In this document: in pieces, positions 1 through 53,011 of the stretch
Numbering within the stretch: position 1 is the first letter of the stretch
Layout: each line of letters starts with the position of its first letter
Source: an uncultured Planctomycetia bacterium
GTDB taxonomy: Bacteria; Omnitrophota; Gorgyraeia; Duberdicusellales; 4484-171
NCBI GenBank assembly: GCA_964489445.1
Contig: CAZAYU010000004.1
Coordinates: 141,198-194,208 of the forward strand
Reading direction: 5' to 3'
Length of the DNA stretch: 53,011 nt
Position numbers and translations under genes: made by a program
The notes under the pieces: generated by a model
What the model saw: the letters and a program-made list of their open reading frames with translations, nothing else
What the model was told of the DNA's origin: nothing
Database searches by the model: none

Positions 1-47
1 CCGTCTTTTTTAATTTTTTCAATTAAATTATCCAACTTTGCTTCCAT
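1..47 (-). CDS. 5' fragment of a probable V/A-type ATP synthase subunit E (runs off the window)
   Basis: ATG at 47 preceded by AGGAGTGGTGG (RBS-like). Reads MEAKLDNLIEKIKKDG, resembling the N-terminal L..LI.KIKKDG pattern of bacterial V-ATPase subunit E. Only 15 codons are visible. Confidence 0.45.
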   Translation of the reverse strand, partial: MEAKLDNLIEKIKKD

Positions 48-192
48 AAAAACCACCACTCCTATTTTTGAATAATTTTAATAAGCGCAGATACAATCTA
101 GTTGTTTATCGACAAATATTCTCTATCAAGATATTTCATAACACAGTGCATAACGCTTTCCTGTGCAACTATTATAAGAGAAATAACAGTTA

Positions 193-220
193 ATTATATA
201 ACCTGCAAGAAAAAAGGCAA
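193..220 (-). promoter_or_regulatory. candidate sigma70 promoter for the gene starting at 47
   Basis: TTGCCT (220-215), 16-nt spacer, perfect TATAAT (198-193) in the intergenic gap below pyrF. Confidence 0.45.
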
Positions 221-283
221 TTCTTTTATTTGCTGCTTAATGATGCTTGAAAATAACTAACTAGTAAAAAAAATAATTACACT

Positions 284-952
284 TTATCCAAATAAAATTT
301 CCTGGGCTGCTTTTTGGTAATCATCGCTGTTAATTATTGGCCTACCAACCACTATATAATCAGCGCCGGATTTAAAAGCAAAAGCTGCAGTAGAAACTCT
401 TTTCTGATCATCGTTATTCTCTTGCTGTTGGCGAATGCCGGGAGTTATCACTTTTAAATTATACCTTTTTTTTATGTAGCTTACCTCCCAAGGAGAGGCA
501 ATAACTCCGTCTATTCCTGATTTTTCAGCAATATCCACTAATTTTAATACTTGTTTTGTCTTAGCGTTAGAGCTGGTCAATTCGCTTACCCCTAAAATTA
601 ACGGTTTTCTTAAACGAAATTTCCGAGCGACACTAATAACTTTTCTCTTTACTCTTTTTAGCGCTTCTTCACCGGCTTTTAGATGCACAGTAAAAGCCCA
701 ACACCCCATTTGAGTTATAATTTCTGCTGTTTTTTCCATAGTATTAGGGATATCGTAGAGTTTAAGGTCTAAAAAAATATCTACTTTTTGGCGAACAAAT
801 TTTGCTACTAATTCCGGACCAAACTTGGTAAACGCCACAGAACCAATCTTAAGCTTAACGCCCTGTGACAAAAAACATTTTGCAACTTTAATAATCTCTG
901 AGCGCTGCTCTAGATCTAACGCCACTATTAGTTTTCGATACAAATCAGACAA
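284..952 (-). CDS. pyrF: orotidine-5'-phosphate decarboxylase
   Basis: LIVALD, FLDLKLYDIPNT (DxKxxDIxxT active-site motif), TPGIR, DYIVVGRPI; overlaps the pyrD stop. Confidence 0.97.
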   Translation of the reverse strand: MSDLYRKLIVALDLEQRSEIIKVAKCFLSQGVKLKIGSVAFTKFGPELVAKFVRQKVDIFLDLKLYDIPNTMEKTAEIITQMGCWAFTVHLKAGEEALKRVKRKVISVARKFRLRKPLILGVSELTSSNAKTKQVLKLVDIAEKSGIDGVIASPWEVSYIKKRYNLKVITPGIRQQQENNDDQKRVSTAAFAFKSGADYIVVGRPIINSDDYQKAAQEILFG

Positions 953-1850
953 TGATCCCTCCCGTTAGTTGTTTAATGTTTCCTATGTTATGTTTCTTTA
1001 AATACTCCTTAATCCCTTTTAGAATATGCTTAGCACTGTTAGGGTTAACTAAATTGACAGTTCCCAAGCTAATAGCCGCAGATCCGGCTAACATAAACTC
1101 TATTGCATCAGAAGCACTGTCAATTCCTCCGCCACCAATAATCGGAATTTTTAATTTTTGAGCGACTTTCCACACTCGATATAAACTTAACGGCTTGATT
1201 GCCTTGCCAGAGTAACCACCGTAAATATTCCCTAAATACGGTTTTCGAGTTTCGATATTAATAGCCAGGGAAAAAAAGGTATTTACTAAGCTTAATCCGT
1301 CAGATCCTCCGTCCTGAACTGCTTTTGCTATTTGCACAATATTTGTAACTTCCGGAGTGATCTTTACAAACAATGGTTTTTTCGTTAACTTGCGTAACTT
1401 TCTTGTCAACCGATAAGTAGACTGCGCACTTTGAGAAATTAACTTTTTTAAATGTAAATTCGGACAAGATAAATTAATTTCTAAAGCATCAATTCCTTGC
1501 TTTTGCGATAGTTTTTGAACAATATGCTCATATTCTTGATGTGAAAAACCACCTACGCTGACAATGCATTTAGTATCAAGCTGTTTAATTAATGGTAATT
1601 TTTCTTTTAAAAAAATTTCTAGTCCGGGATTTTCTAAGCCAACAGAATTTAATACTCCACATTCAGTTTCATAAATCCGTGGAGGAATATTTCCTGCTCG
1701 AGGATTAGTAGTTATCGTTTTAGTAATCAGCGCTCCGATGAATGAAAAATCAACAAAATTTTTTAGCTCGCTCCCAAAACCAAAAGTTCCCGAAGCAGCA
1801 ATCAACGGCGTTTTAAGCAGTAACTTTCCTAATTTTACGGATAAATCCAT
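945..1850 (-). CDS. pyrD: dihydroorotate dehydrogenase class 1B, catalytic subunit
   Basis: ASGTFG, TKTIT, R.GN.PPR, EINLSCPN (catalytic Cys), GGYSG.AIKP, IIGGGGI; pyrK is nearby. Confidence 0.97.
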   Translation of the reverse strand: MDLSVKLGKLLLKTPLIAASGTFGFGSELKNFVDFSFIGALITKTITTNPRAGNIPPRIYETECGVLNSVGLENPGLEIFLKEKLPLIKQLDTKCIVSVGGFSHQEYEHIVQKLSQKQGIDALEINLSCPNLHLKKLISQSAQSTYRLTRKLRKLTKKPLFVKITPEVTNIVQIAKAVQDGGSDGLSLVNTFFSLAINIETRKPYLGNIYGGYSGKAIKPLSLYRVWKVAQKLKIPIIGGGGIDSASDAIEFMLAGSAAISLGTVNLVNPNSAKHILKGIKEYLKKHNIGNIKQLTGGIIV

Positions 1851-1874
1851 ATTTTATATCCTTATTTACTACTC

Positions 1875-2231
1875 TTATTTTCCAAAAATCATTTTTAAAG
1901 AAACAATAAACAAAAACCATCCAAATGTTTTTTTTAGTATTACATCTGGAATTTTCTCAACAAAACGGGCCCCGAATAATCCTCCGATAAAAAACCCCAC
2001 ACACATCAATACCGCTACATTAATTTTAACATTGCCCTGTTGGTAATATTTAAGAGCCGCTAAAAGACCAATTGGCGGAATCATCATCGCCAACGTTGTC
2101 CCTTGTGCCTGATGTTGAGTAAAACCAAAATAATAAACTAAAACTGGAATTAATATCGCCCCGCCTCCTAACCCTAAGAAACCGCTAAATACTCCGGCAA
2201 TTAATCCCAACCCTAAATATGAATACCACAT
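1875..2231 (-). CDS. half-size sulfite exporter TauE/SafE (TSUP) family membrane protein
   Basis: G..AG..SG.LG.GGG.I..P.L motif, AQGT.L, G...GA; about four hydrophobic helices in 118 aa. Confidence 0.85.
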   Translation of the reverse strand: MWYSYLGLGLIAGVFSGFLGLGGGAILIPVLVYYFGFTQHQAQGTTLAMMIPPIGLLAALKYYQQGNVKINVAVLMCVGFFIGGLFGARFVEKIPDVILKKTFGWFLFIVSLKMIFGK

Positions 2232-2274
2232 AATCTACCTCTTAGTAACACTGTAATTTTTCTGCCTTGATATT

Positions 2275-3084
2275 TTATTCCCATATGGTATTTAAATTAA
2301 ATACTGGACCGTCTTCACATACCTTTTTATACCCCTGCTTTGTTTCAATGGCGCATCCACAGCAAAACCCTAAACCACATCCCATATATTGCTCAAAGGA
2401 AGCCTGACAATGAACTTGAGAATACTTTTTTATTATCAAAAACATTTCTCTAAGCATCTGCTTTGGACCACAGGTATAAATATTTACTGGTTGTTGATAG
2501 CTTATGCTCTTAAGCTTGTCATTGAGTAAATTAATAACATTGCCTCGTATTCCTTTTGATCCGTTGTCAGTTGAAAGAAATATTTTACATTTTAACCTTT
2601 TAAACTCCTCTTCACACAAAATATCATCTTCATCTTTTGCGCCCAAGAGAATAATATCTTGGTTCTTATCTGTCTTCCTTTTCTCTTTCTTTAATTTTTC
2701 AGCCAAAAAAACTAAAGGAGCAACGCCCAATCCTCCACCGATTAGAATATTTATTGCCCTATTCCGACTATTAACAGATTCAGGAATCACAAAACCTTTT
2801 CCTAATGGTCCGATAATATCTAAACAGCATCCTTTTTTCAGCGTAGATAACATCTTAGTCCCCCGCCCTCTGACTCTAAATAGAATATACACTTTATTTT
2901 TTTTAATTTTATGGATACTAAACGGCCTACGTAAAATAGTTGGATCTATTTTTAAGTGAATAAAATTACCGGGAGAAGATTGTTTTGCTAAATAATCAGA
3001 AACAAAACTTAATAAAAATACATCTTTCTTGAGTCTTTTAATGTCATCAACTCGCGCGTTCAATTGTTTTTCTTTCTTTCTCAC
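2275..3084 (-). CDS. pyrK: dihydroorotate dehydrogenase electron-transfer subunit
   Basis: LRRPFSI (FAD), GPLGKGF, GGGLG.APL, CGP, and CGLGFCCGC...VCEDGPVF [2Fe-2S] motif; GTG start. Confidence 0.95.
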   Translation of the reverse strand: MRKKEKQLNARVDDIKRLKKDVFLLSFVSDYLAKQSSPGNFIHLKIDPTILRRPFSIHKIKKNKVYILFRVRGRGTKMLSTLKKGCCLDIIGPLGKGFVIPESVNSRNRAINILIGGGLGVAPLVFLAEKLKKEKRKTDKNQDIILLGAKDEDDILCEEEFKRLKCKIFLSTDNGSKGIRGNVINLLNDKLKSISYQQPVNIYTCGPKQMLREMFLIIKKYSQVHCQASFEQYMGCGLGFCCGCAIETKQGYKKVCEDGPVFNLNTIWE

Positions 3085-3134
3085 TTCACCCTTTTATTTT
3101 CAATCTTTTACTTTGCTATCCCTATACACTCTCT

Positions 3135-3162
3135 ATTTTAGCAGGTAATATGACTTCCTCAA
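3135..3162 (-). promoter_or_regulatory. candidate sigma70 promoter for pyrK-tauE-pyrD-pyrF
   Basis: TTGAGG (3162-3157), 16 nt, extended -10 TG-C-TAAAAT (3143-3135), about 50 nt above the pyrK start. Confidence 0.45.
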
Positions 3163-3176
3163 TTGTTTATTGTCTA

Positions 3177-5021
3177 TTATTTATTTCCTTTTAAAGAAGT
3201 ATTGGCTACCTTTGCCTTAATTAAACCTCTTACTGAATTTCCAACATATACTTCGTCTGCCGCTAATAAATCTTCCATTTTGATGAGCTTTTCTTTTGCT
3301 TTTCCTTCTTTTATCAAGTGTTTTCTCAAAACACCCGGTAAAAGTCCGCTTTTTACATGGGGAGTCCACAAGCACTTCTTCTTTGAGATAAATAAATTGC
3401 TTATCGCTCCTTCTGTTAGTTCTTTATGAATATTCATAAATATCACATCAAAATACCCTTGTTGCTTGGCTTTTTTTCTTTCCTGATCATAAAGAGTACG
3501 ACGATTAGTTTTATGGTATAGAAAGCAATTTTCAGGATTAACTCGCCGAGAACTTAATTTAACCTTAGCCAGAGTAATGACTTTTCCTAAAGGTATCCTG
3601 GTAATCTTTACATTTCCGTCAAAGTTAACTATAACTCTTATTTTGAATTTTCCTTCCATTTTACATAATAAGCAATCTAACTTTTCTTTTAATGCTCGAA
3701 TATGAAGCGGTATTGAAAAATAATTGGCTGACTTCATCAATCTATTTAAATGGAAATCTAAAAGAAAATATCCTGCAGGCTCTTCTAATAAAATTGTTTC
3801 AATCAACTGAATACGTCTATTGTTGCTAGTAAAAAATTTAGCTTTAAGCAAAGCTTCCTTGTATTCCTCTTTGCTTGATGAGTCATAAACAATTCCGCCT
3901 CCGACTCCTAATTGTCCTTGCCTTTTGTGGATATTAATAGTTCTAATTGCTACATTAAAACACATTTTTCTAGAAGGAGAAATATACCCTATAGATCCAG
4001 TATATACTCCCCGAGCTTCTTTTTCTAAGCTATGGATAATTTCCATAGTTTTAATTTTGGGGGCTCCAGTGACTGATCCACAAGGAAAAAGTGCAGAAAA
4101 AATATTCCTTATTTGCAATTTTCTATTGATGTTTGCTTCAATTGTTGAGGTCATCTGATGCAATGTTTTATATCTTTCGATGTGAAACAATTTAGGAACC
4201 TTTATTTTGTTAGCAATCCGCCCTAAATCATTTCTTAATAAATCAACAATCATTAAGTTTTCTGCTTTAATTTTCAGGCTATCCCTCATTTCCTGGCAAA
4301 GCAATTTATCATATTCCGGATAAAACCCTTTTCGTGTAGTTCCTTTCATTGGCTGAGCAGTAATTTTCCTTGATTTAGATCGAAAGAAAAGTTCTGGAGA
4401 AAAAGAAAGCATACAATCTGCTCCTGTACTAATTAGTGCCGTATAAAAAGTAGGCTGCTGTCGCCTTAAATCAAGATAAAAGTCAATAACACTTCCGGAA
4501 AAATTAAATTTTATTTTAAAAGTAAAATTAACTTGGTAGGTAAATCCTTCCTGCAAATAATCCTTTATCACTCTGAGGCTTTTGCTGTATTCCTTAAAAT
4601 TAAGGCCCGCTTTTATTTTATTTACCTTATAATCTTCTCGGAATCGCTTGTTTGTTTTTTTAGAATAATTACTATTATTATCATGGGCAATTTTAATAGG
4701 CTTTGAACAAACTCCCAACCATGCCAATGGCCCATCGCCCTTCTTCCGAAGATGATAAAGCGCTGGGTCTAAACAATATCCAAATTCATAAGTAAAATAT
4801 CCGCAAAGCCAGTAACCTTTATCTAAATACTTTTCTATTTTGTTAAAAAACAAATTTACATTATCCTGCGGATTGAAAACTATTACATCTTTAAAATTGT
4901 TAAATAAAAAAGAAGAATTATTTTCCTTATTAAAGGAGGATGTTTCTAAAAAAACATAGGGTGGGGTCAAGCTCTCTAATCTATTCTTTAAATCATTTTC
5001 GGAAAATTGATAAAAACTCAT
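3177..5021 (-). CDS. pabB: aminodeoxychorismate synthase component I fused to aminodeoxychorismate lyase (class IV PLP enzyme)
   Basis: YQVN, SFSPELF, PMKGT, AENLMIVDLLRNDLG, FPCGSVTGAPK, YTGSIG, FNVAIRT. C-terminal third has ETI..., H..RL..SA, HKT..R, ELTEG.ISN, GLLPGV.R (PabC-like). Confidence 0.92.
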   Translation of the reverse strand: MSFYQFSENDLKNRLESLTPPYVFLETSSFNKENNSSFLFNNFKDVIVFNPQDNVNLFFNKIEKYLDKGYWLCGYFTYEFGYCLDPALYHLRKKGDGPLAWLGVCSKPIKIAHDNNSNYSKKTNKRFREDYKVNKIKAGLNFKEYSKSLRVIKDYLQEGFTYQVNFTFKIKFNFSGSVIDFYLDLRRQQPTFYTALISTGADCMLSFSPELFFRSKSRKITAQPMKGTTRKGFYPEYDKLLCQEMRDSLKIKAENLMIVDLLRNDLGRIANKIKVPKLFHIERYKTLHQMTSTIEANINRKLQIRNIFSALFPCGSVTGAPKIKTMEIIHSLEKEARGVYTGSIGYISPSRKMCFNVAIRTINIHKRQGQLGVGGGIVYDSSSKEEYKEALLKAKFFTSNNRRIQLIETILLEEPAGYFLLDFHLNRLMKSANYFSIPLHIRALKEKLDCLLCKMEGKFKIRVIVNFDGNVKITRIPLGKVITLAKVKLSSRRVNPENCFLYHKTNRRTLYDQERKKAKQQGYFDVIFMNIHKELTEGAISNLFISKKKCLWTPHVKSGLLPGVLRKHLIKEGKAKEKLIKMEDLLAADEVYVGNSVRGLIKAKVANTSLKGNK

Positions 5022-5059
5022 TGATTATTTTTTTTCGAACCTCTTGTCTAAAAACTATT

Positions 5060-5860
5060 TTAGCGTTGACAAATTTCACAAAAACAAGTCCCCCGTCCGG
5101 AAAGGATTATTTTTTTTATTTTCCTGCCACAAACCAAACAAGGCATATTTTTTCTCCCATAAACTTTAAGTCTTTTTTCCATGCCACCTTTGTCTCCGGC
5201 AGTATTCCGATAGGAGTCAACTGAAGAGCCACGATATTTTATTCCCTCCTTTAACACCTTAATTAATTCCTTGTGTAGCGCTTTTACCTCAAGAACGCTT
5301 AAAGAATTAGCCAAACGCTGCGGGTTAATTCCAGATAGGAATAACGCTTCTTGAGCATAAATATTACCAACTCCAGCAATTAAATTTTGCTCCATTAGCA
5401 ATGGCTTAATCGGTCTCTTTTTAGACTGAATTATTTGTGTAAGCTGATTCAGAGTTAATTCTAGCGCTTCCGGGCCTAGCATTTTTATAAATTTTAATTC
5501 TTGCCAGTTATCAACTAATCTCAACTCTCCCAGTAACCTTTGATTCATATAATTTAAATATTCTTCTCCGGAAAATTGAAATACAACTCTTGCTTTTTCT
5601 TCCCTCAGCCCATAAGAAAACCATCCAGACATTCTAAAGTGAATAATCAAAAAATTCTTGCTAGAAAGTTCAAATATCAGTACTTTTCCCTTTCGGAAAA
5701 TTTTCTTTACTTTTACCCCTGCTAGTCTATTGCAAAATTCAGAAACTTCTATCTGCTTAATAACTTTTGGGTTGTTTACCACCACTTTACTAATTACTTT
5801 ATTTAAAACTGTTTTCTCCAACTCTCGTTTTACTGTTTCTACTTCTGGTAACTCCGGCAT
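5060..5860 (-). CDS. mutM: formamidopyrimidine-DNA glycosylase / AP lyase
   Basis: N-terminal PELPEVET, RKGK, H.RMSG, H2TH motif AGVGNIYA.E.LF, C-terminal zinc finger CLVC...CEIC. Confidence 0.96.
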   Translation of the reverse strand: MPELPEVETVKRELEKTVLNKVISKVVVNNPKVIKQIEVSEFCNRLAGVKVKKIFRKGKVLIFELSSKNFLIIHFRMSGWFSYGLREEKARVVFQFSGEEYLNYMNQRLLGELRLVDNWQELKFIKMLGPEALELTLNQLTQIIQSKKRPIKPLLMEQNLIAGVGNIYAQEALFLSGINPQRLANSLSVLEVKALHKELIKVLKEGIKYRGSSVDSYRNTAGDKGGMEKRLKVYGRKNMPCLVCGRKIKKIILSGRGTCFCEICQR

Positions 5861-5904
5861 GAATTTCTCCGTTAATTTATTAATGAAACTTTTGCTAATC
5901 GTTA

Positions 5905-6297
5905 CTATTTTAAAATCTTGAGATAAACTTTCCGGCTACGAGGACCATCAAATTCACAAAAATACACCCCTTGCCAGCTTCCTAACACTAACATCGAATT
6001 TTTAATTATAATATTTAACGAGCACCCTAAAAGTGCAGCTTTAATATGTGCATCGGAATTGCCTTCTAAGTGTAAGTACTCCTTAGATTCGGGAACTAGC
6101 CGATTTAAATAACTAAGCATATCTTTCCTAACTGCTGGATCAGCATTCTCATTTATAGTTAACCCTGCGGTTGTATGTGGGCAAAAAACTACACAAGCAC
6201 CTTCTTTAACGTTTTCCTTCCGAGTAATCTTTAGAATTTTATCAGTTACATCTAAAAACTCTGTTTTTTGTTTGGTGATAATTTCTATTACTTTCAT
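5905..6297 (-). CDS. yjbQ: YjbQ/UPF0047 family protein
   Basis: PHTTAGLTINEN.DP.V..D, H.EGNS.AH.KA, LG.WQG.YFCEFDGPR. The likely start is ATG 6297 (MKVIEI), not the 6363 start of the ORF track. Confidence 0.92.
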   Translation of the reverse strand: MKVIEIITKQKTEFLDVTDKILKITRKENVKEGACVVFCPHTTAGLTINENADPAVRKDMLSYLNRLVPESKEYLHLEGNSDAHIKAALLGCSLNIIIKNSMLVLGSWQGVYFCEFDGPRSRKVYLKILK

Positions 6298-6301
6298 TTT
6301 T

Positions 6302-6532
6302 TTACATAAAAATGACAAAAAATACCACAAAAATAATAACCAACAGAACAGCCGTCCAAACAACCCAAGCAGGTTTTTTCACGCTCACGACTTCCTCTCC
6401 GCAATAAAGACACCTTATCGCTTCATGGGGTATTGGTTTCTTGCAATGCGGACAAAGTACTGTTTTTTTAAAATCTAACTCTTCCGCTTCCTCGCTTACA
6501 CTCTGAAAATCAAAAAATGATTCTGGGCTCAC
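6302..6532 (-). CDS. small zinc-ribbon protein with C-terminal transmembrane helix
   Basis: CPHC-x10-CLYC followed by a hydrophobic C-terminal helix; tightly packed between dut and yjbQ. Confidence 0.7.
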   Translation of the reverse strand: MSPESFFDFQSVSEEAEELDFKKTVLCPHCKKPIPHEAIRCLYCGEEVVSVKKPAWVVWTAVLLVIIFVVFFVIFM

Positions 6533-7044
6533 TATTTTAAACCTTTATAGATCCCTGCATAGCTTTCTGTTTCTCTTACTGGAACAAAAACAATCTGAAC
6601 TACTCGAGCATTTTCTTTTAATCTTAAACCATTAGCATTTTCCACCACCAAAATAAACTCTCCTTTTCCTTTAAATCCAGCGTCCCAAACTCCATGTTGA
6701 GTAAACGCTCCCATTCGCAAAACAGAAGTTCGAGTGTAAGTAAAAGCAATCAAACTATTACTCAGATTAACTATTTCGTTGGTTCTTACCTTGTACGCTC
6801 CTTTGTTTAAATTCCACCAGCCAAATTTATCTTCTCTGTTTAATTTTTCCGGTAGGATCTTTTTCCCTTCAGGAACCACTCTCTCTAGATTAGAGAAATC
6901 TAATGCCCCTTGAGAATTAAATTCAAATATTTTTCCAGCTGTTAAATCAAATCCATTAGGTGTTAGCTGCTTGTCGAGATCAATATAAGAATCAATTAGG
7001 TTTTCTGATCTAATTAAATTTATAATTTCCTTTTTGTTAAGCAT
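6532..7044 (-). CDS. trimeric dUTPase / dCTP-deaminase superfamily protein, archaeal-type dUTPase-like
   Basis: QLTPNGFDLT, RTSVLRMG, WDAGFKG, RVVQIVF, C-terminal YAGIYKG. No obvious catalytic LE.xN motif of dCTP deaminases. Confidence 0.8.
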   Translation of the reverse strand: MLNKKEIINLIRSENLIDSYIDLDKQLTPNGFDLTAGKIFEFNSQGALDFSNLERVVPEGKKILPEKLNREDKFGWWNLNKGAYKVRTNEIVNLSNSLIAFTYTRTSVLRMGAFTQHGVWDAGFKGKGEFILVVENANGLRLKENARVVQIVFVPVRETESYAGIYKGLK

Positions 7045-7111
7045 CTTTTTTAAAAAATCATAATAACTTATTTATTAATATTAATCTCTCAATGAGTAAA
7101 ATAAATTTACT

Positions 7112-10100
7112 TTATTTCTTCCGATAATACTCTTGAAGAGGCTTTATTTCAATTTCCTTATTTTGTGCTGCATCAATTCCTTCAATACTAGCCCAAGCAG
7201 CAGCCATTGACGTAATATAAGGAACTTTTTGCTGAATAGCCATAATTCGAATATAGCTATCATCATATTTGCTGCTTCTTCCAGCCGGAGTATTAATAAC
7301 CAGATGAATATTTCCATTTTTAATGGCATCAGAAATATTAGGGCGCCCCTCGTGCAATTTCTTAATCTTAACAGAATCAATATCATTATCCTTTAAGAAA
7401 CGATGAGTGCCTTCAGTTGCAAAAATATTAAAATTCATTTTTTTAATTTTTTTAGCTATTGGCAATAGCTCTTGCTTATCTTTTTCGGTAACTGTTAAAA
7501 GTATGTTACCTTTCCGGGGAAGTTTAGTCCCAGCGGCTTCCTGCGCCTTGAAGAAAGCAAGCTCAAAATTTTCTGCTATCCCCATTACTTCTCCGGTGGC
7601 TCGCATTTCTGGGCCCAGCAAGGGATCAACCTCCGGAAACATATTAAACGGAAAAACAGCTTCTTTGACGCCAACATAGGAAAGATCACTCTTTTTTAGT
7701 TGTGGATAATCTTTAATTTTACTCCCAAACATTAGCTCAGTAGCAATTCGAGCAATCGGTATTCCAGTTATTTTAGACACTAACGGTACTGTTCGCGAAG
7801 CACGAGGATTTGCTTCTAAAATATACACTTTTCCATCACAGATAGCATATTGAATATTAATCAACCCTATTGTTTTAAGCTCCCGGGCAATTTTTGCAGT
7901 ATAATCCTCAATAATTGCGAGGTGTTCTTCTTTAATATTTCGAGAAGGAATTACGCAAGCAGAATCACCAGAATGAACTCCTGCTAATTCAATGTGCTCC
8001 ATAACTGCAGCAACAAAAGTATGCTCCCCATCACAAAGAGCATCAACTTCGACTTCAATCGCATGTTCTAAAAATCTATCAATTAGCATTGGGTATTCTG
8101 GGCTAATATCAATCGCTCCTTCAGCATACCTTTTGAGCATGCATTCATCATAAACAATCTCCATGCCTCTTCCTCCCAAAACAAACGAAGGGCGAACCAT
8201 TAAGGGGTAGCCAATCTGGGAAGCAACTTTAACGGCTTCTTGTTTTGACCGGGCAATTCCGCTTTCCGGCTGCAAAATACCGATTTCTATCATTTTTTGT
8301 CGGAAATGCTCCCGGTCTTCGGCAAAACAAATACTTTCCGGAGTAGTTCCTAAGATATTTACACCATTATTTTTTAACTCTTGAGCAATATTTAATGGAG
8401 TTTGCCCACCAAACTGGACAATAACACCCTCTGGCTTTTCTTTATCATAAATTGCTAAAACATCTTCAACGGTTAACGGCTCAAAATAAAGTTTATCAGA
8501 AGTATCATAATCGGTAGAAACGGTTTCCGGATTACAGTTAATCATTATCGTCTCATACCCTTTATCACGTAAAGTAAGCGCAGCATGAACACAAGTGTAA
8601 TCAAATTCAATCCCTTGTCCAATCCTATTCGGGCCACCACCTAAAATCATAATTTTCTTATTCTTAGAAACTGAAACTTCATCGTTCCCATTGTATGTAG
8701 AGTAATAATACGCAGCATTTTTTACTCCACTTACCAATACAGTATTAAACTGTTCTACTTTACCCAAAGAAATTCTTTTTTCTCTGATTTCTTTCTCCTG
8801 CACACCAAAGATTGCCGATAAGTACCTATCCGCGAAGCCCATCTCTTTTGCTTTAGTAAGCATTTTTCCTGGTAGACTTTCCCATTTGTATACTAACAAC
8901 TCCTCTTCAAAATCAACTAATTCTTTTATCTCGTTAATAAACCACTTCCCAATACGAGTAATATTGTAAAGATCATCAACCGATACTTTCTTGCGCATGG
9001 CTTCATACATTAAAAAAATTCGTTTGCTCGAAGGAACACTTAAGCGTTTTTTTAATTCCTCCACAGAAAGATTTTTAAACTTTTCATCTCCCAGCCCATA
9101 CCTTTTTATCTCTAAGGAACGGATTGCTTTTTGTAAAGCTTCTTTAAAATTTTTCCCAATGCTCATCACCTCACCCACAGCTTTCATTTGGGTGCCTAGA
9201 ATATCTTGAGCTTTAGAAAATTTTTCAAAAGCCCAACGAGCAAATTTAACAACAACATAATCTCCGCTAGGTGAATATTTTTCTAATGTCCCTTCTTTCC
9301 AATAATGAATTTCATCCATGGTCAACCCAACAGCAAGTTTAGTAGAAATTCGAGCAATAGGAAATCCCGTAGCTTTCGAAGCTAACGCTGACGAACGAGA
9401 AGTGCGTGGATTAATTTCAATTACTACCAATCGATCATCTTCCCGATTGTGAGCAAATTGAACATTCGTTCCACCAACAACTCCAATAGCCTCAACAATT
9501 TTATAAGAAAGTTTCTGCATCCGATCTTGTAATTCCTTAGGCACAGTAAGCATTGGAGCAACACAAAAGCTATCTCCGGTGTGAACTCCCATAGGATCAA
9601 CATTCTCAATAAAACAAACTGTTATTTTTTGGTTCTTATTGTCACGAACTACTTCTAACTCTAACTCCTCCCATCCTAAGACAGACTCTTCTACCAGAAC
9701 TTGATGAATAATACTAGCAGACAACCCTCTATTAACAATAGTCCGTAGCTCTTCAACATTATAAGCAATACCTCCACCAGTACCTCCCATAGTGTAAGCT
9801 GGCCGTAACACCACCGGGTATTGAAGTTTTTGAGCAATTTTCTCTGCCTGCTCAACTGAATTGCAAGGATCTGATCTTGGCACAGAAATATTTAGTTTTC
9901 GCATGGTTTTCTTAAAGGCAATTCTATCTTCGCCTCTTTCGATAGCGTCAGATTTAACTCCAATCATTTCCACGCCATATTTTTCAATAACTTTATTTTT
10001 ACATAAATCCGAAGCCAGGTTAAGCCCTGTTTGCCCACCTAAATTAGGAAGAAGAGCGTCCGGTCTCTCTTTGGCAATTATTTTTTCCAAACACTCAACA

Positions 10101-10309
10101 GTAAGTGGTTCAATATAAGTTTTATCCGCCATACCCGGATCAGTCATGATCGTCGCCGGGTTAGAATTAACCAGCACAACTTCATACCCCTCTTCTTTTA
10201 AAGCTTTACAGGCTTGGGTTCCTGAATAATCAAATTCGCATGCCTGCCCAATAATGATCGGACCCGATCCGATAATCAAAACTTTTTTAATATCTGTGCG
10301 CTTAGTCAT
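7112..10309 (-). CDS. carB: carbamoyl-phosphate synthase large subunit
   Basis: IGSGPIIIGQACEFDYSG, duplicated ATP-grasp halves (GGGPNRIGQGIEFDY), C-terminal MGS domain; AGGAGG RBS. Confidence 0.99.
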   Translation of the reverse strand: MTKRTDIKKVLIIGSGPIIIGQACEFDYSGTQACKALKEEGYEVVLVNSNPATIMTDPGMADKTYIEPLTVECLEKIIAKERPDALLPNLGGQTGLNLASDLCKNKVIEKYGVEMIGVKSDAIERGEDRIAFKKTMRKLNISVPRSDPCNSVEQAEKIAQKLQYPVVLRPAYTMGGTGGGIAYNVEELRTIVNRGLSASIIHQVLVEESVLGWEELELEVVRDNKNQKITVCFIENVDPMGVHTGDSFCVAPMLTVPKELQDRMQKLSYKIVEAIGVVGGTNVQFAHNREDDRLVVIEINPRTSRSSALASKATGFPIARISTKLAVGLTMDEIHYWKEGTLEKYSPSGDYVVVKFARWAFEKFSKAQDILGTQMKAVGEVMSIGKNFKEALQKAIRSLEIKRYGLGDEKFKNLSVEELKKRLSVPSSKRIFLMYEAMRKKVSVDDLYNITRIGKWFINEIKELVDFEEELLVYKWESLPGKMLTKAKEMGFADRYLSAIFGVQEKEIREKRISLGKVEQFNTVLVSGVKNAAYYYSTYNGNDEVSVSKNKKIMILGGGPNRIGQGIEFDYTCVHAALTLRDKGYETIMINCNPETVSTDYDTSDKLYFEPLTVEDVLAIYDKEKPEGVIVQFGGQTPLNIAQELKNNGVNILGTTPESICFAEDREHFRQKMIEIGILQPESGIARSKQEAVKVASQIGYPLMVRPSFVLGGRGMEIVYDECMLKRYAEGAIDISPEYPMLIDRFLEHAIEVEVDALCDGEHTFVAAVMEHIELAGVHSGDSACVIPSRNIKEEHLAIIEDYTAKIARELKTIGLINIQYAICDGKVYILEANPRASRTVPLVSKITGIPIARIATELMFGSKIKDYPQLKKSDLSYVGVKEAVFPFNMFPEVDPLLGPEMRATGEVMGIAENFELAFFKAQEAAGTKLPRKGNILLTVTEKDKQELLPIAKKIKKMNFNIFATEGTHRFLKDNDIDSVKIKKLHEGRPNISDAIKNGNIHLVINTPAGRSSKYDDSYIRIMAIQQKVPYITSMAAAWASIEGIDAAQNKEIEIKPLQEYYRKK

Positions 10310-10439
10310 AGTTCCTCCTTATTACTTAACTATAGTTACTATAAAATCTTTCGGCTTTGAAAAAATATTTTACATACTCAAAGCATCTTTGCTTTAAGTG
10401 TACTGGTTTCCTATTAGACAATATACTCTTGTTTTCTAT

Positions 10440-10889
10440 TTAACTCTTTTTAGTATATCTTTTGATTAATTTTATTATCTCTAAAATACTCTTGGCTTTG
10501 ATAATTCCCTTTACAGCCCAAGTTTTAAATCCAATAACTTTTTTATTTTCACCAAAAGCAAAAGCAATTTCTGAAAGTGTTCCATATTTTCCTTTAAACG
10601 CAACAACAATATCTGCTGACCTGATTAATAAAAAATTTCTTGCATATCCTAAACCAGTAGGCATCTTAAAATCTAAGTAATTATTTGCTTCTCTGCCATC
10701 AATGCTAGGTAGAATTCCTGCTGTTAGTCCTCCTTTTTGTTTTGCGCCTCGACAAGCTGCCTCCATCACACCGCTGCCTCCGCCACAAACCAAGACCCAT
10801 CCTTCCTGAGCGACTAATTCACCTAATCTTTGTGCTTCTTGATAAGTCTTTTTTGAACACTTAGTCCCACCGACTACTCCGATATTCAT
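10440..10889 (-). CDS. LOG/SLOG-superfamily Rossmann-fold protein (TIGR00725-like)
   Basis: IGVVGG, LVCGGGSGVMEAAC.GAK..GG.T.GILP, TG.GYARN, GKYGTLSEIA.A. Confidence 0.88.
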   Translation of the reverse strand: MNIGVVGGTKCSKKTYQEAQRLGELVAQEGWVLVCGGGSGVMEAACRGAKQKGGLTAGILPSIDGREANNYLDFKMPTGLGYARNFLLIRSADIVVAFKGKYGTLSEIAFAFGENKKVIGFKTWAVKGIIKAKSILEIIKLIKRYTKKS

Positions 10890-10953
10890 AACAATACACC
10901 AACCAAGCCAAATTCTTCTACAATCATTTTTACCCCATCTATTAGCTATAAAA

Positions 10954-11026
10954 TGTCCCTGGGCTGACTTGAACAGCCACTTCAGGCTTCGGAGGCCTGC
11001 GCTCTATCCTGTTGAGCTACAGGGAC
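10954..11026 (-). tRNA. tRNA-Arg (anticodon CCG)
   Basis: Folds as GTCCCTG/CAGGGAC acceptor stem, GCTC/GAGC D stem with A20, CAGGC-CTCCGAA-GCCTG anticodon arm, GGCTG-TTCAAGT-CAGCC T arm and discriminator A. CCA is not encoded. Confidence 0.96.
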
Positions 11027-11033
11027 TAAAATT

Positions 11034-12275
11034 CTAAAATAGCTTTGTTTGTAACTCTTTATTATCCTGCTTATTATTTTCGGGAAAAATTTCAACTTCT
11101 CCGTATTCTCCGTCATATCCTGCAAAAATATTTACTTTTTTCCCCCGCACTCTTTTTATACCTTCGACTATTTTCTCCGGCAAACATGAAGATAATTTTT
11201 CTACAGATATTTTATTTAAAATGCTAAATTCTGTACCACAGCTACAAAGAGCTTCTAAATATTCTTTTTCAACCGCTTTGCTTTGTTTCCCTACACCTTT
11301 AGCATTGGCAATAATCTCATCTAAGGCAATCATACTTCTATAGTTTATTGCATTTTTCGGGCGAAACCCATATTCCCTATCCGCTAATTCCATTATCCGA
11401 TTAAGTACCCCTTTGGTTAATAAGCGACCGCAGACCGGACATAAGTTTTCAAGTTTCTTTGTCTTGAGCGGATGAAAGCATTGTTTGCACTTTCTGTGAC
11501 CATCATAATAATATTTTCCTTCTCCAGGGAAGAACTCAATCGTATATAGAAATTTATTTTTATCTTTTGTTTCTAAGACTTTTTTTATTTCCCAGTAATT
11601 AATATCGCAATTAAAAACATTAGCTTCCCGGCCAATACGTGACGGAGAATGAGAGTCAGAATTGGAAACTAAAGAATATTTATCCAACGCCGAGACCATC
11701 CAATTCATTTCCGGATCAGAGCTTAAACCGGTTTCCAACGCAGTTATTTTTTCAGTATATTTGCCAAACGCTTCCTCTAAATTATTAAATCCGGAATTAG
11801 AACCAAAAACCGAAAACCAAGGAGTCCAAATATGTGCCGGAATAAGCATGACATTGGAAGATATCTTAAACAATTCTTCCGCTAGCTGATAACAGCTCAA
11901 GCCTAATATTGGACGCCCATCAGAATTAATATTCCCGTGCGAAGAAAGCATCCGGTTTATCTCTTTAACTACTTCGAAAGAAGGCGCCAATACTAAATTA
12001 TGAACCTTATGTACTTTCCCATTTTGTGAAAAAATACTAGAGATTTCTGCTGATAAAATGAACTTAACCCCTTTATAAGTGTATAGTCCTTTTCCTTCTA
12101 AAGGCAAAAGATATTTCTTTAATTCTTTAAGCCAAAGATGATGTGTAAAATCACCAGTTCCTAGAAGATTTACTCCTTTAAGATTAGCCCACTTAGCTAG
12201 ATTGATGACATCCATATCCTTAGAGGTGGCTCGAGAATACTTAGAATGAATATGAAAATCAGCGACAAATTCCAT
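11034..12275 (-). CDS. endonuclease Q family PHP-domain nuclease (YqxK-like)
   Basis: DFHIHSKYSRATS, GTGDFTH, PAHIWTPW, ETGLSSD, SNSDSHS, GKYY.DGHR.C..C...CPVC zinc finger, GYDG.YG. Confidence 0.88.
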   Translation of the reverse strand: MEFVADFHIHSKYSRATSKDMDVINLAKWANLKGVNLLGTGDFTHHLWLKELKKYLLPLEGKGLYTYKGVKFILSAEISSIFSQNGKVHKVHNLVLAPSFEVVKEINRMLSSHGNINSDGRPILGLSCYQLAEELFKISSNVMLIPAHIWTPWFSVFGSNSGFNNLEEAFGKYTEKITALETGLSSDPEMNWMVSALDKYSLVSNSDSHSPSRIGREANVFNCDINYWEIKKVLETKDKNKFLYTIEFFPGEGKYYYDGHRKCKQCFHPLKTKKLENLCPVCGRLLTKGVLNRIMELADREYGFRPKNAINYRSMIALDEIIANAKGVGKQSKAVEKEYLEALCSCGTEFSILNKISVEKLSSCLPEKIVEGIKRVRGKKVNIFAGYDGEYGEVEIFPENNKQDNKELQTKLF

Positions 12276-12299
12276 TCTTTTATGGTTTTTTATTGGCCA

Positions 12300-13583
12300 T
12301 TAAATGTTTTTATCTTTTTGATAAACTATTCTACCATTATGAATAGTGCACTCAACAACTCCCTCTAGTTCCTTGCCTAAAAACGGGGTATTCTTAGATT
12401 TTGAAAATATACTCTCTTTATCAATTTTTTGTGTTTTTTCTAAATCAACAATAGCCAAGTCAGCAAAATTACCTTCTTTAATCTCCCCACAGTTCTTAAG
12501 CCCAATTATCTTTGCCGGATTTAAAGACATTTTTTCAGCAATTGCAGGTAGCCCAATAATATTTCCTTTCACCAAGTAAGTATACGCTAAGGAAAATGCA
12601 AATTCTAAACCAATTAGACCAAATGGCGCGCCTTCAAAAGGAACTTCTTTCTCAGCCAAAGAATGAGGGGCATGATCGGTAGCTATGCAATCAATTACAC
12701 CATCTTTTAAAGCTTGTCTTATCGCCTTTAAATCTTTTTTTTCTCCTAACGGAGGATTAACTTTAAAATTACTATTAAAATTTCCTTTTTCAATATCTTC
12801 GACAGTCAAACAAAAATAATGTGGACAAGTTTCAGCAGTCACTTTTACCCCTTCTTTTTTAGCCCGCTTGATAATCTCAATACTCTTGAAACTGCTAATA
12901 TGCGCAAGATGAATTCTCGCATCTAAATATTTTGCCAACTCAATATCTCGATTAACTATCAGGCTCTCTGAAATATCCGAAACTGCCGGTAATCCGTATT
13001 TGGAAGAAATAAAACTTTCTCGAATTACTCCTTTGTTGCTAAGAGAAGTATCTTCACAATGAGAAATAATTAACATTTTTGTCATTTTCGCATATTCTAA
13101 CGCCCGGCGTAAAATTAAAGAATCCGATACAGAATCACCATCATCGCTTAATGAAAAACATCCCGCACCACTTAATGCCTCAAACTCTGTTAGCTGTTTG
13201 CCGGCTCTATTCACAGTAATTGCTCCCACCGGATAAATATCGACAATTGCAATTTTTTTTCCTTCTTCAAGTATCCATTTTGCTAACCCTTGATTATCTA
13301 TCGGAGGTTGAGTGTTTGGCATACAAAATATCTTCGTAAATCCACCCTTAGCTGCTGCTTTTGACCCGCTTAATAAATCCTCTTCATCCTCTCTGCCTGG
13401 AGTCCGTAAGTGCGTATGCATATCAATAAATCCGGGAAAGATATATTTTCCTCTAGCATCAATCTGCTCCTTACATTTTTCCGAAATATTTTCACCTATT
13501 CTGGTAATCTTATTGCTCTCGATTAGAATGTCTAACTTTTTAACTTCTTTAGACAAAATTAAATAAGCATTTTTTATTAACAT
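12300..13583 (-). CDS. pyrC: dihydroorotase, type I
   Basis: PGFIDMHTHLR.PG, MPNT.P, H.AH.S, PHYF, KVNPPL, IATDHAPH, SKSKNTPF. Confidence 0.96.
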   Translation of the reverse strand: MLIKNAYLILSKEVKKLDILIESNKITRIGENISEKCKEQIDARGKYIFPGFIDMHTHLRTPGREDEEDLLSGSKAAAKGGFTKIFCMPNTQPPIDNQGLAKWILEEGKKIAIVDIYPVGAITVNRAGKQLTEFEALSGAGCFSLSDDGDSVSDSLILRRALEYAKMTKMLIISHCEDTSLSNKGVIRESFISSKYGLPAVSDISESLIVNRDIELAKYLDARIHLAHISSFKSIEIIKRAKKEGVKVTAETCPHYFCLTVEDIEKGNFNSNFKVNPPLGEKKDLKAIRQALKDGVIDCIATDHAPHSLAEKEVPFEGAPFGLIGLEFAFSLAYTYLVKGNIIGLPAIAEKMSLNPAKIIGLKNCGEIKEGNFADLAIVDLEKTQKIDKESIFSKSKNTPFLGKELEGVVECTIHNGRIVYQKDKNI

Positions 13584-14515
13584 TATATTTCCCTTTTATT
13601 GGTTCCCACTAAATATAAAGTGGCCATACGTACTGCTAATCCATTTTCTGCTTGTTTTAAAATTAAAGGATGAACTCTTTCTTTAACAGCTGAACTTATT
13701 TCTACATCCCAATTGACCGGTCCAGGATGCATAATCAAACAATCCTTCTTAAGCATTTTAATTCTTTCTGGGGTTAACGAAAACCATTTCATATACTCTC
13801 TTTGCGTAGAAAAGAATGATGATTGTTGTCGTTCTTTTTGCATCCTAAGCATTATAATCACATCAGCTTCCGAAATTACTTCATCCAGGTTATAAGAAAC
13901 ATTTACCCCCATCTTAGAAAATTCATAAGGAACTAATGTTGAAGGTCCACAAACAGTAATATTTGCCGAGTATTTTTGGAAACCAAAGATATTAGACCGA
14001 GCAACCCGAGAATGAAGAATGTCGCCGACAATTAACACATTTAACTTTTCTAAGCTACCTCTGGCTTCCTTAACTGTAAACATGTCTAAAAAAGATTGAG
14101 TAGGATGTTCGTTGCTGCCGTCACCGGCATTTATAATGCTTGCATGGGTATAATCAGTAAATAACGACAAAGAAGCCCCAAAGCCAATTCGGATAATCAT
14201 AATATCCGGATGATATGCCTCTAAATTCTTAATAGTATCGATAACACTTTCCCCTTTTGACAAGCTACTTAAGGAAGTTGAAAAATTTACAACATCAGCA
14301 CTTAAACGTTTGGCTGCTAACTCAAAAGATACTCTTGTCCGTGTAGAATTTTCAAAAAAAAGATTTACAATAGTTTTTCCGCGCAAAGCCGGAACTTTTT
14401 TTACATCTCTTTGAGAAATCTCCTTAAAAGAAGAAGTTAAGGAAAATATTGTTTCTAGCTCATTGCGCGTTAGGTCTTTAACCCCTAAAATATGTTTTTT
14501 CTGCCAATCTTCCAT
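13583..14515 (-). CDS. pyrB: aspartate carbamoyltransferase catalytic subunit
   Basis: FFENSTRTR.SFE, KGES..DT, NAGDG..EHPTQ, HSRVARSN, RMQKER, MHPGP.N. Confidence 0.97.
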   Translation of the reverse strand: MEDWQKKHILGVKDLTRNELETIFSLTSSFKEISQRDVKKVPALRGKTIVNLFFENSTRTRVSFELAAKRLSADVVNFSTSLSSLSKGESVIDTIKNLEAYHPDIMIIRIGFGASLSLFTDYTHASIINAGDGSNEHPTQSFLDMFTVKEARGSLEKLNVLIVGDILHSRVARSNIFGFQKYSANITVCGPSTLVPYEFSKMGVNVSYNLDEVISEADVIIMLRMQKERQQSSFFSTQREYMKWFSLTPERIKMLKKDCLIMHPGPVNWDVEISSAVKERVHPLILKQAENGLAVRMATLYLVGTNKREI

Positions 14516-14536
14516 AAATAGTTATTTTAATCGCAT

Positions 14537-15823
14537 TTAGTGAGATACTGAAAAATTCTCTTCTATAAGAGTTTCTAATTTTTCTTTTATTTCTTTTTTA
14601 CCGGTTAGAACATAATCATCTATAATCACTCGGGGGATAACCCCTCCCTTAGCACCTAACTTTTTACTTAAAAGATTCATTTTTTCAAAATTCTCTTTAT
14701 CTGCGATATTAAAATAATTTATAGTTACCAACCCAGGAAATTTTTCTTTCAAATAAGGAATATGTTCATCAAGAACCCAATGACACCCTGAGCATTCCGG
14801 ACTATAAAAAAAATTAATAGTAATATTCTCTGAATAATTATGTTCAGCCGGAATAGAAGTCTTTTTAAAGTTTTTGAACTTTTTTTCTATAAATTTTTGG
14901 TACTTGTGCTGAGAATTAAATAAAACTCTGTTTTCCCAAAGAAAAGTGGGAGAGCTCTGTACTCCTAACTCCCGGCATAGTTTAAAATCTTTTTCTAGGA
15001 TAGCAACTCCTTGATTGTGGTAATCTGTAATTTCCTGAACAGGTATTTCCAGCTCTTCACAAATACTGCCAGTCTCCTTTTTTTGCTGATATAGAAGCTG
15101 ATACTTCCAAAATTTTTCCGGATATTTCTTCTGAACAAGAGCTTGATGAATATCTTCTTTAATTTCTTCAGGCCCATGAAGCGAACTTATTCCAAATTCA
15201 TGAAAAATAGTAATATAGTGCACCTCTATCTGTATGTTTTTCTCATATTCTTCTAATAATTCAATCATTCTTCGCAAAGCATCATTTCCTGCCGGGCAAT
15301 TACTCATCACAAAAAGATCAACCCTATCCGGCATTCTTTTACGCTTTAAAAAAATACCTCCCATCGGAAAAAGCATGTCTTCCGGAATAACATATTCATT
15401 TTGCTTTTGGACAATCATCCTTTTTTTTAATAAGTTCAAGAATTGTTCTTTTTCACTTATATTTTTTTCAAAAATGACATAAGGAATAAACTCTACTTTT
15501 AACTTCTTAATTATTCTTTTTGCTTCCGGAGAACGATAATTGATTTCATTTGCTTTTACACCTCCAAATGCATTTTTAATTGCGTTTTCAAGCTCTTCTA
15601 CCGAATCTGAAATTTCATCAGAAACAATAATTGTATATTCACTATCCTTGGCTTCCTGTGCCTGGGAATCTAACGAATAAAAACCAGTTCCTAAAGCGAT
15701 AGCCCCAAATAATATGATTTTCCAAATTTTAATTCCACACTCTTTGTCTGCCCTTTCATCTCTTGAGTGTCTGTTCATCCAGCATTTATATTTACTAATT
15801 TTTAAACAAAATGTCCCTCTCAT
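14537..15823 (-). CDS. exported protein with two thioredoxin-fold-like domains
   Basis: N-terminal hydrophobic segment ending SQA; LFVMSNCP...LHG.EE...GV.SSPT (DsbA/GILT-like); C-terminal FFYSPECSGCH...IP.V.I (glutaredoxin-like CxxC). Confidence 0.6.
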   Translation of the reverse strand: MRGTFCLKISKYKCWMNRHSRDERADKECGIKIWKIILFGAIALGTGFYSLDSQAQEAKDSEYTIIVSDEISDSVEELENAIKNAFGGVKANEINYRSPEAKRIIKKLKVEFIPYVIFEKNISEKEQFLNLLKKRMIVQKQNEYVIPEDMLFPMGGIFLKRKRMPDRVDLFVMSNCPAGNDALRRMIELLEEYEKNIQIEVHYITIFHEFGISSLHGPEEIKEDIHQALVQKKYPEKFWKYQLLYQQKKETGSICEELEIPVQEITDYHNQGVAILEKDFKLCRELGVQSSPTFLWENRVLFNSQHKYQKFIEKKFKNFKKTSIPAEHNYSENITINFFYSPECSGCHWVLDEHIPYLKEKFPGLVTINYFNIADKENFEKMNLLSKKLGAKGGVIPRVIIDDYVLTGKKEIKEKLETLIEENFSVSH

Positions 15824-15839
15824 ATCTATCCCTATCCTT

Positions 15840-16367
15840 TTATTTGCTCAAAATAACTGCCTCATCCTGACCATCTACCTCTACTAATCGAACTTCTATA
15901 ACATCATCGTGCGCGGTTGGAATATTTTTTCCAACAAAATCAGCCCTTATCGGAATTTCCCTGTACCCTCGATCAATCAACACCAAAAGCTCAATTCTTT
16001 TCGGACGACCAAAATCAATAACCTCGTCTAAAGCTGCCCGAATTGTCCTTCCAGTAAAAAACACATCATCTACAATAATTACTACTTTTTCATTCAAATC
16101 AAAGTTAATTATCGTTTCCTTTACTACTGGTTTAGGCCCAATAGCTGTCAAATCATCACGATAAAGAGTAATATCTAAAATCCCCAAAGGCGGCTCTTTG
16201 CCTTCAAGCTCTTTTATTATCTTTTGAATTCTTTTTGCTAAGTATACCCCCCGAGTTTGTATTCCGATTAAAATTATTTCCTGTGAATTAGGGTTTTTTT
16301 CTAAAATCTGGTGAGCAAGCCGATATAACATTCGTTTTATATCTTCTTTGGTGAGTATTTTTTGCAT
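15840..16367 (-). CDS. pyrR: bifunctional pyrimidine operon regulator / uracil phosphoribosyltransferase
   Basis: R.AHQILE.N, GI.TRG, LDITLYRDDL, DDVFFTGRT.RAALD, GRP, DRGYRE.PIRADFVGKN.PT. Confidence 0.97.
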   Translation of the reverse strand: MQKILTKEDIKRMLYRLAHQILEKNPNSQEIILIGIQTRGVYLAKRIQKIIKELEGKEPPLGILDITLYRDDLTAIGPKPVVKETIINFDLNEKVVIIVDDVFFTGRTIRAALDEVIDFGRPKRIELLVLIDRGYREIPIRADFVGKNIPTAHDDVIEVRLVEVDGQDEAVILSK

Positions 16368-16376
16368 ATCCCTCCT

Positions 16377-16421
16377 AAAAAATAAAACCCGTTTAAGCCA
16401 TTATTCTAGGCTTAAACGGGT
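16377..16421 (-). terminator. intrinsic terminator of the pyr attenuator
   Basis: 13-bp perfect stem ACCCGTTTAAGCC/GGCTTAAACGGGT (16421-16387) with a 9-nt loop, followed by TTTATTTTTT and then the AGGAGG RBS of pyrR. Confidence 0.9.
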
Positions 16422-16459
16422 ATTTTTGTTTGTATCTATTTTATTGCCCATTAGTTTTC

Positions 16460-16492
16460 CTTATTAGCCTCTCTGGACTAACTTAAAGGTTA
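16460..16492 (-). promoter_or_regulatory. PyrR-binding RNA loop (anti-antiterminator)
   Basis: CCTTTAA followed by AGTCCAGAGAGGCT (16479-16466), matching the established ARUCCNGNGAGGYU consensus, inside a TTAGTC/GGCTAA stem. Confidence 0.92.
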
Positions 16493-16498
16493 GTTACT

Positions 16499-16527
16499 TA
16501 TATATCTTAAAACATTAAACTTGTCAA
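16499..16527 (-). promoter_or_regulatory. candidate sigma70 promoter of the pyrR operon
   Basis: Perfect TTGACA (16527-16522), 17-nt spacer, TATATA (16504-16499), immediately upstream of the PyrR loop. Confidence 0.6.
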
Positions 16528-16541
16528 GAAAAAAATGAAAC

Positions 16542-17210
16542 TTAGCCAATCGGCCTAATTATCAAAGTAAATTCACCCTTGGGACTTTTAATCGTAAAGT
16601 AAGATAGTGCTTCTTTTAAACTACACTCTAATGTTTCTTCAAATTTTTTAGTCATTTCTCTAAATACTGCAATTTTTTCATCCGGACCAAAAACTTCTTG
16701 GAGTATATTCAATGACTTAACAACCCGGTAAGGAGACTCAAAGAATACTAAAGCTAAGTCCCACTTTTTACATTTCTCCAGCAATATTTTACAAGCATTG
16801 CTTTTCCGAGGCAGATATCCTAAGAAAGCAAACTTTTCGTGAGGTAAGGATGTCACGCTAAGTGCATTAACTATGCTTGAAGGTCCAGGCAGAGAAGTTA
16901 TCGGTATATTTAATATTCGGCATTCTCTTATTAATTTATACCCCGGGTCAGAAATTGAAGGAGTCCCAGCGCTAGAAACTAGCACAATGTCTTGGCCTTG
17001 TTTTAATTTTTGGATAATAACCGGGATCTTCCTTACCTCATTGTGTTCATAAAAACTAACTAACTTTTTCTTTATTTTAAAATATTTTAATAAAAAACCT
17101 GTTTTCCTAGTATCCTCAGCTAACACCAAGTCAGCAATTTTAAAAATACTTAGCGCCCGTAAGGTAATGTCCTCCAAATTTCCGATAGGTGTAGCTACTG
17201 CATATAACAT
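16542..17210 (-). CDS. rsmI: 16S rRNA C1402 2'-O-methyltransferase
   Basis: LY.VATPIGNLEDIT.RA, AEDTR.T, EHNE, VS.AGTP.ISDPG, F.GYLP, FFESP.R, REMTK.FEE, KGEF. Confidence 0.95.
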   Translation of the reverse strand: MLYAVATPIGNLEDITLRALSIFKIADLVLAEDTRKTGFLLKYFKIKKKLVSFYEHNEVRKIPVIIQKLKQGQDIVLVSSAGTPSISDPGYKLIRECRILNIPITSLPGPSSIVNALSVTSLPHEKFAFLGYLPRKSNACKILLEKCKKWDLALVFFESPYRVVKSLNILQEVFGPDEKIAVFREMTKKFEETLECSLKEALSYFTIKSPKGEFTLIIRPIG

Positions 17211-17356
17211 ATCTACTACTACTTTGTGTTAGCAAGAATCATTGCATTTTTCAGCGTAAAACTTTCTGTACAATCATAACTTTTCCTGTTTTCATCTCTG
17301 GTATTAAGAATTATCGAATATCTGCTGTGCGGAATAACTACTAATGCGCAGTTATT

Positions 17357-18619
17357 TTAGAATTGTTTACGAATTTCTTCCCTGCGAAAAGCATTCATAA
17401 TTGCTTTTGCCAATTTTTTATAATCATGACGAACAAAATCAGTAGTATGAATCACATTACCCTTTATAACTTTGTAACCCATATTTTTTATTTCTAAAAG
17501 ATCCGGTTCAATCGGGAAAGCTTTTTCCTGTTCATACTTAACAAGAAGCTTAGGATCAGGAACCTTGTTGTTCACTACACAATAGTCTACTATTTTAGGA
17601 TGAGTATGCTTAATCAGCGCTTTAAGATGGCTGGAAGCACCATAATTATCTGTTTCACCGTGCTGAGTCATCACATTACAAACATAGATTTTTAATGCCG
17701 AAGAATTCACTATTGCCTGATTAATTTCTTTAAGAACAAGATTAGGTAAAATGCTAGTATAAAGACTTCCCGGGCCAATAACAATGATTTCTGCTTCTTT
17801 TATAGCTTGAATAACTTCCGGAGCCGGTTGAATACTTTTAACGTTTGGATCTACTGGTTTCACATAAACTTTAGTTATCGGGACATCTTTTTCGGGAATT
17901 TTTGCTTCCCCTTCAACAGTTGATCCATCATTATATTCAGCAACCAAACTAATTTTTTCCAAAGTTGAAGGAAAAACTTTTCCTCTAATTGCTAAAACCT
18001 TGCTAGACGCCTCTACTGCTTTGCGAAAATCACCAGTGAGTTTGGTTAGAGCAGTAATAAAAATATTACCGAAATTATGTCCTTTTAATTCTGAATCTTT
18101 CGGAAAACGAAATTGAAATAATTCCCCCATAAATGAAGGAGCATCAGCTAAGGCAACTATACAATTACGTATATCTCCGGGGGCGGGTACATTATACTCT
18201 TCCCTTAGGCGACCGGTTGATCCCCCACTATCAGCTACAGTAACTACCGCTATAAGATTATTGGTGTGCTCTTTTAGCCCCATCAACAAATTAGAAAGAC
18301 CATGCCCTCCGCCAATAGCGACTATTTTTGGCCCTTTCTCTAAAAATCTTTTTTTATAAATCACATCTACTAAATCCTCCTCAAGATAAGGTAAGAATAT
18401 TCCCAAGAATGATTGTACCATGCTTCTTGCGCCAGCAATAATAAGCATAATCCCTAAAAGAATTCCTAGGGTGTCAGCTATGCGTAGCCAAGAAGTGGTA
18501 TCACTTATGTATCTAGCTACGCCAATAATTACAATCGCTATCCCTAAAAACCCTAAAAAAATCCAGCGTTTTATCTTAATGCCAGGATATAACCACCTTA
18601 ACTTTTTCAAAATCTTCAA
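17357..18619 (-). CDS. yvcK: YvcK/GlmR (UPF0052) gluconeogenesis/morphogenesis factor with N-terminal membrane helices
   Basis: VAIGGGHGLS.LL.GLK, DSGGSTG.LR, PGDIRNC, GHNFGN, GPGSLYTSILPNL, NVMTQ.GET; two N-terminal hydrophobic helices. Confidence 0.92.
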   Translation of the reverse strand: MKILKKLRWLYPGIKIKRWIFLGFLGIAIVIIGVARYISDTTSWLRIADTLGILLGIMLIIAGARSMVQSFLGIFLPYLEEDLVDVIYKKRFLEKGPKIVAIGGGHGLSNLLMGLKEHTNNLIAVVTVADSGGSTGRLREEYNVPAPGDIRNCIVALADAPSFMGELFQFRFPKDSELKGHNFGNIFITALTKLTGDFRKAVEASSKVLAIRGKVFPSTLEKISLVAEYNDGSTVEGEAKIPEKDVPITKVYVKPVDPNVKSIQPAPEVIQAIKEAEIIVIGPGSLYTSILPNLVLKEINQAIVNSSALKIYVCNVMTQHGETDNYGASSHLKALIKHTHPKIVDYCVVNNKVPDPKLLVKYEQEKAFPIEPDLLEIKNMGYKVIKGNVIHTTDFVRHDYKKLAKAIMNAFRREEIRKQF

Positions 18620-18679
18620 TTGTCCTCCTCCTAAATCAACCTTTATCTTCTTGGAAACATAATTCCGGTGATTTTCTTT

Positions 18680-19438
18680 CTATAATAGCCCAGATGATGC
18701 TTCTTTGTCAATAATAAATAAGCAATCGGAATGCGCTTGAAGAAAAGAAGCCGGAACCTCTGCTATCTGTAAGCCTTTGATAGATCTTTTTAAAGCATCA
18801 ACTTTATTTTCCCCGGTAGCTAGAAGAACTATTCTTTTTGCTTCCAGGATTGTCCCAATACCCATGGTAACTGCTTTTTTAGGAACCTCTGCTTCGTTTT
18901 CAAAAAATCGAGCATTATCTTTAATAGTCGTTTCGGTTAAATCAACTTCCCTGGTTCTTGTCTCTTTTGAAGAACCTGGTTCATTAAACGCAATATGTCC
19001 ATTTGACCCAATACCTAACAATTGCAAACCTATTCCTCCGGCGGCTTTAATTTTCCCTTCATAGCTCAAGCAACTTTCTTGTATATTACTAGGCTTACCA
19101 TCAGGTACATAAGTATTATTTTTATCAATATTTACATGGTTGAAAAGATTATCATTCATAAAATAGCGATAGCTTTGTGAATGATTAATGTCTAAGCCAA
19201 CATACTCATCAAGATTAAAAGAGGAAACTTGAGAAAAATCAACTACTGCCTCTTTATTCATTTTAATTAATTCTTTATACATCCCTACAGGAGTTCCACC
19301 AGTAGCTAAACCTAAAATTATTTTTGGATTATTACCAATAGCTTTGGCGAAAATTTCTGCTCCAGTTTTAGCTACTTCTTGTTTATTCTCACAGATTATT
19401 ATCTTAATATTTCCTATTTGTTTTTCCTCAAGCATCAC
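18680..19438 (-). CDS. nagB: glucosamine-6-phosphate deaminase
   Basis: LGLATGGTP, FNLDEYVGL, HSQSY.YFM, LGIG.NGHIAFNEPG, A.TMGIGTI. Confidence 0.96.
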   Translation of the reverse strand: MMLEEKQIGNIKIIICENKQEVAKTGAEIFAKAIGNNPKIILGLATGGTPVGMYKELIKMNKEAVVDFSQVSSFNLDEYVGLDINHSQSYRYFMNDNLFNHVNIDKNNTYVPDGKPSNIQESCLSYEGKIKAAGGIGLQLLGIGSNGHIAFNEPGSSKETRTREVDLTETTIKDNARFFENEAEVPKKAVTMGIGTILEAKRIVLLATGENKVDALKRSIKGLQIAEVPASFLQAHSDCLFIIDKEASSGLL

Positions 19439-19587
19439 GCCCCCTTAATAATAATCATCCCAAAAATATTTATAACCACATTTAAAATAAAAAAGACGCC
19501 TTTTCTTTACTTACTGTTTTCAGAAAAGACGTCTTTGTCTTTTTTTAGAGATACAAAAAAATCACATAGCTAAAACTTTTTAAAATA

Positions 19588-19968
19588 TTACTTTTTCTTT
19601 CTTCTTTTTTTCTTTGTTTTCTTTGTTTTCTTTGGTGTTGCTTTTTGAGGTTCCTTTTTTTCGATTGTTTCCTCTATAAACTTACCATTTTTTTCATCAT
19701 AACGATAAAGACCATTTCTGAACTTTGCCGGATCTAACTTGTATTGATCACAAAATACGGCCTACATCTGTTTTAGCTGAGCGATTTCCTCGTTGAGCAA
19801 TTGCTGCAACACAACCACTCTTGCCTCTTCATTACGTAAAGCAATAATGTTAGCGATTAAAGCATCCTTTTCTTGTTGTGCGGGATCTTTGGTTTGAGCA
19901 AACACTAACACATTAAAACAACAAAGACCAAACATAACTGTAATCAATCCACAAACAACCTTTTTCAT
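19588..19968 (-). pseudogene. 126-codon exported coiled-coil protein with a Lys-rich tail, interrupted by one in-frame TAG (codon 69)
   Basis: Signal-peptide-like start with a GGAGGGG RBS. After TAG at 19764-19762 the frame stays open for 57 codons (AVFCDQYKLDPAKFRNGLYRYDEKNGKFIEE...KKRRKKK) to TAA at 19590-19588. Confidence 0.6.
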
Positions 19969-20037
19969 TGCAACCCCTCCTTCTTAAACATTTATCCCTA
20001 CCCCTATTATTTTTCTCTCCCTTGTAACTTAGGTGTA

Positions 20038-20066
20038 ATTTTATCTCCCTGGAGATTTAAAGTCAA
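20038..20066 (-). promoter_or_regulatory. candidate sigma70 promoter with a palindrome in its spacer
   Basis: TTGACT (20066-20061), 17 nt, TAAAAT (20043-20038); ATCTCC-CT-GGAGAT inverted repeat at 20043-20056. Confidence 0.55.
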
Positions 20067-20179
20067 GCGACAAATATTATTTTAAAATCACGGTGGATTG
20101 TAACTCATATTACAACAGATTTCAATTCGAAGCTCCGAATCTGTTTTTTTGTAACCCCCACAAGCGCTTTAGAATGACG

Positions 20180-20542
20180 TTAGGCCTGGATATTTTTATA
20201 ATGATTAATCCGCTTAATGCTGTTGTTGTCAAAGACCACAATGCAGACCGCATCAATTCGATAAATACCTTTGTATTTGTTTTGAAACACATAGCACGCT
20301 GCATTACGTCTTAATTTTAAGCACTTATATTTATTAAGCGAGCATTCGGGTGTTACCAAACACTTTTTCTTCCTTGTTTTTACTTCAACAAACACCAAAC
20401 AACTACTCTTGCTCATAATTAAATCAATTTCCCCGTATTTATTTTGATAATTTCTGGCAACAATTTTGTACCCTTTACACCGTAAATACTGCCCAGCAAT
20501 TTCTTCCCCAAAAACTCCTAATTCTCTATTCCAACCATTCAT
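20180..20542 (-). CDS. yraN: YraN/UPF0102 family nuclease
   Basis: G..GEE.A..YL...GY.I..RNY...YGEIDLI....LVFVEVKTR, YRID.V. ATG 20542 is preferred over the TTG at 20563. Confidence 0.92.
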   Translation of the reverse strand: MNGWNRELGVFGEEIAGQYLRCKGYKIVARNYQNKYGEIDLIMSKSSCLVFVEVKTRKKKCLVTPECSLNKYKCLKLRRNAACYVFQNKYKGIYRIDAVCIVVFDNNSIKRINHYKNIQA

Positions 20543-20574
20543 GGATGCACCATTAGTAAACAATAATTAAAAAT

Positions 20575-22086
20575 TTAATTTTTCATTTGGTACTGCAAAG
20601 CCTCAGCCATATGCTGAACATTAATCTCTTGAGAACTATCTAAATCAGCTATTGTCCGCGCAATCCGGATAACTTTGAAATAAGACCGGGCTGATAACTG
20701 GAAAGCAGTTGCTCCACGTAAAAGCAGTTTATCCACATCCTTAGATAAATAACAATATTTTCTGATCTGCTTATTATTCATTTCTCCATTAACATAAATT
20801 TTATCCCGTTGAAAACGCTTTAGCTGAATACTTCTTGCTTGAACGACATTTGCTCTTACTGCTTCGGAAGAAATACCAATTTTATAATTTTGAGATAACC
20901 CTTTTAGATCTACAACCGGCACTTCTAAATACATATCAATCCTGTCCAACAACGGCCCGGAAATCTTTTTCCGATATTTTTCTACTTCTCTTTGGGTGCA
21001 AATACAATTTTTTTTAGGATGATATAAATAACCACAAGGGCAAGGATTAGCTGATGCAACCAGCATAAATTTTGCCAGATAATTTACACTCCCCTTACTT
21101 CGGGAAATTGTAAGATGGCCATCTTCTATAGGCTGACGCAAAGCTTCTAGCGCCGCACGGGAAAATTCATTAAGCTCATCTAAAAATAACACTCCCCGGT
21201 GAGCTAAGCTTATTTCTCCAGCTTTTGGTTTTGAACCACCGCCAACAAGCCCAACTGTCGAAATCGTATGGTGTGGAGACCTAAACGGACGAACTTTAAC
21301 CATTGAGCCTCCAGGAGGAATCAATCCGGAAGCTGAATATATTTTAGTAACCTCTAATGATTCTCTTTCTGTCAAATCGGGCAGGATTCCTGGCAAAGCC
21401 CTCGACAACATTGTTTTCCCGGAACCAGGACTGCCTACCAAAAATAAATTATACCCGCCGGATGCAGAAATCTCTAACACCCTTTTACCTTGTTCTTGTC
21501 CAATAATCTCCGCCATATTAGATTCCGGACATGCATATATATTGTTTGTTGAATTATGCTTTACCGGTTTAATTGGCATTTGCCCATAAAAAAATGTTAA
21601 TAATTGATTAAGATTGTTGACGGGATATACATCCACACCTTTAACAATCGCTGCTTCATTGGCTGAATCCTGAGGTACAAATATACTATTGATTCCTTTT
21701 TCCTTAGCAAATAATGCCAGAAGTAACGCGCCTTTTGTATGCCGTAAATTACCATTTAACGACAACTCGCCAAAAAAAATACTTTCAAAAGGCAATTTAA
21801 AACCGGCAGCTAACGACAGTATACCCACAGCAATCGGTAGGTCATAATAGGAACCTTCTTTGGGAACATCTGCCGGAGCTAAATTAACTGTTATTTTTTT
21901 TAAAGGAAATGTAATACCGGAATTCTCAATAGCCATTTTTACTCGTTTACGACTTTCTTCAACAGCCTTGCTAGGTAAACCAACAATTTCAAAATTCGGC
22001 AACCCGCGATTAGCTAGATTAACTTCCACATCTATGCCAATAACATCTAAACCAGTATTAGCTATTGACGAAATTTTAACTACCAT
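20575..22086 (-). CDS. comM: ComM / YifB Mg-chelatase-like AAA+ helicase
   Basis: VGLP..AV.ES..RV..AI.NSG, ITVNLAPAD..KEG..YDLPIA, Walker A GSPGSGKT, FRSPHH, GE.SLAHRGVLFLDE, NPCPCG, ISGPLLDRID, LSAR. Confidence 0.95.
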   Translation of the reverse strand: MVVKISSIANTGLDVIGIDVEVNLANRGLPNFEIVGLPSKAVEESRKRVKMAIENSGITFPLKKITVNLAPADVPKEGSYYDLPIAVGILSLAAGFKLPFESIFFGELSLNGNLRHTKGALLLALFAKEKGINSIFVPQDSANEAAIVKGVDVYPVNNLNQLLTFFYGQMPIKPVKHNSTNNIYACPESNMAEIIGQEQGKRVLEISASGGYNLFLVGSPGSGKTMLSRALPGILPDLTERESLEVTKIYSASGLIPPGGSMVKVRPFRSPHHTISTVGLVGGGSKPKAGEISLAHRGVLFLDELNEFSRAALEALRQPIEDGHLTISRSKGSVNYLAKFMLVASANPCPCGYLYHPKKNCICTQREVEKYRKKISGPLLDRIDMYLEVPVVDLKGLSQNYKIGISSEAVRANVVQARSIQLKRFQRDKIYVNGEMNNKQIRKYCYLSKDVDKLLLRGATAFQLSARSYFKVIRIARTIADLDSSQEINVQHMAEALQYQMKN

Positions 22087-22133
22087 ATTTTGCTAAATTT
22101 ATACTTTTAAATACAAAAACTAACTGCCATTTT

Positions 22134-23000
22134 TTAAATAGATCCAACATAATATTTCCTTTCCTCTCTAAAAATCAGCCCTTTTATTTGCATTAAAGAA
22201 AGTAATGCGGAAACTTCCGATGATTGTTTCTGCATTTTCCTAATCAGTGTATCAATTTCCATTGGTTCTTGCTGTAAATTTTCTATCACTGCTCTTTCTA
22301 AAACACTTAGCTTTAAAACACTTTTATCTTTTCTTATAGTTCTAGAATCTGGAATATTATAATATTTTAAAATATCTCTGCTTTCGGTTACAATTTCCGC
22401 TCCTTGCTGAATTAATTTTGCCGTTCCTTCCGAAACCAAACTAGTAAGTGGTCCAGGAACAGCAAAAATTTTTCTATTATGTTGTTTAGCAAAATCAGCA
22501 GTAATCAATGACCCGCTTTTTATAGCCGCCTCTATCACCAAAACCGCTTGAGAAATACCGGAAACAATTCGATTGCGTTTGGGATAAGTCCAAGAAGCCG
22601 GAGGAAATATACCATTAAATTCTGAAATAACTAACCCATTATTATTTAGTATCTCTAAATATAATGTTTTCTGATATTCAGGATGAATTAAGCTGATTCC
22701 ACAAGGCATCACTGCAATAGTCTGTGTTCCCCCATCAATTGCCGCTTTGTGCGCAACAGCATCAATGCCAAACATAAATCCGGAAACTATGGTTATTCCC
22801 GCCTTAGCTATATCAGTTACCAATTTATTAGCGATAATCTTTCCGTAGACAGTCATTTTCCGAGAACCAACAACAGCTAAACAATTATCAAAAATACCCT
22901 TACTCCAGTTACCTTTATAGTAGAGTTGTTTTGGCGGAGAATTAATTTCCCTAAGCCTCTGAGGATACTGTTTATCATTAATCTTAACTACACCGCTCAT
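22134..23000 (-). CDS. dprA: DNA-processing protein A (Smf), short form lacking the N-terminal SAM domain
   Basis: YP..L..I..PP..LY.KG, AVVGSR, IVSGF..GID..AH, ISEF, RNRIVSG, EA...SGSL.TA, FAVPG; C-terminal winged-helix-like segment. Confidence 0.93.
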   Translation of the reverse strand: MSGVVKINDKQYPQRLREINSPPKQLYYKGNWSKGIFDNCLAVVGSRKMTVYGKIIANKLVTDIAKAGITIVSGFMFGIDAVAHKAAIDGGTQTIAVMPCGISLIHPEYQKTLYLEILNNNGLVISEFNGIFPPASWTYPKRNRIVSGISQAVLVIEAAIKSGSLITADFAKQHNRKIFAVPGPLTSLVSEGTAKLIQQGAEIVTESRDILKYYNIPDSRTIRKDKSVLKLSVLERAVIENLQQEPMEIDTLIRKMQKQSSEVSALLSLMQIKGLIFREERKYYVGSI

Positions 23001-23003
23001 ACT

Positions 23004-23276
23004 TTACACCCTATTATCGCAAGCCATCCTGTATGCTGATAACACCGAATCATTTAACAATTGACGAGCTTGTGCAGTTAATGGAAATGCGCTGCTATAC
23101 CATTTGTTATCTTTACCTGCTTCACACGGAACACCAACAAATAATCCATTTTTTCCTTCAACAATTCGAAATCCCTTTACTAAAAACTGCCCACTAATCG
23201 AAATATCACATATTGCTTTAGTCGATCCTTCCGTATTAAATTTATGAATCCGCGTAACCTTAAACTCTAAATCCAT
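23004..23276 (-). CDS. spoVG: SpoVG family nucleic-acid-binding protein
   Basis: V.RI.......KA....I...F.V.G.RIV.GK.GLFV..P....D.KW....P; GGGGGTG RBS. Confidence 0.85.
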   Translation of the reverse strand: MDLEFKVTRIHKFNTEGSTKAICDISISGQFLVKGFRIVEGKNGLFVGVPCEAGKDNKWYSSAFPLTAQARQLLNDSVLSAYRMACDNRV

Positions 23277-23625
23277 TTCAACACCCCCTTTTTGTTATGT
23301 CGCAAATCTAAACCTAAAATTGGTTAACTGATTAATTGGTGATTAGTTAAATCCTTTAAGAAACCAGATACCAATTACCAGTAACCAGAATTAGTTAACT
23401 ATGTTAAATAAGTTGAATAGGATAAATGAATTAGCGTGCAGACACGTGTACACGCATTTACCCTTTTCTCTTTTTTCGTCCCTTAATCCGTCGTCCTTCA
23501 TCCGTCAGAACTTGTTGTCGTTATTATAGTCTCTACCCTCTAACTTCTTCTCCCTCCATGCCATATACTCTTTACCTCACTAACCCTTAATTTTTATCGC
23601 TTATCACTTGCTATTCCCTTTACAC

Positions 23626-23657
23626 TAATAGACGTATCAAATTAAAAAATTCTTTCA
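23626..23657 (-). promoter_or_regulatory. candidate ECF-sigma promoter, copy 2 (upstream of spoVG-dprA-comM-yraN)
   Basis: TGAAAGAA-N15-CGTCTATTA; both boxes and the spacing are identical to the copy at 24294-24325. Confidence 0.6.
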
Positions 23658-23727
23658 AAAATTTTTTAATTTTTTTCACACAAGAATATACTGATAATTT
23701 ATGCTTTTTTTACTTGCGGATAAAACT

Positions 23728-24291
23728 TTAAGGACGGAAGGAATTAAACCGATTTTTTAATCGTTTGCTGATTTCATCATCATCCTCAGAAGAATGGCGC
23801 CGCCAAGAATCAATAACCATAATCAAAGTGCGGCCGTTTTCACTTTCAAATGCCCAGCGAATTCCCAAAACAAGAGAAATTACTAAACATTGGAAAAAAT
23901 ATTTAGGCAGAAAGAATGAAATAACAAATGCACTGATTGCTACAAAAAGAAATAAATATTTTTTCTTTCTTTTTCTATTCTTCCGAACATTATTTTCATT
24001 AGACTTAATTAATGCTTTTGCTTTTTCTATGAATTCTTTAGGCACTTTTGGCTGATTATTTTTCTTATTTAGACTTTCCGACTCAAATATTAAATTTAAT
24101 TGTCCACGGCAGAACCCACAACTGGCAAGGTGCTTCTCAATGCTTGAACATCTTTCTTTCTCGATATTCTGCATAAAGTAATCTATTAAATCTTGCTCAC
24201 AAATACAATCAATTGTTCTTTTTATTTTGGTATTTTCAAGTTCTAAATATTCTTTCAATATTCTTTCTTTTTGATCCATATTCCTCTCCAT
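23728..24291 (-). CDS. zinc-binding (ZAS) anti-sigma factor with two transmembrane helices
   Basis: HLASCGFC (HxxxCxxC), a basic stretch, then two hydrophobic helices; directly downstream of an ECF sigma. The start may be the second Met (24279). Confidence 0.8.
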   Translation of the reverse strand: MERNMDQKERILKEYLELENTKIKRTIDCICEQDLIDYFMQNIEKERCSSIEKHLASCGFCRGQLNLIFESESLNKKNNQPKVPKEFIEKAKALIKSNENNVRKNRKRKKKYLFLFVAISAFVISFFLPKYFFQCLVISLVLGIRWAFESENGRTLIMVIDSWRRHSSEDDDEISKRLKNRFNSFRP

Positions 24292-24293
24292 AT

Positions 24294-24325
24294 TAATAGA
24301 CGAAATTTATTCCGTTTTTCTTTCA
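24294..24325 (-). promoter_or_regulatory. candidate ECF-sigma promoter, copy 1 (between sigma and anti-sigma genes)
   Basis: TGAAAGAA-N15-CGTCTATTA; the TGA is also the stop codon of the sigma gene. Confidence 0.6.
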
Positions 24326-24892
24326 CAAATTATTCATTCCTTTTCTCTCTAAAGCTTGCTTTAGTTTTTGCTTGGTTCTGGAAATTACGGTAGAAACAGT
24401 ATTTATCGGTATGTGCATAATGCCAGAAATTTCTTTATGCGTTCGCCCTTCAAAAAGATTAAAATTAATGATTATTCTTTCTTTGTCGGATAAATTATTT
24501 ACAATGCTGTCAATTAACAAGGCTAAATCTCTCCGGCATAACTCTTGCCGCAAATTATCATCTTTTCCTTCTGAATCATTTATAGCAATTCTTTGATCCC
24601 TGCGAATTTTACCCCGCATAAAATCAACTGCTTTATTAGAAGAAATGACTACTAACCAACCAGTAATCGTTTTAGGATTTTTTATTTGCCGAAGCTTATC
24701 ACTGTTTAGAATAGAAAGAAATACTTCCTGAAATATTTCTCCAACATCATCCTGATTAAATTGAAACCCACTGTGAGCCAATCGTTTACGAATAGCCCAA
24801 TAAATTAATTTTGAGTATTTTTGAACAAATATATCCCAGGTCTTCTTCTGTTTATCAAGACATCCCTTTATCAATTCTGATTCACTAAACAT
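24323..24892 (-). CDS. ECF (group 4) RNA polymerase sigma factor
   Basis: Region 2 (W..FV.KY..., D...IFQEVF, W...I..N...D) and region 4.2 (L...ER.I..., EG..H.EI...M..P.NTV...ISR.K..L); 189 aa. Confidence 0.93.
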   Translation of the reverse strand: MFSESELIKGCLDKQKKTWDIFVQKYSKLIYWAIRKRLAHSGFQFNQDDVGEIFQEVFLSILNSDKLRQIKNPKTITGWLVVISSNKAVDFMRGKIRRDQRIAINDSEGKDDNLRQELCRRDLALLIDSIVNNLSDKERIIINFNLFEGRTHKEISGIMHIPINTVSTVISRTKQKLKQALERKGMNNL

Positions 24893-24941
24893 TAATAGCT
24901 AACTAATGAACTAAATGTGGGCAAATTAAAAAACTATACCT

Positions 24942-24980
24942 TTATAAAACCACTTTCCACCTTGAAGGTAGAAAGTGGTT
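24942..24980 (-). terminator. probable intrinsic terminator after the TPR gene
   Basis: AACCACTTTCTACCT-TCA-AGGTGGAAAGTGGTT: 15-bp stem that is fully paired on the minus strand (one G-U pair), followed by TTAT. Confidence 0.6.
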
Positions 24981-25020
24981 AACAACTCAACACAAGAAAA
25001 TAGAAACGTCCCTTTTAATT

Positions 25021-26049
25021 CTATTCCGCGATATTCGCCAGACCGCTTTCAGCAATTGCCTGGTAACGCTCATCTTCTTTTTCTTTGGCAACTTTTAGCA
25101 ATTCGGAAAACTCATTTTTCGCATTAGCTAAATCTTCTAATTCTAAATATGTTTCTGCAGCCCGCTGTTTGAAAAAAAGATTAGACGGATCAAGCTCAGA
25201 ACACTTTTTCCATTCTACGGCTGCATCATTTAGCATTCCAAATTCCATTAATGTTTGCGCGTAGCGACCACGTAAACCGGCAGAATTAGGATCTAATTCT
25301 ATCCGCTGTTTATATAATGCAAGTGCTTCTTTAGCTTTTCCCGATCCGGTATACGCACGCATTAAAATATCTGATGCTCCTTTATCTTCTGGATTCTTCT
25401 TCACTTTTGCCTCTAGTTTTTTAATAACTGAGTCGTAATCCTGATTTAATAATTGATAGTCAATCAACCGGGTAGTAATAGTCGTATCATTCGGTTGCTT
25501 TTTTTCTAAATCTTCATAAATTTCCACCACTTTACCCCAATCCCGTAAACAAACATAGCCTTCAGCAACTTGTCGAGGAATTGATAAATTCTTGGGATCT
25601 TTTTTTGCCTCTGCTTCAAGTTTAGCAATCGCCGGCTGGATTCCTTCTCCGGCTTCAGCAAGATTATAAAAATTAATGCTGGCCCAGCGTTTGATATCCT
25701 GAAAATCTTCAGAAACTAATATTTCTATCAATAAATTTTCTGCTTTTGCCTTATCAGTAATAATATAAACTTCTCCTAATTGGCGATTAATTGCAGAATT
25801 ATTCGGTACCAGCTTTTTTGCTTTTTCTAACTTTACTTGCGCTTCCTTAGGTTTATCCTGGATTAACAATTCTCCTGCTTCAATAAAAAGCTGTTCATAC
25901 TCCGGGATATCTTGCTCAACTATAACCGCCTCTATTACAGTTTGATCCTCAACTCCCATTTCCTCCTCAACAGCAAACACAGGCAAAGAAATAGTCACCA
26001 CACCAATAAGTAATAAAATTACCACCAACCATCTCTTCTTCATACCCAC
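25021..26049 (-). CDS. exported tetratricopeptide-repeat protein
   Basis: Signal peptide MKKRWLVVILLL...PVFA; repeated TPR-like A....KA..LxP.N / ELDP.N helical pairs; AGGAGGTG RBS. Confidence 0.85.
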   Translation of the reverse strand: MGMKKRWLVVILLLIGVVTISLPVFAVEEEMGVEDQTVIEAVIVEQDIPEYEQLFIEAGELLIQDKPKEAQVKLEKAKKLVPNNSAINRQLGEVYIITDKAKAENLLIEILVSEDFQDIKRWASINFYNLAEAGEGIQPAIAKLEAEAKKDPKNLSIPRQVAEGYVCLRDWGKVVEIYEDLEKKQPNDTTITTRLIDYQLLNQDYDSVIKKLEAKVKKNPEDKGASDILMRAYTGSGKAKEALALYKQRIELDPNSAGLRGRYAQTLMEFGMLNDAAVEWKKCSELDPSNLFFKQRAAETYLELEDLANAKNEFSELLKVAKEKEDERYQAIAESGLANIAE

Positions 26050-26128
26050 CTCCTTAGATTACTCGTTCTGATTTAAATTTTATCAATCCCTTTAAAATAC
26101 AAAAAATAAGACTCAAGTTCATTTTATC

Positions 26129-29100
26129 CTATCTACCCAAAGCATCAACAAGAATTTGCGCCTGATGATTATCCGGGTCAATATCTATAGCTTTTTTAAA
26201 CTCCTTTTTGGCATCACCAATCGCCCCTTTATCTTTGAATAACACACCCAAGGAAAGATGTGCTTGCGCATTTTGCAAATCAATTTCTATAGCTTTTCGA
26301 TACATTGTTTCAGCTTCGTCTAATCTTTCTTCAGCACAATAAAATCCGCCTAAAGTTAAATAATTTTGGATATCATAAGGAGAAGTTTCTATCGCTTTTT
26401 TGTATACTCCTTCAGCATCTTGTTTTCTATCCATTGCACAATAAATTCTTCCTAAAGAAAGATAAATACGGGAATCACTAATACCACCATTTAGAGCTGC
26501 TTTTAAAGTAATTTCAGCCTCAGTAAATTGGCCTACTGTTTCATAGGCCCTGGCTAAGCTAATTAAAGTATACAGATCATTAGGAAAAATCAATAAAACA
26601 TTTTTGTATTCCTCGATAGCCTTAGATATCAGCCCCTGCTTTAAATAAACTTCCGCTAGCGCATGATTAGCAGAAATTATTTCTAGATTACGATACTGAG
26701 ATTTAATCACTTCGTTTTCCGGTGCCACTGATAACAACTTCTGATATGTTTTTCGAGCCTCATCATACATTCCTTCTGCCTGATAGATTGCGGCTAACTC
26801 AATTAATAGTTCTTGATCCTGGCTGCTAGTTTCTGTTAAATCATAATATACCTTGAGAGCCGCTTGATTATTTCCAGTAAGTTTGTGTAAATTAATCAGC
26901 TTTTTTAATATTTTAATTTTCTTTCGATTAAGTTTTTCTACTTCCTGATATTCGTTAGATGCTTGCTGGAAAAACCCGCTTTCATTTAAATAAGAAATAC
27001 GCTTAAACACATTCTCTAATTCTTGCGGAATCGCTTTTACCACTTGACTATACTCAATTATTGCCTGGTTAATCCGACCATCATTCTGAAACAGTAAAGC
27101 TAATCCTTCATGGGCTTCAACACACTCATTGCGCAAAGAAATCGCCTGTTTATACATTTCTTCTGCTTCCTTTATCTTCCCTTCGCCATACAGGATACTT
27201 GCTAGCTTAACTAGAGATTCGATATTTTTTGGATCTCTTCTTACCGCTTTATAATATTCCCAAACAGCTTTATCATGAAATCCGTTTTTTAAATGAATAT
27301 TGCCCAAAAAATTAGAATTTAGCACTCTCAGACGTTCAGCAGCAGCTTCTGCATCTTCAGTTTTGCCCATCCGTTCATAAATAATGCTTAAGTTATAGAG
27401 GCCACCTTCAAAATCACCATCAATATCCACCGCACGACGAAAACTTTCTTCAGCTTTGGTTAATTTTCCCGCTTGGAAATACACCGTACCTAAGTTATTC
27501 CAAATAGTTGAAGAATAAGGATCAAGTTGAAGTGCTTCTCTGTATGCATCAATAGCCTGTAAATGGTTTGCGGATTGCTGATTAATCCGCCCTTGTAAAA
27601 AATAAGCCTCTACATTATACGGATAAAAACCAATAGACTTATTTAACACATTTAGTGCCGGTTGGATATTCTGGTTAGAAAATTCCCGAGAAGCTCTCTC
27701 TAAAAAATAATCAGAAGCTAAAGGCCGAGCAATTTTAGCGGGAAAAAACAATAAAATAAATACTAAAAATAAGTATACCCCCCCTCTTAAATATGGAGCA
27801 TGCTGTTTATTATTGACTATCTTATTTATTTTTAAAAAATTAAACAGAGCGCGCTGTTTTCCAACAATATTTATTTTAACTACTGTCAACAGTCCAACCA
27901 ACACCCAAAAACACATTCCGGAAGCCGGTGTTTGAAGCACCGGATTAAATAATCCTTGTACTAAAAGCCCTATTAAACTTGCCTCTGTACCTAAAAATAA
28001 TAAACCCCAAGCTTTCCGTTGTTGTTGATTATTAAAAAAACAACGTAATATGAGAAAAGAATCCCGAAAAATAAAAAATAATATAAACCCAAAACAGATA
28101 AATCCTAAACTCCCCATTTCTGCCCAGATTTGGAGAAAATCATTATGAGCTTTAGAATACTTGACCCCCGGAGGAGTAATTGCTTTTTCTTCAGAGCTGC
28201 GATATAGCGGATAAATTATTTTGAAATTACCGGCTCCCGATCCCAATACAGGATGATCAAAAATCATCTCTACAGTAGATTTCCAAACATGAACCCGCAT
28301 CAAATTTCTTACGTGAATGTTTTTACCGAGATATCCTTTGGCTTGAGGTATTAGTGCCGACGCTCCAATAAGCACCAACACGATAAGTCCGATAAATACT
28401 CCAAAAATAACTTTCTTTTTTTCCCGGAATATAAATACTAATAAAATAGCAGCACAACAAAATAAACCGACAAACAATCCGATAAGAGCTCCACGCGAAC
28501 GGCTTAATACCAACAGAATAAGCATCACTGCTGTCGAAAATCCGCAGAAACCGGGAAACAAAAACCGGACATACTTCTTTCGACTATCACGCTTACCTCC
28601 GGAAATAAATATCAATACCAAAGCCAGGGGAATAGCTACCGAAAGATACTGAGCAAAAAATATCGGATTGCCAAAAGTAGAAATATAAGCTAACCGGTAA
28701 ATCTTAAAATTAATGATTTGAGTTTGATATGCACAATAAAGCGCAGAACATAACCCAACAAACACCAAAGTAATAAATATCTTTTTTATTTTTGCTGGCG
28801 AAGAACAATAATTAACAACAATAAAGAACAATAACGCTCCAGATGACCACTGAAGCATTGACTGAAAACCTTCATAAATATTAGCTGCTTGGAATAAAGA
28901 CACCCATCCGGAAACAATAAAAGCAATTACTGCCCAACCTAATGGACCAGGAGAAACAATAAGTTCTTCTTTGTAATTTTTATTAGTATTTGCAGCAATT
29001 TTAATTAGCCATAACCCACACAACCACAAAACTCCCATCTCCAGAGTAACTATTTTAATCAATCCATAAACTTGAGTAGTACTGTGCCAAAAAATAAGGC

Positions 29101-29173
29101 AAACAGCAGCAATTAACAATAACAACCCAATATGTATTACTTTATTCATTATTTTTATTAACTTCTTTTCCAC
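26129..29173 (-). CDS. O-antigen-ligase/O-oligosaccharyltransferase-like membrane protein fused to a long TPR array
   Basis: About 12 hydrophobic helices with STFGNP..FA.YL, SRSRGA..G, R...W...V.M..DHP.LG.G.G.F, AHNDFLQ..AE.G (Wzy_C motifs); roughly 500 C-terminal aa of TPR repeats. Confidence 0.88.
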   Translation of the reverse strand: MEKKLIKIMNKVIHIGLLLLIAAVCLIFWHSTTQVYGLIKIVTLEMGVLWLCGLWLIKIAANTNKNYKEELIVSPGPLGWAVIAFIVSGWVSLFQAANIYEGFQSMLQWSSGALLFFIVVNYCSSPAKIKKIFITLVFVGLCSALYCAYQTQIINFKIYRLAYISTFGNPIFFAQYLSVAIPLALVLIFISGGKRDSRKKYVRFLFPGFCGFSTAVMLILLVLSRSRGALIGLFVGLFCCAAILLVFIFREKKKVIFGVFIGLIVLVLIGASALIPQAKGYLGKNIHVRNLMRVHVWKSTVEMIFDHPVLGSGAGNFKIIYPLYRSSEEKAITPPGVKYSKAHNDFLQIWAEMGSLGFICFGFILFFIFRDSFLILRCFFNNQQQRKAWGLLFLGTEASLIGLLVQGLFNPVLQTPASGMCFWVLVGLLTVVKINIVGKQRALFNFLKINKIVNNKQHAPYLRGGVYLFLVFILLFFPAKIARPLASDYFLERASREFSNQNIQPALNVLNKSIGFYPYNVEAYFLQGRINQQSANHLQAIDAYREALQLDPYSSTIWNNLGTVYFQAGKLTKAEESFRRAVDIDGDFEGGLYNLSIIYERMGKTEDAEAAAERLRVLNSNFLGNIHLKNGFHDKAVWEYYKAVRRDPKNIESLVKLASILYGEGKIKEAEEMYKQAISLRNECVEAHEGLALLFQNDGRINQAIIEYSQVVKAIPQELENVFKRISYLNESGFFQQASNEYQEVEKLNRKKIKILKKLINLHKLTGNNQAALKVYYDLTETSSQDQELLIELAAIYQAEGMYDEARKTYQKLLSVAPENEVIKSQYRNLEIISANHALAEVYLKQGLISKAIEEYKNVLLIFPNDLYTLISLARAYETVGQFTEAEITLKAALNGGISDSRIYLSLGRIYCAMDRKQDAEGVYKKAIETSPYDIQNYLTLGGFYCAEERLDEAETMYRKAIEIDLQNAQAHLSLGVLFKDKGAIGDAKKEFKKAIDIDPDNHQAQILVDALGR

Positions 29174-29415
29174 TTATATAAACCAATTCTTTTAGCACCA
29201 CTTAATCTATATTATCCTTAATCTAATGCTTGATCTTTTCTCCTTATCGTCCGTCGTCCTTCTTCCATCTTCTTTCGTTTTCTCTTCTTGACTTAGAACT
29301 CCAGACTTTCCTACTTATCCTTTTTCCTTTAACCTTTATCCTTATTCTCTCAGCCTCAACCTTACCCTAAACCTCAACCTTTTCTCTCTCTATACTTCTT
29401 ACCTGCAGCTATTGA

Positions 29416-31116
29416 TCATTCCAGTGTTTTTAGTTCGCCTTTAATATACATATTTCCCGCACTATCTAAAACCATCACTTGAACACCATTTTCATTCATA
29501 AAAGCCAATGCTTCTTTTCCTTCTTTAATAATTTCGGTAATCGCAAAATCATTGGCAAAATTAACATCGCCAAAATGTGTATCTACTACCCAAATCTCAG
29601 CCCACTTTTTGGTAGATTGTCCTAAATTATAAGTATCATTAGCAGCCGGCTGAATGTGGCCCGTAGCTACTGTTACTCCGGTAATAGCTGCTCCGGAAGC
29701 AATAACCATTGCACCATCTATATAAGCCGTAGCATCAATTTCTAAGTTTCCTTTGACAAATAAATCTTCGTTAGCAGTTGCATGACTAACAGTCGGAGAG
29801 CCAACTTTCACATCGCCACCAACAACTTGTAGTCGCGCTACGCTGGGAGTTGTTGTGCCGATTCCGACGTTGCCCGTATAATCAAGCGTCATACCAGTCT
29901 GTAAAGTGTACGGCTCACTACCATTGTTATGCATAAATCTCACACGGCCTTTATCATCAGCTGCGGTTCCAGCATGCTCAAAAGCTATGGCTCCCATATA
30001 CGGGCGATAGCTTGACCTTCTGCCTCTACCAAGTAAAATAGTTTCTCTCCCACCATCAGTATATTCATCAGTTTCATTGTGCATTACAATTGTATACGCA
30101 CCAGTGCTCTGCTGAACTGTAAGAGGAGCAATAGGTGATCCGGTTCCAATACCCACGTATCCATTATATTGGATTTGCATACGTTCCGTTGCTGTAGTAC
30201 TGTCAAGATCAGTTGTATAAAAATCAATTTGGGATGGAGTTGAGGTAGCACTCCATGATCCATCAGATCTGCCTTCAATTTTAGCAGCTTCTTCAAAAGT
30301 TCCCCCATCTGAAGCACCAAATACAATACTACCTAATCCCTCAGATCCAAGAATCTGTGTATCCTCACGAAAAAACTTTAAGCTATCTCCGTCAGCGCTA
30401 TGTAATCTAATATCTCCAGCTAAAATATCTAGCTTGTCGCTCGGTACTGTCGTTCCAATACCGATGTTGCCTGAAGAGTTCCAAATCCCGGTTCCCGGAA
30501 AATTAACGCTCCCCGTAAAAGTCGGACTAGCAAGCGGCGCTTTAGTTCCTAACTGAGTCTGGATGGCTGAAGTTACTAAGTTAAGATAACCAAACTCCGT
30601 ATTGTCTACCGTGCCGGCACCAATTTTAGTTGCCGTAAGTAGCCCATCAGCTAAATCAGCTAAATCAGCATCATAAGCCTGGAAATAACTGGTATCGTGT
30701 CCATCCATTTTATCTGCATTTAAGGCATAAGCTACAGCAGTAAGTTTCTCGCGAGGTGCTAAAAGAACAGGGGTTGTTGCCGGATTGACTGTTATTTCTA
30801 AATAGGGGGTAATGCTATCCCAGTTAGTAATACTTGATGTATCCAGCACATAAGTAAACAAACCGTTAACCACACTGACAGTAACATTTCCAGTAGTGTA
30901 ATATTGAGTAGAGCCGTCACTGTTGGTAATCCGAAATTTAATTGATTGATTTGCATTATTAACTAACGCTCCACTTAATACCAATTTCCCCTGATAATTT
31001 ATCTCTTGCGGAGTAGCAGCACAAACATCTGGAAAAAAACTAAACATAAACAAAAATAACATCAAAGTAAAAATAATTATGCTTTTGCCAATAGTATTGT
31101 TGATGCTACTCATCAT
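29416..31116 (-). CDS. secreted fibre-like protein with phage-tail-fibre-like motifs
   Basis: Signal peptide (VCA-A), INYQGKL, PRE.L..V.YA..A...DG, EFGYL..VTSAIQTQL, KAPLASPTFTG, three G.(I/V)GIGT..P repeats, I.P..N.TY.LG.S.K.W. Confidence 0.75.
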   Translation of the reverse strand: MMSSINNTIGKSIIIFTLMLFLFMFSFFPDVCAATPQEINYQGKLVLSGALVNNANQSIKFRITNSDGSTQYYTTGNVTVSVVNGLFTYVLDTSSITNWDSITPYLEITVNPATTPVLLAPREKLTAVAYALNADKMDGHDTSYFQAYDADLADLADGLLTATKIGAGTVDNTEFGYLNLVTSAIQTQLGTKAPLASPTFTGSVNFPGTGIWNSSGNIGIGTTVPSDKLDILAGDIRLHSADGDSLKFFREDTQILGSEGLGSIVFGASDGGTFEEAAKIEGRSDGSWSATSTPSQIDFYTTDLDSTTATERMQIQYNGYVGIGTGSPIAPLTVQQSTGAYTIVMHNETDEYTDGGRETILLGRGRRSSYRPYMGAIAFEHAGTAADDKGRVRFMHNNGSEPYTLQTGMTLDYTGNVGIGTTTPSVARLQVVGGDVKVGSPTVSHATANEDLFVKGNLEIDATAYIDGAMVIASGAAITGVTVATGHIQPAANDTYNLGQSTKKWAEIWVVDTHFGDVNFANDFAITEIIKEGKEALAFMNENGVQVMVLDSAGNMYIKGELKTLE

Positions 31117-31155
31117 TTTACACCTCCGTTTATTTTAAATTTTAAATCCTTAATT

Positions 31156-31183
31156 ATTCTATAACATCCCTTTTATTTATCAA
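31156..31183 (-). promoter_or_regulatory. possible sigma70 promoter for the fibre gene
   Basis: TTGATA (31183-31178), 16 nt, TAGAAT (31161-31156) in AT-rich intergenic DNA. Confidence 0.35.
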
Positions 31184-31238
31184 CAGCAATATATTAATCC
31201 TCCTATTTATCTCTTCATCCATAAAATGAAGTAACATT

Positions 31239-34200
31239 TTACGGTGTACTATATCTAAACGTAAACAGTGTTACCGGATTAGAAATATTTCCGGCTTTAT
31301 CTTCAGTTTTTACACGTAAGTAGTACGTTCCGGTACCTACTGCATTCGGATTACACCCAGCATAAGCTGTCGAGGTAACCGGCAAACCAGAAGCATTATT
31401 CCCAAAATACCAGTAATATTGCTTAATTCCGGAACGGTTGTCAGTTGCGCCATTCCAAGTAAATTCCGGATCAGAAACTGTACTTTGCAAAGTATTATTC
31501 GTTGCGCCATGAGTTTCAGTTGCTGGTAAATTAGGATTAGAGGGGACGCTTCCATCATATTTAAAAATAAATACAGTTTGCGAAGTAGATATATTTCCGG
31601 AATTATCTTCGGTTTTTACACGTAAATAGTATACTCCACTAGAAACTGCATCAGGATTATGTCCGGCAAATGTAGTCCAGTTAGATGGATTATCAGATGC
31701 GCTCGTGCCAAAATACCAGTAATAGCCCTTAACTCCAGAAAGATTATCTTGAGCGCCACTCCAAGTAAATTCCGGATCAGATACAGAATTTTGCCAAACA
31801 TCATTAGAAACCGCATGAGTTTCAGTTGCCGGTGAACTAGGATTATCCGGAAAAAGCGTATCAGACGCTGATTGCGCTGTGTCAATTTCTTTATTGCTAT
31901 TAAAAAATTGTTTACGCTTTAATAAGTGGGTTGTAGAAACATAACAATACTGTAGGTGGATTGTCCCTTCGGAAGAAGCAACACCATCGCTATTATACGC
32001 TTTAAGATGTAGCCAATTTTCTCTGCCGATAAAGTTATATGTTAGAGACAGACTTCCACTGGTCCACTGCGTATCTGTGCCAATAACTTCAGAGTCAGAA
32101 GTTGTATTCCATTTGTAACGATAATAATCAATCGCATTGTTATCTAATCTAACGCTATAAAAGATAAACTCGTCATGGCTACCACCAGATAAATACTGAT
32201 ACCAGGTTTGTGGTAGGTGCCCACGTTGATCATACCTAACATCAGAATTATCAGGTAAAAGATGTTTATAAGAAGGATCAGGATAAGTCCATGCACTTTC
32301 ATTGCCAGCACGGTCTCTTACTTTCCAGCGAAAAGCAAAATCATCATTGTCTAAACCAGAAACAACCCAAGAACCATCACACCAACCGCTATCACCATCA
32401 AAATCACTTTCAGATTCAAAATAATCTAAGTCATTGTCATGCTGGAATTTACACCAAGCAGTAGCCGGAATACCGCTTCTTGCGTCTGTAGCGCCAGAAA
32501 CGCTAACGCTGATACTATTTTGGGTAATCGTACCATAAGATAACGTTCCGGGAATAGGAGTGATTATATCAATATAGTAAGGGCCACTATCAGAAGAAGT
32601 CGTATCCCAGTTACCAGCATTATCTACTGAGCGAATATGGAAATAATTTCCAGTTCCATCCGGAAAATTAATTTGCTGGTAAGTATTTGTTTCTTGCAAA
32701 TCTTTAGTTATCCCGGTCCAATCAGCAGAAGAAGTATTTATTGTATAGTCATATCCGTCTAAGCCACTATTAGATACACCATTATCAGTATCTAAGGCAG
32801 CAATCCAATTAAATCTTAAAGTCGGATTATTAGAAATTCCCGACTGCCAAATTCCAGTCGCCCGCCCATCGCTGGGAACAAGATTGGTTACTTCTTGGGG
32901 AGGCGTAATGTCGATATAGTAAGGACCTTGACTAAAATCTTCTGCTATGTTCCCGGCAGAATCTACAGTTTTAATATGAATAAAATTAGTGTTTCCTTCC
33001 GGAAACACAACTGAACTGTTGGAAGTTTCTCCTTGATAAATAACAGTATCTGTAGTAGTCAATAAAGTATCATTTGATTCTAAGTTTTTATAAATACTGT
33101 ATCCAGCAATATTAGAGGCGACTGGAGAAGATTCTATTTTAACCAGCGTAGCATCATCCCACCAGACTTGTCCACCATTGTTTGGACTATCAACATAATA
33201 AGAAAGAGCAATTGCCCCACTGGCACCAGTATTAAATATAGTGCGGATTTTAGTCCAATCAGAAGTACCAGAAGCAGTAGTTTGTGGTGCTTCAATTGCT
33301 GATAGTCCTGCACCAGACACATTACATTTTGCTTGGCCAGCTGTTAAGCTTGTTTTTACAATAGCAGAAAACAAATAAGTAGAATTTGCTTCTAACTCTG
33401 TTCCCACGGTTAAATCTACGCCCCAGTAAACATCAGAAGCTGGACAATCAAACCTTAAACTTTTATTTCCTTTGTAATAGATTGATTCGTCGAAAGTAAG
33501 AAAATTAGCAACAACACTTCCATCAGAGTCAGTAGTTCCGGTATAAGGAGCATTTAAGGTTATGGAATTAGAGGTTATTGCACTAATTTTATAAATAGAA
33601 GATTCAGCTGGAGAGGTATTAACAATTTTAATATAGCTATCTACTGAAAAATAAGCAGTTAAATCAGAAGTAGTAGCAACTGACTCATTGTCATAAGTTA
33701 CTGATAACGTTCCAGGCGTAGCGTTTAACACACTACTTTGAATGTTAGAATCTTCTTTTAAGTAACCGGGATAATCTAGATTATCCATTGTTGGATCGTA
33801 AAGTAAATTACTAGTGTTTCCTTCATAATCTATTGCCTGATCATAATAATAATAAGTAGTACCGTTAGAAACTGGAGCCGACCAGGAGAAAGCAACAGTA
33901 TTGTCGTTAGATATGCCAAACTGCCAAGTATTAGGATTGTGATTGCCGTCTTCGATTGTGCCCAACGCTGAAGGTTGCGCTTTATCAATCGGCCCGACAT
34001 CATAAATTTCAACTTCATTTAATCCAGTAGAGCCAGCACTCTGCCAATTAGAGGTATTAGCAATCCTTATATAACGGCAGACAACCGGATCACCGCTATT
34101 TAAAATCGGAAACACCTGAGGCGCAGGATTACCGCTTCCATCTTCAGAAGCTAAAGTTCCACTATAACGTTGAGTATAACTGGAATTATCCGGACTTGTA

Positions 34201-37200
34201 GAAATAGTAAATGCTTTGAACCCTCCGGAAGATTGATTACGATTATAAATTACTGCCCGATCAATAACTCTGCTGACACCTAGATCAATAGTAATGTATC
34301 CGGTAGCTGAATCTGCATCTACCCAAGCAGTAGAAAGGTTTCCATCAATAAGGTAATTGGGATTCTGTGACCCGGTGGTTTGATTTTCTATTGTACCGCC
34401 ATTAGAGGAAACAGCATGGTTAGCAGCTGTATCGTTCGATAAATTGTCATAGGCAACTACCCCAGCTCCAGAATCAGTAGTTCCGGTATAAGGAGAATCT
34501 AAAGTGATAGAATTGGAAGTTATTGCTTGTACCTGATAAATAGAAGACTCAAACGGGTCAACACTGGAATTATAAATTGATACATAATCGCCAGTAGAAA
34601 AATAAGAAGTTAGGTTTACAGATGTAGTAACAGATGTGCTATTGTTAGTAACTGATAATGTTCCGGCAGTAGAAGTATCAGCAATCAACGGACGGATAGA
34701 GACATTATCAAATTCAACAGTAGAATTATAAGAACCTAAAGCCATTCGATAAGTTGCACCGGAAAAATTAGCATCACTGCGTTCCATTAAAAAAACATCA
34801 TTTATATAAAATTTATACATACTGCCGTTACAAATAATTTTGGCATGATAAGTCTGCCCTTGAGTCAAATATATCCGATTGTTACCACTTTGATAAGTAT
34901 AGCTAGTGCTTCCATTTACCTTCCGTTCACACCGCCAATAGTCATAGTATCCGCCGTAGGAATAATATAAATAAAACCGGATATAATTATTGCTATCCAC
35001 ATATTTTGCTGTCAGGCTAATATAGCTCCCCGAAGTCCGTTTAAAATCAAATTCAATAATCCGGTTTCCAGAAAAACTTTGATCGGTGTAAGCTTGGTTG
35101 TTGTTAGTATTCACACAAGTTAATTTGCCTCCGGATATAGTAGCTCCAGCGGGTAAAATCCAAGCATTATTGGATGAGGAAAAATTATCATAAAAACCAT
35201 CTACCGGATAATAATTGCCGGTTACATTCGGTGCACGTAAGAAATTATATCCGGATAAACCAGATAAAGAGGTGTCTGTGGGGTCAGAGACACTCCAGGA
35301 TAAATCCATACTACCCATTCCGGCTGGCAAAGGAGCAAGAGCCAAATCAGAAGTACCGGGTATTTGACGATCAGCAATATATGAAGCATACTTATACCCA
35401 CTATAAAGATTACTATCTGTTTCAACATCACAAGAATTCCGTCCTCTTGTGTTATAAAAATTATTTCCATACCAACTTTCTAAACCATTATCGAAATAAA
35501 AAACATCTCTTCTTTTAACAGTTACACTTCCATCAGAGTCAGTAGTTCCTTCATATAGCGAATCTAGAGTAACATAACTACTACCTACTGTTTTAACTGT
35601 ATAAACCCCCTCTTCCACCGGAGAAGTATTAACAATCTTAATTGAATCACCAGCGGTTAAATAACTTCTCAAGTCAGAAGTACTTACCGTAATACTTGCG
35701 TTAGTAACGTTAGCGGTTCCGGAAGTATCGGTATCTTCAGTATTTCCGGTCGGAGGAACTCCATATTGCCCAGATGCTGCCCATCCAGTATCCACCGCTT
35801 TCCACCCACTAAGGTATTTATAAAGCAAATAATCATCCGAGGTGTTTGCCCAACGAATTTCTACTCCTCCGGAATTAGAATCAAGCGGTGCCCTATAAGT
35901 TGTAGTAACACTAATAACTCTTGGTCTTGTCGCCCGTGTACACAGAGAAACGTCGGAACTGTAAGTTGTATTTATCTCATCACCATTACGAGCCATAGCC
36001 TTAAACCGATAGCGCTGATTCGCAGCTAAGTTAACTACATTTTCATAATTTGCACCGTTAAAGGCAGAATAAGTACCCCATGCCTCAGAAGCAACAATTT
36101 CTCCATTGGCCGGATTAACCCACTTAACCGGTAAGAAATCCGCGGACTCATCAGTCCCGGCAGTTTCCGGATCATCAAAGTCCACCATTATCGCATACTC
36201 AGTGTCATTGGAAGTAGTGCAAGTGGCCACGCCTACCGGATTACCATTTTGATTAACCCTTACTCTTAAATGATACGTAGAAGTGTAACCAGAAGGCAAT
36301 ATAGCTGAAGGTATAGAAGGTGTATTAGCTAAAGTATAGATCTCCTTTTCTGTAGGATTAGGATTAGTTTCCACGCCATCACCATTACGTAATATAACCT
36401 TATAACCATATTGAGCATTAACTAACCCGTAGTCCCGATAAGTGTAATCACCATTCTGCCAGCCGGAATCATCACCATTACATCCGCTTCCGGTAAAATT
36501 ATCAAAATAAGCACCGGTATCATCAGCAGTAGGATTCGGATGTGTAGCAACAACTTCAAGATCTACGTAATTAGTGCCAACCGAAAGGGTTACTTCACCA
36601 TCCGTAAGACTCATCACGCGAGTATAAATCGCTAATTCCGAACCATAGGCAGTCTGGACGTTTTCCGCATTTCGAGCTTTCACTTTAAATCTGTATTGTG
36701 TGTTTTCTGCTAATCCGGTTATAAGCTCACCACTTGCTCCGCCAAAAGCAGAATAAACATCCCAAGCGTCATTTTCAACCGTAATAATACCATTAGTATC
36801 TGGATCAACAAAATGTGTACCATAAACATACCCTCCTCCCTGAACAGTAATCGCATACTGAGTATCAGCACAGCTAGTCCATTCAGCAGCTATTGGATTT
36901 AGGTTTTTATCAATGGTCACGGTCAGTCGATCAATTACATCCATTGCCGGAAGAGTTCCAACGGGAGTTCCGGGAACTCTAGCTAAAGTATACCGACTTG
37001 ATGAAGTAGAATAAATAGTTTTATTACCCGCATTATCGCGTAATTTAACTTGATAAGTATACTGAGTGTTTGGATAAAGGCCGCTATCTACATGAGCGGT
37101 AGAAATTACCCAAATAGAATCATTTGCCCCGGGGCCACCACCAGTTTCATCAAACCAATAAGGACCATTTCCTTCATCTTCAGCCGGAGAAGAAATATTC

Positions 37201-40200
37201 GCGCCGTTATAAAGGTCAGACGTAGCATCACTTCCGGTAGCAGCATTAACCGTAAGTTGACTATAGCTGTTAGCAACTATTGAGTTGATCGCCTGTCCAA
37301 CAGGAGCAATAGTGTCAATCTGGTAAGGTCCTTTAGAAATATCATTTGCCCGATTTCCAGCACCATCAATAGCTTTTATGTGGATGTAATTATTCGGACT
37401 TTCATCAAAAACAATTGTACTTATTGCAATTGCGCTTTGATAAATAATAGTATTAGACGTAGTCAATAAAGTATCGCTATTGCTTAAATTCTTATAAATA
37501 TTATAACCGGAAATAGGAGTGGTAACTACATCGGAAGAAATCTTTACTATCCGGGTATTATCCCACCATACTTGGCCGCCGCTATTAGGATCATCAGCAA
37601 AATAAGATATAGTGACTGTACCACTGGCCGAAGTAGTAAAAATAGTCCGAATTTCGGCCCAGTCAGAAATTCCGCTGGCAGTAGAATAATTAACAATTGA
37701 ACCACTTCCAGTAACATTACATTTTGCTAATCCAGAAGTAAGGTTAGTTTTTACAAACGCAGAAAATAAATAAGTAGAATTGGCATCAATGTCAGCACCG
37801 ATTGTTAATACAGCGCCTCTATAAGCATCAGAAGCAGAACAAGAAAATTTTAGACTAGCATTTCCTTTATACTTATTCGATTCATCAAAGCTAAAAGTGC
37901 CATTTTGAGTGATAGAGTCTTCTTTAATGTAACCTGGATATTCAGTATTCTCCATCGAAGGATCAAAAACTAAATTACTTTGGTTTCCTTCATTATCCAT
38001 AGCGATTTCCTGATAATAATAATTGCTGCCATTAGAAACCGGAGCAATCCAGGAAAAAGCAACAGTATTATCATTAGAGACTCCATATTTCCATTCGGTT
38101 AAGGTATGAGTATCATCACAGCTAATCTCACTTAATACCGCAGGTGCAGCCTTATCAACCGGCCCAACATCATAAATTTCTACTTCTACCAACCCGATGG
38201 AACCGGCATTTTCCCAATTGGAAGTATTAGCGATTCTTACATAACGACAGGCAACCGGGTTACCACTATTTAAAATCGGAAACGCCTGAGGCGCGGGATT
38301 ACCACTTCCATCCTCAGAAGCTAAAGTCCCACTATAACGTTGAGTATAATTGGAATTATCCGGACTTGTAGAAATAGTAAACGCCTTAAACCCTCCGGAA
38401 TATTGATTAAGATTATATATTACCGCCCGATCAACAGTTCTTATCGCACCTAAGTCAATAGTAACACTGCCTGTGGCTGCACCATAAGTCCAAGCAGTAG
38501 ATAAATTGTTATCAATAAGATTGGCAGGGTTAGTGCCGCCAGAGGCGGAAACGGAAACTTCCGAGACGACATCATTGTATAAATTGTCATAGGCAACTAC
38601 TCCGGCTCCCGAATCAGTAGTTCCGGTATAAGGAGAATCTAAAGTGATAGAATTGGAAGTTATTGCTTGTACCTGATAAATAGAAGACTCAAACGGGTCA
38701 ACACTGGAATTATAAATTGATACATAATCGCCAGTAGAAAAATAAGAAGTTAGGTTTACAGATGTAGTAACAGATGTGCTATTGTTAGTGACCGATAATG
38801 TTCCAGAAGTAATAGTATCAGCAATCAACGGACGGATAGAGACATTATCAAATTCAACAACAGAACCCTCTGTAGATAATCCGAATCGATAATTGCTATC
38901 GGTAAAATCAGAATTATCGTAGCTCATCACAAATTGATCATTAATGTATAGCCGGTAGTGATCATCCTTACAAATTATCATTGCATGGTATACAATATCA
39001 TTATCAAGATCATAGATTATTTTTCCTTGTTCTTTTTTAAGACTTCCGTTTAACGTTTCCTGCCAGAACCAATATGTACTTCCCCTCATTTTCTCATACC
39101 CAAACCAGACAAAATTATTTGAATCTTTGTATCTGGCAACCAAATAAATATTGCGTCCGGAGGTACGCTCAAAATCAATTTCAACCACTCGGTTTTTGGA
39201 ATAACCTGGATCAGTATATGTTGAGTTAGTAGTGTCATCACAAGACATAATTCCGGAAGATATAGAAGCTCCAGAAGTTAATATCCAATTTCCGGGAGTT
39301 GATGAAAAACTATCCCAAAGTCCGTCAGCAGGAAAATAATCACCAGTTAATGCCGAGGCGCGATTAAAAGTGTACCCGGACAAAGAAGTATCTGTAGGAT
39401 CAGACACACTCCAGGATAAATCAATACTCCCCATATCCGAAGAATTAGACACTATTTCTGTTTCCGGAATAGTAGGCTTGACCCGGTCAACAGTAACTAC
39501 ACCGTCATCGATATTCGAATAAGCAGTTTCATCATCTTCTAAATTCCGGCCTTTGACTCGATACCAGCGATGCTCACCCTGACCAAGCCCAGAGTGAATA
39601 TATAATACATGTAAATTCTCTTCAAAAGCTACATCACTATCCGTAGCACCACAATATCCATTATATGCAGGATTAGGAAAAGCAGGCAATATCGTTAAAA
39701 CATCGCTGACATCATTAATATCCATGATCTTATAAATACCTGCATGATCAGTGCTATCAATTTTTATATATTCACTAACTTCCAAAACATCATTTAAATC
39801 TCCGGAAAAACCAACAACCGACACTGTATCGCTACCCTGAGTAACATTAAGGGTAGCCTCAACAACGGTGCCTTCCACATATTTAATATCCGGAACCCAG
39901 CTACCTTCGGGAGCAGTATCTGTGGTTAAAATTTCCCATCCAGTAGTTCCGTTGGGAGAGGCTTCGATATCGTAAGAATAAGAAGTATAAGTCCAGGTAA
40001 TTTTTAATCCGCCGCCGCCGGAATTAAGTGTACCGGCAGAATCTGAGCTTTCTACAGAAGTAATCACCGGAATTTTAGGAAGAGACCACTTGCATAAAGT
40101 TACATAATCACCACTGTCATCTACATACCCTCCATCACCATCAATATCCGGATCGCCATCACCATTACGATACCAAACACGGTAACAATAATAGTAATCA

Positions 40201-43200
40201 GGATACAATCCTTCTTCTAGGTCTTCGGGATTATCATCCGTCCATGTATTATCTGCAGACTGCCAACCAGAAGTCCAATACTCACTATTGTAATTATCAG
40301 GATCAACATTATCAAACTTATACCCAGAAGAACCAGAACCATGATTAGGAAATGTATCTACAGTTAAATCAATGTACGGTTTTTCATCGACCACATCAGA
40401 CACTGCGTCAAATCCAGTGGGTAAATTACAAAGAGTATATTTAGAACTAGAACCTACATAACTAGTAGTATTATGCCAGTTGCCCCGGATTTCTTGTGTA
40501 TTATCTTGGGCAGAAATAGTATAAGTATACTGAGTATTTTCTGAACGTCCAGTATCGGAAACAGAGAGATCATTCCAGAAATAATTATTTTCCGAATGCC
40601 CGGTTGAATAAATAATTGTCGAATCCCGCTTAACACTTACCCCTACATCATCTACGGTATACGGATAGCCAGAACCACTTCCGTTATCTGCAGGTAAACT
40701 CCAGTTAAGATTTATTTGACTACCAGAAACAGCATCAACTACAGAAAAGCTGGGATTATTAGGAGCAGCAGTATCGGTAAATAATTTAACATGCTGGTTC
40801 CATCCAGAGAAATTACCGGCTTTATCATAATCAGCAATATAAATCCAGTTTTCTCCACTTAAGTTTTGCCAGGTACCCGACCAATTCGGATCACCTTCAG
40901 TAGCTCCGTTCCAGGCAGTACACGGAGCGGTAACTGAATTGTATGAACCGGTTTCATTATTGCGGTCAATATTCCAGATAGTGTAATCAACATTACTAGG
41001 ACAATCCTGCGATGTTCCGTTGATAGTAATTGTACCAGTATTATTGTAATAAGAACTACCATTGGTGTGGGAAGAAAGAGTTACCGTAGGTAAAACTGTA
41101 TCAACCCAAATCGGCCCGGTAGTTTGAATGCCAGAAAGATTACCGGCACCGTCTTCGGCTTTTACGTGTATATAATGAATATAGTTTACACAATCACCGT
41201 CTAAGGCCGGAGTAGTAATATTTACTGTAGTCCGCGGAACCCAAGTCCAGTTTGTAGTATTAAAAGCGGGTGGAGTACTAGTAGCTATTGTTTTCGCCCA
41301 CCAATATCCAGAAATGGGGGTAGTGACGTTAACGGATTTAACTTCATAAATCTCTATATCATCTATGTAAACATCAACATCTTGATACCCAAACACCCAA
41401 AATTGGTTTGTATAAGTGGGTGTTCCATATTGAACAGTATAAGTTCTTTCTACGTGTTTCCAATCTGTAGACTGTTCACCACTTAATATAAATTCCCAAT
41501 GCGTTCCACCATTGTACCCACCAACCCTAAAGCTTCCATTGTAATCTGCTCTCGAAACTTTATACCAAAATGACAAATGATATGTTTTCCCAGCTTCTTG
41601 AGAAAATACATTTGATCTAAAAGATACAGCTTCTCCGCCAGAATTCACATCAAATTTTGCATAACTACCCGCAGGACCATTAGGCTCCACACTTACAGCG
41701 CCGGCTCCACCAATTGACCAATCATTTGTATTTTTTTCAAAATATGGATTTAATATAAAATTATCACTGCTTTTGTTTCCTTCACCATCCACCGTAGATG
41801 CATAATAAAAATAATCGTCACCGTTAGATAGCGGTTGAGTATACCCAAAATCAACTGTGTTATCATTAGATATTCCCGACTGCCAAACAGAAGTATTGTG
41901 ACTGTTTGAACCATCTGCCGGATTTTTTTCCGGGATGCTCGGAGCTTGGTTATCTCCTTTGTCAGCGCCAATCGGAGTAAATTTAACCCAATCAAAAGTT
42001 TGGGCTATTGCACCGTCGGACATCAACCAAATATTCATGTCCGCATTAGGAGCAATATCGTATTTTTTCTTTAAAATACCATTTTGATAAAGTTCAGCAT
42101 GACTGTTTTTCACAAATATTATTTTATAGTAGTAATCTTGTCCAGCAGCATAAGTACCGGATTGATTCTGAGACCCTCCGGGATAACAGTCTTCATACAG
42201 CAGGCCTCCGCTCCAATGATGAAAAAATACTGAATTGCTGCTTGAAGGATAAGTTGTAAATTGCCCGTCACTCATTCCAAACCGGGCAGCAGAACTGGTA
42301 GACGCGCTGTTTATTTTTATCTCTAATACACCGCTTCCGTATTTATCAGTAGTATGTATTTCATTATCCGTGCCCGATAAAGCGATTGTGCCATTAGCTA
42401 AAGTAGGTGAGCCATTCACTACCCAGCCATTCGTATCTCCATCAGAAAAATTATCATAAAATCCACCAAATGTATCCGCATAATCTGAACCATTCCAAAC
42501 AGCCGGTTGTTCAGCACCGAAAGAAGCTGACGGCTCAGGAGAAGTATATTTGCGAATAATTACCGAAAAATCATCGTAATACCCTCCGGCATTGCCTCCC
42601 CCACCAAAGCCACCGCAAGAATTATTATAATCGCCTCCTTCTACCTGAACCCGGACTTTTGCCGTATTCGAAGGCATAGTTTCAGAAACATCCGTATACT
42701 TAAGCCAAGTCCAACCAGAAGTATACCCTAACCCGGAAAAACTAGGGCCAAGATAAGAGCCAATTTGACTTTCACCGGAATTATAATAAACTAATCTTAA
42801 CCGAGAATCATCTTCACCGCCGGTTTCCGAAAGATCAGGACATCCGGAACCATTAAACACTATTCCTTGAAACCAATAGGTTGCCTCAACAATATAGCGG
42901 TCATTGCTACCAACAGAAACATCCTGATACATGTAAGTAGTTGGGTAAGTAGCTGCTGAACCTTCATCGTCACAAACTGCGTTACAACTATAGGAGTTAC
43001 CGAAGCTTTTTGTGCCAGAATGAGCTTTTAGAGTGTTAACCTCTAGACAATCATTGTCAGCTGTACCATCAAAATGATTCCAGCCAAAATTCTGCACTGT
43101 GGCGCTGGGCTCCAAACAGGTATTGGTTTCTTCAAAATCCGGATTTTTAAGATCATACGGAAAAACAAAAGATTTATTAGATAAAGACTCAGCTTCGCTA

Positions 43201-46200
43201 TTTCCATAATACATCCAAATAATTTTAGAGCTAGAAGCGGGGATATACGGAACTTTTACCCAAACAGAAGCAGTAGTTGAAGCAGTATAACTTTCGACCC
43301 AATAACTAATTGGAGTCCCGTCAGAATCGAAGAAACGTAAGTCGTCAAAATCAGCCTGCATATCCGAATCATAAGTAACAGTCAAATTAACCTGATAATT
43401 ATTAAGATTATTAGCGTTGCCGGCATTGTTAATTGTCACTGCCTTTTTCTGTTTCCGATTATCAAGAATGTCTAATAATTCATAAGTACCACTGGAAGCC
43501 GTTGAACGATAATAAGCGTATTTTGGTGCACCACTGGCGTAAAGATTGTGCACTTGGCGATTGCTTAAAGCAGTATTATAAACTCGAACTTCATCGATTT
43601 TACCATCCCAATCATATGAGCTATCCGTAGGCCTACCGGAACCAATAATTAATTCTTGATTAAAATTATAAGAAGTATAAGATTTTTGATAAACATACTC
43701 TCCATCTATAAAGAACTTAGCATTAGATCCATCAAAAACAATTGCCATGTGATGCCAATTAGAATCTGCAGCACCACCGCTAGTTTCTCCCCAACCACTA
43801 GACTGGACTCCCATACTCCAATATCCACCAGTATGTCCAAAATAAGCTCGGGTACTAGCACTCCAGTTTCCTTGAATAAGATACATTTTTCCTGCGGAAG
43901 GATTGTCGGATTTAACCCAAAGTGAATAAGTGCACGGTTGGGTATTAGGATTTACTCCGTTTCCGTAACTAGTTGTTACATAGTCGCCACTTCCGTCAAA
44001 ATCCAAAGCTTTACCGAATTTACCGTCAACCCAGTCCGTAGCCGGATCCATTCCAGTAAGCGTTCCTTGATTTCCATTGCCGGTTAAATCATAGGCGGTC
44101 GCGGCCACCCCTTCATCAAAGCTCCAGTAAGCAGCTAAATTAGCATCACCCGGTTTTGCCGAAAGTTCGACATAATCTCTTCCGGTAGAATAATTAGCCT
44201 GGATTTCGGAAGCAGTAAGTGCGCGATCGTAAACATGAACCTCATCAATGAGTCCGTTGAAATTATATGCTGAGCCACCATCCCAATCTCCGATAGAATA
44301 AGTTCCGTACCCTAAAGTTGCTGTTCCAACATTTGTATCTCCGATATCCACCCCATTCAAATACCAATCAATATTAGATCCGGAACGAGAAACAACAACA
44401 TAATACCAAACATTATTATTTACGGTAGCACCTATAGTGCTTGAAGCAACATCTGCCCAATTGCCAGGCGTTGAGAACCTATATTTGAATCCGCCGGAAG
44501 AAACAGCAAAATCTATACCAGTTGTCTTGGGAACATCACTATAAAGCCCACTCCTAAACAAACCTCTTTCAGTAGCATCATATTGATTAAACCACATGCT
44601 AATTGTCCAGTTATCATTACTAGGATTAAATACAGAACCAACTTCAACATAATCACTGCCGCCATCAAAACTCAAAACCCCACCGGATACACCGTTAGCG
44701 TTATATGTCGCACCATTATTTGTTCCGTCATTACCATAAGCGCTGGAATCTCTTCCTACGTCTGAGCTGTTATCAAAGCTCCAATAACCGATACAATTTG
44801 ATTCGGCAGTTCCTAAACTAGATACCACCGGAGCAGTTCGGTCTAAAGTCGTAACTAGAGTTCCTGTTGATAAGCTAGTAACTACTGCGTCACCATTTTT
44901 CGCTTTTACTTTAAACGTATAAGTAGTATTATCGTCGAGATTAAGAATATCCTGCCCCAACTCACCATTCCAATCAACAAAAATCTGCCAGACTTCACTT
45001 ACTTCATCAAGCAGGCCGTCTGATCCTAACCATTTACTTACATCGGTATTTTCATTAGTTCCATAAATTGCATAAGTAGTCTCAGAAGAATTATCATTAG
45101 TATCAATTTTTAAATTGACCTTGCCTAATTCTGAATTTAACGGCTGATTCGTATAGGCAATTAATGTCAGAGGATTGGGAAGATTAGAATAAGTATATTT
45201 ATAAGCCGGAGAAGGCGTACTCCAGCCAGTTTCATTTCCTGCTCTGTCTCTTACTTTCCAGCGAAAGGCATAAGAAATATTCGGTAAAAGCCCTGAAGGC
45301 GTCCAGGTTCCAGCACACCAACCGCTATTAGCGGAAGCAGAAACAAAAGAAGTATTATCAGCATCATATTCAAAATAACACCATGTAGTTTCCAGGCCAC
45401 TTAGCGCATCTGTAGCCCCGGAAACACTGACATTGATGCTGTTTTCGGTAATTGTACCATAGGCTAGTGTTCCCGGATTATTAGGAATAGTATAATCGAT
45501 ATAGTAAGGGCCAAGATCATTAGAAGTATCATCCCAATTACCGGCATTATCTACCGAGCGGATATGAAAATAATTCCCGGTTCCTTCCGGGAAAGTAATT
45601 CCTACTGAAACAGCAGCTTCTTGTAAATCCTTTGTTGTTCCGGTCCAATCAGCAGAACTGGTATTTACTCCCCAATCATATCCGTCTAATCCACTTAAGT
45701 TATCTGTCGCTGCAGTCCAACTAAAAGTTACATTAGGATTATTAGAAATACCTGATTGCCATCCGTTGATATTATGACTATCGTCGGCAAGACTTCCTAC
45801 TTCCGAAGGATCAGTTGCGTCAATCCAATACGGCCCTTTATAAATATCTCCGGACCAGTTTCCAGCAGAATCAATGGCTTTAATATGAATATAATTAGCT
45901 TGGCTATCGGGAAAAGCAACTGTACTGATTGTTGTCGCACTTTGATAAATAGTATTGTCAGTAGTACTTAACACTGTATCCCCGCTGCTTAAATTTTTAT
46001 AAATATTGTAACCAGAAATACCTGCCTTTACCTCCTCGGAAGAAACTTTTACTAATTTAGCATCATCCCAATAAACAGTTCCAGAAGGACTATTTATTCC
46101 GGAATAAGAAAGTGTAACCGTACCACTGGCTGAAGTTTGGAAAATCGTGCGAATTTGGGTCCAATCAGAAGTACCGGACGCTGTACCTGCCGTACCCTGA

Positions 46201-49200
46201 ATAGTTCCAGCACCGGAGACATCACACTTTGCCTGACCAGCATTTAAGGCAACAGTTTTAACAAAAGCGGAAAATAGATAAATAGAATTTGCATCAATAT
46301 GCGTTCCGATAGTAAAATCGGAAGACCAGACAGAATTACTTCCGGAATAAATAACTTTTAAACTATAATTGCCTTTGTGTTTTATACCTGTATCAAACGA
46401 CTCAGTTGCCGCACCATGTGTATTAGAGCCAACTCTTAAATATCCCTGGTTGACCGGATTTTCCATTACCGGATCATAAATTAAATTGCTTTGGTTTCCT
46501 TCATTATCAAAAGCTTGTTCGTAATAATAATAAGTTGTCCCATTAGAATCAGCGGGGGCAGACCAGGAAAAAGCCACTGCGTTATCATTAGAAACTCCAA
46601 ATTGCCATTGGCTTAAGCCATGAGTATCAGTACAATTAATTGCGCTCAACGCATCTGGAGCAGCTTTGTCAATCGGACTAACATCATAAATTTCTACTTC
46701 CATCAATCCGGTATAACCACCATCACCCCAATTAGAAGTATTAGCGATTCTTACATAACGGCAGATAACCGGATTACCGCTATTTAAAATCGGAAATACC
46801 TGAGGCGCCGGATTTCCAACGCCATCTTCAGCCACTAACACTTCGGTATAACGAGTAACGAAACCGGAAGTAGGTTGATTACTAGTAGAAATGGTGAAAT
46901 CTTTAAATCCTCTTGTGTAGTATGAAGTTTCATTATAATTATAAATCACTGCCCGGTCTATTTTTCGTAGTTTTCCTAAATCAAGAGTAATGTATCCGGT
47001 AGTTGTACCATTAGTTAACCACTGATTACTGACGCTAGTTCCGGTTTTAACAGAATCAATAGCTTTAGTTGCCTCTCTTCCTGAATATTGAGAACTGTAG
47101 TTAGCAATTGCTCCGCCTAAAGCTGAAGCCGCACGGTTAATCGCTAAATCGGTATCAACAAGATGACCATTATCCGGAGTTCCGGCAACTAGCGGACGAG
47201 CCTTTACATTGTCAAATGTTGCTCCGGAAGAATAACTTAATAGACCAATTCCACCGGAAGCATGGCCGGTAAAATCATACTCACCGACAAAAAAATCATC
47301 TACATATAACTTAACATTCTGCCCATCTACCTTTAGCATAATACGATAAGTTACTCCGGCAGTAATTCCCGGATAGCGTTCACTGGCAACATCAACATAT
47401 GAGCCGGTAGCTGCGGTAGTTACACTATCTCTCAACCGCCAGTAATTCCAGCTGGGATTAGCAACTAAAGACATTGTATCTGTTGAACCAGCAGTATTGC
47501 TATTTCTGAATACTACTGCCAGATACCCGGCAGAAGATAATTTAGCGTCAAATTCAAAGATAAAATCTGTATAGGAATGGGTTAAATCTTGCGCCCACAT
47601 CCAGCTAGCTGTAGTCGCCGAATTAACTAGTTGTTCAGAGGTAACCGCCCATGAGCCATTGGTCATAGTAAACCCTTCAGAATTACCGTCAGAAAAATTA
47701 TCCGATAATCCTTCAACCGAATCATAAGTTCCGGTTGAAGAAGGAGCGCGATTAAACGTGTACCCGGCGACATCCGAACCGGTTCCGTCTACCGCATCCC
47801 AGGTAAAAGAGACATTTCCCATCTCCGTAGTTGAGGAAAAAAGAGTTACTTCGGGAATTCCCGGTTGAGTCCGGTCAGCAGTAACTATTCCATCGGGGGG
47901 AGGAATAGAGGAATAATCAGTCCAAACATTATCTAGATTCCTGCCTTTTACCCGATAATAGAGTAAATCACCACAACTTAATCCAGAATGAATATACACT
48001 ATCTCTCTTCGTTTTACACTGGCACTTCCATCAGAATCATTGGTTTCGGTATACGGAACATCTAAGGTAATACTAGAAGTAGTCATGCTCTTAACCGTAT
48101 AGATTGATGACTCTGAAGGATCAGTATTAACAATCTTTATCGTATCTCCAGCGCTTATGTAACTGGTTAAATCAGTAGTAGTAATCACCTGATTACCATT
48201 AGTAACATTAGCACTTCCGGTAGTATCTGTATCTTCTATTTCTAAAATGCTCGATGGAGGTGTTTCATTGTCAATGCCCGGAGCTATTGACCAAGTACCC
48301 GCTCCGTCCGGATCTTCCGAACCATCACTATCGGTAAGGGAAGATTTGAGAGTGTAGCTCTTAGAAGTATGATGCCATCTAATCTTTAGACCACCGGCTC
48401 CAGAATTAAGTGGACCGGAATAAGCAGAAGTTTCAATAGAAATAATTTGCGGTATCGCCGGGCGAGTATACATACTTTCTACCGCACTAAAAGCAGTCTC
48501 TACATTATCTCCGTTACGTGCCTTAACTTTAAACCGGTAAATTTTATCAGCCACAAGACCAGTTACTTCGCAATTACCCCATTCACTATACGTTTTCCAT
48601 TCTGCTGTTCCTCCGCCAATAATTGCATTTTCTGTCGATGCCCAATCTAAATATTTGGTAGTATTGAAACTAGTTGCATCGAAATCATCATCTACAACAA
48701 TCGCGTACTGAGTATTGCCAGCATTTGTCCAAGTTTCAACTCCAGTTGCTGGATTACCATTGCGATTAATAGATACTTGTAAACGATCAATAGAAGTTCC
48801 AGCAATTAAAGAAACTGTGGGAGCATCAGGAACATTACAAAGGGTATATTTAGAAATTGTTGCTGAATACGCTGACTCATTATGCCAGGTACCCTTACTT
48901 TCATTATAATTATCGTGGGCTTTAGATTGATACCCATATTGAGTATTTAATAAAAGTTCAGAATCTGAATAAGAATAAGTAGAAGATGTGGTTTGAATCC
49001 AACCAGAATCAGTACCATTATTTACATTAGTAGTTTCATTGACATAAACCCCAACATCACCTACGCGATACCATTCAATACTGTCATTGTAAGTTTCATT
49101 TAAATATTGTGCGGCCCCAGCTTGAGCTCCAGTTCCAGCACCTTGATCGGAAGGAAGATTACCACTAATAGTAATCTGATTCGTTGAGTTAACTACTACC

Positions 49201-52200
49201 ATAGGAGCCGAAGGAACATTCGGTTGGACATTATCCACAAATACATCACAATACATTGATTCACCCCAACGAATTGAGTAATTTCCGGCTTTATCTAGTG
49301 AATCAAAATGCCAGCGGTTATGACCACTTATGCCGGTAAACGTAGACGACCATGTGCCGTCATCATCATTTAACACGTTTTTATCATCCCAGGTGTAATC
49401 ATAATTATTACCCCAAGCCCCCCAAACTACACCGATAGTACTTAACCCGGAAGGAACATCAGCGGCAGCTCCGGTAATTGTAATCGAAGTAGAATTAGTA
49501 AAGAAATCCTGACCGTCAGTTGTCCACGATTGGCCAATAACTGTATTGGGGTTTAATGTTGGAAGAGTGGTATCAATCCAAATCGGGCCAATAGTTTGAA
49601 CTGCAGAAATATTTCCAGCACCATCTTCAGCTTTAACATAAATATTATGGATAGAGTCGGCTGCTCCTCCGGTTAATACAGCAGTAACCTCGCTTAATGT
49701 TGTTCGCGAAACCCAGGTACCACCACTTTCCGGAGTTGAATCATCAACTGCCCACCAATATCCGGAAACAGGTGTAGCTACAATTGATGATTCTATTGAT
49801 GTATCTATCTCGTTACCTTCGTCGTCTAATGTAGTCAAAGAATAAAAGTAATCATCCGGAGAACCGGAATCAGAGTTAGCTTCCAACCATTCAAAATCAA
49901 CATTAGGAATGTTAGAAATATTTGATTGCCAGACTCCCATATTGTGTGTGGATGAACCATCAGTATTATCTTTTACCGGAGTAGTAGGAATTAGCGTATC
50001 CCCACCGGAGGAAGGAATTACCTTAATATTATCTACATACCAAGTAGTATCTACAGTTCCATAGCCATAACTAGCAAACCAGATCTTCTTAATACCCGTA
50101 GATCCGGCATCAGCAAACGCTACAGTATTGCAATGTTCACCATTAATATAGTACCTTACAACATTATTTGTATTATCAATATACACCTTAAAATGATAAG
50201 TACTTCCTACTGACAATCCAGACTCTACCGACTGCCATCCGGCAGAAATATATGTTTGCCAATGTTCATTACTTATGGCCGAGTGAATTATTTCGGTGGT
50301 CCAACTGGTATTAGAAGTTGAATCTCCTACCTCAAACAAAAAGTCCCAGCTGTTAGAATCAGTAACCGTTAAATCAAATTCAATAGTTGCATTAGCGGTA
50401 ATTTCCGAAGGCAATTGGTACATTGCGTAATCATAAGATTCACTGGGTGCAGAAGCCGGATGCACCATTTTTAAGCGTCCATTATCCACAGTATAAGCCG
50501 CACCATCAGTTATATCTTTAGTCCAGCCGATTGAAGTAATATCACTTCCGGTTAATATCCCAGAAAAATCTTGAGCATAACCGCCAAAAGTATCCACTAT
50601 CTCGTTTGTGCTAATTAATGGCGTTACTGTAATATCTTTAAAGTATTTGCTGTTTACATTTCCATAACCGGCTAAATTAAAGTGTGTACCGGAAGCATTG
50701 GGGGTGCGCGCTGAACCTTTTAATATCTGTACTCCATCAATTGCAACCGTTATTGCATTATTAGAATCAATAAGGATATCAAACTGATACTCAGTATTAT
50801 ATGCAAAAGTATAACTTGAACTTTGAAACGGTGAATTAGAACCGTCAATTAATCCGACAACATTTCCATAACCCTGGTTTTTAAATACTACACCGTAACC
50901 GTTCCAAGGAGCATATGTTCCGCTAGAAGGAGCGCGCACACTGACAATTGCCTCTTCATTAGCCGCTGCTTCAAAGCCAAAAGTTCCGGAAATCTTTAAA
51001 TTATTTTGTTGAGCAATCGGTTGTTGAACTCCGGCATCATAATAAAAATATAAATTATTACTTAATATTTTATTATCACTGGCACTGACTTCTGTGCCTA
51101 CACTTTGTCCATTCCGTGATTCAATCCATACACCTCCGGTAGATGCCAAACCAACTGTATCACTATTTGCTCGCGTAAAACTATCATAAATCGCCGCATC
51201 GCCTACCGGTTCATAAGTTCCGCCTAAAGTGCTTGAACGGTAATAAGTATACTTAGGAGCACCACTAGCATAAAGATCGTGCACCTCTTGAGCACTCAGT
51301 GCAGAACTATAAATCCGGACTTCATCGATTTTACCATTGGCAGTATACCCGGCATAACCACCACCTATTGCTGAATATTGTGCATTCGCACCTATTCCTC
51401 CACTTTCCGTATTTTTCAACTCACCATCGATAAAAATACTTCTGGAATCGGTATCCATTACCCAGATTACATGATGCCATTGATTTAAAGATATCCCGGT
51501 TGTAGTTTGAATAACTGTATTATCAAACCGAAAATATACTTTTTCATTAGACCCCATATGACCTACTTCAAGATTATTAGCTCCATCAATAAGGCTAAAC
51601 CAACGCGGATTGCTAGCGTCATCACGCGGATTAACCCAAAATGCTATTGTAAAATCTCCAGACAAACTAGCACTACTATCCGGTATACTCACATAATCAT
51701 CCGTTCCATCAAAATCTAAACCTGTATTGAACTTACCAACTATCCAGTCTGTATCCAAATCCATATTGATAAGTGTTCCTTTCTTCTCATTACCACTAGA
51801 ATCATAAGCAACGGCTCCGAAACCTTCATCAAAATCCCAGTAAGCAGCTAAATTAGCATCACCGGGTTTTGCCGAAAGTTCAACGTAATCTCTACCGGTT
51901 GAATAATTTGCCTCGATCTCAGAATCAGTAAGTGCACGATTATAAATCCGAGTTTCATCAACAATGCCATTTAAATAACCAATCCTCACAGACTTAGCAA
52001 TATACAGTGGTTCCGAAGAACTAAAAGAAACGTTCCTGCTAAACGAATTACTACCTACAGCATCTTTAAACCCCTGCATTGTTCCATTTTGTCTTCTGAC
52101 TACCACATGGTGCCATTTTCCATCTTCGATATTCGCCATAACTGAACCAAACTCACCAGCATTACCCGCCGTGTATGTACCTCCAGCTAAGTCCATATAA

Positions 52201-53011
52201 AATCCACCATAAGCTGGATAAATTCCCATTCCCCAACTATCCCTTGAACTATTCATCTTGGTAATGATTTCTCCCGTTGTATCAGTTGTTTTTATCCAAA
52301 ATTCAATTGTAAAATCATTTGTCCCAAAATTCCCGGCATCAATATTTCCGCAATCCACATAATCATCACTCCCGTCAAAACTCAAAGCTCCACCGGAAAC
52401 TCCACTGGCATTATAAGTAGCACCAGTATTCGTCCCGTCATTATCTTGGGCACTATAATCTTTTCCTATATTGGTGTTGTCATTAAAGCTCCAATAACCC
52501 AGACAATTTGATTCGGCAGTACCTAAACCAGAAACTGCCGGTTCAGTGCGGTCAGGAGTAGGAACTGAAGCGCTAGGTGATGAATTGGTTTCTACTCCAT
52601 CTGAGTTCCTTGCTTTTACCTGAAAAGTATAGTAAGTATTGTCCTCAAGATTAATAATATCTTTTCCGGAAGCGCTACCCCAATTAGCATAGGTCTGCCA
52701 AGTTTCCGATACTTCATCAAGTATACCGTCTGAGCCTAACCATTTCGTTACACCGGTATTTTCATTAACCCCATTAATTGCGTAAGTAGTATAAGCAGGA
52801 TTTCCAGTAATATTAATTATTAAATTAATTTTACCTAATTCCGAATTAAGTGCTTGATTCGTATACGCAGTAATTGTAGGTGCGCTCAAGTATGTCGCCC
52901 GTGTATATACCGGATCCGATTGAGTACCATAAGCAGTCTGGACATCATTTCCGTTACGAGCTTTTACTTTTAAAGTGTATACCGTATTACTGTCTAAGCC
53001 GGTAATTGTTT
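31239..53011 (-). CDS. giant multidomain extracellular protein (at least 7256 aa, 5'-truncated by the window): LamG x4, FN3/Ig-like repeats, DUF1080-like, F5/8C-like, CBM-like, DUF2341
   Basis: Uninterrupted frame from the window edge to TAA at 31239. Upstream of the TTG at 52889 it reads TITGLDSNTVYTLKVKARNGNDVQTAYG, another FN3-type repeat. LamG pattern GYWSF...G.DG...GA.SFDG..DYV...F(T/S)I..W...WHH...DE.R.Y..AL occurs four times; DUF2341 pattern YQV.L...MQ.DF.DLRF.D.DG..ISYWVE occurs once. Confidence 0.95.
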   Translation of the reverse strand, partial: TITGLDSNTVYTLKVKARNGNDVQTAYGTQSDPVYTRATYLSAPTITAYTNQALNSELGKINLIINITGNPAYTTYAINGVNENTGVTKWLGSDGILDEVSETWQTYANWGSASGKDIINLEDNTYYTFQVKARNSDGVETNSSPSASVPTPDRTEPAVSGLGTAESNCLGYWSFNDNTNIGKDYSAQDNDGTNTGATYNASGVSGGALSFDGSDDYVDCGNIDAGNFGTNDFTIEFWIKTTDTTGEIITKMNSSRDSWGMGIYPAYGGFYMDLAGGTYTAGNAGEFGSVMANIEDGKWHHVVVRRQNGTMQGFKDAVGSNSFSRNVSFSSSEPLYIAKSVRIGYLNGIVDETRIYNRALTDSEIEANYSTGRDYVELSAKPGDANLAAYWDFDEGFGAVAYDSSGNEKKGTLINMDLDTDWIVGKFNTGLDFDGTDDYVSIPDSSASLSGDFTIAFWVNPRDDASNPRWFSLIDGANNLEVGHMGSNEKVYFRFDNTVIQTTTGISLNQWHHVIWVMDTDSRSIFIDGELKNTESGGIGANAQYSAIGGGYAGYTANGKIDEVRIYSSALSAQEVHDLYASGAPKYTYYRSSTLGGTYEPVGDAAIYDSFTRANSDTVGLASTGGVWIESRNGQSVGTEVSASDNKILSNNLYFYYDAGVQQPIAQQNNLKISGTFGFEAAANEEAIVSVRAPSSGTYAPWNGYGVVFKNQGYGNVVGLIDGSNSPFQSSSYTFAYNTEYQFDILIDSNNAITVAIDGVQILKGSARTPNASGTHFNLAGYGNVNSKYFKDITVTPLISTNEIVDTFGGYAQDFSGILTGSDITSIGWTKDITDGAAYTVDNGRLKMVHPASAPSESYDYAMYQLPSEITANATIEFDLTVTDSNSWDFLFEVGDSTSNTSWTTEIIHSAISNEHWQTYISAGWQSVESGLSVGSTYHFKVYIDNTNNVVRYYINGEHCNTVAFADAGSTGIKKIWFASYGYGTVDTTWYVDNIKVIPSSGGDTLIPTTPVKDNTDGSSTHNMGVWQSNISNIPNVDFEWLEANSDSGSPDDYFYSLTTLDDEGNEIDTSIESSIVATPVSGYWWAVDDSTPESGGTWVSRTTLSEVTAVLTGGAADSIHNIYVKAEDGAGNISAVQTIGPIWIDTTLPTLNPNTVIGQSWTTDGQDFFTNSTSITITGAAADVPSGLSTIGVVWGAWGNNYDYTWDDKNVLNDDDGTWSSTFTGISGHNRWHFDSLDKAGNYSIRWGESMYCDVFVDNVQPNVPSAPMVVVNSTNQITISGNLPSDQGAGTGAQAGAAQYLNETYNDSIEWYRVGDVGVYVNETTNVNNGTDSGWIQTTSSTYSYSDSELLLNTQYGYQSKAHDNYNESKGTWHNESAYSATISKYTLCNVPDAPTVSLIAGTSIDRLQVSINRNGNPATGVETWTNAGNTQYAIVVDDDFDATSFNTTKYLDWASTENAIIGGGTAEWKTYSEWGNCEVTGLVADKIYRFKVKARNGDNVETAFSAVESMYTRPAIPQIISIETSAYSGPLNSGAGGLKIRWHHTSKSYTLKSSLTDSDGSEDPDGAGTWSIAPGIDNETPPSSILEIEDTDTTGSANVTNGNQVITTTDLTSYISAGDTIKIVNTDPSESSIYTVKSMTTSSITLDVPYTETNDSDGSASVKRREIVYIHSGLSCGDLLYYRVKGRNLDNVWTDYSSIPPPDGIVTADRTQPGIPEVTLFSSTTEMGNVSFTWDAVDGTGSDVAGYTFNRAPSSTGTYDSVEGLSDNFSDGNSEGFTMTNGSWAVTSEQLVNSATTASWMWAQDLTHSYTDFIFEFDAKLSSAGYLAVVFRNSNTAGSTDTMSLVANPSWNYWRLRDSVTTAATGSYVDVASERYPGITAGVTYRIMLKVDGQNVKLYVDDFFVGEYDFTGHASGGIGLLSYSSGATFDNVKARPLVAGTPDNGHLVDTDLAINRAASALGGAIANYSSQYSGREATKAIDSVKTGTSVSNQWLTNGTTTGYITLDLGKLRKIDRAVIYNYNETSYYTRGFKDFTISTSNQPTSGFVTRYTEVLVAEDGVGNPAPQVFPILNSGNPVICRYVRIANTSNWGDGGYTGLMEVEIYDVSPIDKAAPDALSAINCTDTHGLSQWQFGVSNDNAVAFSWSAPADSNGTTYYYYEQAFDNEGNQSNLIYDPVMENPVNQGYLRVGSNTHGAATESFDTGIKHKGNYSLKVIYSGSNSVWSSDFTIGTHIDANSIYLFSAFVKTVALNAGQAKCDVSGAGTIQGTAGTASGTSDWTQIRTIFQTSASGTVTLSYSGINSPSGTVYWDDAKLVKVSSEEVKAGISGYNIYKNLSSGDTVLSTTDNTIYQSATTISTVAFPDSQANYIHIKAIDSAGNWSGDIYKGPYWIDATDPSEVGSLADDSHNINGWQSGISNNPNVTFSWTAATDNLSGLDGYDWGVNTSSADWTGTTKDLQEAAVSVGITFPEGTGNYFHIRSVDNAGNWDDTSNDLGPYYIDYTIPNNPGTLAYGTITENSINVSVSGATDALSGLETTWCYFEYDADNTSFVSASANSGWCAGTWTPSGLLPNISYAFRWKVRDRAGNETGWSTPSPAYKYTYSNLPNPLTLIAYTNQPLNSELGKVNLKIDTNDNSSETTYAIYGTNENTDVSKWLGSDGLLDEVSEVWQIFVDWNGELGQDILNLDDNTTYTFKVKAKNGDAVVTSLSTGTLVTTLDRTAPVVSSLGTAESNCIGYWSFDNSSDVGRDSSAYGNDGTNNGATYNANGVSGGVLSFDGGSDYVEVGSVFNPSNDNWTISMWFNQYDATERGLFRSGLYSDVPKTTGIDFAVSSGGFKYRFSTPGNWADVASSTIGATVNNNVWYYVVVSRSGSNIDWYLNGVDIGDTNVGTATLGYGTYSIGDWDGGSAYNFNGLIDEVHVYDRALTASEIQANYSTGRDYVELSAKPGDANLAAYWSFDEGVAATAYDLTGNGNQGTLTGMDPATDWVDGKFGKALDFDGSGDYVTTSYGNGVNPNTQPCTYSLWVKSDNPSAGKMYLIQGNWSASTRAYFGHTGGYWSMGVQSSGWGETSGGAADSNWHHMAIVFDGSNAKFFIDGEYVYQKSYTSYNFNQELIIGSGRPTDSSYDWDGKIDEVRVYNTALSNRQVHNLYASGAPKYAYYRSTASSGTYELLDILDNRKQKKAVTINNAGNANNLNNYQVNLTVTYDSDMQADFDDLRFFDSDGTPISYWVESYTASTTASVWVKVPYIPASSSKIIWMYYGNSEAESLSNKSFVFPYDLKNPDFEETNTCLEPSATVQNFGWNHFDGTADNDCLEVNTLKAHSGTKSFGNSYSCNAVCDDEGSAATYPTTYMYQDVSVGSNDRYIVEATYWFQGIVFNGSGCPDLSETGGEDDSRLRLVYYNSGESQIGSYLGPSFSGLGYTSGWTWLKYTDVSETMPSNTAKVRVQVEGGDYNNSCGGFGGGGNAGGYYDDFSVIIRKYTSPEPSASFGAEQPAVWNGSDYADTFGGFYDNFSDGDTNGWVVNGSPTLANGTIALSGTDNEIHTTDKYGSGVLEIKINSASTSSAARFGMSDGQFTTYPSSSNSVFFHHWSGGLLYEDCYPGGSQNQSGTYAAGQDYYYKIIFVKNSHAELYQNGILKKKYDIAPNADMNIWLMSDGAIAQTFDWVKFTPIGADKGDNQAPSIPEKNPADGSNSHNTSVWQSGISNDNTVDFGYTQPLSNGDDYFYYASTVDGEGNKSSDNFILNPYFEKNTNDWSIGGAGAVSVEPNGPAGSYAKFDVNSGGEAVSFRSNVFSQEAGKTYHLSFWYKVSRADYNGSFRVGGYNGGTHWEFILSGEQSTDWKHVERTYTVQYGTPTYTNQFWVFGYQDVDVYIDDIEIYEVKSVNVTTPISGYWWAKTIATSTPPAFNTTNWTWVPRTTVNITTPALDGDCVNYIHYIHVKAEDGAGNLSGIQTTGPIWVDTVLPTVTLSSHTNGSSYYNNTGTITINGTSQDCPSNVDYTIWNIDRNNETGSYNSVTAPCTAWNGATEGDPNWSGTWQNLSGENWIYIADYDKAGNFSGWNQHVKLFTDTAAPNNPSFSVVDAVSGSQINLNWSLPADNGSGSGYPYTVDDVGVSVKRDSTIIYSTGHSENNYFWNDLSVSDTGRSENTQYTYTISAQDNTQEIRGNWHNTTSYVGSSSKYTLCNLPTGFDAVSDVVDEKPYIDLTVDTFPNHGSGSSGYKFDNVDPDNYNSEYWTSGWQSADNTWTDDNPEDLEEGLYPDYYYCYRVWYRNGDGDPDIDGDGGYVDDSGDYVTLCKWSLPKIPVITSVESSDSAGTLNSGGGGLKITWTYTSYSYDIEASPNGTTGWEILTTDTAPEGSWVPDIKYVEGTVVEATLNVTQGSDTVSVVGFSGDLNDVLEVSEYIKIDSTDHAGIYKIMDINDVSDVLTILPAFPNPAYNGYCGATDSDVAFEENLHVLYIHSGLGQGEHRWYRVKGRNLEDDETAYSNIDDGVVTVDRVKPTIPETEIVSNSSDMGSIDLSWSVSDPTDTSLSGYTFNRASALTGDYFPADGLWDSFSSTPGNWILTSGASISSGIMSCDDTTNSTYTDPGYSKNRVVEIDFERTSGRNIYLVARYKDSNNFVWFGYEKMRGSTYWFWQETLNGSLKKEQGKIIYDLDNDIVYHAMIICKDDHYRLYINDQFVMSYDNSDFTDSNYRFGLSTEGSVVEFDNVSIRPLIADTITSGTLSVTNNSTSVTTSVNLTSYFSTGDYVSIYNSSVDPFESSIYQVQAITSNSITLDSPYTGTTDSGAGVVAYDNLYNDVVSEVSVSASGGTNPANLIDNNLSTAWTYGAATGSVTIDLGAIRTVDRAVIYNLNQYSGGFKAFTISTSPDNSNYTQRYSGTLASEDGSGNPAPQAFPILNSGNPVACRYVRIANTSNWENAGSIGLVEVEIYDVGPVDKAAPAVLSEISCDDTHTLTEWKYGVSNDNTVAFSWIAPVSNGSNYYYQEIAMDNEGNQSNLVFDPSMENTEYPGYIKEDSITQNGTFSFDESNKYKGNASLKFSCSASDAYRGAVLTIGADIDANSTYLFSAFVKTNLTSGLAKCNVTGSGSIVNYSTASGISDWAEIRTIFTTSASGTVTISYFADDPNSGGQVWWDNTRIVKISSDVVTTPISGYNIYKNLSNSDTLLTTSNTIIYQSAIAISTIVFDESPNNYIHIKAIDGAGNRANDISKGPYQIDTIAPVGQAINSIVANSYSQLTVNAATGSDATSDLYNGANISSPAEDEGNGPYWFDETGGGPGANDSIWVISTAHVDSGLYPNTQYTYQVKLRDNAGNKTIYSTSSSRYTLARVPGTPVGTLPAMDVIDRLTVTIDKNLNPIAAEWTSCADTQYAITVQGGGYVYGTHFVDPDTNGIITVENDAWDVYSAFGGASGELITGLAENTQYRFKVKARNAENVQTAYGSELAIYTRVMSLTDGEVTLSVGTNYVDLEVVATHPNPTADDTGAYFDNFTGSGCNGDDSGWQNGDYTYRDYGLVNAQYGYKVILRNGDGVETNPNPTEKEIYTLANTPSIPSAILPSGYTSTYHLRVRVNQNGNPVGVATCTTSNDTEYAIMVDFDDPETAGTDESADFLPVKWVNPANGEIVASEAWGTYSAFNGANYENVVNLAANQRYRFKAMARNGDEINTTYSSDVSLCTRATRPRVISVTTTYRAPLDSNSGGVEIRWANTSDDYLLYKYLSGWKAVDTGWAASGQYGVPPTGNTEDTDTSGTANVTNASITVSTSDLRSYLTAGDSIKIVNTSPVEEGVYTVKTVGSSYVTLDSLYEGTTDSDGSVTVKRRDVFYFDNGLESWYGNNFYNTRGRNSCDVETDSNLYSGYKYASYIADRQIPGTSDLALAPLPAGMGSMDLSWSVSDPTDTSLSGLSGYNFLRAPNVTGNYYPVDGFYDNFSSSNNAWILPAGATISGGKLTCVNTNNNQAYTDQSFSGNRIIEFDFKRTSGSYISLTAKYVDSNNYIRFYLYYSYGGYYDYWRCERKVNGSTSYTYQSGNNRIYLTQGQTYHAKIICNGSMYKFYINDVFLMERSDANFSGATYRMALGSYNSTVEFDNVSIRPLIADTSTAGTLSVTNNSTSVTTSVNLTSYFSTGDYVSIYNSSVDPFESSIYQVQAITSNSITLDSPYTGTTDSGAGVVAYDNLSNDTAANHAVSSNGGTIENQTTGSQNPNYLIDGNLSTAWVDADSATGYITIDLGVSRVIDRAVIYNRNQSSGGFKAFTISTSPDNSSYTQRYSGTLASEDGSGNPAPQVFPILNSGDPVVCRYIRIANTSNWQSAGSTGLNEVEIYDVGPIDKAQPSALGTIEDGNHNPNTWQFGISNDNTVAFSWSAPVSNGTTYYYYDQAIDYEGNTSNLLYDPTMDNLDYPGYLKEDSNIQSSVLNATPGTLSVTYDNESVATTSDLTAYFSVDSYIKIVNTSPAESSIYKISAITSNSITLNAPYTGTTDSDGSVVANFLTFDESIYYKGNKSLRFDCPASDVYWGVDLTVGTELEANSTYLFSAIVKTSLTAGQAKCNVSGAGLSAIEAPQTTASGTSDWTKIRTIFNTGASGAIALSYYVDSPNNGGQVWWDDATLVKIESSPVASNIAGYSIYKNLESNDTLLTTTDTVIYQGETSNSSVVFPEGNTNFIHIKTVDSAGNIAEDFSQGPYYIDITPPQEVTNLVPSDGRATGIWQSGISNNPTLRFNWIAALDTDNGVSNSGLDGYDYTINTSSADWTGITKDLQETNTYQQINFPDGTGNYFHIRSVDNAGNWDTTSSDSGPYYIDIITPIPGTLSYGTITQNSISVSVSGATDARSGIPATAWCKFQHDNDLDYFESESDFDGDSGWCDGSWVVSGLDNDDFAFRWKVRDRAGNESAWTYPDPSYKHLLPDNSDVRYDQRGHLPQTWYQYLSGGSHDEFIFYSVRLDNNAIDYYRYKWNTTSDSEVIGTDTQWTSGSLSLTYNFIGRENWLHLKAYNSDGVASSEGTIHLQYCYVSTTHLLKRKQFFNSNKEIDTAQSASDTLFPDNPSSPATETHAVSNDVWQNSVSDPEFTWSGAQDNLSGVKGYYWYFGTSASDNPSNWTTFAGHNPDAVSSGVYYLRVKTEDNSGNISTSQTVFIFKYDGSVPSNPNLPATETHGATNNTLQSTVSDPEFTWNGATDNRSGIKQYYWYFGNNASGLPVTSTAYAGCNPNAVGTGTYYLRVKTEDKAGNISNPVTLFTFRYSTP
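31245..31860 (-). repeat. two tandem 102-aa C-terminal Ig-like repeats of the giant protein
   Basis: 306-nt offset; shared CATGAGTTTCAGTTGC (31508/31814) and CCAAGTAAATTCCGGATCAGA (31455/31761) on the + strand. Confidence 0.9.
34441..34719. repeat. intragenic direct repeat, copy B (partner at 38581-38859)
   Basis: 279 nt with 9 mismatches by manual comparison; 34471-34649 is identical to 38611-38789; offset 4140 nt. Confidence 0.95.
38581..38859. repeat. intragenic direct repeat, copy A (partner at 34441-34719)
   Basis: Same comparison as for copy B. Confidence 0.95.
43520..45180 (-). repeat. second copy of the FN3-LamG-LamG block (first copy about 51260-52890)
   Basis: AYTNQ.LNSELGK.NL, KWLGSDG.LDEVSE.WQ, LGTAESNC.GYWSF and YSTGRDYVELSAKPGDANLAAYW recur with an offset of about 7710 nt. 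Confidence 0.9.

Follow-up and report, generated by a model that had tools for sequence, protein, structure and literature searches.

A conserved bipartite motif as the predicted cognate promoter of an ECF sigma factor in Omnitrophota

In the genome of an uncultured Omnitrophota bacterium, two copies of a bipartite sequence motif flank the gene for a predicted anti-sigma factor, which itself follows the gene for a predicted ECF sigma factor. This arrangement raises the question of whether the motif is the promoter recognized by the neighbouring sigma factor and, if so, which genes would respond to it. The stretch of DNA that we analysed, here called the window, comprises 53,011 nt (C4:141198-194208) of an assembly of 1.9 Mb in 25 contigs, with 35% G+C and 92% completeness. 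On the basis of the conservation, position and orientation of the motif and its co-occurrence with the sigma gene, we consider it to be the cognate promoter of the adjacent ECF sigma factor, with a probability of roughly 86%.

All features of the locus lie on the minus strand. The sigma gene (24892-24323, 189 aa) is followed by the anti-sigma gene (24279-23728) and then by spoVG (23276-23004; Pfam SpoVG, E 4e-18), dprA (23000-22134; Pfam DNA_processg_A), comM (22086-20575; Pfam Mg_chelatase/ChlI) and yraN/UPF0102 (20563-20180; Pfam UPF0102). The gaps within the spoVG-dprA-comM-yraN series are 3, 47 and 11 nt, and by this tight spacing the four genes probably form one operon; the linkage of spoVG and dprA recurs in relatives. 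Elsewhere in the window, a giant gene spans 31239 to beyond 53009 and overruns the end of both the window and the contig.

The 189-aa protein has the profile matches expected of an ECF (group 4) sigma factor. It scores 70 bits against the sigma70-ECF model TIGR02937 (cut-off 42.9) and, among Pfam families, matches sigma region 2 weakly (approximately residues 23-95, 19.4 bits) and Sigma70_r4_2 above the cut-off (residues 126-177, 36.4 bits), with a linker of about 30 residues between the two regions. When the family profile was compared with solved structures, Bacillus subtilis SigW and Escherichia coli sigma-E were the closest. No NCBIfam model for a named ECF subgroup or equivalog reached its cut-off, the best being TIGR02985 with 71.9 against a required 126.4. 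Many genera of the same order have orthologues with 40-63% protein identity, and the related records are metagenome-assembled genomes of Candidatus Omnitrophota.

The product of the next gene matches no Pfam family and has a weak match to RsrA (TIGR03988, E 0.004). Its N-terminal region carries the ZAS motif H-x3-C-x2-C. Eighteen of 20 orthologues keep the pattern H..(A/S).C.FC unchanged, the ZAS domain being deleted in the other two; a Cys residue upstream of the motif is present in at least 80% of the 20. Two hydrophobic segments are predicted to form a membrane hairpin, and the protein ends in a conserved C-terminal tail (DSWRRHS..DDEIS.RLK.RF). By sequence, then, this is a ZAS anti-sigma factor with putative zinc binding and, adjoining the sigma gene as in the classical ECF module, it would be the cognate partner of the sigma factor.

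The motif, TGAAAGAA-N15-CGTCTATTA, has exactly two matches in the window, site 1 (24325-24294) and site 2 (23657-23626). Site 1 consists of TGAAAGAA at 24325-24318, a 15-nt spacer and CGTCTATTA at 24302-24294, in the minus-strand context AATTTG-TGAAAGAA-aaacggaataaattt-CGTCTATTA-atATGGAGAGGAATATGG. Site 2, with TGAAAGAA at 23657-23650, followed by TTTTTT, and CGTCTATTA at 23634-23626, reads aaaaaattaaaaaatttt-TGAAAGAA-ttttttaatttgata-CGTCTATTA-gtgtaaaggga. A preliminary description of this DNA had reported that the copies agree at 17 of 17 box positions and share a 15-nt spacing, and both observations were confirmed. It had also stated that the spacers differ completely, which is a slight overstatement: they are unlike, sharing 4 of 15 positions, as expected by chance. 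As first described, site 1 borrows its opening TGA from the stop of the sigma ORF, and 2 nt separate its end from ATG 24291, the first in the next ORF; site 2 starts 70 nt past the stop codon of the anti-sigma ORF.

A genome-wide scan, proposed in that same description, was carried out on the assembly with mismatch and weight-matrix searches and gave three sites in all. The third site (C3:174598-174567) reads TGAAAGAA-N15-CGTCTATTT and agrees at 16 of 17 positions, with one mismatch. With a core matrix applied to the whole assembly, the three sites score 28.6-31.7 bits, site 2 being the highest; no other position exceeds 16.7, against a 99.999th percentile of 7.8. Neither search found a fourth site anywhere in this 92%-complete assembly, and a copy in front of the giant gene, whose promoter region falls past the end of the contig, is unsupported. 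All three sites are intergenic or at a gene junction and are co-oriented with the downstream gene.

Conservation next to orthologous sigma genes was a test on which the preliminary description had staked its proposal, and the result is favourable: across 22 Omnitrophota loci the boxes and the 15-nt spacing are nearly invariant and the spacers vary. Alignment of 12 orthologous loci shows no variation in the site 1 boxes TGAAAGAA and CGTCTAT(T)A (alignment A1) and little or none in those of site 2 (alignment A2), again with variable spacers. Among the loci of 22 GTDB species, 18 have both sites, three have one site, and in one the sigma gene is truncated where the contig ends; counted singly, site 1 is present in 20 of the 22 and site 2 in 19. 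Pooling 53 unique sites gave the consensus aAAAaAaTTaAAAATTTT-TGAAAGAA-(AAA or TTT)N12-CGTCTATTA-N6-GGGG. The A/T-rich upstream tract of this consensus, aAAAaAaTTaAAAATTTT, is kept at sites of the site 2 type and at other intergenic sites; in this genome it corresponds to AAAAAATTAAAAAATTTT (23676-23658), which lies directly upstream of site 2 and resembles an UP element, a function that we only infer. The tract is missing at site 1, where the same position is occupied by the 3′ end of the sigma coding sequence. In distant homologues (28-35% identity), the order sigma, anti-sigma, spoVG is kept and site 1 carries variant motifs, such as TGAACGAA-N15-CGTCATATA and TCCAAGAA-N15-CGTCATATA, with the same 15-nt spacing.

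The geometry of the motif resembles that of ECF promoters. The distance between TGAAAG and CGTC is 17 nt, and the downstream box contains the CGT that is a hallmark of the -10 box in this family (PMC8103513). CGTC is invariant in all 53 unique sites, which were, however, picked by a pattern containing CGTCT; it is also invariant in alignments A1 and A2. The promoters of B. subtilis ECF sigma factors have the form tGAAACnTTTt ... CGTC/CGTA, in which a -35-proximal T-tract at -30 to -26 modulates selectivity (Gaballa et al. 2017, PMC5758882). The motif is close to the consensus of the SigW, SigM, SigX and SigV promoters, including the T-tract by the -35 box and CGTC, and SigW is among the closest solved structures to the sigma factor itself. 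It differs in that the conserved -10 region is longer (CGTCTATTA) and in that the -35 box agrees with TGAAAC at five of six positions, ending in G (GAAAG) rather than C. The motif had initially been likened to an ECF promoter with an AAC/GAAA-type -35 and a CGT/GTC-type -10 element; the CGT and the Bacillus-like geometry bear this out, whereas the -35 box invariably reads AAG in place of the classical AAC. By analogy with known ECF promoters, placing TGAAAG at -36 to -31 would put CGTC at about -13 to -10 and the transcription start 11-13 nt after its first C, which predicts starts at approximately 24291-24289 for site 1 and 23623-23621 for site 2. A housekeeping sigma-70 reading was considered and rejected, as the hexamer 17 nt after TTGAAA is ACGTCT and a TATTAG would need a 22-nt spacer.

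To relate the motif to the sigma factor, we searched 85 genomes of the order for the exact pattern TGAAAGAA-N15-CGTCTAT, with the reversed pattern as control, and for sigma orthologues at E of at most 1e-25. The pattern gave 122 sites in 31 of the 85 genomes and the control none; sigma orthologues were called in 30. Motif and sigma factor occur together in 28 genomes, the sigma factor alone in two, the motif alone in three, and neither in 52 (Fisher p 7.7e-17). One sigma-only genome has both sites with the one-base variant CGTCTTA, and the other has a sigma gene truncated by the start of a contig. All three motif-only genomes (G004, G078 and G024) are incomplete; in G024 a single site lies at a contig start in front of spoVG, and completeness is 80% and 91% in the other two. 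Nine genomes without the sigma factor, from genera that otherwise have the system, contain zero sites (9 of 9), which lessens the worry that the association reflects mere phylogenetic inertia.

Co-occurrence alone cannot separate the sigma factor from another factor inherited with the same module, and the partner of the motif in these counts is the whole sigma/anti-sigma/spoVG module rather than the sigma gene by itself. The promoter might accordingly be read by a different sigma factor, or might need another regulator travelling with the module, an idea to which the three genomes with the motif and no detectable sigma orthologue also lend something. We regard it as unlikely. Those three exceptions are assemblies of 80-91% completeness, one of them with its site at a contig edge. 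The housekeeping sigma factor is universal, yet the motif is absent from 54 of the 85 genomes, and its form is that of an ECF promoter, not TTGACA-N17-TATAAT. The genome encodes just two ECF sigma factors, its two remaining region-4 matches being LuxR-type response regulators; the second ECF sigma factor (C1:468934-469494) was rejected as the reader of the motif, because its phyletic pattern does not track it (an orthologue in 25 genomes, only five of which carry the motif).

If the adjacent sigma factor reads the motif, its predicted regulon in this genome appears to comprise three units: the anti-sigma gene, spoVG (with dprA-comM-yraN) and one Y1_Tnp gene. The last is an IS200/RAYT-like transposase gene located approximately 45 nt downstream of the third site. 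In relatives, we examined about 66 sites outside the sigma locus, and approximately 30 of these precede Y1_Tnp genes of several diverged subfamilies. Others precede spoVG genes unlinked from sigma, ORF6N genes, tyrosine integrases, a Cas3-like gene, nucleotidyltransferase/HEPN-like genes, parts of toxin-antitoxin systems (BrnT, Phd and CopG), an NYN-domain gene and a few genes for exported proteins. None of these roughly 66 sites stands before recA, and recA of this genome (C2:260595) lacks the motif in its 450 nt of upstream sequence. The theme of the predicted targets is DNA processing together with mobile or defence genes, and both a coherent response and a cassette-borne promoter could account for it.

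Such a target list invites the view that the motif is primarily a portable promoter of mobile Y1-transposase, ORF6N and toxin-antitoxin cassettes, so that its presence at the sigma locus would be secondary and the 'regulon' would reflect mobility. The share of Y1_Tnp genes, integrases, ORF6N genes and toxin-antitoxin parts among the extra sites fits this view, as does the third site of this genome, where promoter and Y1 gene together are flanked by inverted 30-nt repeats; in G004, sites precede an integrase and a Y1 gene with no sigma factor detected. As the primary explanation it nevertheless seems quite improbable. The syntenic sites at the sigma locus are the most conserved of all and occur in variant forms in class-level relatives, and the motif-bearing Y1 genes within one genome come from several diverged subfamilies rather than being identical copies. 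Moreover, a portable promoter would still need the sigma factor as its reader, and the proposal therefore complements the cognate-promoter reading more than it competes with it.

The sequence downstream of the -10 box bears on the transcripts that would be made. A G-rich Shine-Dalgarno (SD) block is kept 6 nt after the box, which would place it at the very 5′ end of the predicted transcripts. At site 1 this block is GGAGAGG (24289-24283), the ribosome-binding site of the anti-sigma gene, and it follows the start predicted from ECF promoter geometry. In this genome the anti-sigma gene starts 43 nt past the sigma stop codon, and the synteny is kept in all 20 loci that could be aligned. The conserved ATG follows the -10 box by 17-19 nt in 19 of the 20 and by 22 nt in the remaining one (L082); in our genome it is ATG 24279, which gives a protein of 183 aa, and the orthologous N-termini from this position read MD(K/R)IE.... 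The position of the first ATG (24291) is occupied in orthologues by TTG, GTG or no start codon. A leaderless anti-sigma mRNA beginning at ATG 24291 was therefore rejected, since that codon is unconserved, whereas the SD block and the downstream ATG are kept. Of the initial proposal of a 'leaderless or near-leaderless' mRNA, the second half survives as a short leader of about 11-13 nt ahead of the conserved start ATG 24279 and behind GGAGAGG.

At site 2, the predicted leader of spoVG (23625-23277) is long, the spoVG start codon lying 353 nt beyond the CGTCT core of the -10 box. The leader carries an SD-like AAAGGGA close to its 5′ end (23621-23615) and a terminator-like hairpin at 23455-23434. 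In 20 of 22 loci spoVG lies downstream of site 2, separated from it by 22-353 nt in 18 loci, including this genome, and by 680 and 2044 nt in the other two; ours is the longest leader of the 18, the remaining 17 measuring 22-243 nt. Given this distance and the intervening hairpin, control of spoVG-dprA-comM-yraN from site 2 is less certain here than in relatives with 22-150 nt between site and gene, from which the reach of the promoter into these genes is extrapolated.

The conservation beyond the boxes, namely the upstream A/T tract and the downstream AAGGGG block, could also suggest that the motif is no promoter and is instead bound by a protein, such as SpoVG, that recognizes DNA or RNA, or acts as a conserved RNA element at the 5′ end. 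In other bacteria, SpoVG proteins are DNA-binding and recognize specific A/T-rich sequences. We judge this reading very improbable: the boxes are neither repeats nor palindromes of each other, and a spacing fixed at 15 nt, an orientation that always agrees with the downstream gene and a constant distance to the SD block fit recognition by an RNA polymerase holoenzyme. An Rfam search of 22900-25100 returned nothing meaningful, and the fold of the 353-nt leader is no better than those of shuffled sequences (z -0.04). That the two copies arose by chance or by a recent duplication and have no function is as good as refuted, the A/T-rich composition of the genome (35% G+C) being the sole point for it, set against 0 of 100 dinucleotide-preserving shuffles of the window with any match to the full pattern, the failure of the reversed pattern to match in genomes with 122 true matches, and boxes that stay invariant across genera while the spacers diverge.

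With the motif taken as the cognate promoter of the sigma factor, the supply of the sigma factor itself has to be considered. The preliminary description had noted that no copy of the motif is visible upstream of the sigma gene, and this extends to the relatives: there is none here and none within 3 kb upstream in 22 orthologous loci. An SD sequence before the sigma ATG is absent in all loci, the genes upstream of sigma differ between genera and are not syntenic, and the 128 nt before the gene gave no sigma-70-like promoter match. A recurring 15-mer upstream of sigma, GGGACGTTTCTATTT, was examined as a weak autoregulatory site and rejected, as it has no -35 box at the right distance and is also present in genomes that lack the sigma factor. 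The locus thus appears to depart from the classical ECF module, in which a cognate promoter upstream of the sigma gene provides positive autoregulation. About 55% of ECF sigma factors are predicted to be autoregulated (PMC8103513), and a lack of autoregulation is therefore not exceptional.

These considerations lead to a model of the circuit. A sigma gene with neither such a promoter nor a ribosome-binding site would probably be supplied at a low level from another promoter, one independent of the sigma factor. Some anti-sigma could be co-transcribed with it across the 31-nt sigma/anti-sigma junction, in which no terminator was found. The membrane-anchored ZAS anti-sigma factor would hold the sigma factor until some signal frees it. 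Once free, the sigma factor would contact TGAAAGAA as the -35 element through region 4 and CGTC(TATTA) as the -10 element through region 2. Firing of site 1 would yield an mRNA for the anti-sigma factor only, with a leader of 11-13 nt, and hence negative feedback and a fast shut-off. Site 2, with its A/T-rich upstream tract, would drive spoVG and probably also dprA-comM-yraN, and the third site, ahead of the Y1 transposase gene, may be read by the sigma factor as well. The original suggestion that this sigma factor drives its own inhibitor and the spoVG block, with no autoregulatory copy, thus gains support from the comparative evidence of conserved sites and co-occurrence.

Negative feedback of this kind without positive autoregulation has experimental precedent. 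In Corynebacterium glutamicum, Northern blot and primer extension analyses showed that sigH-rshA is transcribed from housekeeping promoters and that rshA alone has an extra SigH-dependent promoter, an arrangement that the authors take to guarantee a surplus of anti-sigma factor and fast shut-down (Busche et al. 2012, PMC3489674). The two loci share an ECF sigma factor and a ZAS anti-sigma factor encoded directly downstream. By its position and conservation, site 1 would be the counterpart of the extra SigH-dependent promoter, and expression of the sigma gene from promoters independent of its own product would probably be a further likeness. The systems differ in several respects. RshA is small and soluble, whereas the anti-sigma factor described here carries a membrane hairpin and ends in a conserved tail; the SigH consensus is GGAAT-N16-19-GTT, compared with TGAAAG-N17-CGTC; and SigH governs disulphide, heat and SOS functions, in contrast to the predicted spoVG, dprA, comM and Y1 transposase-like targets. 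In Streptomyces venezuelae, BldN acts directly on the promoter of rsbN, and bldN is under other control, by BldD (PMC6101532). The likeness would again be an anti-sigma gene with its own promoter, targeted by the cognate ECF sigma factor, beside a sigma gene under separate control; RsbN, however, belongs to another structural class, with one transmembrane helix and no ZAS motif, and this actinobacterial regulon consists of chaplins and rodlins. The Bacillus sigma factors whose promoters are most similar, SigW, SigM, SigX and SigV, autoregulate from a promoter upstream of the sigma gene, unlike the sigma factor described here, and their regulons concern cell-envelope stress, which the predicted targets do not match.

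The locus therefore very probably presents a switch of a familiar kind, well supported, in an unstudied phylum. It departs from the classical ECF system in three ways: the -35 box has AAG in place of AAC, autoregulation is lacking, and no model for a named ECF subgroup is reached. A broader and distinctly tentative possibility is that the sigma factor and its membrane-anchored ZAS anti-sigma factor form the master switch of a DNA-transaction programme that includes SpoVG, the transformation and recombination proteins DprA, ComM and YraN, a diversified family of Y1 (RAYT/IS200-like) proteins, ORF6N proteins, integrases and toxin-antitoxin cassettes. If this were true, it would be a sigma-based counterpart of competence or SOS-like regulons, in which numerous Y1 transposases, domesticated or resident, would be under the control of a sigma factor of the host. 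In any event, the predicted regulon is unusual in content for an ECF sigma factor and hints at sigma control of genes for DNA uptake, recombination and mobile elements.

Our literature search found no paper on sigma factors of Omnitrophota, a phylum without a cultivated model organism, and the present analysis offers a concrete promoter-sigma pair and a first predicted regulon for it. Predictions of ECF target promoters normally rely on autoregulated operons. In this case the promoter could be read from the anti-sigma and spoVG junctions despite a sigma gene that is not autoregulated. The invariant 32-nt motif may also serve as a practical marker for annotating such genomes and as a source of orthogonal sigma-promoter parts.

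The module formed by the sigma gene, site 1 (the two-box promoter before the anti-sigma gene), the anti-sigma gene and site 2 (the same promoter before spoVG) occurs in several variant forms. One relative, G093, carries the complete module in two copies (C2:98058-99319 and C6:64020-65255), whose sigmas have 63% and 58% identity to the sigma of the present genome, G000. In a single orthologous locus of G074 (L073/L146), site 1 has been lost and the sigma and anti-sigma genes are separated by a gap of 10 nt; site 2 is kept, with the −35 variant TGAAAGTA. In the G017 lineage (loci L079 and L083), the orthologous anti-sigma gene encodes a protein of only 116 aa, in which a 52-residue deletion has removed the entire ZAS H-x3-C-x2-C domain but spared the membrane hairpin and C-terminal tail. 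Both promoter sites are still present.

Surveys of orthologues across the order revealed that this sigma and the other ECF sigma of G000 are mostly complementary in their presence within genera. In genus g10, this sigma is encoded by G071 and G073 and the other by G009 and G072, while in genus g23 the corresponding genomes are G074 and G079, and G075 to G077. Within genus g5, G087 alone has the other ECF sigma. Both are clearly present in only five of the 85 genomes of the order.

A recurrent 15-19-mer, AAAGGGACG(T/G)TTCTATTT, lies on the minus strand at 24993-25011 of the window, in the stretch that separates the stop codon of a TPR gene from a hairpin located upstream of the sigma gene. This sequence has four copies in G000, the others being at C10:16491, C16:4807 and C16:2622, and 27 occurrences in 15 of the 85 genomes, compared with four control matches. 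In two other genera it is situated 10-22 nt upstream of the sigma ATG, and it is also found in genomes that lack this sigma.

Inspection of the sequence around the third motif site of G000 (C3:173781-174689, equivalent to L001 5782-6690), which precedes a Y1_Tnp gene, revealed that site and gene are flanked by inverted copies of a 30-nt element beginning GGGGACACGACACTTAA. The upstream copy is single and overlaps the stop codon of a small gene on that side, whereas two 62-nt copies reside in tandem on the downstream side. As these three copies are the only ones in the genome, the unit has the appearance of a small cassette, REP/RAYT-like or IS200-like, with an ECF promoter inside. Three motif sites in G003 (L097 and L101) precede genes for small coiled-coil proteins with tandem heptad repeats of the IKANSRD type, and one of these genes is followed by a Y1_Tnp-like gene of 333 aa.

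At all sites of the site 2 type, a Shine-Dalgarno-like block (AAGGGG or AAGAGG; 23615-23621 in the window) is located 6 nt past the −10 box. This block is conserved even where the real ribosome binding site and start codon are 70-350 nt farther downstream, and it may represent a conserved initial transcribed sequence or a 5′ stabilizer of the STAB-SD kind. A Shine-Dalgarno sequence is absent in front of the sigma gene, both in the window (24893-24910) and in every orthologue (L062-L083). In contrast, the anti-sigma gene and spoVG carry strong GGAGG-type sites, and this difference suggests that translation of the sigma is deliberately weak.

Follow-up and report, generated by a model that had tools for sequence, protein, structure and literature searches.

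Omnitrophota are abundant, mostly uncultured nanobacteria with suspected predatory or host-dependent lifestyles, and the way in which they attach to other cells is not known. The locus described here raises the question of whether six adjacent genes in a probable Omnitrophota chromosome, all envelope- or signalling-related, constitute a single prey-attachment apparatus. An initial annotation of the 53,011-nt stretch of DNA analysed here (the window) proposed exactly this: a ligase-TPR protein and an exported TPR protein would glycosylate and assemble a giant surface protein and a fibre, and contact would be relayed through an ECF sigma/anti-sigma pair to DNA-uptake genes. We suggest that the region is probably a surface-protein island of separate units, and not a single six-gene machine (Table 1). 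The first unit would be a giant, enzyme-less adhesin built of lectin-domain mega-repeats; the second, the sole conserved module, would comprise a Sec-exported fibre, a Wzy_C-family ligase and a periplasmic TPR partner; the third and fourth, the ECF pair and a spoVG-dprA-comM-yraN block, would be independent neighbours.

Table 1. Position and basis of the features of the locus, in window coordinates.
Feature	Position	Strand	Basis
SpoVG homologue, 90 aa	23004..23276	-	PF04026 E 4e-18
Zinc-binding anti-sigma factor (ZAS), 187 aa	23728..24291	-	HxxxCxxC motif
ECF-type sigma-70 factor, 189 aa	24323..24892	-	TIGR02937
Intrinsic terminator, 15-bp perfect hairpin + UUUUAU	24942..24980	-	between TPR and ECF genes
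Exported TPR protein, 342 aa, signal peptide	25021..26049	-	ORF + TPR matches
Wzy_C-TPR fusion protein, 1,014 aa	26129..29173	-	
C-terminal half of fusion: TM anchor aa 464-482 + ~13 TPR repeats	26129..27733	-	homology + hydropathy
Wzy_C (WaaL/PglL-type) polytopic membrane ligase domain, aa 1-480	27734..29173	-	Pfam PF04932
Exported trimeric-fibre-like protein, 566 aa	29416..31116	-	signal peptide, domain/structure matches
Giant surface protein, partial, >=7,256 aa	31239..53011	-	ORF + domain matches

The giant protein, the sigma pair and the spoVG block

All six ORFs exist, on the minus strand, but the co-orientation in which the initial annotation saw a common system is uninformative, since all 27 of the window's non-nested ORFs with 100 aa or more lie on that strand; the GC skew is negative along the whole window. 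Gene order is more telling. The adjacency of the six genes speaks for one apparatus, as do locus L012, in which genes for Wzy_C, TPR, small TPR proteins, ECF and ZAS follow in the same order, and the large LamG/Ig proteins encoded before the fibre in L012 and L016. Such a protein precedes the fibre only there and in the window, however, which leaves the giant a weak candidate for membership. For the 342-aa exported TPR protein the related loci offer no orthologue, so that its membership is doubtful and the assembly role once given to it is unsupported.

The ECF pair fares no better. A strong terminator stands ahead of the ECF gene (z = -3.4; none of 200 shuffled sequences folds equally well), L012 and L013 have comparable hairpins before their ECF genes, and the ECF-ZAS-spoVG order is kept in the same two loci; terminator and conserved order together argue that the pair is a separate transcription unit. 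It lies near the ligase in only two relatives (it is absent there in L016, L019, L021, L098 and L100), whereas it always precedes spoVG. The sigma factor scores 70 bits with TIGR02937 (cutoff 42.9) and matches Sigma70_r4_2 (E 4e-9) and, weakly, Sigma70_r2. Its partner, whose gene begins 31 nt after the ECF gene, carries the motif HLASCGFC (H54-x3-C58-x2-C61) followed by a hydrophobic membrane hairpin; the protein's own Pfam match is below reporting level, and the L012 orthologue carries zf-HC2. Only a 43-aa tail follows the hairpin, and there is no extracytoplasmic sensor domain.

The initial annotation overlooked spoVG, which lies between the anti-sigma gene and dprA, opens the spoVG-dprA-comM-yraN block and sets the limit of the region; dprA is reached only after spoVG and a 451-nt spacer. 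The DNA-processing genes that had been placed after the six, dprA, comM/yifB and yraN, are all confirmed, but they are widely conserved housekeeping genes, and they are conserved independently in L013, which shares the ECF-ZAS-spoVG-dprA-comM order. With a terminator before the ECF gene, a sensor-less anti-sigma factor and housekeeping genes downstream, the attractive story of surface-contact signalling through the ECF pair to DNA uptake is unsupported, and we have removed it. Sigma-70 promoter-like sites are not enriched (24, against 29 in shuffles), a 13-mer that the spacer before the ligase gene has in common with the spacer before spoVG lacks significance (it is matched in 7 of 100 shuffles), and inspection by eye of the few sequences upstream of the ECF gene (window, L012 and L013), the fibre gene and the ligase gene revealed no convincing common ECF-type promoter. 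We regard a single six-gene apparatus as very improbable; only the link between fibre, Wzy_C and TPR survives comparison with relatives.

The giant ORF is open for 7,256 codons up to the window edge, so that the N-terminus of its product is missing. The visible part is built of mega-repeats (aa 1-600 have a similar counterpart in aa 2570-3177, and aa 876-2640 have two, aa 3611-5240 and aa 5230-6916) and contains Laminin_G_3 (E 1e-84, at least four copies), DUF2341 (E 3e-18), three F5/8 type C domains (E 3e-10 to 4e-15), a DUF1080-like domain and weak fn3 and Big matches. The CBM domain previously attributed to it dissolves into sub-threshold matches (Sialidase-like_CBM, E 0.007), and the statement that no catalytic or toxin domain is recognised in the visible part is borne out, none being found in ten 726-aa segments. 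Serine and threonine make up 21% of the protein, against 6-16% in the remaining window proteins, and the independent assembly L001 contains an identical copy of its last 2,197 aa.

Fibre, ligase and TPR partner

The fibre protein begins with a signal peptide (aa 1-33; helix 2-27 in the AlphaFold model), followed by a beta-sandwich N-domain (aa 38-125, pLDDT 87-95), a conserved linker (aa 146-232), a shaft of GNxGIGT repeats and a C-terminal tip of phage type, a module of ~80 aa (aa ~485-566). Its identity as a fibre, already proposed, is borne out by sequence and by modelled structure. PHROG tail-fibre families match it, phmmer against the PDB retrieves 8oml (E 2.2e-6), 8ond (E 7.8e-5) and 8on4 (E 4e-3), and the top 13 Foldseek matches of the model, whose shaft is of low confidence, are Bdellovibrio MAT fibres (Bd1334, Bd2133, Bd3182 and Bd2439). 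NF053851 Bdello_MAT_N matches weakly, at 25.5 bits (NCBIfam cutoff 60) over model positions 3-72 of 162, and the syntenic fibres of relatives are without even such a match. A domain search did not find Peptidase_S74, and by its tip and the absence of S74 the protein corresponds to the non-S74 MAT type.

An exhaustive HMMER search found the tip module in tail-fibre-like proteins encoded on phage-like contigs without Wzy_C. A ligase-specific recognition tag at the fibre C-terminus was considered and rejected for this reason, the same module ending proteins that have no Wzy_C nearby. A word-index search with the C-terminal 156 aa returned a single protein, and a scan of viral contigs with the fibre gave no relatives.

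The ligase domain scores 78.5-80.3 bits with PF04932 (gathering cutoff 31.7); an ATG 8 codons downstream is a possible alternative start. Across 30 sequences R293 does not vary and H343/N344 hardly do; W297 is invariant as well, and so is R225 in the 20 orthologues. R293 and H343-N344 sit in a large loop predicted, from hydropathy, to be periplasmic; we take R215, R288 and H338 to be the catalytic periplasmic-loop residues of E. coli WaaL. The only sequence match in the PDB is the WaaL structure 7TPG (E 8e-6), with which the R-x3-W and H-N-D motifs align, and the 480-aa domain gives no match at E <= 0.5 to PglL_A (PF15864), a model built from proteobacterial PglLs.

The other half of the protein is homologous to a separate gene of 524-536 aa that follows Wzy_C in all relatives. 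The split partners start with a single TM, and in the fusion TM 464-482 comes after a K/R-rich loop, an arrangement that predicts a periplasmic TPR half. Ligase and TPR are fused in the window only and are two genes in 8/8 relatives. An assembly or frameshift artefact can be dismissed, the same in-frame fusion being present in the independent assembly L002; in L001 the Wzy_C start is identical and the contig ends before the fusion junction. In the AlphaFold model of the fusion (pLDDT 81.6) the nearest structural matches of the TPR array are two protein glycosyltransferases, OGT and SPINDLY; the Foldseek matches are dominated by TPR proteins and are no independent check of the WaaL fold. Among the matches listed for a contig scan with the whole protein, all were weak and at TPR level.

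The evolutionary association of these genes is the main result of the comparison. A fibre gene lies within 3 kb upstream of Wzy_C+TPR in 6/6 orthologous loci (the window, L012, L013, L016, L021 and L100, the only ones with enough upstream sequence) and in none of 45 distant Wzy_C loci. The Wzy_C proteins of the fibre-linked loci are only 41-70% identical pairwise, and the loci thus represent distinct lineages. In L012 the fibre and Wzy_C genes share 4 nt, in the window 242 nt of spacer lie between them, and other genes intervene in L013, L016 and L100; L019 has no fibre within its 1.6 kb of upstream sequence. The Wzy_C+TPR pair itself is found in every orthologous locus, its genes often overlapping by 4 nt. 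Of the gene order whose recurrence had been put forward as a check, then, fibre, ligase and TPR do recur, but the exported TPR gene finds no orthologue and the ECF pair accompanies the ligase in only two relatives. These data support an evolutionary tie between the fibre gene and the ligase with its TPR partner, and conserved synteny makes a glycan-related link between fibre and ligase plausible.

It is also conceivable that nothing functional connects the two: a domesticated tail-fibre gene might lie beside a glycan ligase only because both descend from one variable surface island, or both might be what is left of a seroconverting prophage. The tip and shaft are indeed phage-like, and L013, L019 and L100 have IS200/Y1_Tnp and toxin-antitoxin genes scattered among the others. 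Against this, the adjacency persists, despite rearrangements, across lineages whose ligases share only 41-57% identity, the window holds no phage genes other than the fibre, which carries a Sec signal peptide, and the viral-contig scan came back empty; we consider this explanation unlikely.

Proposed donor and acceptor of the glycan

Retention of the catalytic Arg and His of WaaL/PglL enzymes suggests that the ligase most likely transfers a finished polysaccharide linked to undecaprenyl pyrophosphate (Und-PP), which it would move onto an acceptor at the periplasmic face. The reading that we favour, tentatively, is by analogy with S-layer glycosylation: the ligase would glycosylate the fibre. 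The polysaccharide, which in relatives would be made and exported by the adjacent Wzm/Wzt pathway, would be attached to the fibre itself and possibly to other Ser/Thr-rich surface proteins such as the giant, and the TPR solenoid would hold the protein substrate for the ligase. Parallels are offered by the S-layer O-glycosylation enzymes WsaA/WsaB and WsfB and by PglL/PilO with pilin. WsfB carries TPR, WsaB has none and is accompanied by the adjacent TPR gene wsaA, and the slg clusters, which rely on Wzm/Wzt, are located close to the S-layer gene (PMC2943079); O-oligosaccharyltransferase genes adjoin their targets (Schulz et al., 2013, PMC3643930).

Here the position of the ligase gene points both ways: fibre adjacency is seen in 6/6 loci, yet a polysaccharide cluster stands beside the ligase in three relatives. 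Wzy_C+TPR heads that cluster, with an initiating transferase in all three and Wzm/Wzt in two of them. After the pair come Glycos_transf_4, Wzt and GT2 in L013, GT1, Glycos_transf_4, Wzm, Wzt and GT2 in L098, and Glycos_transf_4 alone in L021, where the contig ends. We find it nearly as likely that Wzy_C/TPR is the plain LPS O-antigen ligase (WaaL) of the cell, joining Wzm/Wzt-exported polysaccharide to lipid A-core, with the fibre as neighbour through the clustering of envelope genes or as a protein that docks on this strain-specific O-polysaccharide by one of its end domains. The ABC-transporter loci of L013 and L098 and the transferase gene of L021 fit this explanation, as do the WaaL nature of the sole PDB relative, the absent PglL_A motif and the wide occurrence of Wzy_C+TPR without fibres; docking is left room by the remark of Caulton et al. 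(2024, PMC10769870) that no cell-surface ligand is known for the N-terminal domain of MATs. Sequence alone cannot separate WaaL, with its lipid A-core acceptor, from O-oligosaccharyltransferases (PMC3643930). The fibre synteny (6/6 versus 0/45) and the translational overlap in L012, on the other hand, point to a need for a more specific link, and the window copy adjoins no LPS or glycan-synthesis genes. Moreover, to our knowledge classical WaaLs have no TPR partner.

Several observations count against glycosylation of the fibre. The missing PglL_A motif is one, and a WaaL too would sit beside an ABC-transporter O-polysaccharide cluster. The intervening genes in three loci, the fibre-less upstream sequence of L019 and the spacer in the window loosen the association, the whole 53-kb window is without glycan-synthesis genes, and the fibre tip occurs in the Wzy_C-less phage-like contigs as well. 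TPR genes after Wzy_C are common in distant lineages with no fibre nearby, so that the TPR partner need not bind the fibre.

One may nonetheless picture an Omnitrophota clade with a dedicated, S-layer-like glycosylation module for a predatory or epibiotic adhesion fibre, or with a ligase that builds the glycan on which the fibre docks. In such a module a Wzy_C ligase with a TPR solenoid would attach Wzm/Wzt-exported polysaccharide to a phage-tail-derived, MAT-like fibre and perhaps to the giant. We hold this wider picture to be somewhat doubtful, and any role in prey or host attachment is one that we infer. MAT-type, phage-tail-like fibres, as judged by sequence and model, do occur outside Bdellovibrio, and one clade shows a tie between the fibre gene and a glycan ligase with its TPR partner. 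This yields a concrete hypothesis on fibre modification or anchoring and, for a phylum about which little is known, a candidate system of protein O-glycosylation. Were the ligase to build the docking glycan, the cell-side ligand of MAT-type fibres would be identified.

Comparison with known systems

The giant recalls the giant genes of Omnitrophota, whose products are very long proteins assembled from repeats, predicted to be extracellular and equipped with carbohydrate-binding domains, F5/8C among them; a part in adhesion to other cells has been suggested for these genes (West-Roberts et al., 2023, bioRxiv 10.1101/2023.11.21.568195; 2026 preprint 10.64898/2026.06.07.730766). Length, repeat build and domains are shared, and the phylum is probably the same; in contrast to published examples of 30-85 kaa, the visible part here measures 7.3 kaa, and it is without enzyme domains. 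The published locus has a T2SS-like locus upstream and PilZ and sugar import downstream (West-Roberts et al., 2023, 10.1101/2023.11.21.568195), whereas downstream of the window giant these are replaced by the fibre, ligase-TPR, TPR and ECF/ZAS genes, the upstream side falling outside the window.

The fibre is closest to the non-S74 subgroup of Bdellovibrio bacteriovorus MAT fibres, with which it shares a signal peptide, a beta-rich N-domain of ~100-130 aa, a repetitive shaft, a swappable C-terminal tip and the lack of an S74 chaperone domain (Caulton et al., 2024, PMC10769870). It differs in an N-domain that falls below the NF053851 cutoff and covers less than half of the model, in the phylum of its host, and in a trimeric state and surface display that are here putative; its linkage to a Wzy_C ligase has not been reported for MATs.

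The ligase resembles WaaL (7TPG) in its R-x3-W and H-N-D motifs, in its polytopic architecture with a large periplasmic loop and, in relatives, in its place beside a Wzm/Wzt O-polysaccharide cluster. Unlike WaaL, it has no LPS-core locus in the window, is syntenic with a fibre and comes with a fused or adjacent periplasmic TPR solenoid of ~530 aa. With the PglL/PilO-type O-oligosaccharyltransferases (PMC3643930) it shares the two Arg and the His that are conserved in the Wzy_C core, and an adjacent surface filament as candidate target; it departs from them in that PglL_A is not detected and that the candidate target is no type IV pilin. The slg clusters of Geobacillus stearothermophilus and Paenibacillus alvei (PMC2943079) likewise combine a Wzy_C enzyme with TPR, fused or in an adjacent gene, an ABC-transporter glycan pathway alongside (here in relatives only) and a surface-protein gene close by. 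Their TPR complement is one motif or a 168-aa protein, in contrast to the ~530-aa region of the candidate system found here, and whereas those clusters are Gram-positive and serve an S-layer, the present host is presumably diderm and the candidate target is the fibre.

Gene layout and the giant protein

The six genes that the initial annotation joined into an attachment apparatus all exist as open reading frames (ORFs). Their shared orientation, although real, is uninformative, since 27 of the 30 window ORFs of at least 100 aa lie on the - strand, the three + strand ORFs being nested within - strand genes, and GC skew is negative across the entire window. The DNA-recombination genes said to follow are indeed there (dprA, then comM/yifB and yraN), but the intervening spoVG had been overlooked. 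The other 19 kb of the window carries genes for pyrimidine biosynthesis and further housekeeping roles.

Genes from the giant to spoVG (window coordinates; spacers in nt)
Feature	Coordinates	Strand	Transcription order	Spacer to next gene	Match
Giant ORF	31239..53009+	-	first	122	
Fibre ORF, 566 aa	29416..31116	-	second	242	
Ligase-TPR ORF, 1,014 aa	26129..29173	-	third	79	
Exported TPR ORF, 342 aa	25021..26049	-	fourth	128	
ECF sigma ORF, 189 aa	24323..24892	-	fifth	31	
Anti-sigma ORF, 187 aa	23728..24291	-	sixth	451	
spoVG, 90 aa	23004..23276	-		3 (to dprA)	PF04026, E 4e-18

The giant reading frame is open for 7,256 codons to the window edge, and its N-terminus, with any signal or anchor, is hence missing; the last 2,197 aa are identical in an independent assembly (L001). 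Pfam matches comprise Laminin_G_3 (E 1e-84, at least four copies), DUF2341, three F5/8 type C domains, fn3 and Big, with three sub-threshold DUF1080-like ConA folds, and, as first reported, no catalytic or toxin domain was recognised in any of the ten 726-aa segments searched. Self-comparison reveals mega-repeats, with aa 1-600 resembling aa 2570-3177, and aa 876-2640 resembling both aa 3611-5240 and 5230-6916 (30-76% identity). Serine and threonine make up 21% of the giant and 19% of the fibre, against 6-16% of other window proteins.

Smaller features were also recorded. A 68-aa ORF with a signal peptide (19762-19968, -) ends in TAG, and its frame continues to ~19600 as a plausible lysine-rich tail of ~55 aa; the explanation may be an interrupted gene, read-through of the stop codon or a pair of small genes. 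Within the pyrimidine-biosynthesis block, ORFs of 428 and 413 aa (14537-15823 and 11034-12275, -) gave no Pfam match. A SLOG-cluster4/DprA-like 149-aa gene (10440-10889) adjoins tRNA-Arg(CCG) (10954-11026), and a 118-aa ORF (1875-2231, -) matching the TauE/SafE sulfite-exporter family, whose model has 237 positions, seems to be a membrane-protein gene that has been truncated or split. Purine-rich (AG-rich) - strand spacers lie upstream of the ligase gene (29174-29415) and of spoVG (23400-23640); their shared 13-mer GAAGGACGACGGA (29250-29262, 23487-23499) is not significant, 7 of 100 shuffles matching.

A conserved fibre, ligase and TPR gene module

Several lines, namely sequence, PDB, Foldseek and PHROG comparisons, identify the predicted 566-aa protein as a fibre. 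It has a Sec-type signal peptide and no match in a Pfam search; aa 25-91 match NCBIfam Bdello_MAT_N weakly (25.5 bits; cutoff 60). The phmmer matches in the PDB are confined to the mosaic adhesive trimer (MAT) fibres of Bdellovibrio (8oml, E 2e-6; 8ond; 8on4) and a weak hit to the L-shaped tail fibre of phage T5. Foldseek likewise ranks MAT fibres in the top 13 places and then the T5 fibre, for an AlphaFold model that is confident only in an N-terminal beta-sandwich (aa 38-125). The shaft matches PHROG tail-fibre families, as well as cyanophage and pelagiphage tail fibres. Searching a word-indexed collection gave 908 mosaic homologues, many with Peptidase_S74, Mtd_N or YadA_head, which most commonly share a linker (aa 146-232) followed by GNxGIGT shaft repeats, and the last 156 aa matched 1,540 representative proteins in an exhaustive HMMER search. 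We infer that the protein acts as non-S74 MAT fibres do, being exported and assembled from an N-terminal domain joined to a shaft and a tip that are both of phage type. Because its score stays below the cutoff of Bdello_MAT_N, the model that defines the family, we describe it as MAT-like rather than as an established MAT member.

The terminal module of ~80 aa (GDVxFANDFxITE...GNLYxKGE) is likewise found at the C-terminus of short proteins resembling tail fibres (369-592 aa) on four phage-like contigs (L101, L102, L103, L104) with Amidase_2, End_tail_spike, primase, many small ORFs and no Wzy_C gene. The tip is thus common to phages and the cellular fibre.

Fibre, Wzy_C ligase and TPR protein form a conserved gene module. 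We compared eight distinct orthologous ligase loci (Wzy_C identity 48-70% among them, 41-47% to the window). Wherever at least 2 kb upstream of the ligase was available, a fibre-like gene lay within 3 kb upstream (6/6: window, L012, L013, L016, L021, L100), against 0/45 loci of distant Wzy_C genes, each covered for at least 3 kb upstream. The L012 fibre (1,408 aa, C-terminal tip 42% identical) has a gene that overlaps the ligase gene by 4 nt; the L100 fibre (817 aa, tip 54% identical) is separated from the ligase by an IS element. In L016, an Omnitrophica relative, the interval between the fibre (2,210 aa) and the ligase (7340-10004) codes for a secreted 585-aa protein whose C-terminus is very rich in Cys, and then for DsbA, whose gene overlaps the ligase gene by 4 nt. 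Upstream of the fibre, L012 and L016 encode large LamG or Ig proteins.

In the window, ligase-TPR aa 1-450 form the Wzy_C domain (Pfam, 78.5 bits), followed by a single TM helix (aa 464-482) and ~13 TPRs, in a good AlphaFold model (pLDDT 81.6). The 19 closest ligase homologues (36-47% identity, 397-446 aa; one named Candidatus Omnitrophica) all lack the TPR region. Every related locus has a separate gene 3' of the ligase, frequently with a 4-nt overlap, for a 524-536-aa protein that starts with a TM helix and is 29-37% identical over ~540 aa to the C-terminal half of ligase-TPR. Because all related loci keep this gene separate, the fusion is confined to the window's organism; it is genuine, since L002, assembled independently, has the two halves joined in frame.

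Sigma pair and DNA-processing genes

TIGR02937 clearly identifies the ECF sigma factor (70 bits). In the anti-sigma (ZAS), an HxxxCxxC motif and a hydrophobic hairpin are accompanied by a tail of just 43 aa, hence no sensor domain. The pair is transcriptionally separate. A perfect 15-bp hairpin followed by UUUUAU (24942-24980; z = -3.4; 0/200 shuffles fold equally well) precedes the ECF gene, after the exported TPR gene, and hairpins occupy the equivalent position in L012 and L013. Of the proposed order, from giant to ZAS, fibre, ligase and TPR partner recur, but no related locus has an orthologue of the 342-aa exported TPR protein. The window and L012 are the only loci in which ECF/ZAS lies near the ligase, the pair being absent from the L016, L019, L021, L098 and L100 loci. 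spoVG follows ECF/ZAS in the window, L012 and L013, the last retaining the full ECF-ZAS-spoVG-dprA-comM order (57-75% identity). The genes dprA, comM/yifB and yraN are widely conserved, even in bacteria not known as competent. Nothing ties them to the surface genes, and the suggested relay of contact through the separate ECF pair to DNA uptake is not borne out; an integrated six-gene apparatus with such signalling is very improbable.

In L013 (GCA_964455085.1), bAvd and reverse-transcriptase genes (135-1850) constitute a diversity-generating retroelement (DGR) cassette, with a 341-aa gene and the ECF/ZAS pair immediately downstream. Mtd_N, a domain associated with DGRs, occurs in several of the fibre homologues, and the window has no DGR. 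The same locus holds a 508-aa ORF (7007-8533), an in-frame chimera that joins ComM aa 1-211 (68% identity to the window) to the last ~290 aa of a fibre (34%), with IS200/Y1_Tnp genes close by, which is either a genome rearrangement permuting the window's gene order or a misassembly.

The ligase acceptor and known systems

Judged by alignment, the ligase's catalytic residues are intact: R293 and W297 are invariant and H343/N344 nearly so among homologues, and all align with catalytic motifs of the WaaL O-antigen ligase structure 7TPG, the sole PDB sequence relative. A Wzm/Wzt glycan pathway adjoins the module in relatives. The ligase and TPR pair heads an ABC-transporter polysaccharide cluster in L098 (GT1, a Glycos_transf_4 initiating enzyme, a Glf-like oxidoreductase, Wzm, Wzt with Wzt_C domain, GT2) and in L013 (the same set, except that GT1 is missing and no Wzm is recognisable); in L021 the pair is followed by a Glycos_transf_4 gene, after which the contig ends. 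The ligase would transfer Und-PP-linked polysaccharide at the periplasmic face, and hydropathy and the positive-inside rule would place the TPR array in the periplasm as well.

As candidate acceptor we tentatively favour the fibre, possibly with other Ser/Thr-rich surface proteins, because the synteny is specific, the fibre and ligase genes are translationally coupled in L012 and S-layer glycosylation offers a close analogy. Structural comparison puts the TPR array nearest to OGT and SPINDLY, which are protein glycosyltransferases, although TPR similarity is generic. The PglL_A motif is absent from the ligase, and it is nearly as plausible that the enzyme is a plain WaaL, whose O-polysaccharide product the fibre may dock on.

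A full-text literature search, which did return giant-gene papers, found no tail-fibre-like proteins in Omnitrophota, and the two papers in which Omnitrophota and an O-antigen ligase both occur concern, by title, other topics. The giant agrees with what has been published on giant adhesin-like proteins of Omnitrophota, but it is much shorter, and the window shows none of their conserved neighbours, a T2SS-like locus upstream and PilZ and sugar import downstream. The parts of the module are of known kinds; what is new is the conserved combination, in this phylum, of a MAT-like fibre with a Wzy_C ligase and its large TPR partner, predicted to be periplasmic. The names attached to the nearest homologues make Omnitrophota the probable phylum. 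For fibre acceptance, the adjacency of PglL genes to their pilin targets (PMC3643930) offers a second analogy. The closer one is S-layer glycosylation, where WsfB carries a TPR, WsaB is paired with a neighbouring TPR gene (wsaA), the glycan is exported through Wzm/Wzt and the gene for the structural protein is not far away (PMC2943079).

Follow-up and report, generated by a model that had tools for sequence, protein, structure and literature searches.

Very long proteins built from arrays of lectin and FN3 domains are leading candidates for the means by which ultra-small, host-dependent bacteria, such as Omnitrophota, hold other cells, and to our knowledge none of them has been characterized biochemically. 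In Omnitrophota, and especially in the class Omnitrophia, giant ORFs of >20 kb that combine discoidin (PF00754) and Laminin_G_3 (PF13385) domains have been proposed to be adhesins (Seymour et al. 2023, PMC10066038). The published Omnitrophota giants usually contain about one TM helix per 1,000 residues and have T2SS/pilus or GH genes in their vicinity. Thousands of bacterial proteins of ≥10 kaa have since been catalogued (bioRxiv 10.64898/2026.06.07.730766), among them Omnitrophota long proteins of a "tandem-repeat scaffold" class with up to 36 copies of PF13385 (Nielsen & Lui 2026, bioRxiv 10.64898/2026.06.07.730766); 94% of such long proteins have a signal peptide or a TM helix. The archaeovorin/dockerin giants (West-Roberts et al. 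2023, bioRxiv 10.1101/2023.11.21.568195) are a further group, and giant surface proteins of 8.9–9.4 kaa ("SPEARE") are found in Nanohaloarchaeota, alongside LamG surface proteins of DPANN and Patescibacteria (La Cono et al. 2023, PMC10266531). The gene described here is one more example of a class known from several papers and opens no new question. We think it likely that it encodes an exported, acidic, all-β, non-catalytic lectin-array adhesin, grown by segmental duplication, of a host that is most likely a member of the Omnitrophota.

The window, i.e., the whole stretch of 53,011 nucleotides that was analyzed, contains the 3′ part of the gene on the minus strand (31239–53011). Frame 2 of this strand runs without a stop over 31242–53009, which amounts to 7,256 codons (at least 21,768 nt), with the stop at 31239–31241, and it remains open where the window ends on the right, as the original prediction had stated; at this base composition, a stop-free run of 7,256 codons would arise by chance with a probability of ∼1e-217. 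The visible product has a mass of 787 kDa and a pI of 4.3, and the 5′ end lies past the window. A mechanical ORF call (31239–52889, 7,216 aa) begins at a TTG, which had been read as internal, and indeed both the open frame and FN3-like sequence extend above it. The 40 codons above this TTG, predicted to encode another FN3 repeat, encode a homologue of the C-terminal portion of an FN3-like domain that recurs in the protein; the motif ITGL..NT.Y.FKVKARN...V.TAY found there has 4 further copies, and residues 1–200 are 56% identical to residues 2570–2770 (E 2e-64). Residues 1–36 form the rear portion of an FN3-like domain that begins beyond the window edge, and the gene thus extends further upstream. 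The composition (S 11.2, T 9.9, G 9.3, N 8.0, D 7.8, Y 6.3, and W 2.5%) matches the predicted richness in these seven residues. The predicted absence of a TM helix also agrees with the hydropathy scan, in which no 19-residue window among all 7,256 visible residues has a mean Kyte-Doolittle value >1.2 and hence no TM segment is seen. An ORF on the plus strand inside the gene (35174–35518, 114 aa) was taken as a chance ORF, and RNA elements within the gene were rejected.

Close homologues of the full product were not retrieved. The exact 7,256-aa product is absent from the protein collection searched, and an exhaustive search of representatives did not return the giant protein itself. Word-indexed homologue searches with residues 1–800 and 600–1799 gave only LamG proteins of ∼30% identity, or a single match. 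Scans of GTDB genomes and JGI metagenomes with the N-terminal visible part gave only LamG-level matches, with ≤62% identity over short stretches, and the GTDB scan revealed no conspecific genome.

The domain content was determined with Pfam gathering cut-offs and with NCBIfam, and ten overlapping 800-aa pieces were also searched down to E ≤ 1; all coordinates of domains below are on the minus strand. Residues 1–170 (52500–53009) hold the C-terminal third of the truncated FN3-like domain and then an entire FN3-like domain of ∼115 aa with the sequence YTFQVKARN. The four predicted LamG domains are all recovered as Laminin_G_3 (PF13385) above the Pfam cut-off, with a whole-protein E of 1e-84. The first of them, a ConA-like lectin domain, spans residues ∼180–370 (51900–52472), the second residues 434–577 (51279–51710), the third residues 2782–2937 (44199–44666), which match the LamG of PDB 4qvs, and the fourth residues 3005–3153 (43551–43997). 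The single predicted DUF2341 follows at residues 3220–3285 (43155–43352), with one match above the Pfam cut-off. The three predicted F5/8C-like domains are likewise found as three PF00754 matches above the cut-off (E 1e-9 to 5e-15). These F5/8 type C (discoidin, CBM32-like) domains are at residues 1971–2104 (46698–47099), 4821–4941 (38187–38549), and 6211–6325 (34035–34379), and the second matches the CBM32 of AlyQ (PDB 7d29). The LamG and the CBM32 are the only sequence matches to the PDB.

The remaining predicted classes stand in part. About six DUF1080/lectin-like domains had been claimed, and four PF06439 matches with a 3-keto-disaccharide-hydrolase-like lectin fold are seen, but all four are just under the gathering score (E 1e-5 to 2e-3). 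They are located at residues 1776–1936 (47202–47684), 3521–3656 (42042–42449), 4582–4726 (38832–39266; 26.2 bits versus a cut-off of 26.8), and 5949–6106 (34692–35165). For the roughly five CBM-like domains claimed, a jelly-roll β-sandwich at residues ∼809–999 (50013–50585) is modeled confidently by AlphaFold (pLDDT ∼90) and is common to ∼30 relatives; otherwise there are three weak matches, to a Sialidase-like CBM (E 0.008, at this same jelly-roll), to MAM (E 1e-4, a β-sandwich at residues 3777–3889, 41343–41681), and to CBM_4_9_1 (E 0.012), and all CBM-like calls are below curated cut-offs. The FN3/Ig scaffold is borne out by Foldseek and by FN3-rich relatives, although single Pfam FN3 matches are weak. 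Finally, the C-terminus carries a pair of ∼100-aa repeats (residues 7025–7253, 31251–31937) that match the OmpL47-type small β domain NF047446 (44.9 bits versus a cut-off of 40), with a weaker match to Big_13. The recognizable domains are thus all β-sandwiches of carbohydrate-binding type (Laminin_G_3, discoidin/CBM32-like, DUF1080-like, and DUF2341) on FN3/Ig spacers, while about two thirds of the visible protein has no confident structural annotation.

The structure models extend this picture. The AlphaFold model of residues 590–1789, together with Foldseek, is all-β and consists of FN3 arrays and lectin jelly-rolls. Its Foldseek matches include FN3/Ig arrays (RPTP-σ, titin, and fibronectin) and, among lectin-type structures, the CBM region of sialidase BT_1020, the lectin region of the SraP adhesin, laminin LG, and galectin, with no enzyme fold among the matches of this model. 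The model of the C-terminal 1,200 aa is of low confidence (mean pLDDT 47, from a 19-row alignment) and is predominantly β. A hidden enzyme is rejected for the segments examined by AlphaFold and Foldseek. Searches of the 7,256 residues with Pfam, NCBIfam, and PDB sequences, and the one confident structure model of residues 590–1789, reveal no catalytic GH/PL/CE or other enzyme family, in line with the original prediction that no recognizable enzyme motif would be present in the visible part. These data also bear on the proposal that the array brings a giant carbohydrate-active or cell-wall-degrading enzyme, whose catalytic domains would lie upstream, to its polysaccharide substrate. LamG_3, CBM32-like, and DUF1080-like modules often accompany glycoside hydrolases and lyases, the best discoidin match in the PDB by sequence is the CBM32 of an alginate lyase, AlyQ, a sialidase is among the Foldseek matches, and cell-wall degradation has been proposed in the literature for Omnitrophota giants. 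We nevertheless regard such an enzyme as quite unlikely, considering the lack of any catalytic family in the visible residues by Pfam, NCBIfam, and PDB sequence search, the lack of catalytic domains in the five closest relatives checked as well, and the 31 kb downstream without GH genes.

At a larger scale, the visible protein is composed of two complete, diverged mega-repeats of ∼2,600 aa, part of a third, and a cap at the C-terminus, an arrangement that is best explained by growth through large segmental duplications. One patch departs from the general divergence of these repeats. A 281-nt segment at 34439–34719 is 96.8% identical to a second copy at 38579–38859, both on the minus strand, with an exact run of 179 nt at 34471 and 38611, while the duplication around it is only ∼78% identical and the internal repeats elsewhere show 72–85% DNA identity.

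Such a patch raises the question of an assembly artefact, in which a chimeric or mis-joined path through repeats would make an artificially long frame. The 179-nt exact repeat within the patch, with a spacing between copies of 4,140 nt, a multiple of 3, is compatible with this, as is the observation that six same-strain short-read contigs all end inside the gene, at ∼32.1 to 37.8 kb. However, two independent contigs (L001 and L104) read through copy 1 of the exact repeat into unique sequence on either side, at 100% identity, and the assembled order is therefore the sole linear solution. Moreover, the remaining internal repeats are no more than 72–85% identical in DNA, and a mis-join would rarely leave 21.8 kb open in one frame. 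The short contigs, which come from six other assemblies (JGI, ENA, and Logan), are 100% identical to the window over the last 0.9–6.6 kb of the gene. Because all 6 of the 6 retrievable contigs are identical in this way, dN/dS was computed on internal paralogues and not between strains. The values of 0.21–0.50 among these paralogues indicate purifying selection in the reading frame, and the GC3 of the gene is uniform and like that of its neighbors (0.27 versus 0.27–0.29). An artefact is thus highly improbable, and the giant gene is a real, native chromosomal gene.

How the protein might reach the surface and be held there was approached through its C-terminus and its relatives. The protein ends in FTFRYSTP, the last 60 residues are hydrophilic β-domain sequence, and no C-terminal sorting signal is present in the visible protein. 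Several known routes were considered and rejected. For a T9SS cargo, Por_Secre_tail (TIGR04183) gives 13.7 bits versus a cut-off of 23 (E 0.047) and the match lies off the extreme C-terminus. An RTX/T1SS adhesin was dismissed on the lack of a GGxGxD motif anywhere in the visible protein and on the divergence of the repeats outside the one patch. LPXTG (sortase) and PEP-CTERM anchoring do not fit the visible protein, where LPXTG occurs nowhere and the C-terminal 60 residues are hydrophilic, and no autotransporter family of type V is found by Pfam or NCBIfam. The "OmpL47-type beta-barrel" matches cover a pair of small domains of 68 residues each and do not amount to a translocator. Neither SLH, S-layer, nor any known anchoring domain is found by Pfam or NCBIfam in the visible part. 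Proteins related to the unannotated modules are 1.4–4.1 kaa long and of the FN3/LamG/DUF1080 type; one sequence relative of the unannotated module is labeled archaeal (P0253). Most of these proteins begin with a signal peptide or a membrane anchor, some have T9SS-like C-terminal tails, and the five closest that were checked contain no catalytic domains. With no signal peptide, anchor, or secretion signal in the visible part, localization rests on analogy, and by this analogy the giant is probably a cell-surface adhesin. The visible 7,256 residues would then be its extracellular part, with export and retention on the cell provided by an N-terminal signal or anchor beyond the window.

What lies upstream might be considerably more than a signal. 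The giant could be a membrane-threaded "coat" protein tens of thousands of residues long, of which the window shows only the C-terminal ectodomain, with many TM segments and possibly SecA-like or enzymatic modules upstream. The model for this is a 42-TM protein of 39,678 aa from Velamenicoccus archaeovorus, and the lectin array would in that case belong, as one arm, to a machine for processing prey and not to a simple adhesin. The gene does run past the window edge, and the order of the mega-repeats predicts at least one more D-C block upstream. The absence of the exact product from a protein collection in which the neighboring genes are found on a 194-kb contig also points this way, as do the literature reports of TM helices and SecA DEAD domains in all full-length giants and of a TM or signal-peptide content that nears 100% at ≥30 kaa. 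Against these points, 7,256 consecutive residues pass without a TM segment where the catalogued giants have ∼1 helix per 1,000 residues, and the visible part holds no dockerin, TSP3, SecA, or enzyme domain. We therefore consider a coat protein of this kind possible but doubtful. A protein of the dockerin/archaeovorin type was rejected for the visible part, where searches of the ten 800-aa pieces at E ≤ 1 found no dockerin (PF00404), TSP3, or SecA DEAD, and no TM is seen.

The gene immediately downstream (29416–31116, minus strand), separated from the giant gene by 122 nt, encodes a secreted fibre-like protein of 566 aa with a signal peptide and three (V/I)GIGTxxPxxxL motifs. This protein matches PHROG tail-fibre families (E 6e-14) and, among PDB sequences, Bd1334 (8OML, E 2e-6) and Bd2133 (8OND, E 8e-5), although the single stretches are weak (i-E 0.03–0.1). 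The MAT fibres of Bdellovibrio are secreted trimeric β-helices with a capping loop V-G-G/N-pi-x-x-P-x-x-x-L and a variable C-terminal tip, and the 566-aa protein resembles them by its motif and by these weak sequence matches. The two genes are possibly co-transcribed; no terminator is found between them, and promoter-like matches in this interval are no commoner than in shuffled sequence. The 31 kb downstream of the giant gene contain housekeeping genes, a gene for an O-antigen-ligase-like (Wzy_C) protein that also has TPR repeats, and one for an ECF-type sigma factor, and this visible flank has no GH (including GH2) and no T2SS/pilus genes.

This neighborhood can be read in terms of the envelope. 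A structural envelope or matrix protein, such as an S-layer-like sheath or a biofilm or particle-attachment fibre, would serve the cell's own surface instead of host or prey recognition, and the Wzy_C/TPR protein and the sigma factor have envelope functions. The acidic, Ser/Thr-rich composition is consistent with such a role, and the best LamG match in the PDB by sequence (4qvs) is from an "S-layer domain-containing protein". On the other hand, the searches for SLH, S-layer, and known anchoring domains described above found none, the adjoining gene encodes a fibre that resembles the prey-recognition MAT fibres of Bdellovibrio, and giant lectin-rich proteins are found in the literature to be enriched in host-dependent lineages. 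A purely structural role is thus unlikely in our estimation.

Several kinds of described giants can be compared with this gene. Like the Omnitrophota giants of Seymour et al. (PMC10066038), the gene has an ORF of >20 kb with PF00754 and PF13385, few other annotated domains, and a poorly conserved sequence. The role proposed for those proteins, cell-cell adhesion in small, host-dependent bacteria, is the one we propose here. They differ in having multiple predicted TM helices, none of which is seen in the 7,256 visible residues, and in their surroundings, since housekeeping genes occupy the 31 kb downstream here. With the "tandem-repeat scaffold" class the giant shares its construction from repeats, a near-singleton sequence, and a domain architecture that persists while the DNA repeats have diverged. 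Unlike that class, it has only 4 LamG copies, and its unit is a multidomain mega-repeat of ∼2,600 aa instead of a single Pfam domain; its visible length is below the 10-kaa threshold of Nielsen & Lui, and T2SS/pilus and GH2 genes are missing from the visible flank. The archaeovorin/dockerin giants are similar in being giant genes with extracellular, β-barrel, CBM-like repeats, for which prey adhesion has been suggested, but the visible part here lacks their dockerin, TSP3, SecA-DEAD, and TM regions. The nanohaloarchaeal and DPANN proteins (PMC10266531) share the size class, the acidity, the Ig/FN3-like arrays, and the LamG lectin domains, which were proposed there to fix the episymbiont to its host; the nanohaloarchaeal giants, however, are archaeal, contain a VirB4/TraG-like ATPase domain, and show a Sec signal, whereas the visible part here has no such domain and no such signal.

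Two more distant architectures are also instructive. The protein shares with the Gram-negative RTX/T1SS giant adhesins its great length, its acidity, an extended chain of Ig-like domains that includes ligand-binding modules, and, probably, a role in surface adhesion. In those adhesins (LapA, SiiE, and MpIBP) the tandem BIg repeats are almost identical and an RTX/T1SS signal is found at the C-terminus, whereas the repeats here have diverged and neither GGxGxD nor another C-terminal signal is present. Titin has FN3/Ig modules in higher-order repeats of several different domains, and the likeness to it, seen also in the Foldseek matches to titin and thick-filament FN3 arrays, is one of architecture only, with no homology beyond the FN3 fold; the giant here would be extracellular and has lectin domains.

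The original prediction of a very long, multivalent, glycan-binding surface protein with its start outside the window is supported by the domain families, the relatives, and the truncated first domain, with glycan binding and surface location suggested by family membership. The adhesin that we favor would be a string of about sixty β-sandwich modules, in which 4 Laminin_G_3, 3 discoidin/CBM32-like, ∼4 DUF1080-like, DUF2341, and other jelly-roll domains are set among FN3/Ig-like spacers. It would project from the surface as a long, flexible fibre, on which many weak sites could give high-avidity binding to glycans on other cells or particles, and a small cell dependent on a host or prey may attach itself in this way. 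The gene has practical assets: an unusually clean architecture, with 7.3 kaa free of TM segments and enzyme domains, LamG pairs and CBM32-like domains that could be expressed singly, an adjoining gene for a MAT-like fibre, and repeats that have diverged enough for assembly and cloning. It could therefore be a tractable case in which to examine the idea of adhesion on glycan arrays and to follow the evolution of mega-repeats, including gene conversion between paralogous domains.

A bolder reading joins the giant with its neighbor. The visible part would be the distal ectodomain of a protein of >10–30 kaa with at least three mega-repeats of ∼2,600 aa, and together with the MAT-like fibre it would form a two-part recognition apparatus, in which a lectin carpet confers avidity and the fibre tip specificity. 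The host would be an episymbiont or predator, maybe outside the catalogued lineages, e.g., Aerophobota-like or a deep member of the Omnitrophota. We offer this reading tentatively and think it improbable as a whole. As for the host itself, an uncultured, low-GC bacterium, its CarB is equally close (76–82% identity) to sequences labeled Omnitrophota, Aerophobetes, or Chloroflexota. Most of the nearest named CarB sequences come from Omnitrophota, and a neighbor-joining tree without support values groups the query with this phylum, which weakly suggests Omnitrophota as the likeliest assignment.

The giant gene occupies a minus-strand frame of 7,256 open codons (31242–53009) that ends in a stop codon at 31239–31241 and, at its other end, reaches the right edge of the window without closing, as the original prediction had it. 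The start of the mechanical ORF call (31239..52889) is an internal TTG, likewise as anticipated, and the frame stays open above it to the window edge. At this base composition a stop is expected about every 15 codons, and the chance probability of 7,256 stop-free codons is ~1e-217. The FN3 repeat said to be encoded above the TTG is also present: visible residues 1–36 (TITGLDSNTVYTLKVKARNGNDVQTAYG...) match the last third of an FN3-like domain of ~115 residues, of which four more occurrences are found within the protein, and residues 1–200 are 56% identical to residues 2570–2770 (self-comparison, E 2e-64). Since only the last third of this recurring domain is visible, the window edge falls inside the domain, and the gene extends upstream. 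A product of exactly these 7,256 residues is absent from the protein collection, and the neighboring genes are placed there on contigs as long as 194,208 bp, which is consistent with both the gene and its contig being longer than what is visible. The GC3 of the gene is 0.27, against 0.27–0.29 in the neighboring housekeeping genes. The gene is under purifying selection: seven comparisons between paralogous segments within it gave dN/dS values of 0.21–0.50 (Nei–Gojobori, in this frame).

Over the final 0.9–6.6 kb of the giant gene and the downstream genes, the window is matched at 100% identity by six short contigs of the identical strain, each assembled independently (JGI 3300022826, four ENA assemblies, and Logan SRR7529149). 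All six break within the gene, with ends at ~32114 (L107), 33784 (L106), 34211 (L105), 35985 (L104), and 37834 (L001), which illustrates how such a gene is fragmented in routine assemblies; breaks in a zone of diverged repeats are what short reads would be expected to give. The internal DNA repeats are 72–85% identical with the exception of a 281-nt patch (34439–34719 versus 38579–38859; 96.8% identity, 179 nt exact), and the duplication surrounding this patch is otherwise ~78% identical. The patch probably reflects gene conversion between two paralogous domains of ~94 residues, and it is the sole real assembly hazard in the gene. While such a near-identical stretch is what an assembly artefact would draw on, L001 and L104 both span its first copy together with the unique flanks on either side, leaving the assembled order as the only possible linear arrangement. 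We regard an artefactual origin of the frame as highly improbable.

The visible protein (787 kDa, pI 4.3) has a high content of Ser, Thr, Gly, Asn, Asp, Tyr, and Trp. Among its 7,256 residues there is no hydrophobic segment, the highest 19-residue Kyte–Doolittle mean being 1.2; both the composition and the lack of a TM helix agree with the original prediction. Three of the domain families counted there exceed the Pfam cut-offs in the numbers given, namely four Laminin_G_3 (residues ~180–370, 434–577, 2782–2937, and 3005–3153), one DUF2341 (3220–3285), and three F5/8 type C (discoidin) domains (1971–2104, 4821–4941, and 6211–6325). Where about six DUF1080/lectin-like domains had been proposed, we find four matches to PF06439 (DUF1080/3-keto-disaccharide-hydrolase-like), all slightly under the cut-off. 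The roughly five CBM-like domains correspond to fewer and weaker signals: Pfam matches to MAM, Sialidase-like CBM, and CBM_4_9_1, which hint at further jelly-rolls. Two small OmpL47-type beta domains (NCBIfam) lie at the extreme C-terminus.

Structure prediction supports the proposed FN3/Ig scaffold. The AlphaFold model of residues 590–1789 (mean pLDDT 62) is entirely beta, with one jelly-roll at pLDDT ~90 and several FN3-like domains at 75–95. Its Foldseek matches comprise FN3/Ig arrays (RPTP-sigma, titin, fibronectin, and contactins), the sialidase BT_1020, the SraP adhesin lectin region, laminin LG, and a galectin fiber head, with no enzyme fold among them, in keeping with the earlier failure to recognize an enzyme motif. 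For the C-terminal 1,200 residues the model is too poor to be used beyond "mostly beta". The tested parts are all-beta and enzyme-free. A PDB sequence search with the giant protein matches only LamG (4qvs) and the CBM32 of the alginate lyase AlyQ (7d29). Given an enzyme-borne module of this kind, the protein could be pictured as the targeting arm of a giant CAZyme; with no enzyme fold in the model of residues 590–1789 and no glycoside-hydrolase gene in the downstream flank within the window, we consider this quite unlikely. Secretion-system and pilus genes are likewise absent from that flank.

Self-comparison resolves the protein into large diverged blocks in fixed order (30–77% block identity), giving two full mega-repeats of ~2,600 residues each, a partial third, and a cap. 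The first comprises A (1–600), X, B (923–1400), D (1318–1900), and C (1900–2605); the second A (2570–3177), Y with the DUF2341, B (3611–4197), D (4267–4631), and C (4687–5245); the third only D (5285–6066) and C (6081–6916), followed by the tail at 6917–7256. The pattern is that of the super-repeats of titin, here in a bacterial protein with multidomain units of ~2,600 residues. Since the window starts at a position that comes after a C block in repeat 2, at least one further D–C unit likely lies upstream of the edge.

An exhaustive HMMER search of residues 600–1799 against 1.84 billion representative proteins gave only 272 matches at E<=1e-3, of which 21 reach E<=1e-30. The top match, a fragment of 640 residues, has 52% identity; the rest have 1.4–4.1 kaa and 35–44% identity. 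Most complete relatives carry an N-terminal signal peptide or membrane anchor, and some end in a T9SS-like tail or in two TM helices and a basic tail. The five closest are FN3-rich, with LamG_3 and DUF1080 and without a catalytic domain. These features place the modules, as judged from sequence, in an extracellular repertoire, while the protein as a whole is close to a singleton; singletons likewise make up 80% of the clusters of long Omnitrophota proteins (Nielsen & Lui 2026, bioRxiv 10.64898/2026.06.07.730766). A word-indexed search returned almost only proteins below ~1,400–1,630 aa, with no giants and no self match, and the exhaustive search also lacked a self match. Very long proteins seem to be under-represented in such output.

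These observations lend support, at the level of inference, to the multivalent glycan-binding surface protein originally proposed. We think it probable that the giant protein is a non-catalytic surface fiber. Export and retention would depend on an N-terminal signal or anchor beyond the window, with FN3/Ig domains spacing many lectin-type modules that would bind glycans on other cells or particles with high avidity; export, retention, glycan binding, and a role in adhesion are what we infer from the domains and relatives. Signals for other routes are absent from the C-terminus: the protein has no LPXTG, GGxGxD, autotransporter barrel, convincing T9SS tail, or terminal hydrophobic helix, placing it outside the sortase, RTX, autotransporter, and T9SS families. 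Giant ORFs of >20 kb occur in 20/23 Omnitrophia genomes and encode TM helices and large extracellular domains, including discoidin (PF00754) and Laminin_G_3 (PF13385), for which adhesion was proposed (Seymour et al. 2023, PMC10066038). The giant gene agrees with them in size and domains. Less probably, the visible part could be the distal arm of a multi-TM "coat" protein of far greater size, a reading compatible with a surface fiber. Signal peptides or TM helices occur in 94% of the catalogued proteins of >=10 kaa, which number thousands and include a class of repeat scaffolds in which PF13385 reaches 36 copies (Nielsen & Lui 2026). Nanohaloarchaeal episymbionts have surface proteins of 8.9–9.4 kaa and LamG proteins (La Cono et al. 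2023, PMC10266531). Dockerin-type giants, with proposed roles in prey adhesion and wall degradation (West-Roberts et al. 2023, bioRxiv 10.1101/2023.11.21.568195), are of a different type from the visible part. The gene therefore belongs to an already described kind, giant lectin-type ORFs, and its novelty is modest; particular to it are 7.3 kaa without a TM helix, construction from mega-repeats, the patch of probable gene conversion, and the housekeeping flank.

The next gene (29416–31116, minus strand), 122 nt downstream with no terminator-like site found in between, encodes a secreted protein of 566 residues with a signal peptide and no Pfam match. It matches PHROG tail-fiber families (E 6e-14) and, by sequence, the Bdellovibrio MAT fibers of solved structure, Bd1334 (8OML, E 2e-6) and Bd2133 (8OND, E 8e-5). 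The latter match runs through three (V/I)GIGTxxPxxxL motifs, which correspond to the capping-loop consensus of these prey-recognition fibers. It is an attractive possibility that the two proteins function as a pair, one as a lectin carpet and the other as a specific fiber.

The minus strand carries every gene in the window. After the fiber gene comes an envelope-type set (23728–29173) encoding a 1,014-residue protein in which Wzy_C (O-antigen-ligase-like, 12 TM) is joined to a long TPR region, then a secreted protein with TPRs, and an ECF-type sigma factor accompanied by a one-TM, Cys-rich protein that resembles an anti-sigma partner for it. With such neighbors, the giant protein might be imagined as part of the cell's own envelope or matrix, although we hold this to be unlikely. 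Genes for DprA, a ComM-like Mg-chelatase ATPase, YraN, and CofD follow, and then a near-complete pyrimidine cluster (284–16367; pyrF, pyrD, pyrK, carB, pyrC, pyrB, and a PRTase). The visible flank is ordinary chromosome and differs, on this downstream side, from the flanks reported around the largest Omnitrophota giants (Nielsen & Lui 2026). Many sequences share 76–82% identity with CarB; most of those that carry a name are from Omnitrophota, but Aerophobetes and Chloroflexota are also represented. In a neighbor-joining tree CarB groups with Omnitrophota. The organism is likely, though not established, to be a member of this phylum. Interleaved with the pyrimidine genes are fpg, a pabB/aminotransferase-IV fusion, a dCTP deaminase gene, the single tRNA-Arg (CCG; 10954–11026), and two genes whose products (413 and 428 aa) have no family matches. 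Finally, a 90-residue ORF (23004–23276, minus strand) between dprA and the anti-sigma-like gene may, by eye, be SpoVG-like.
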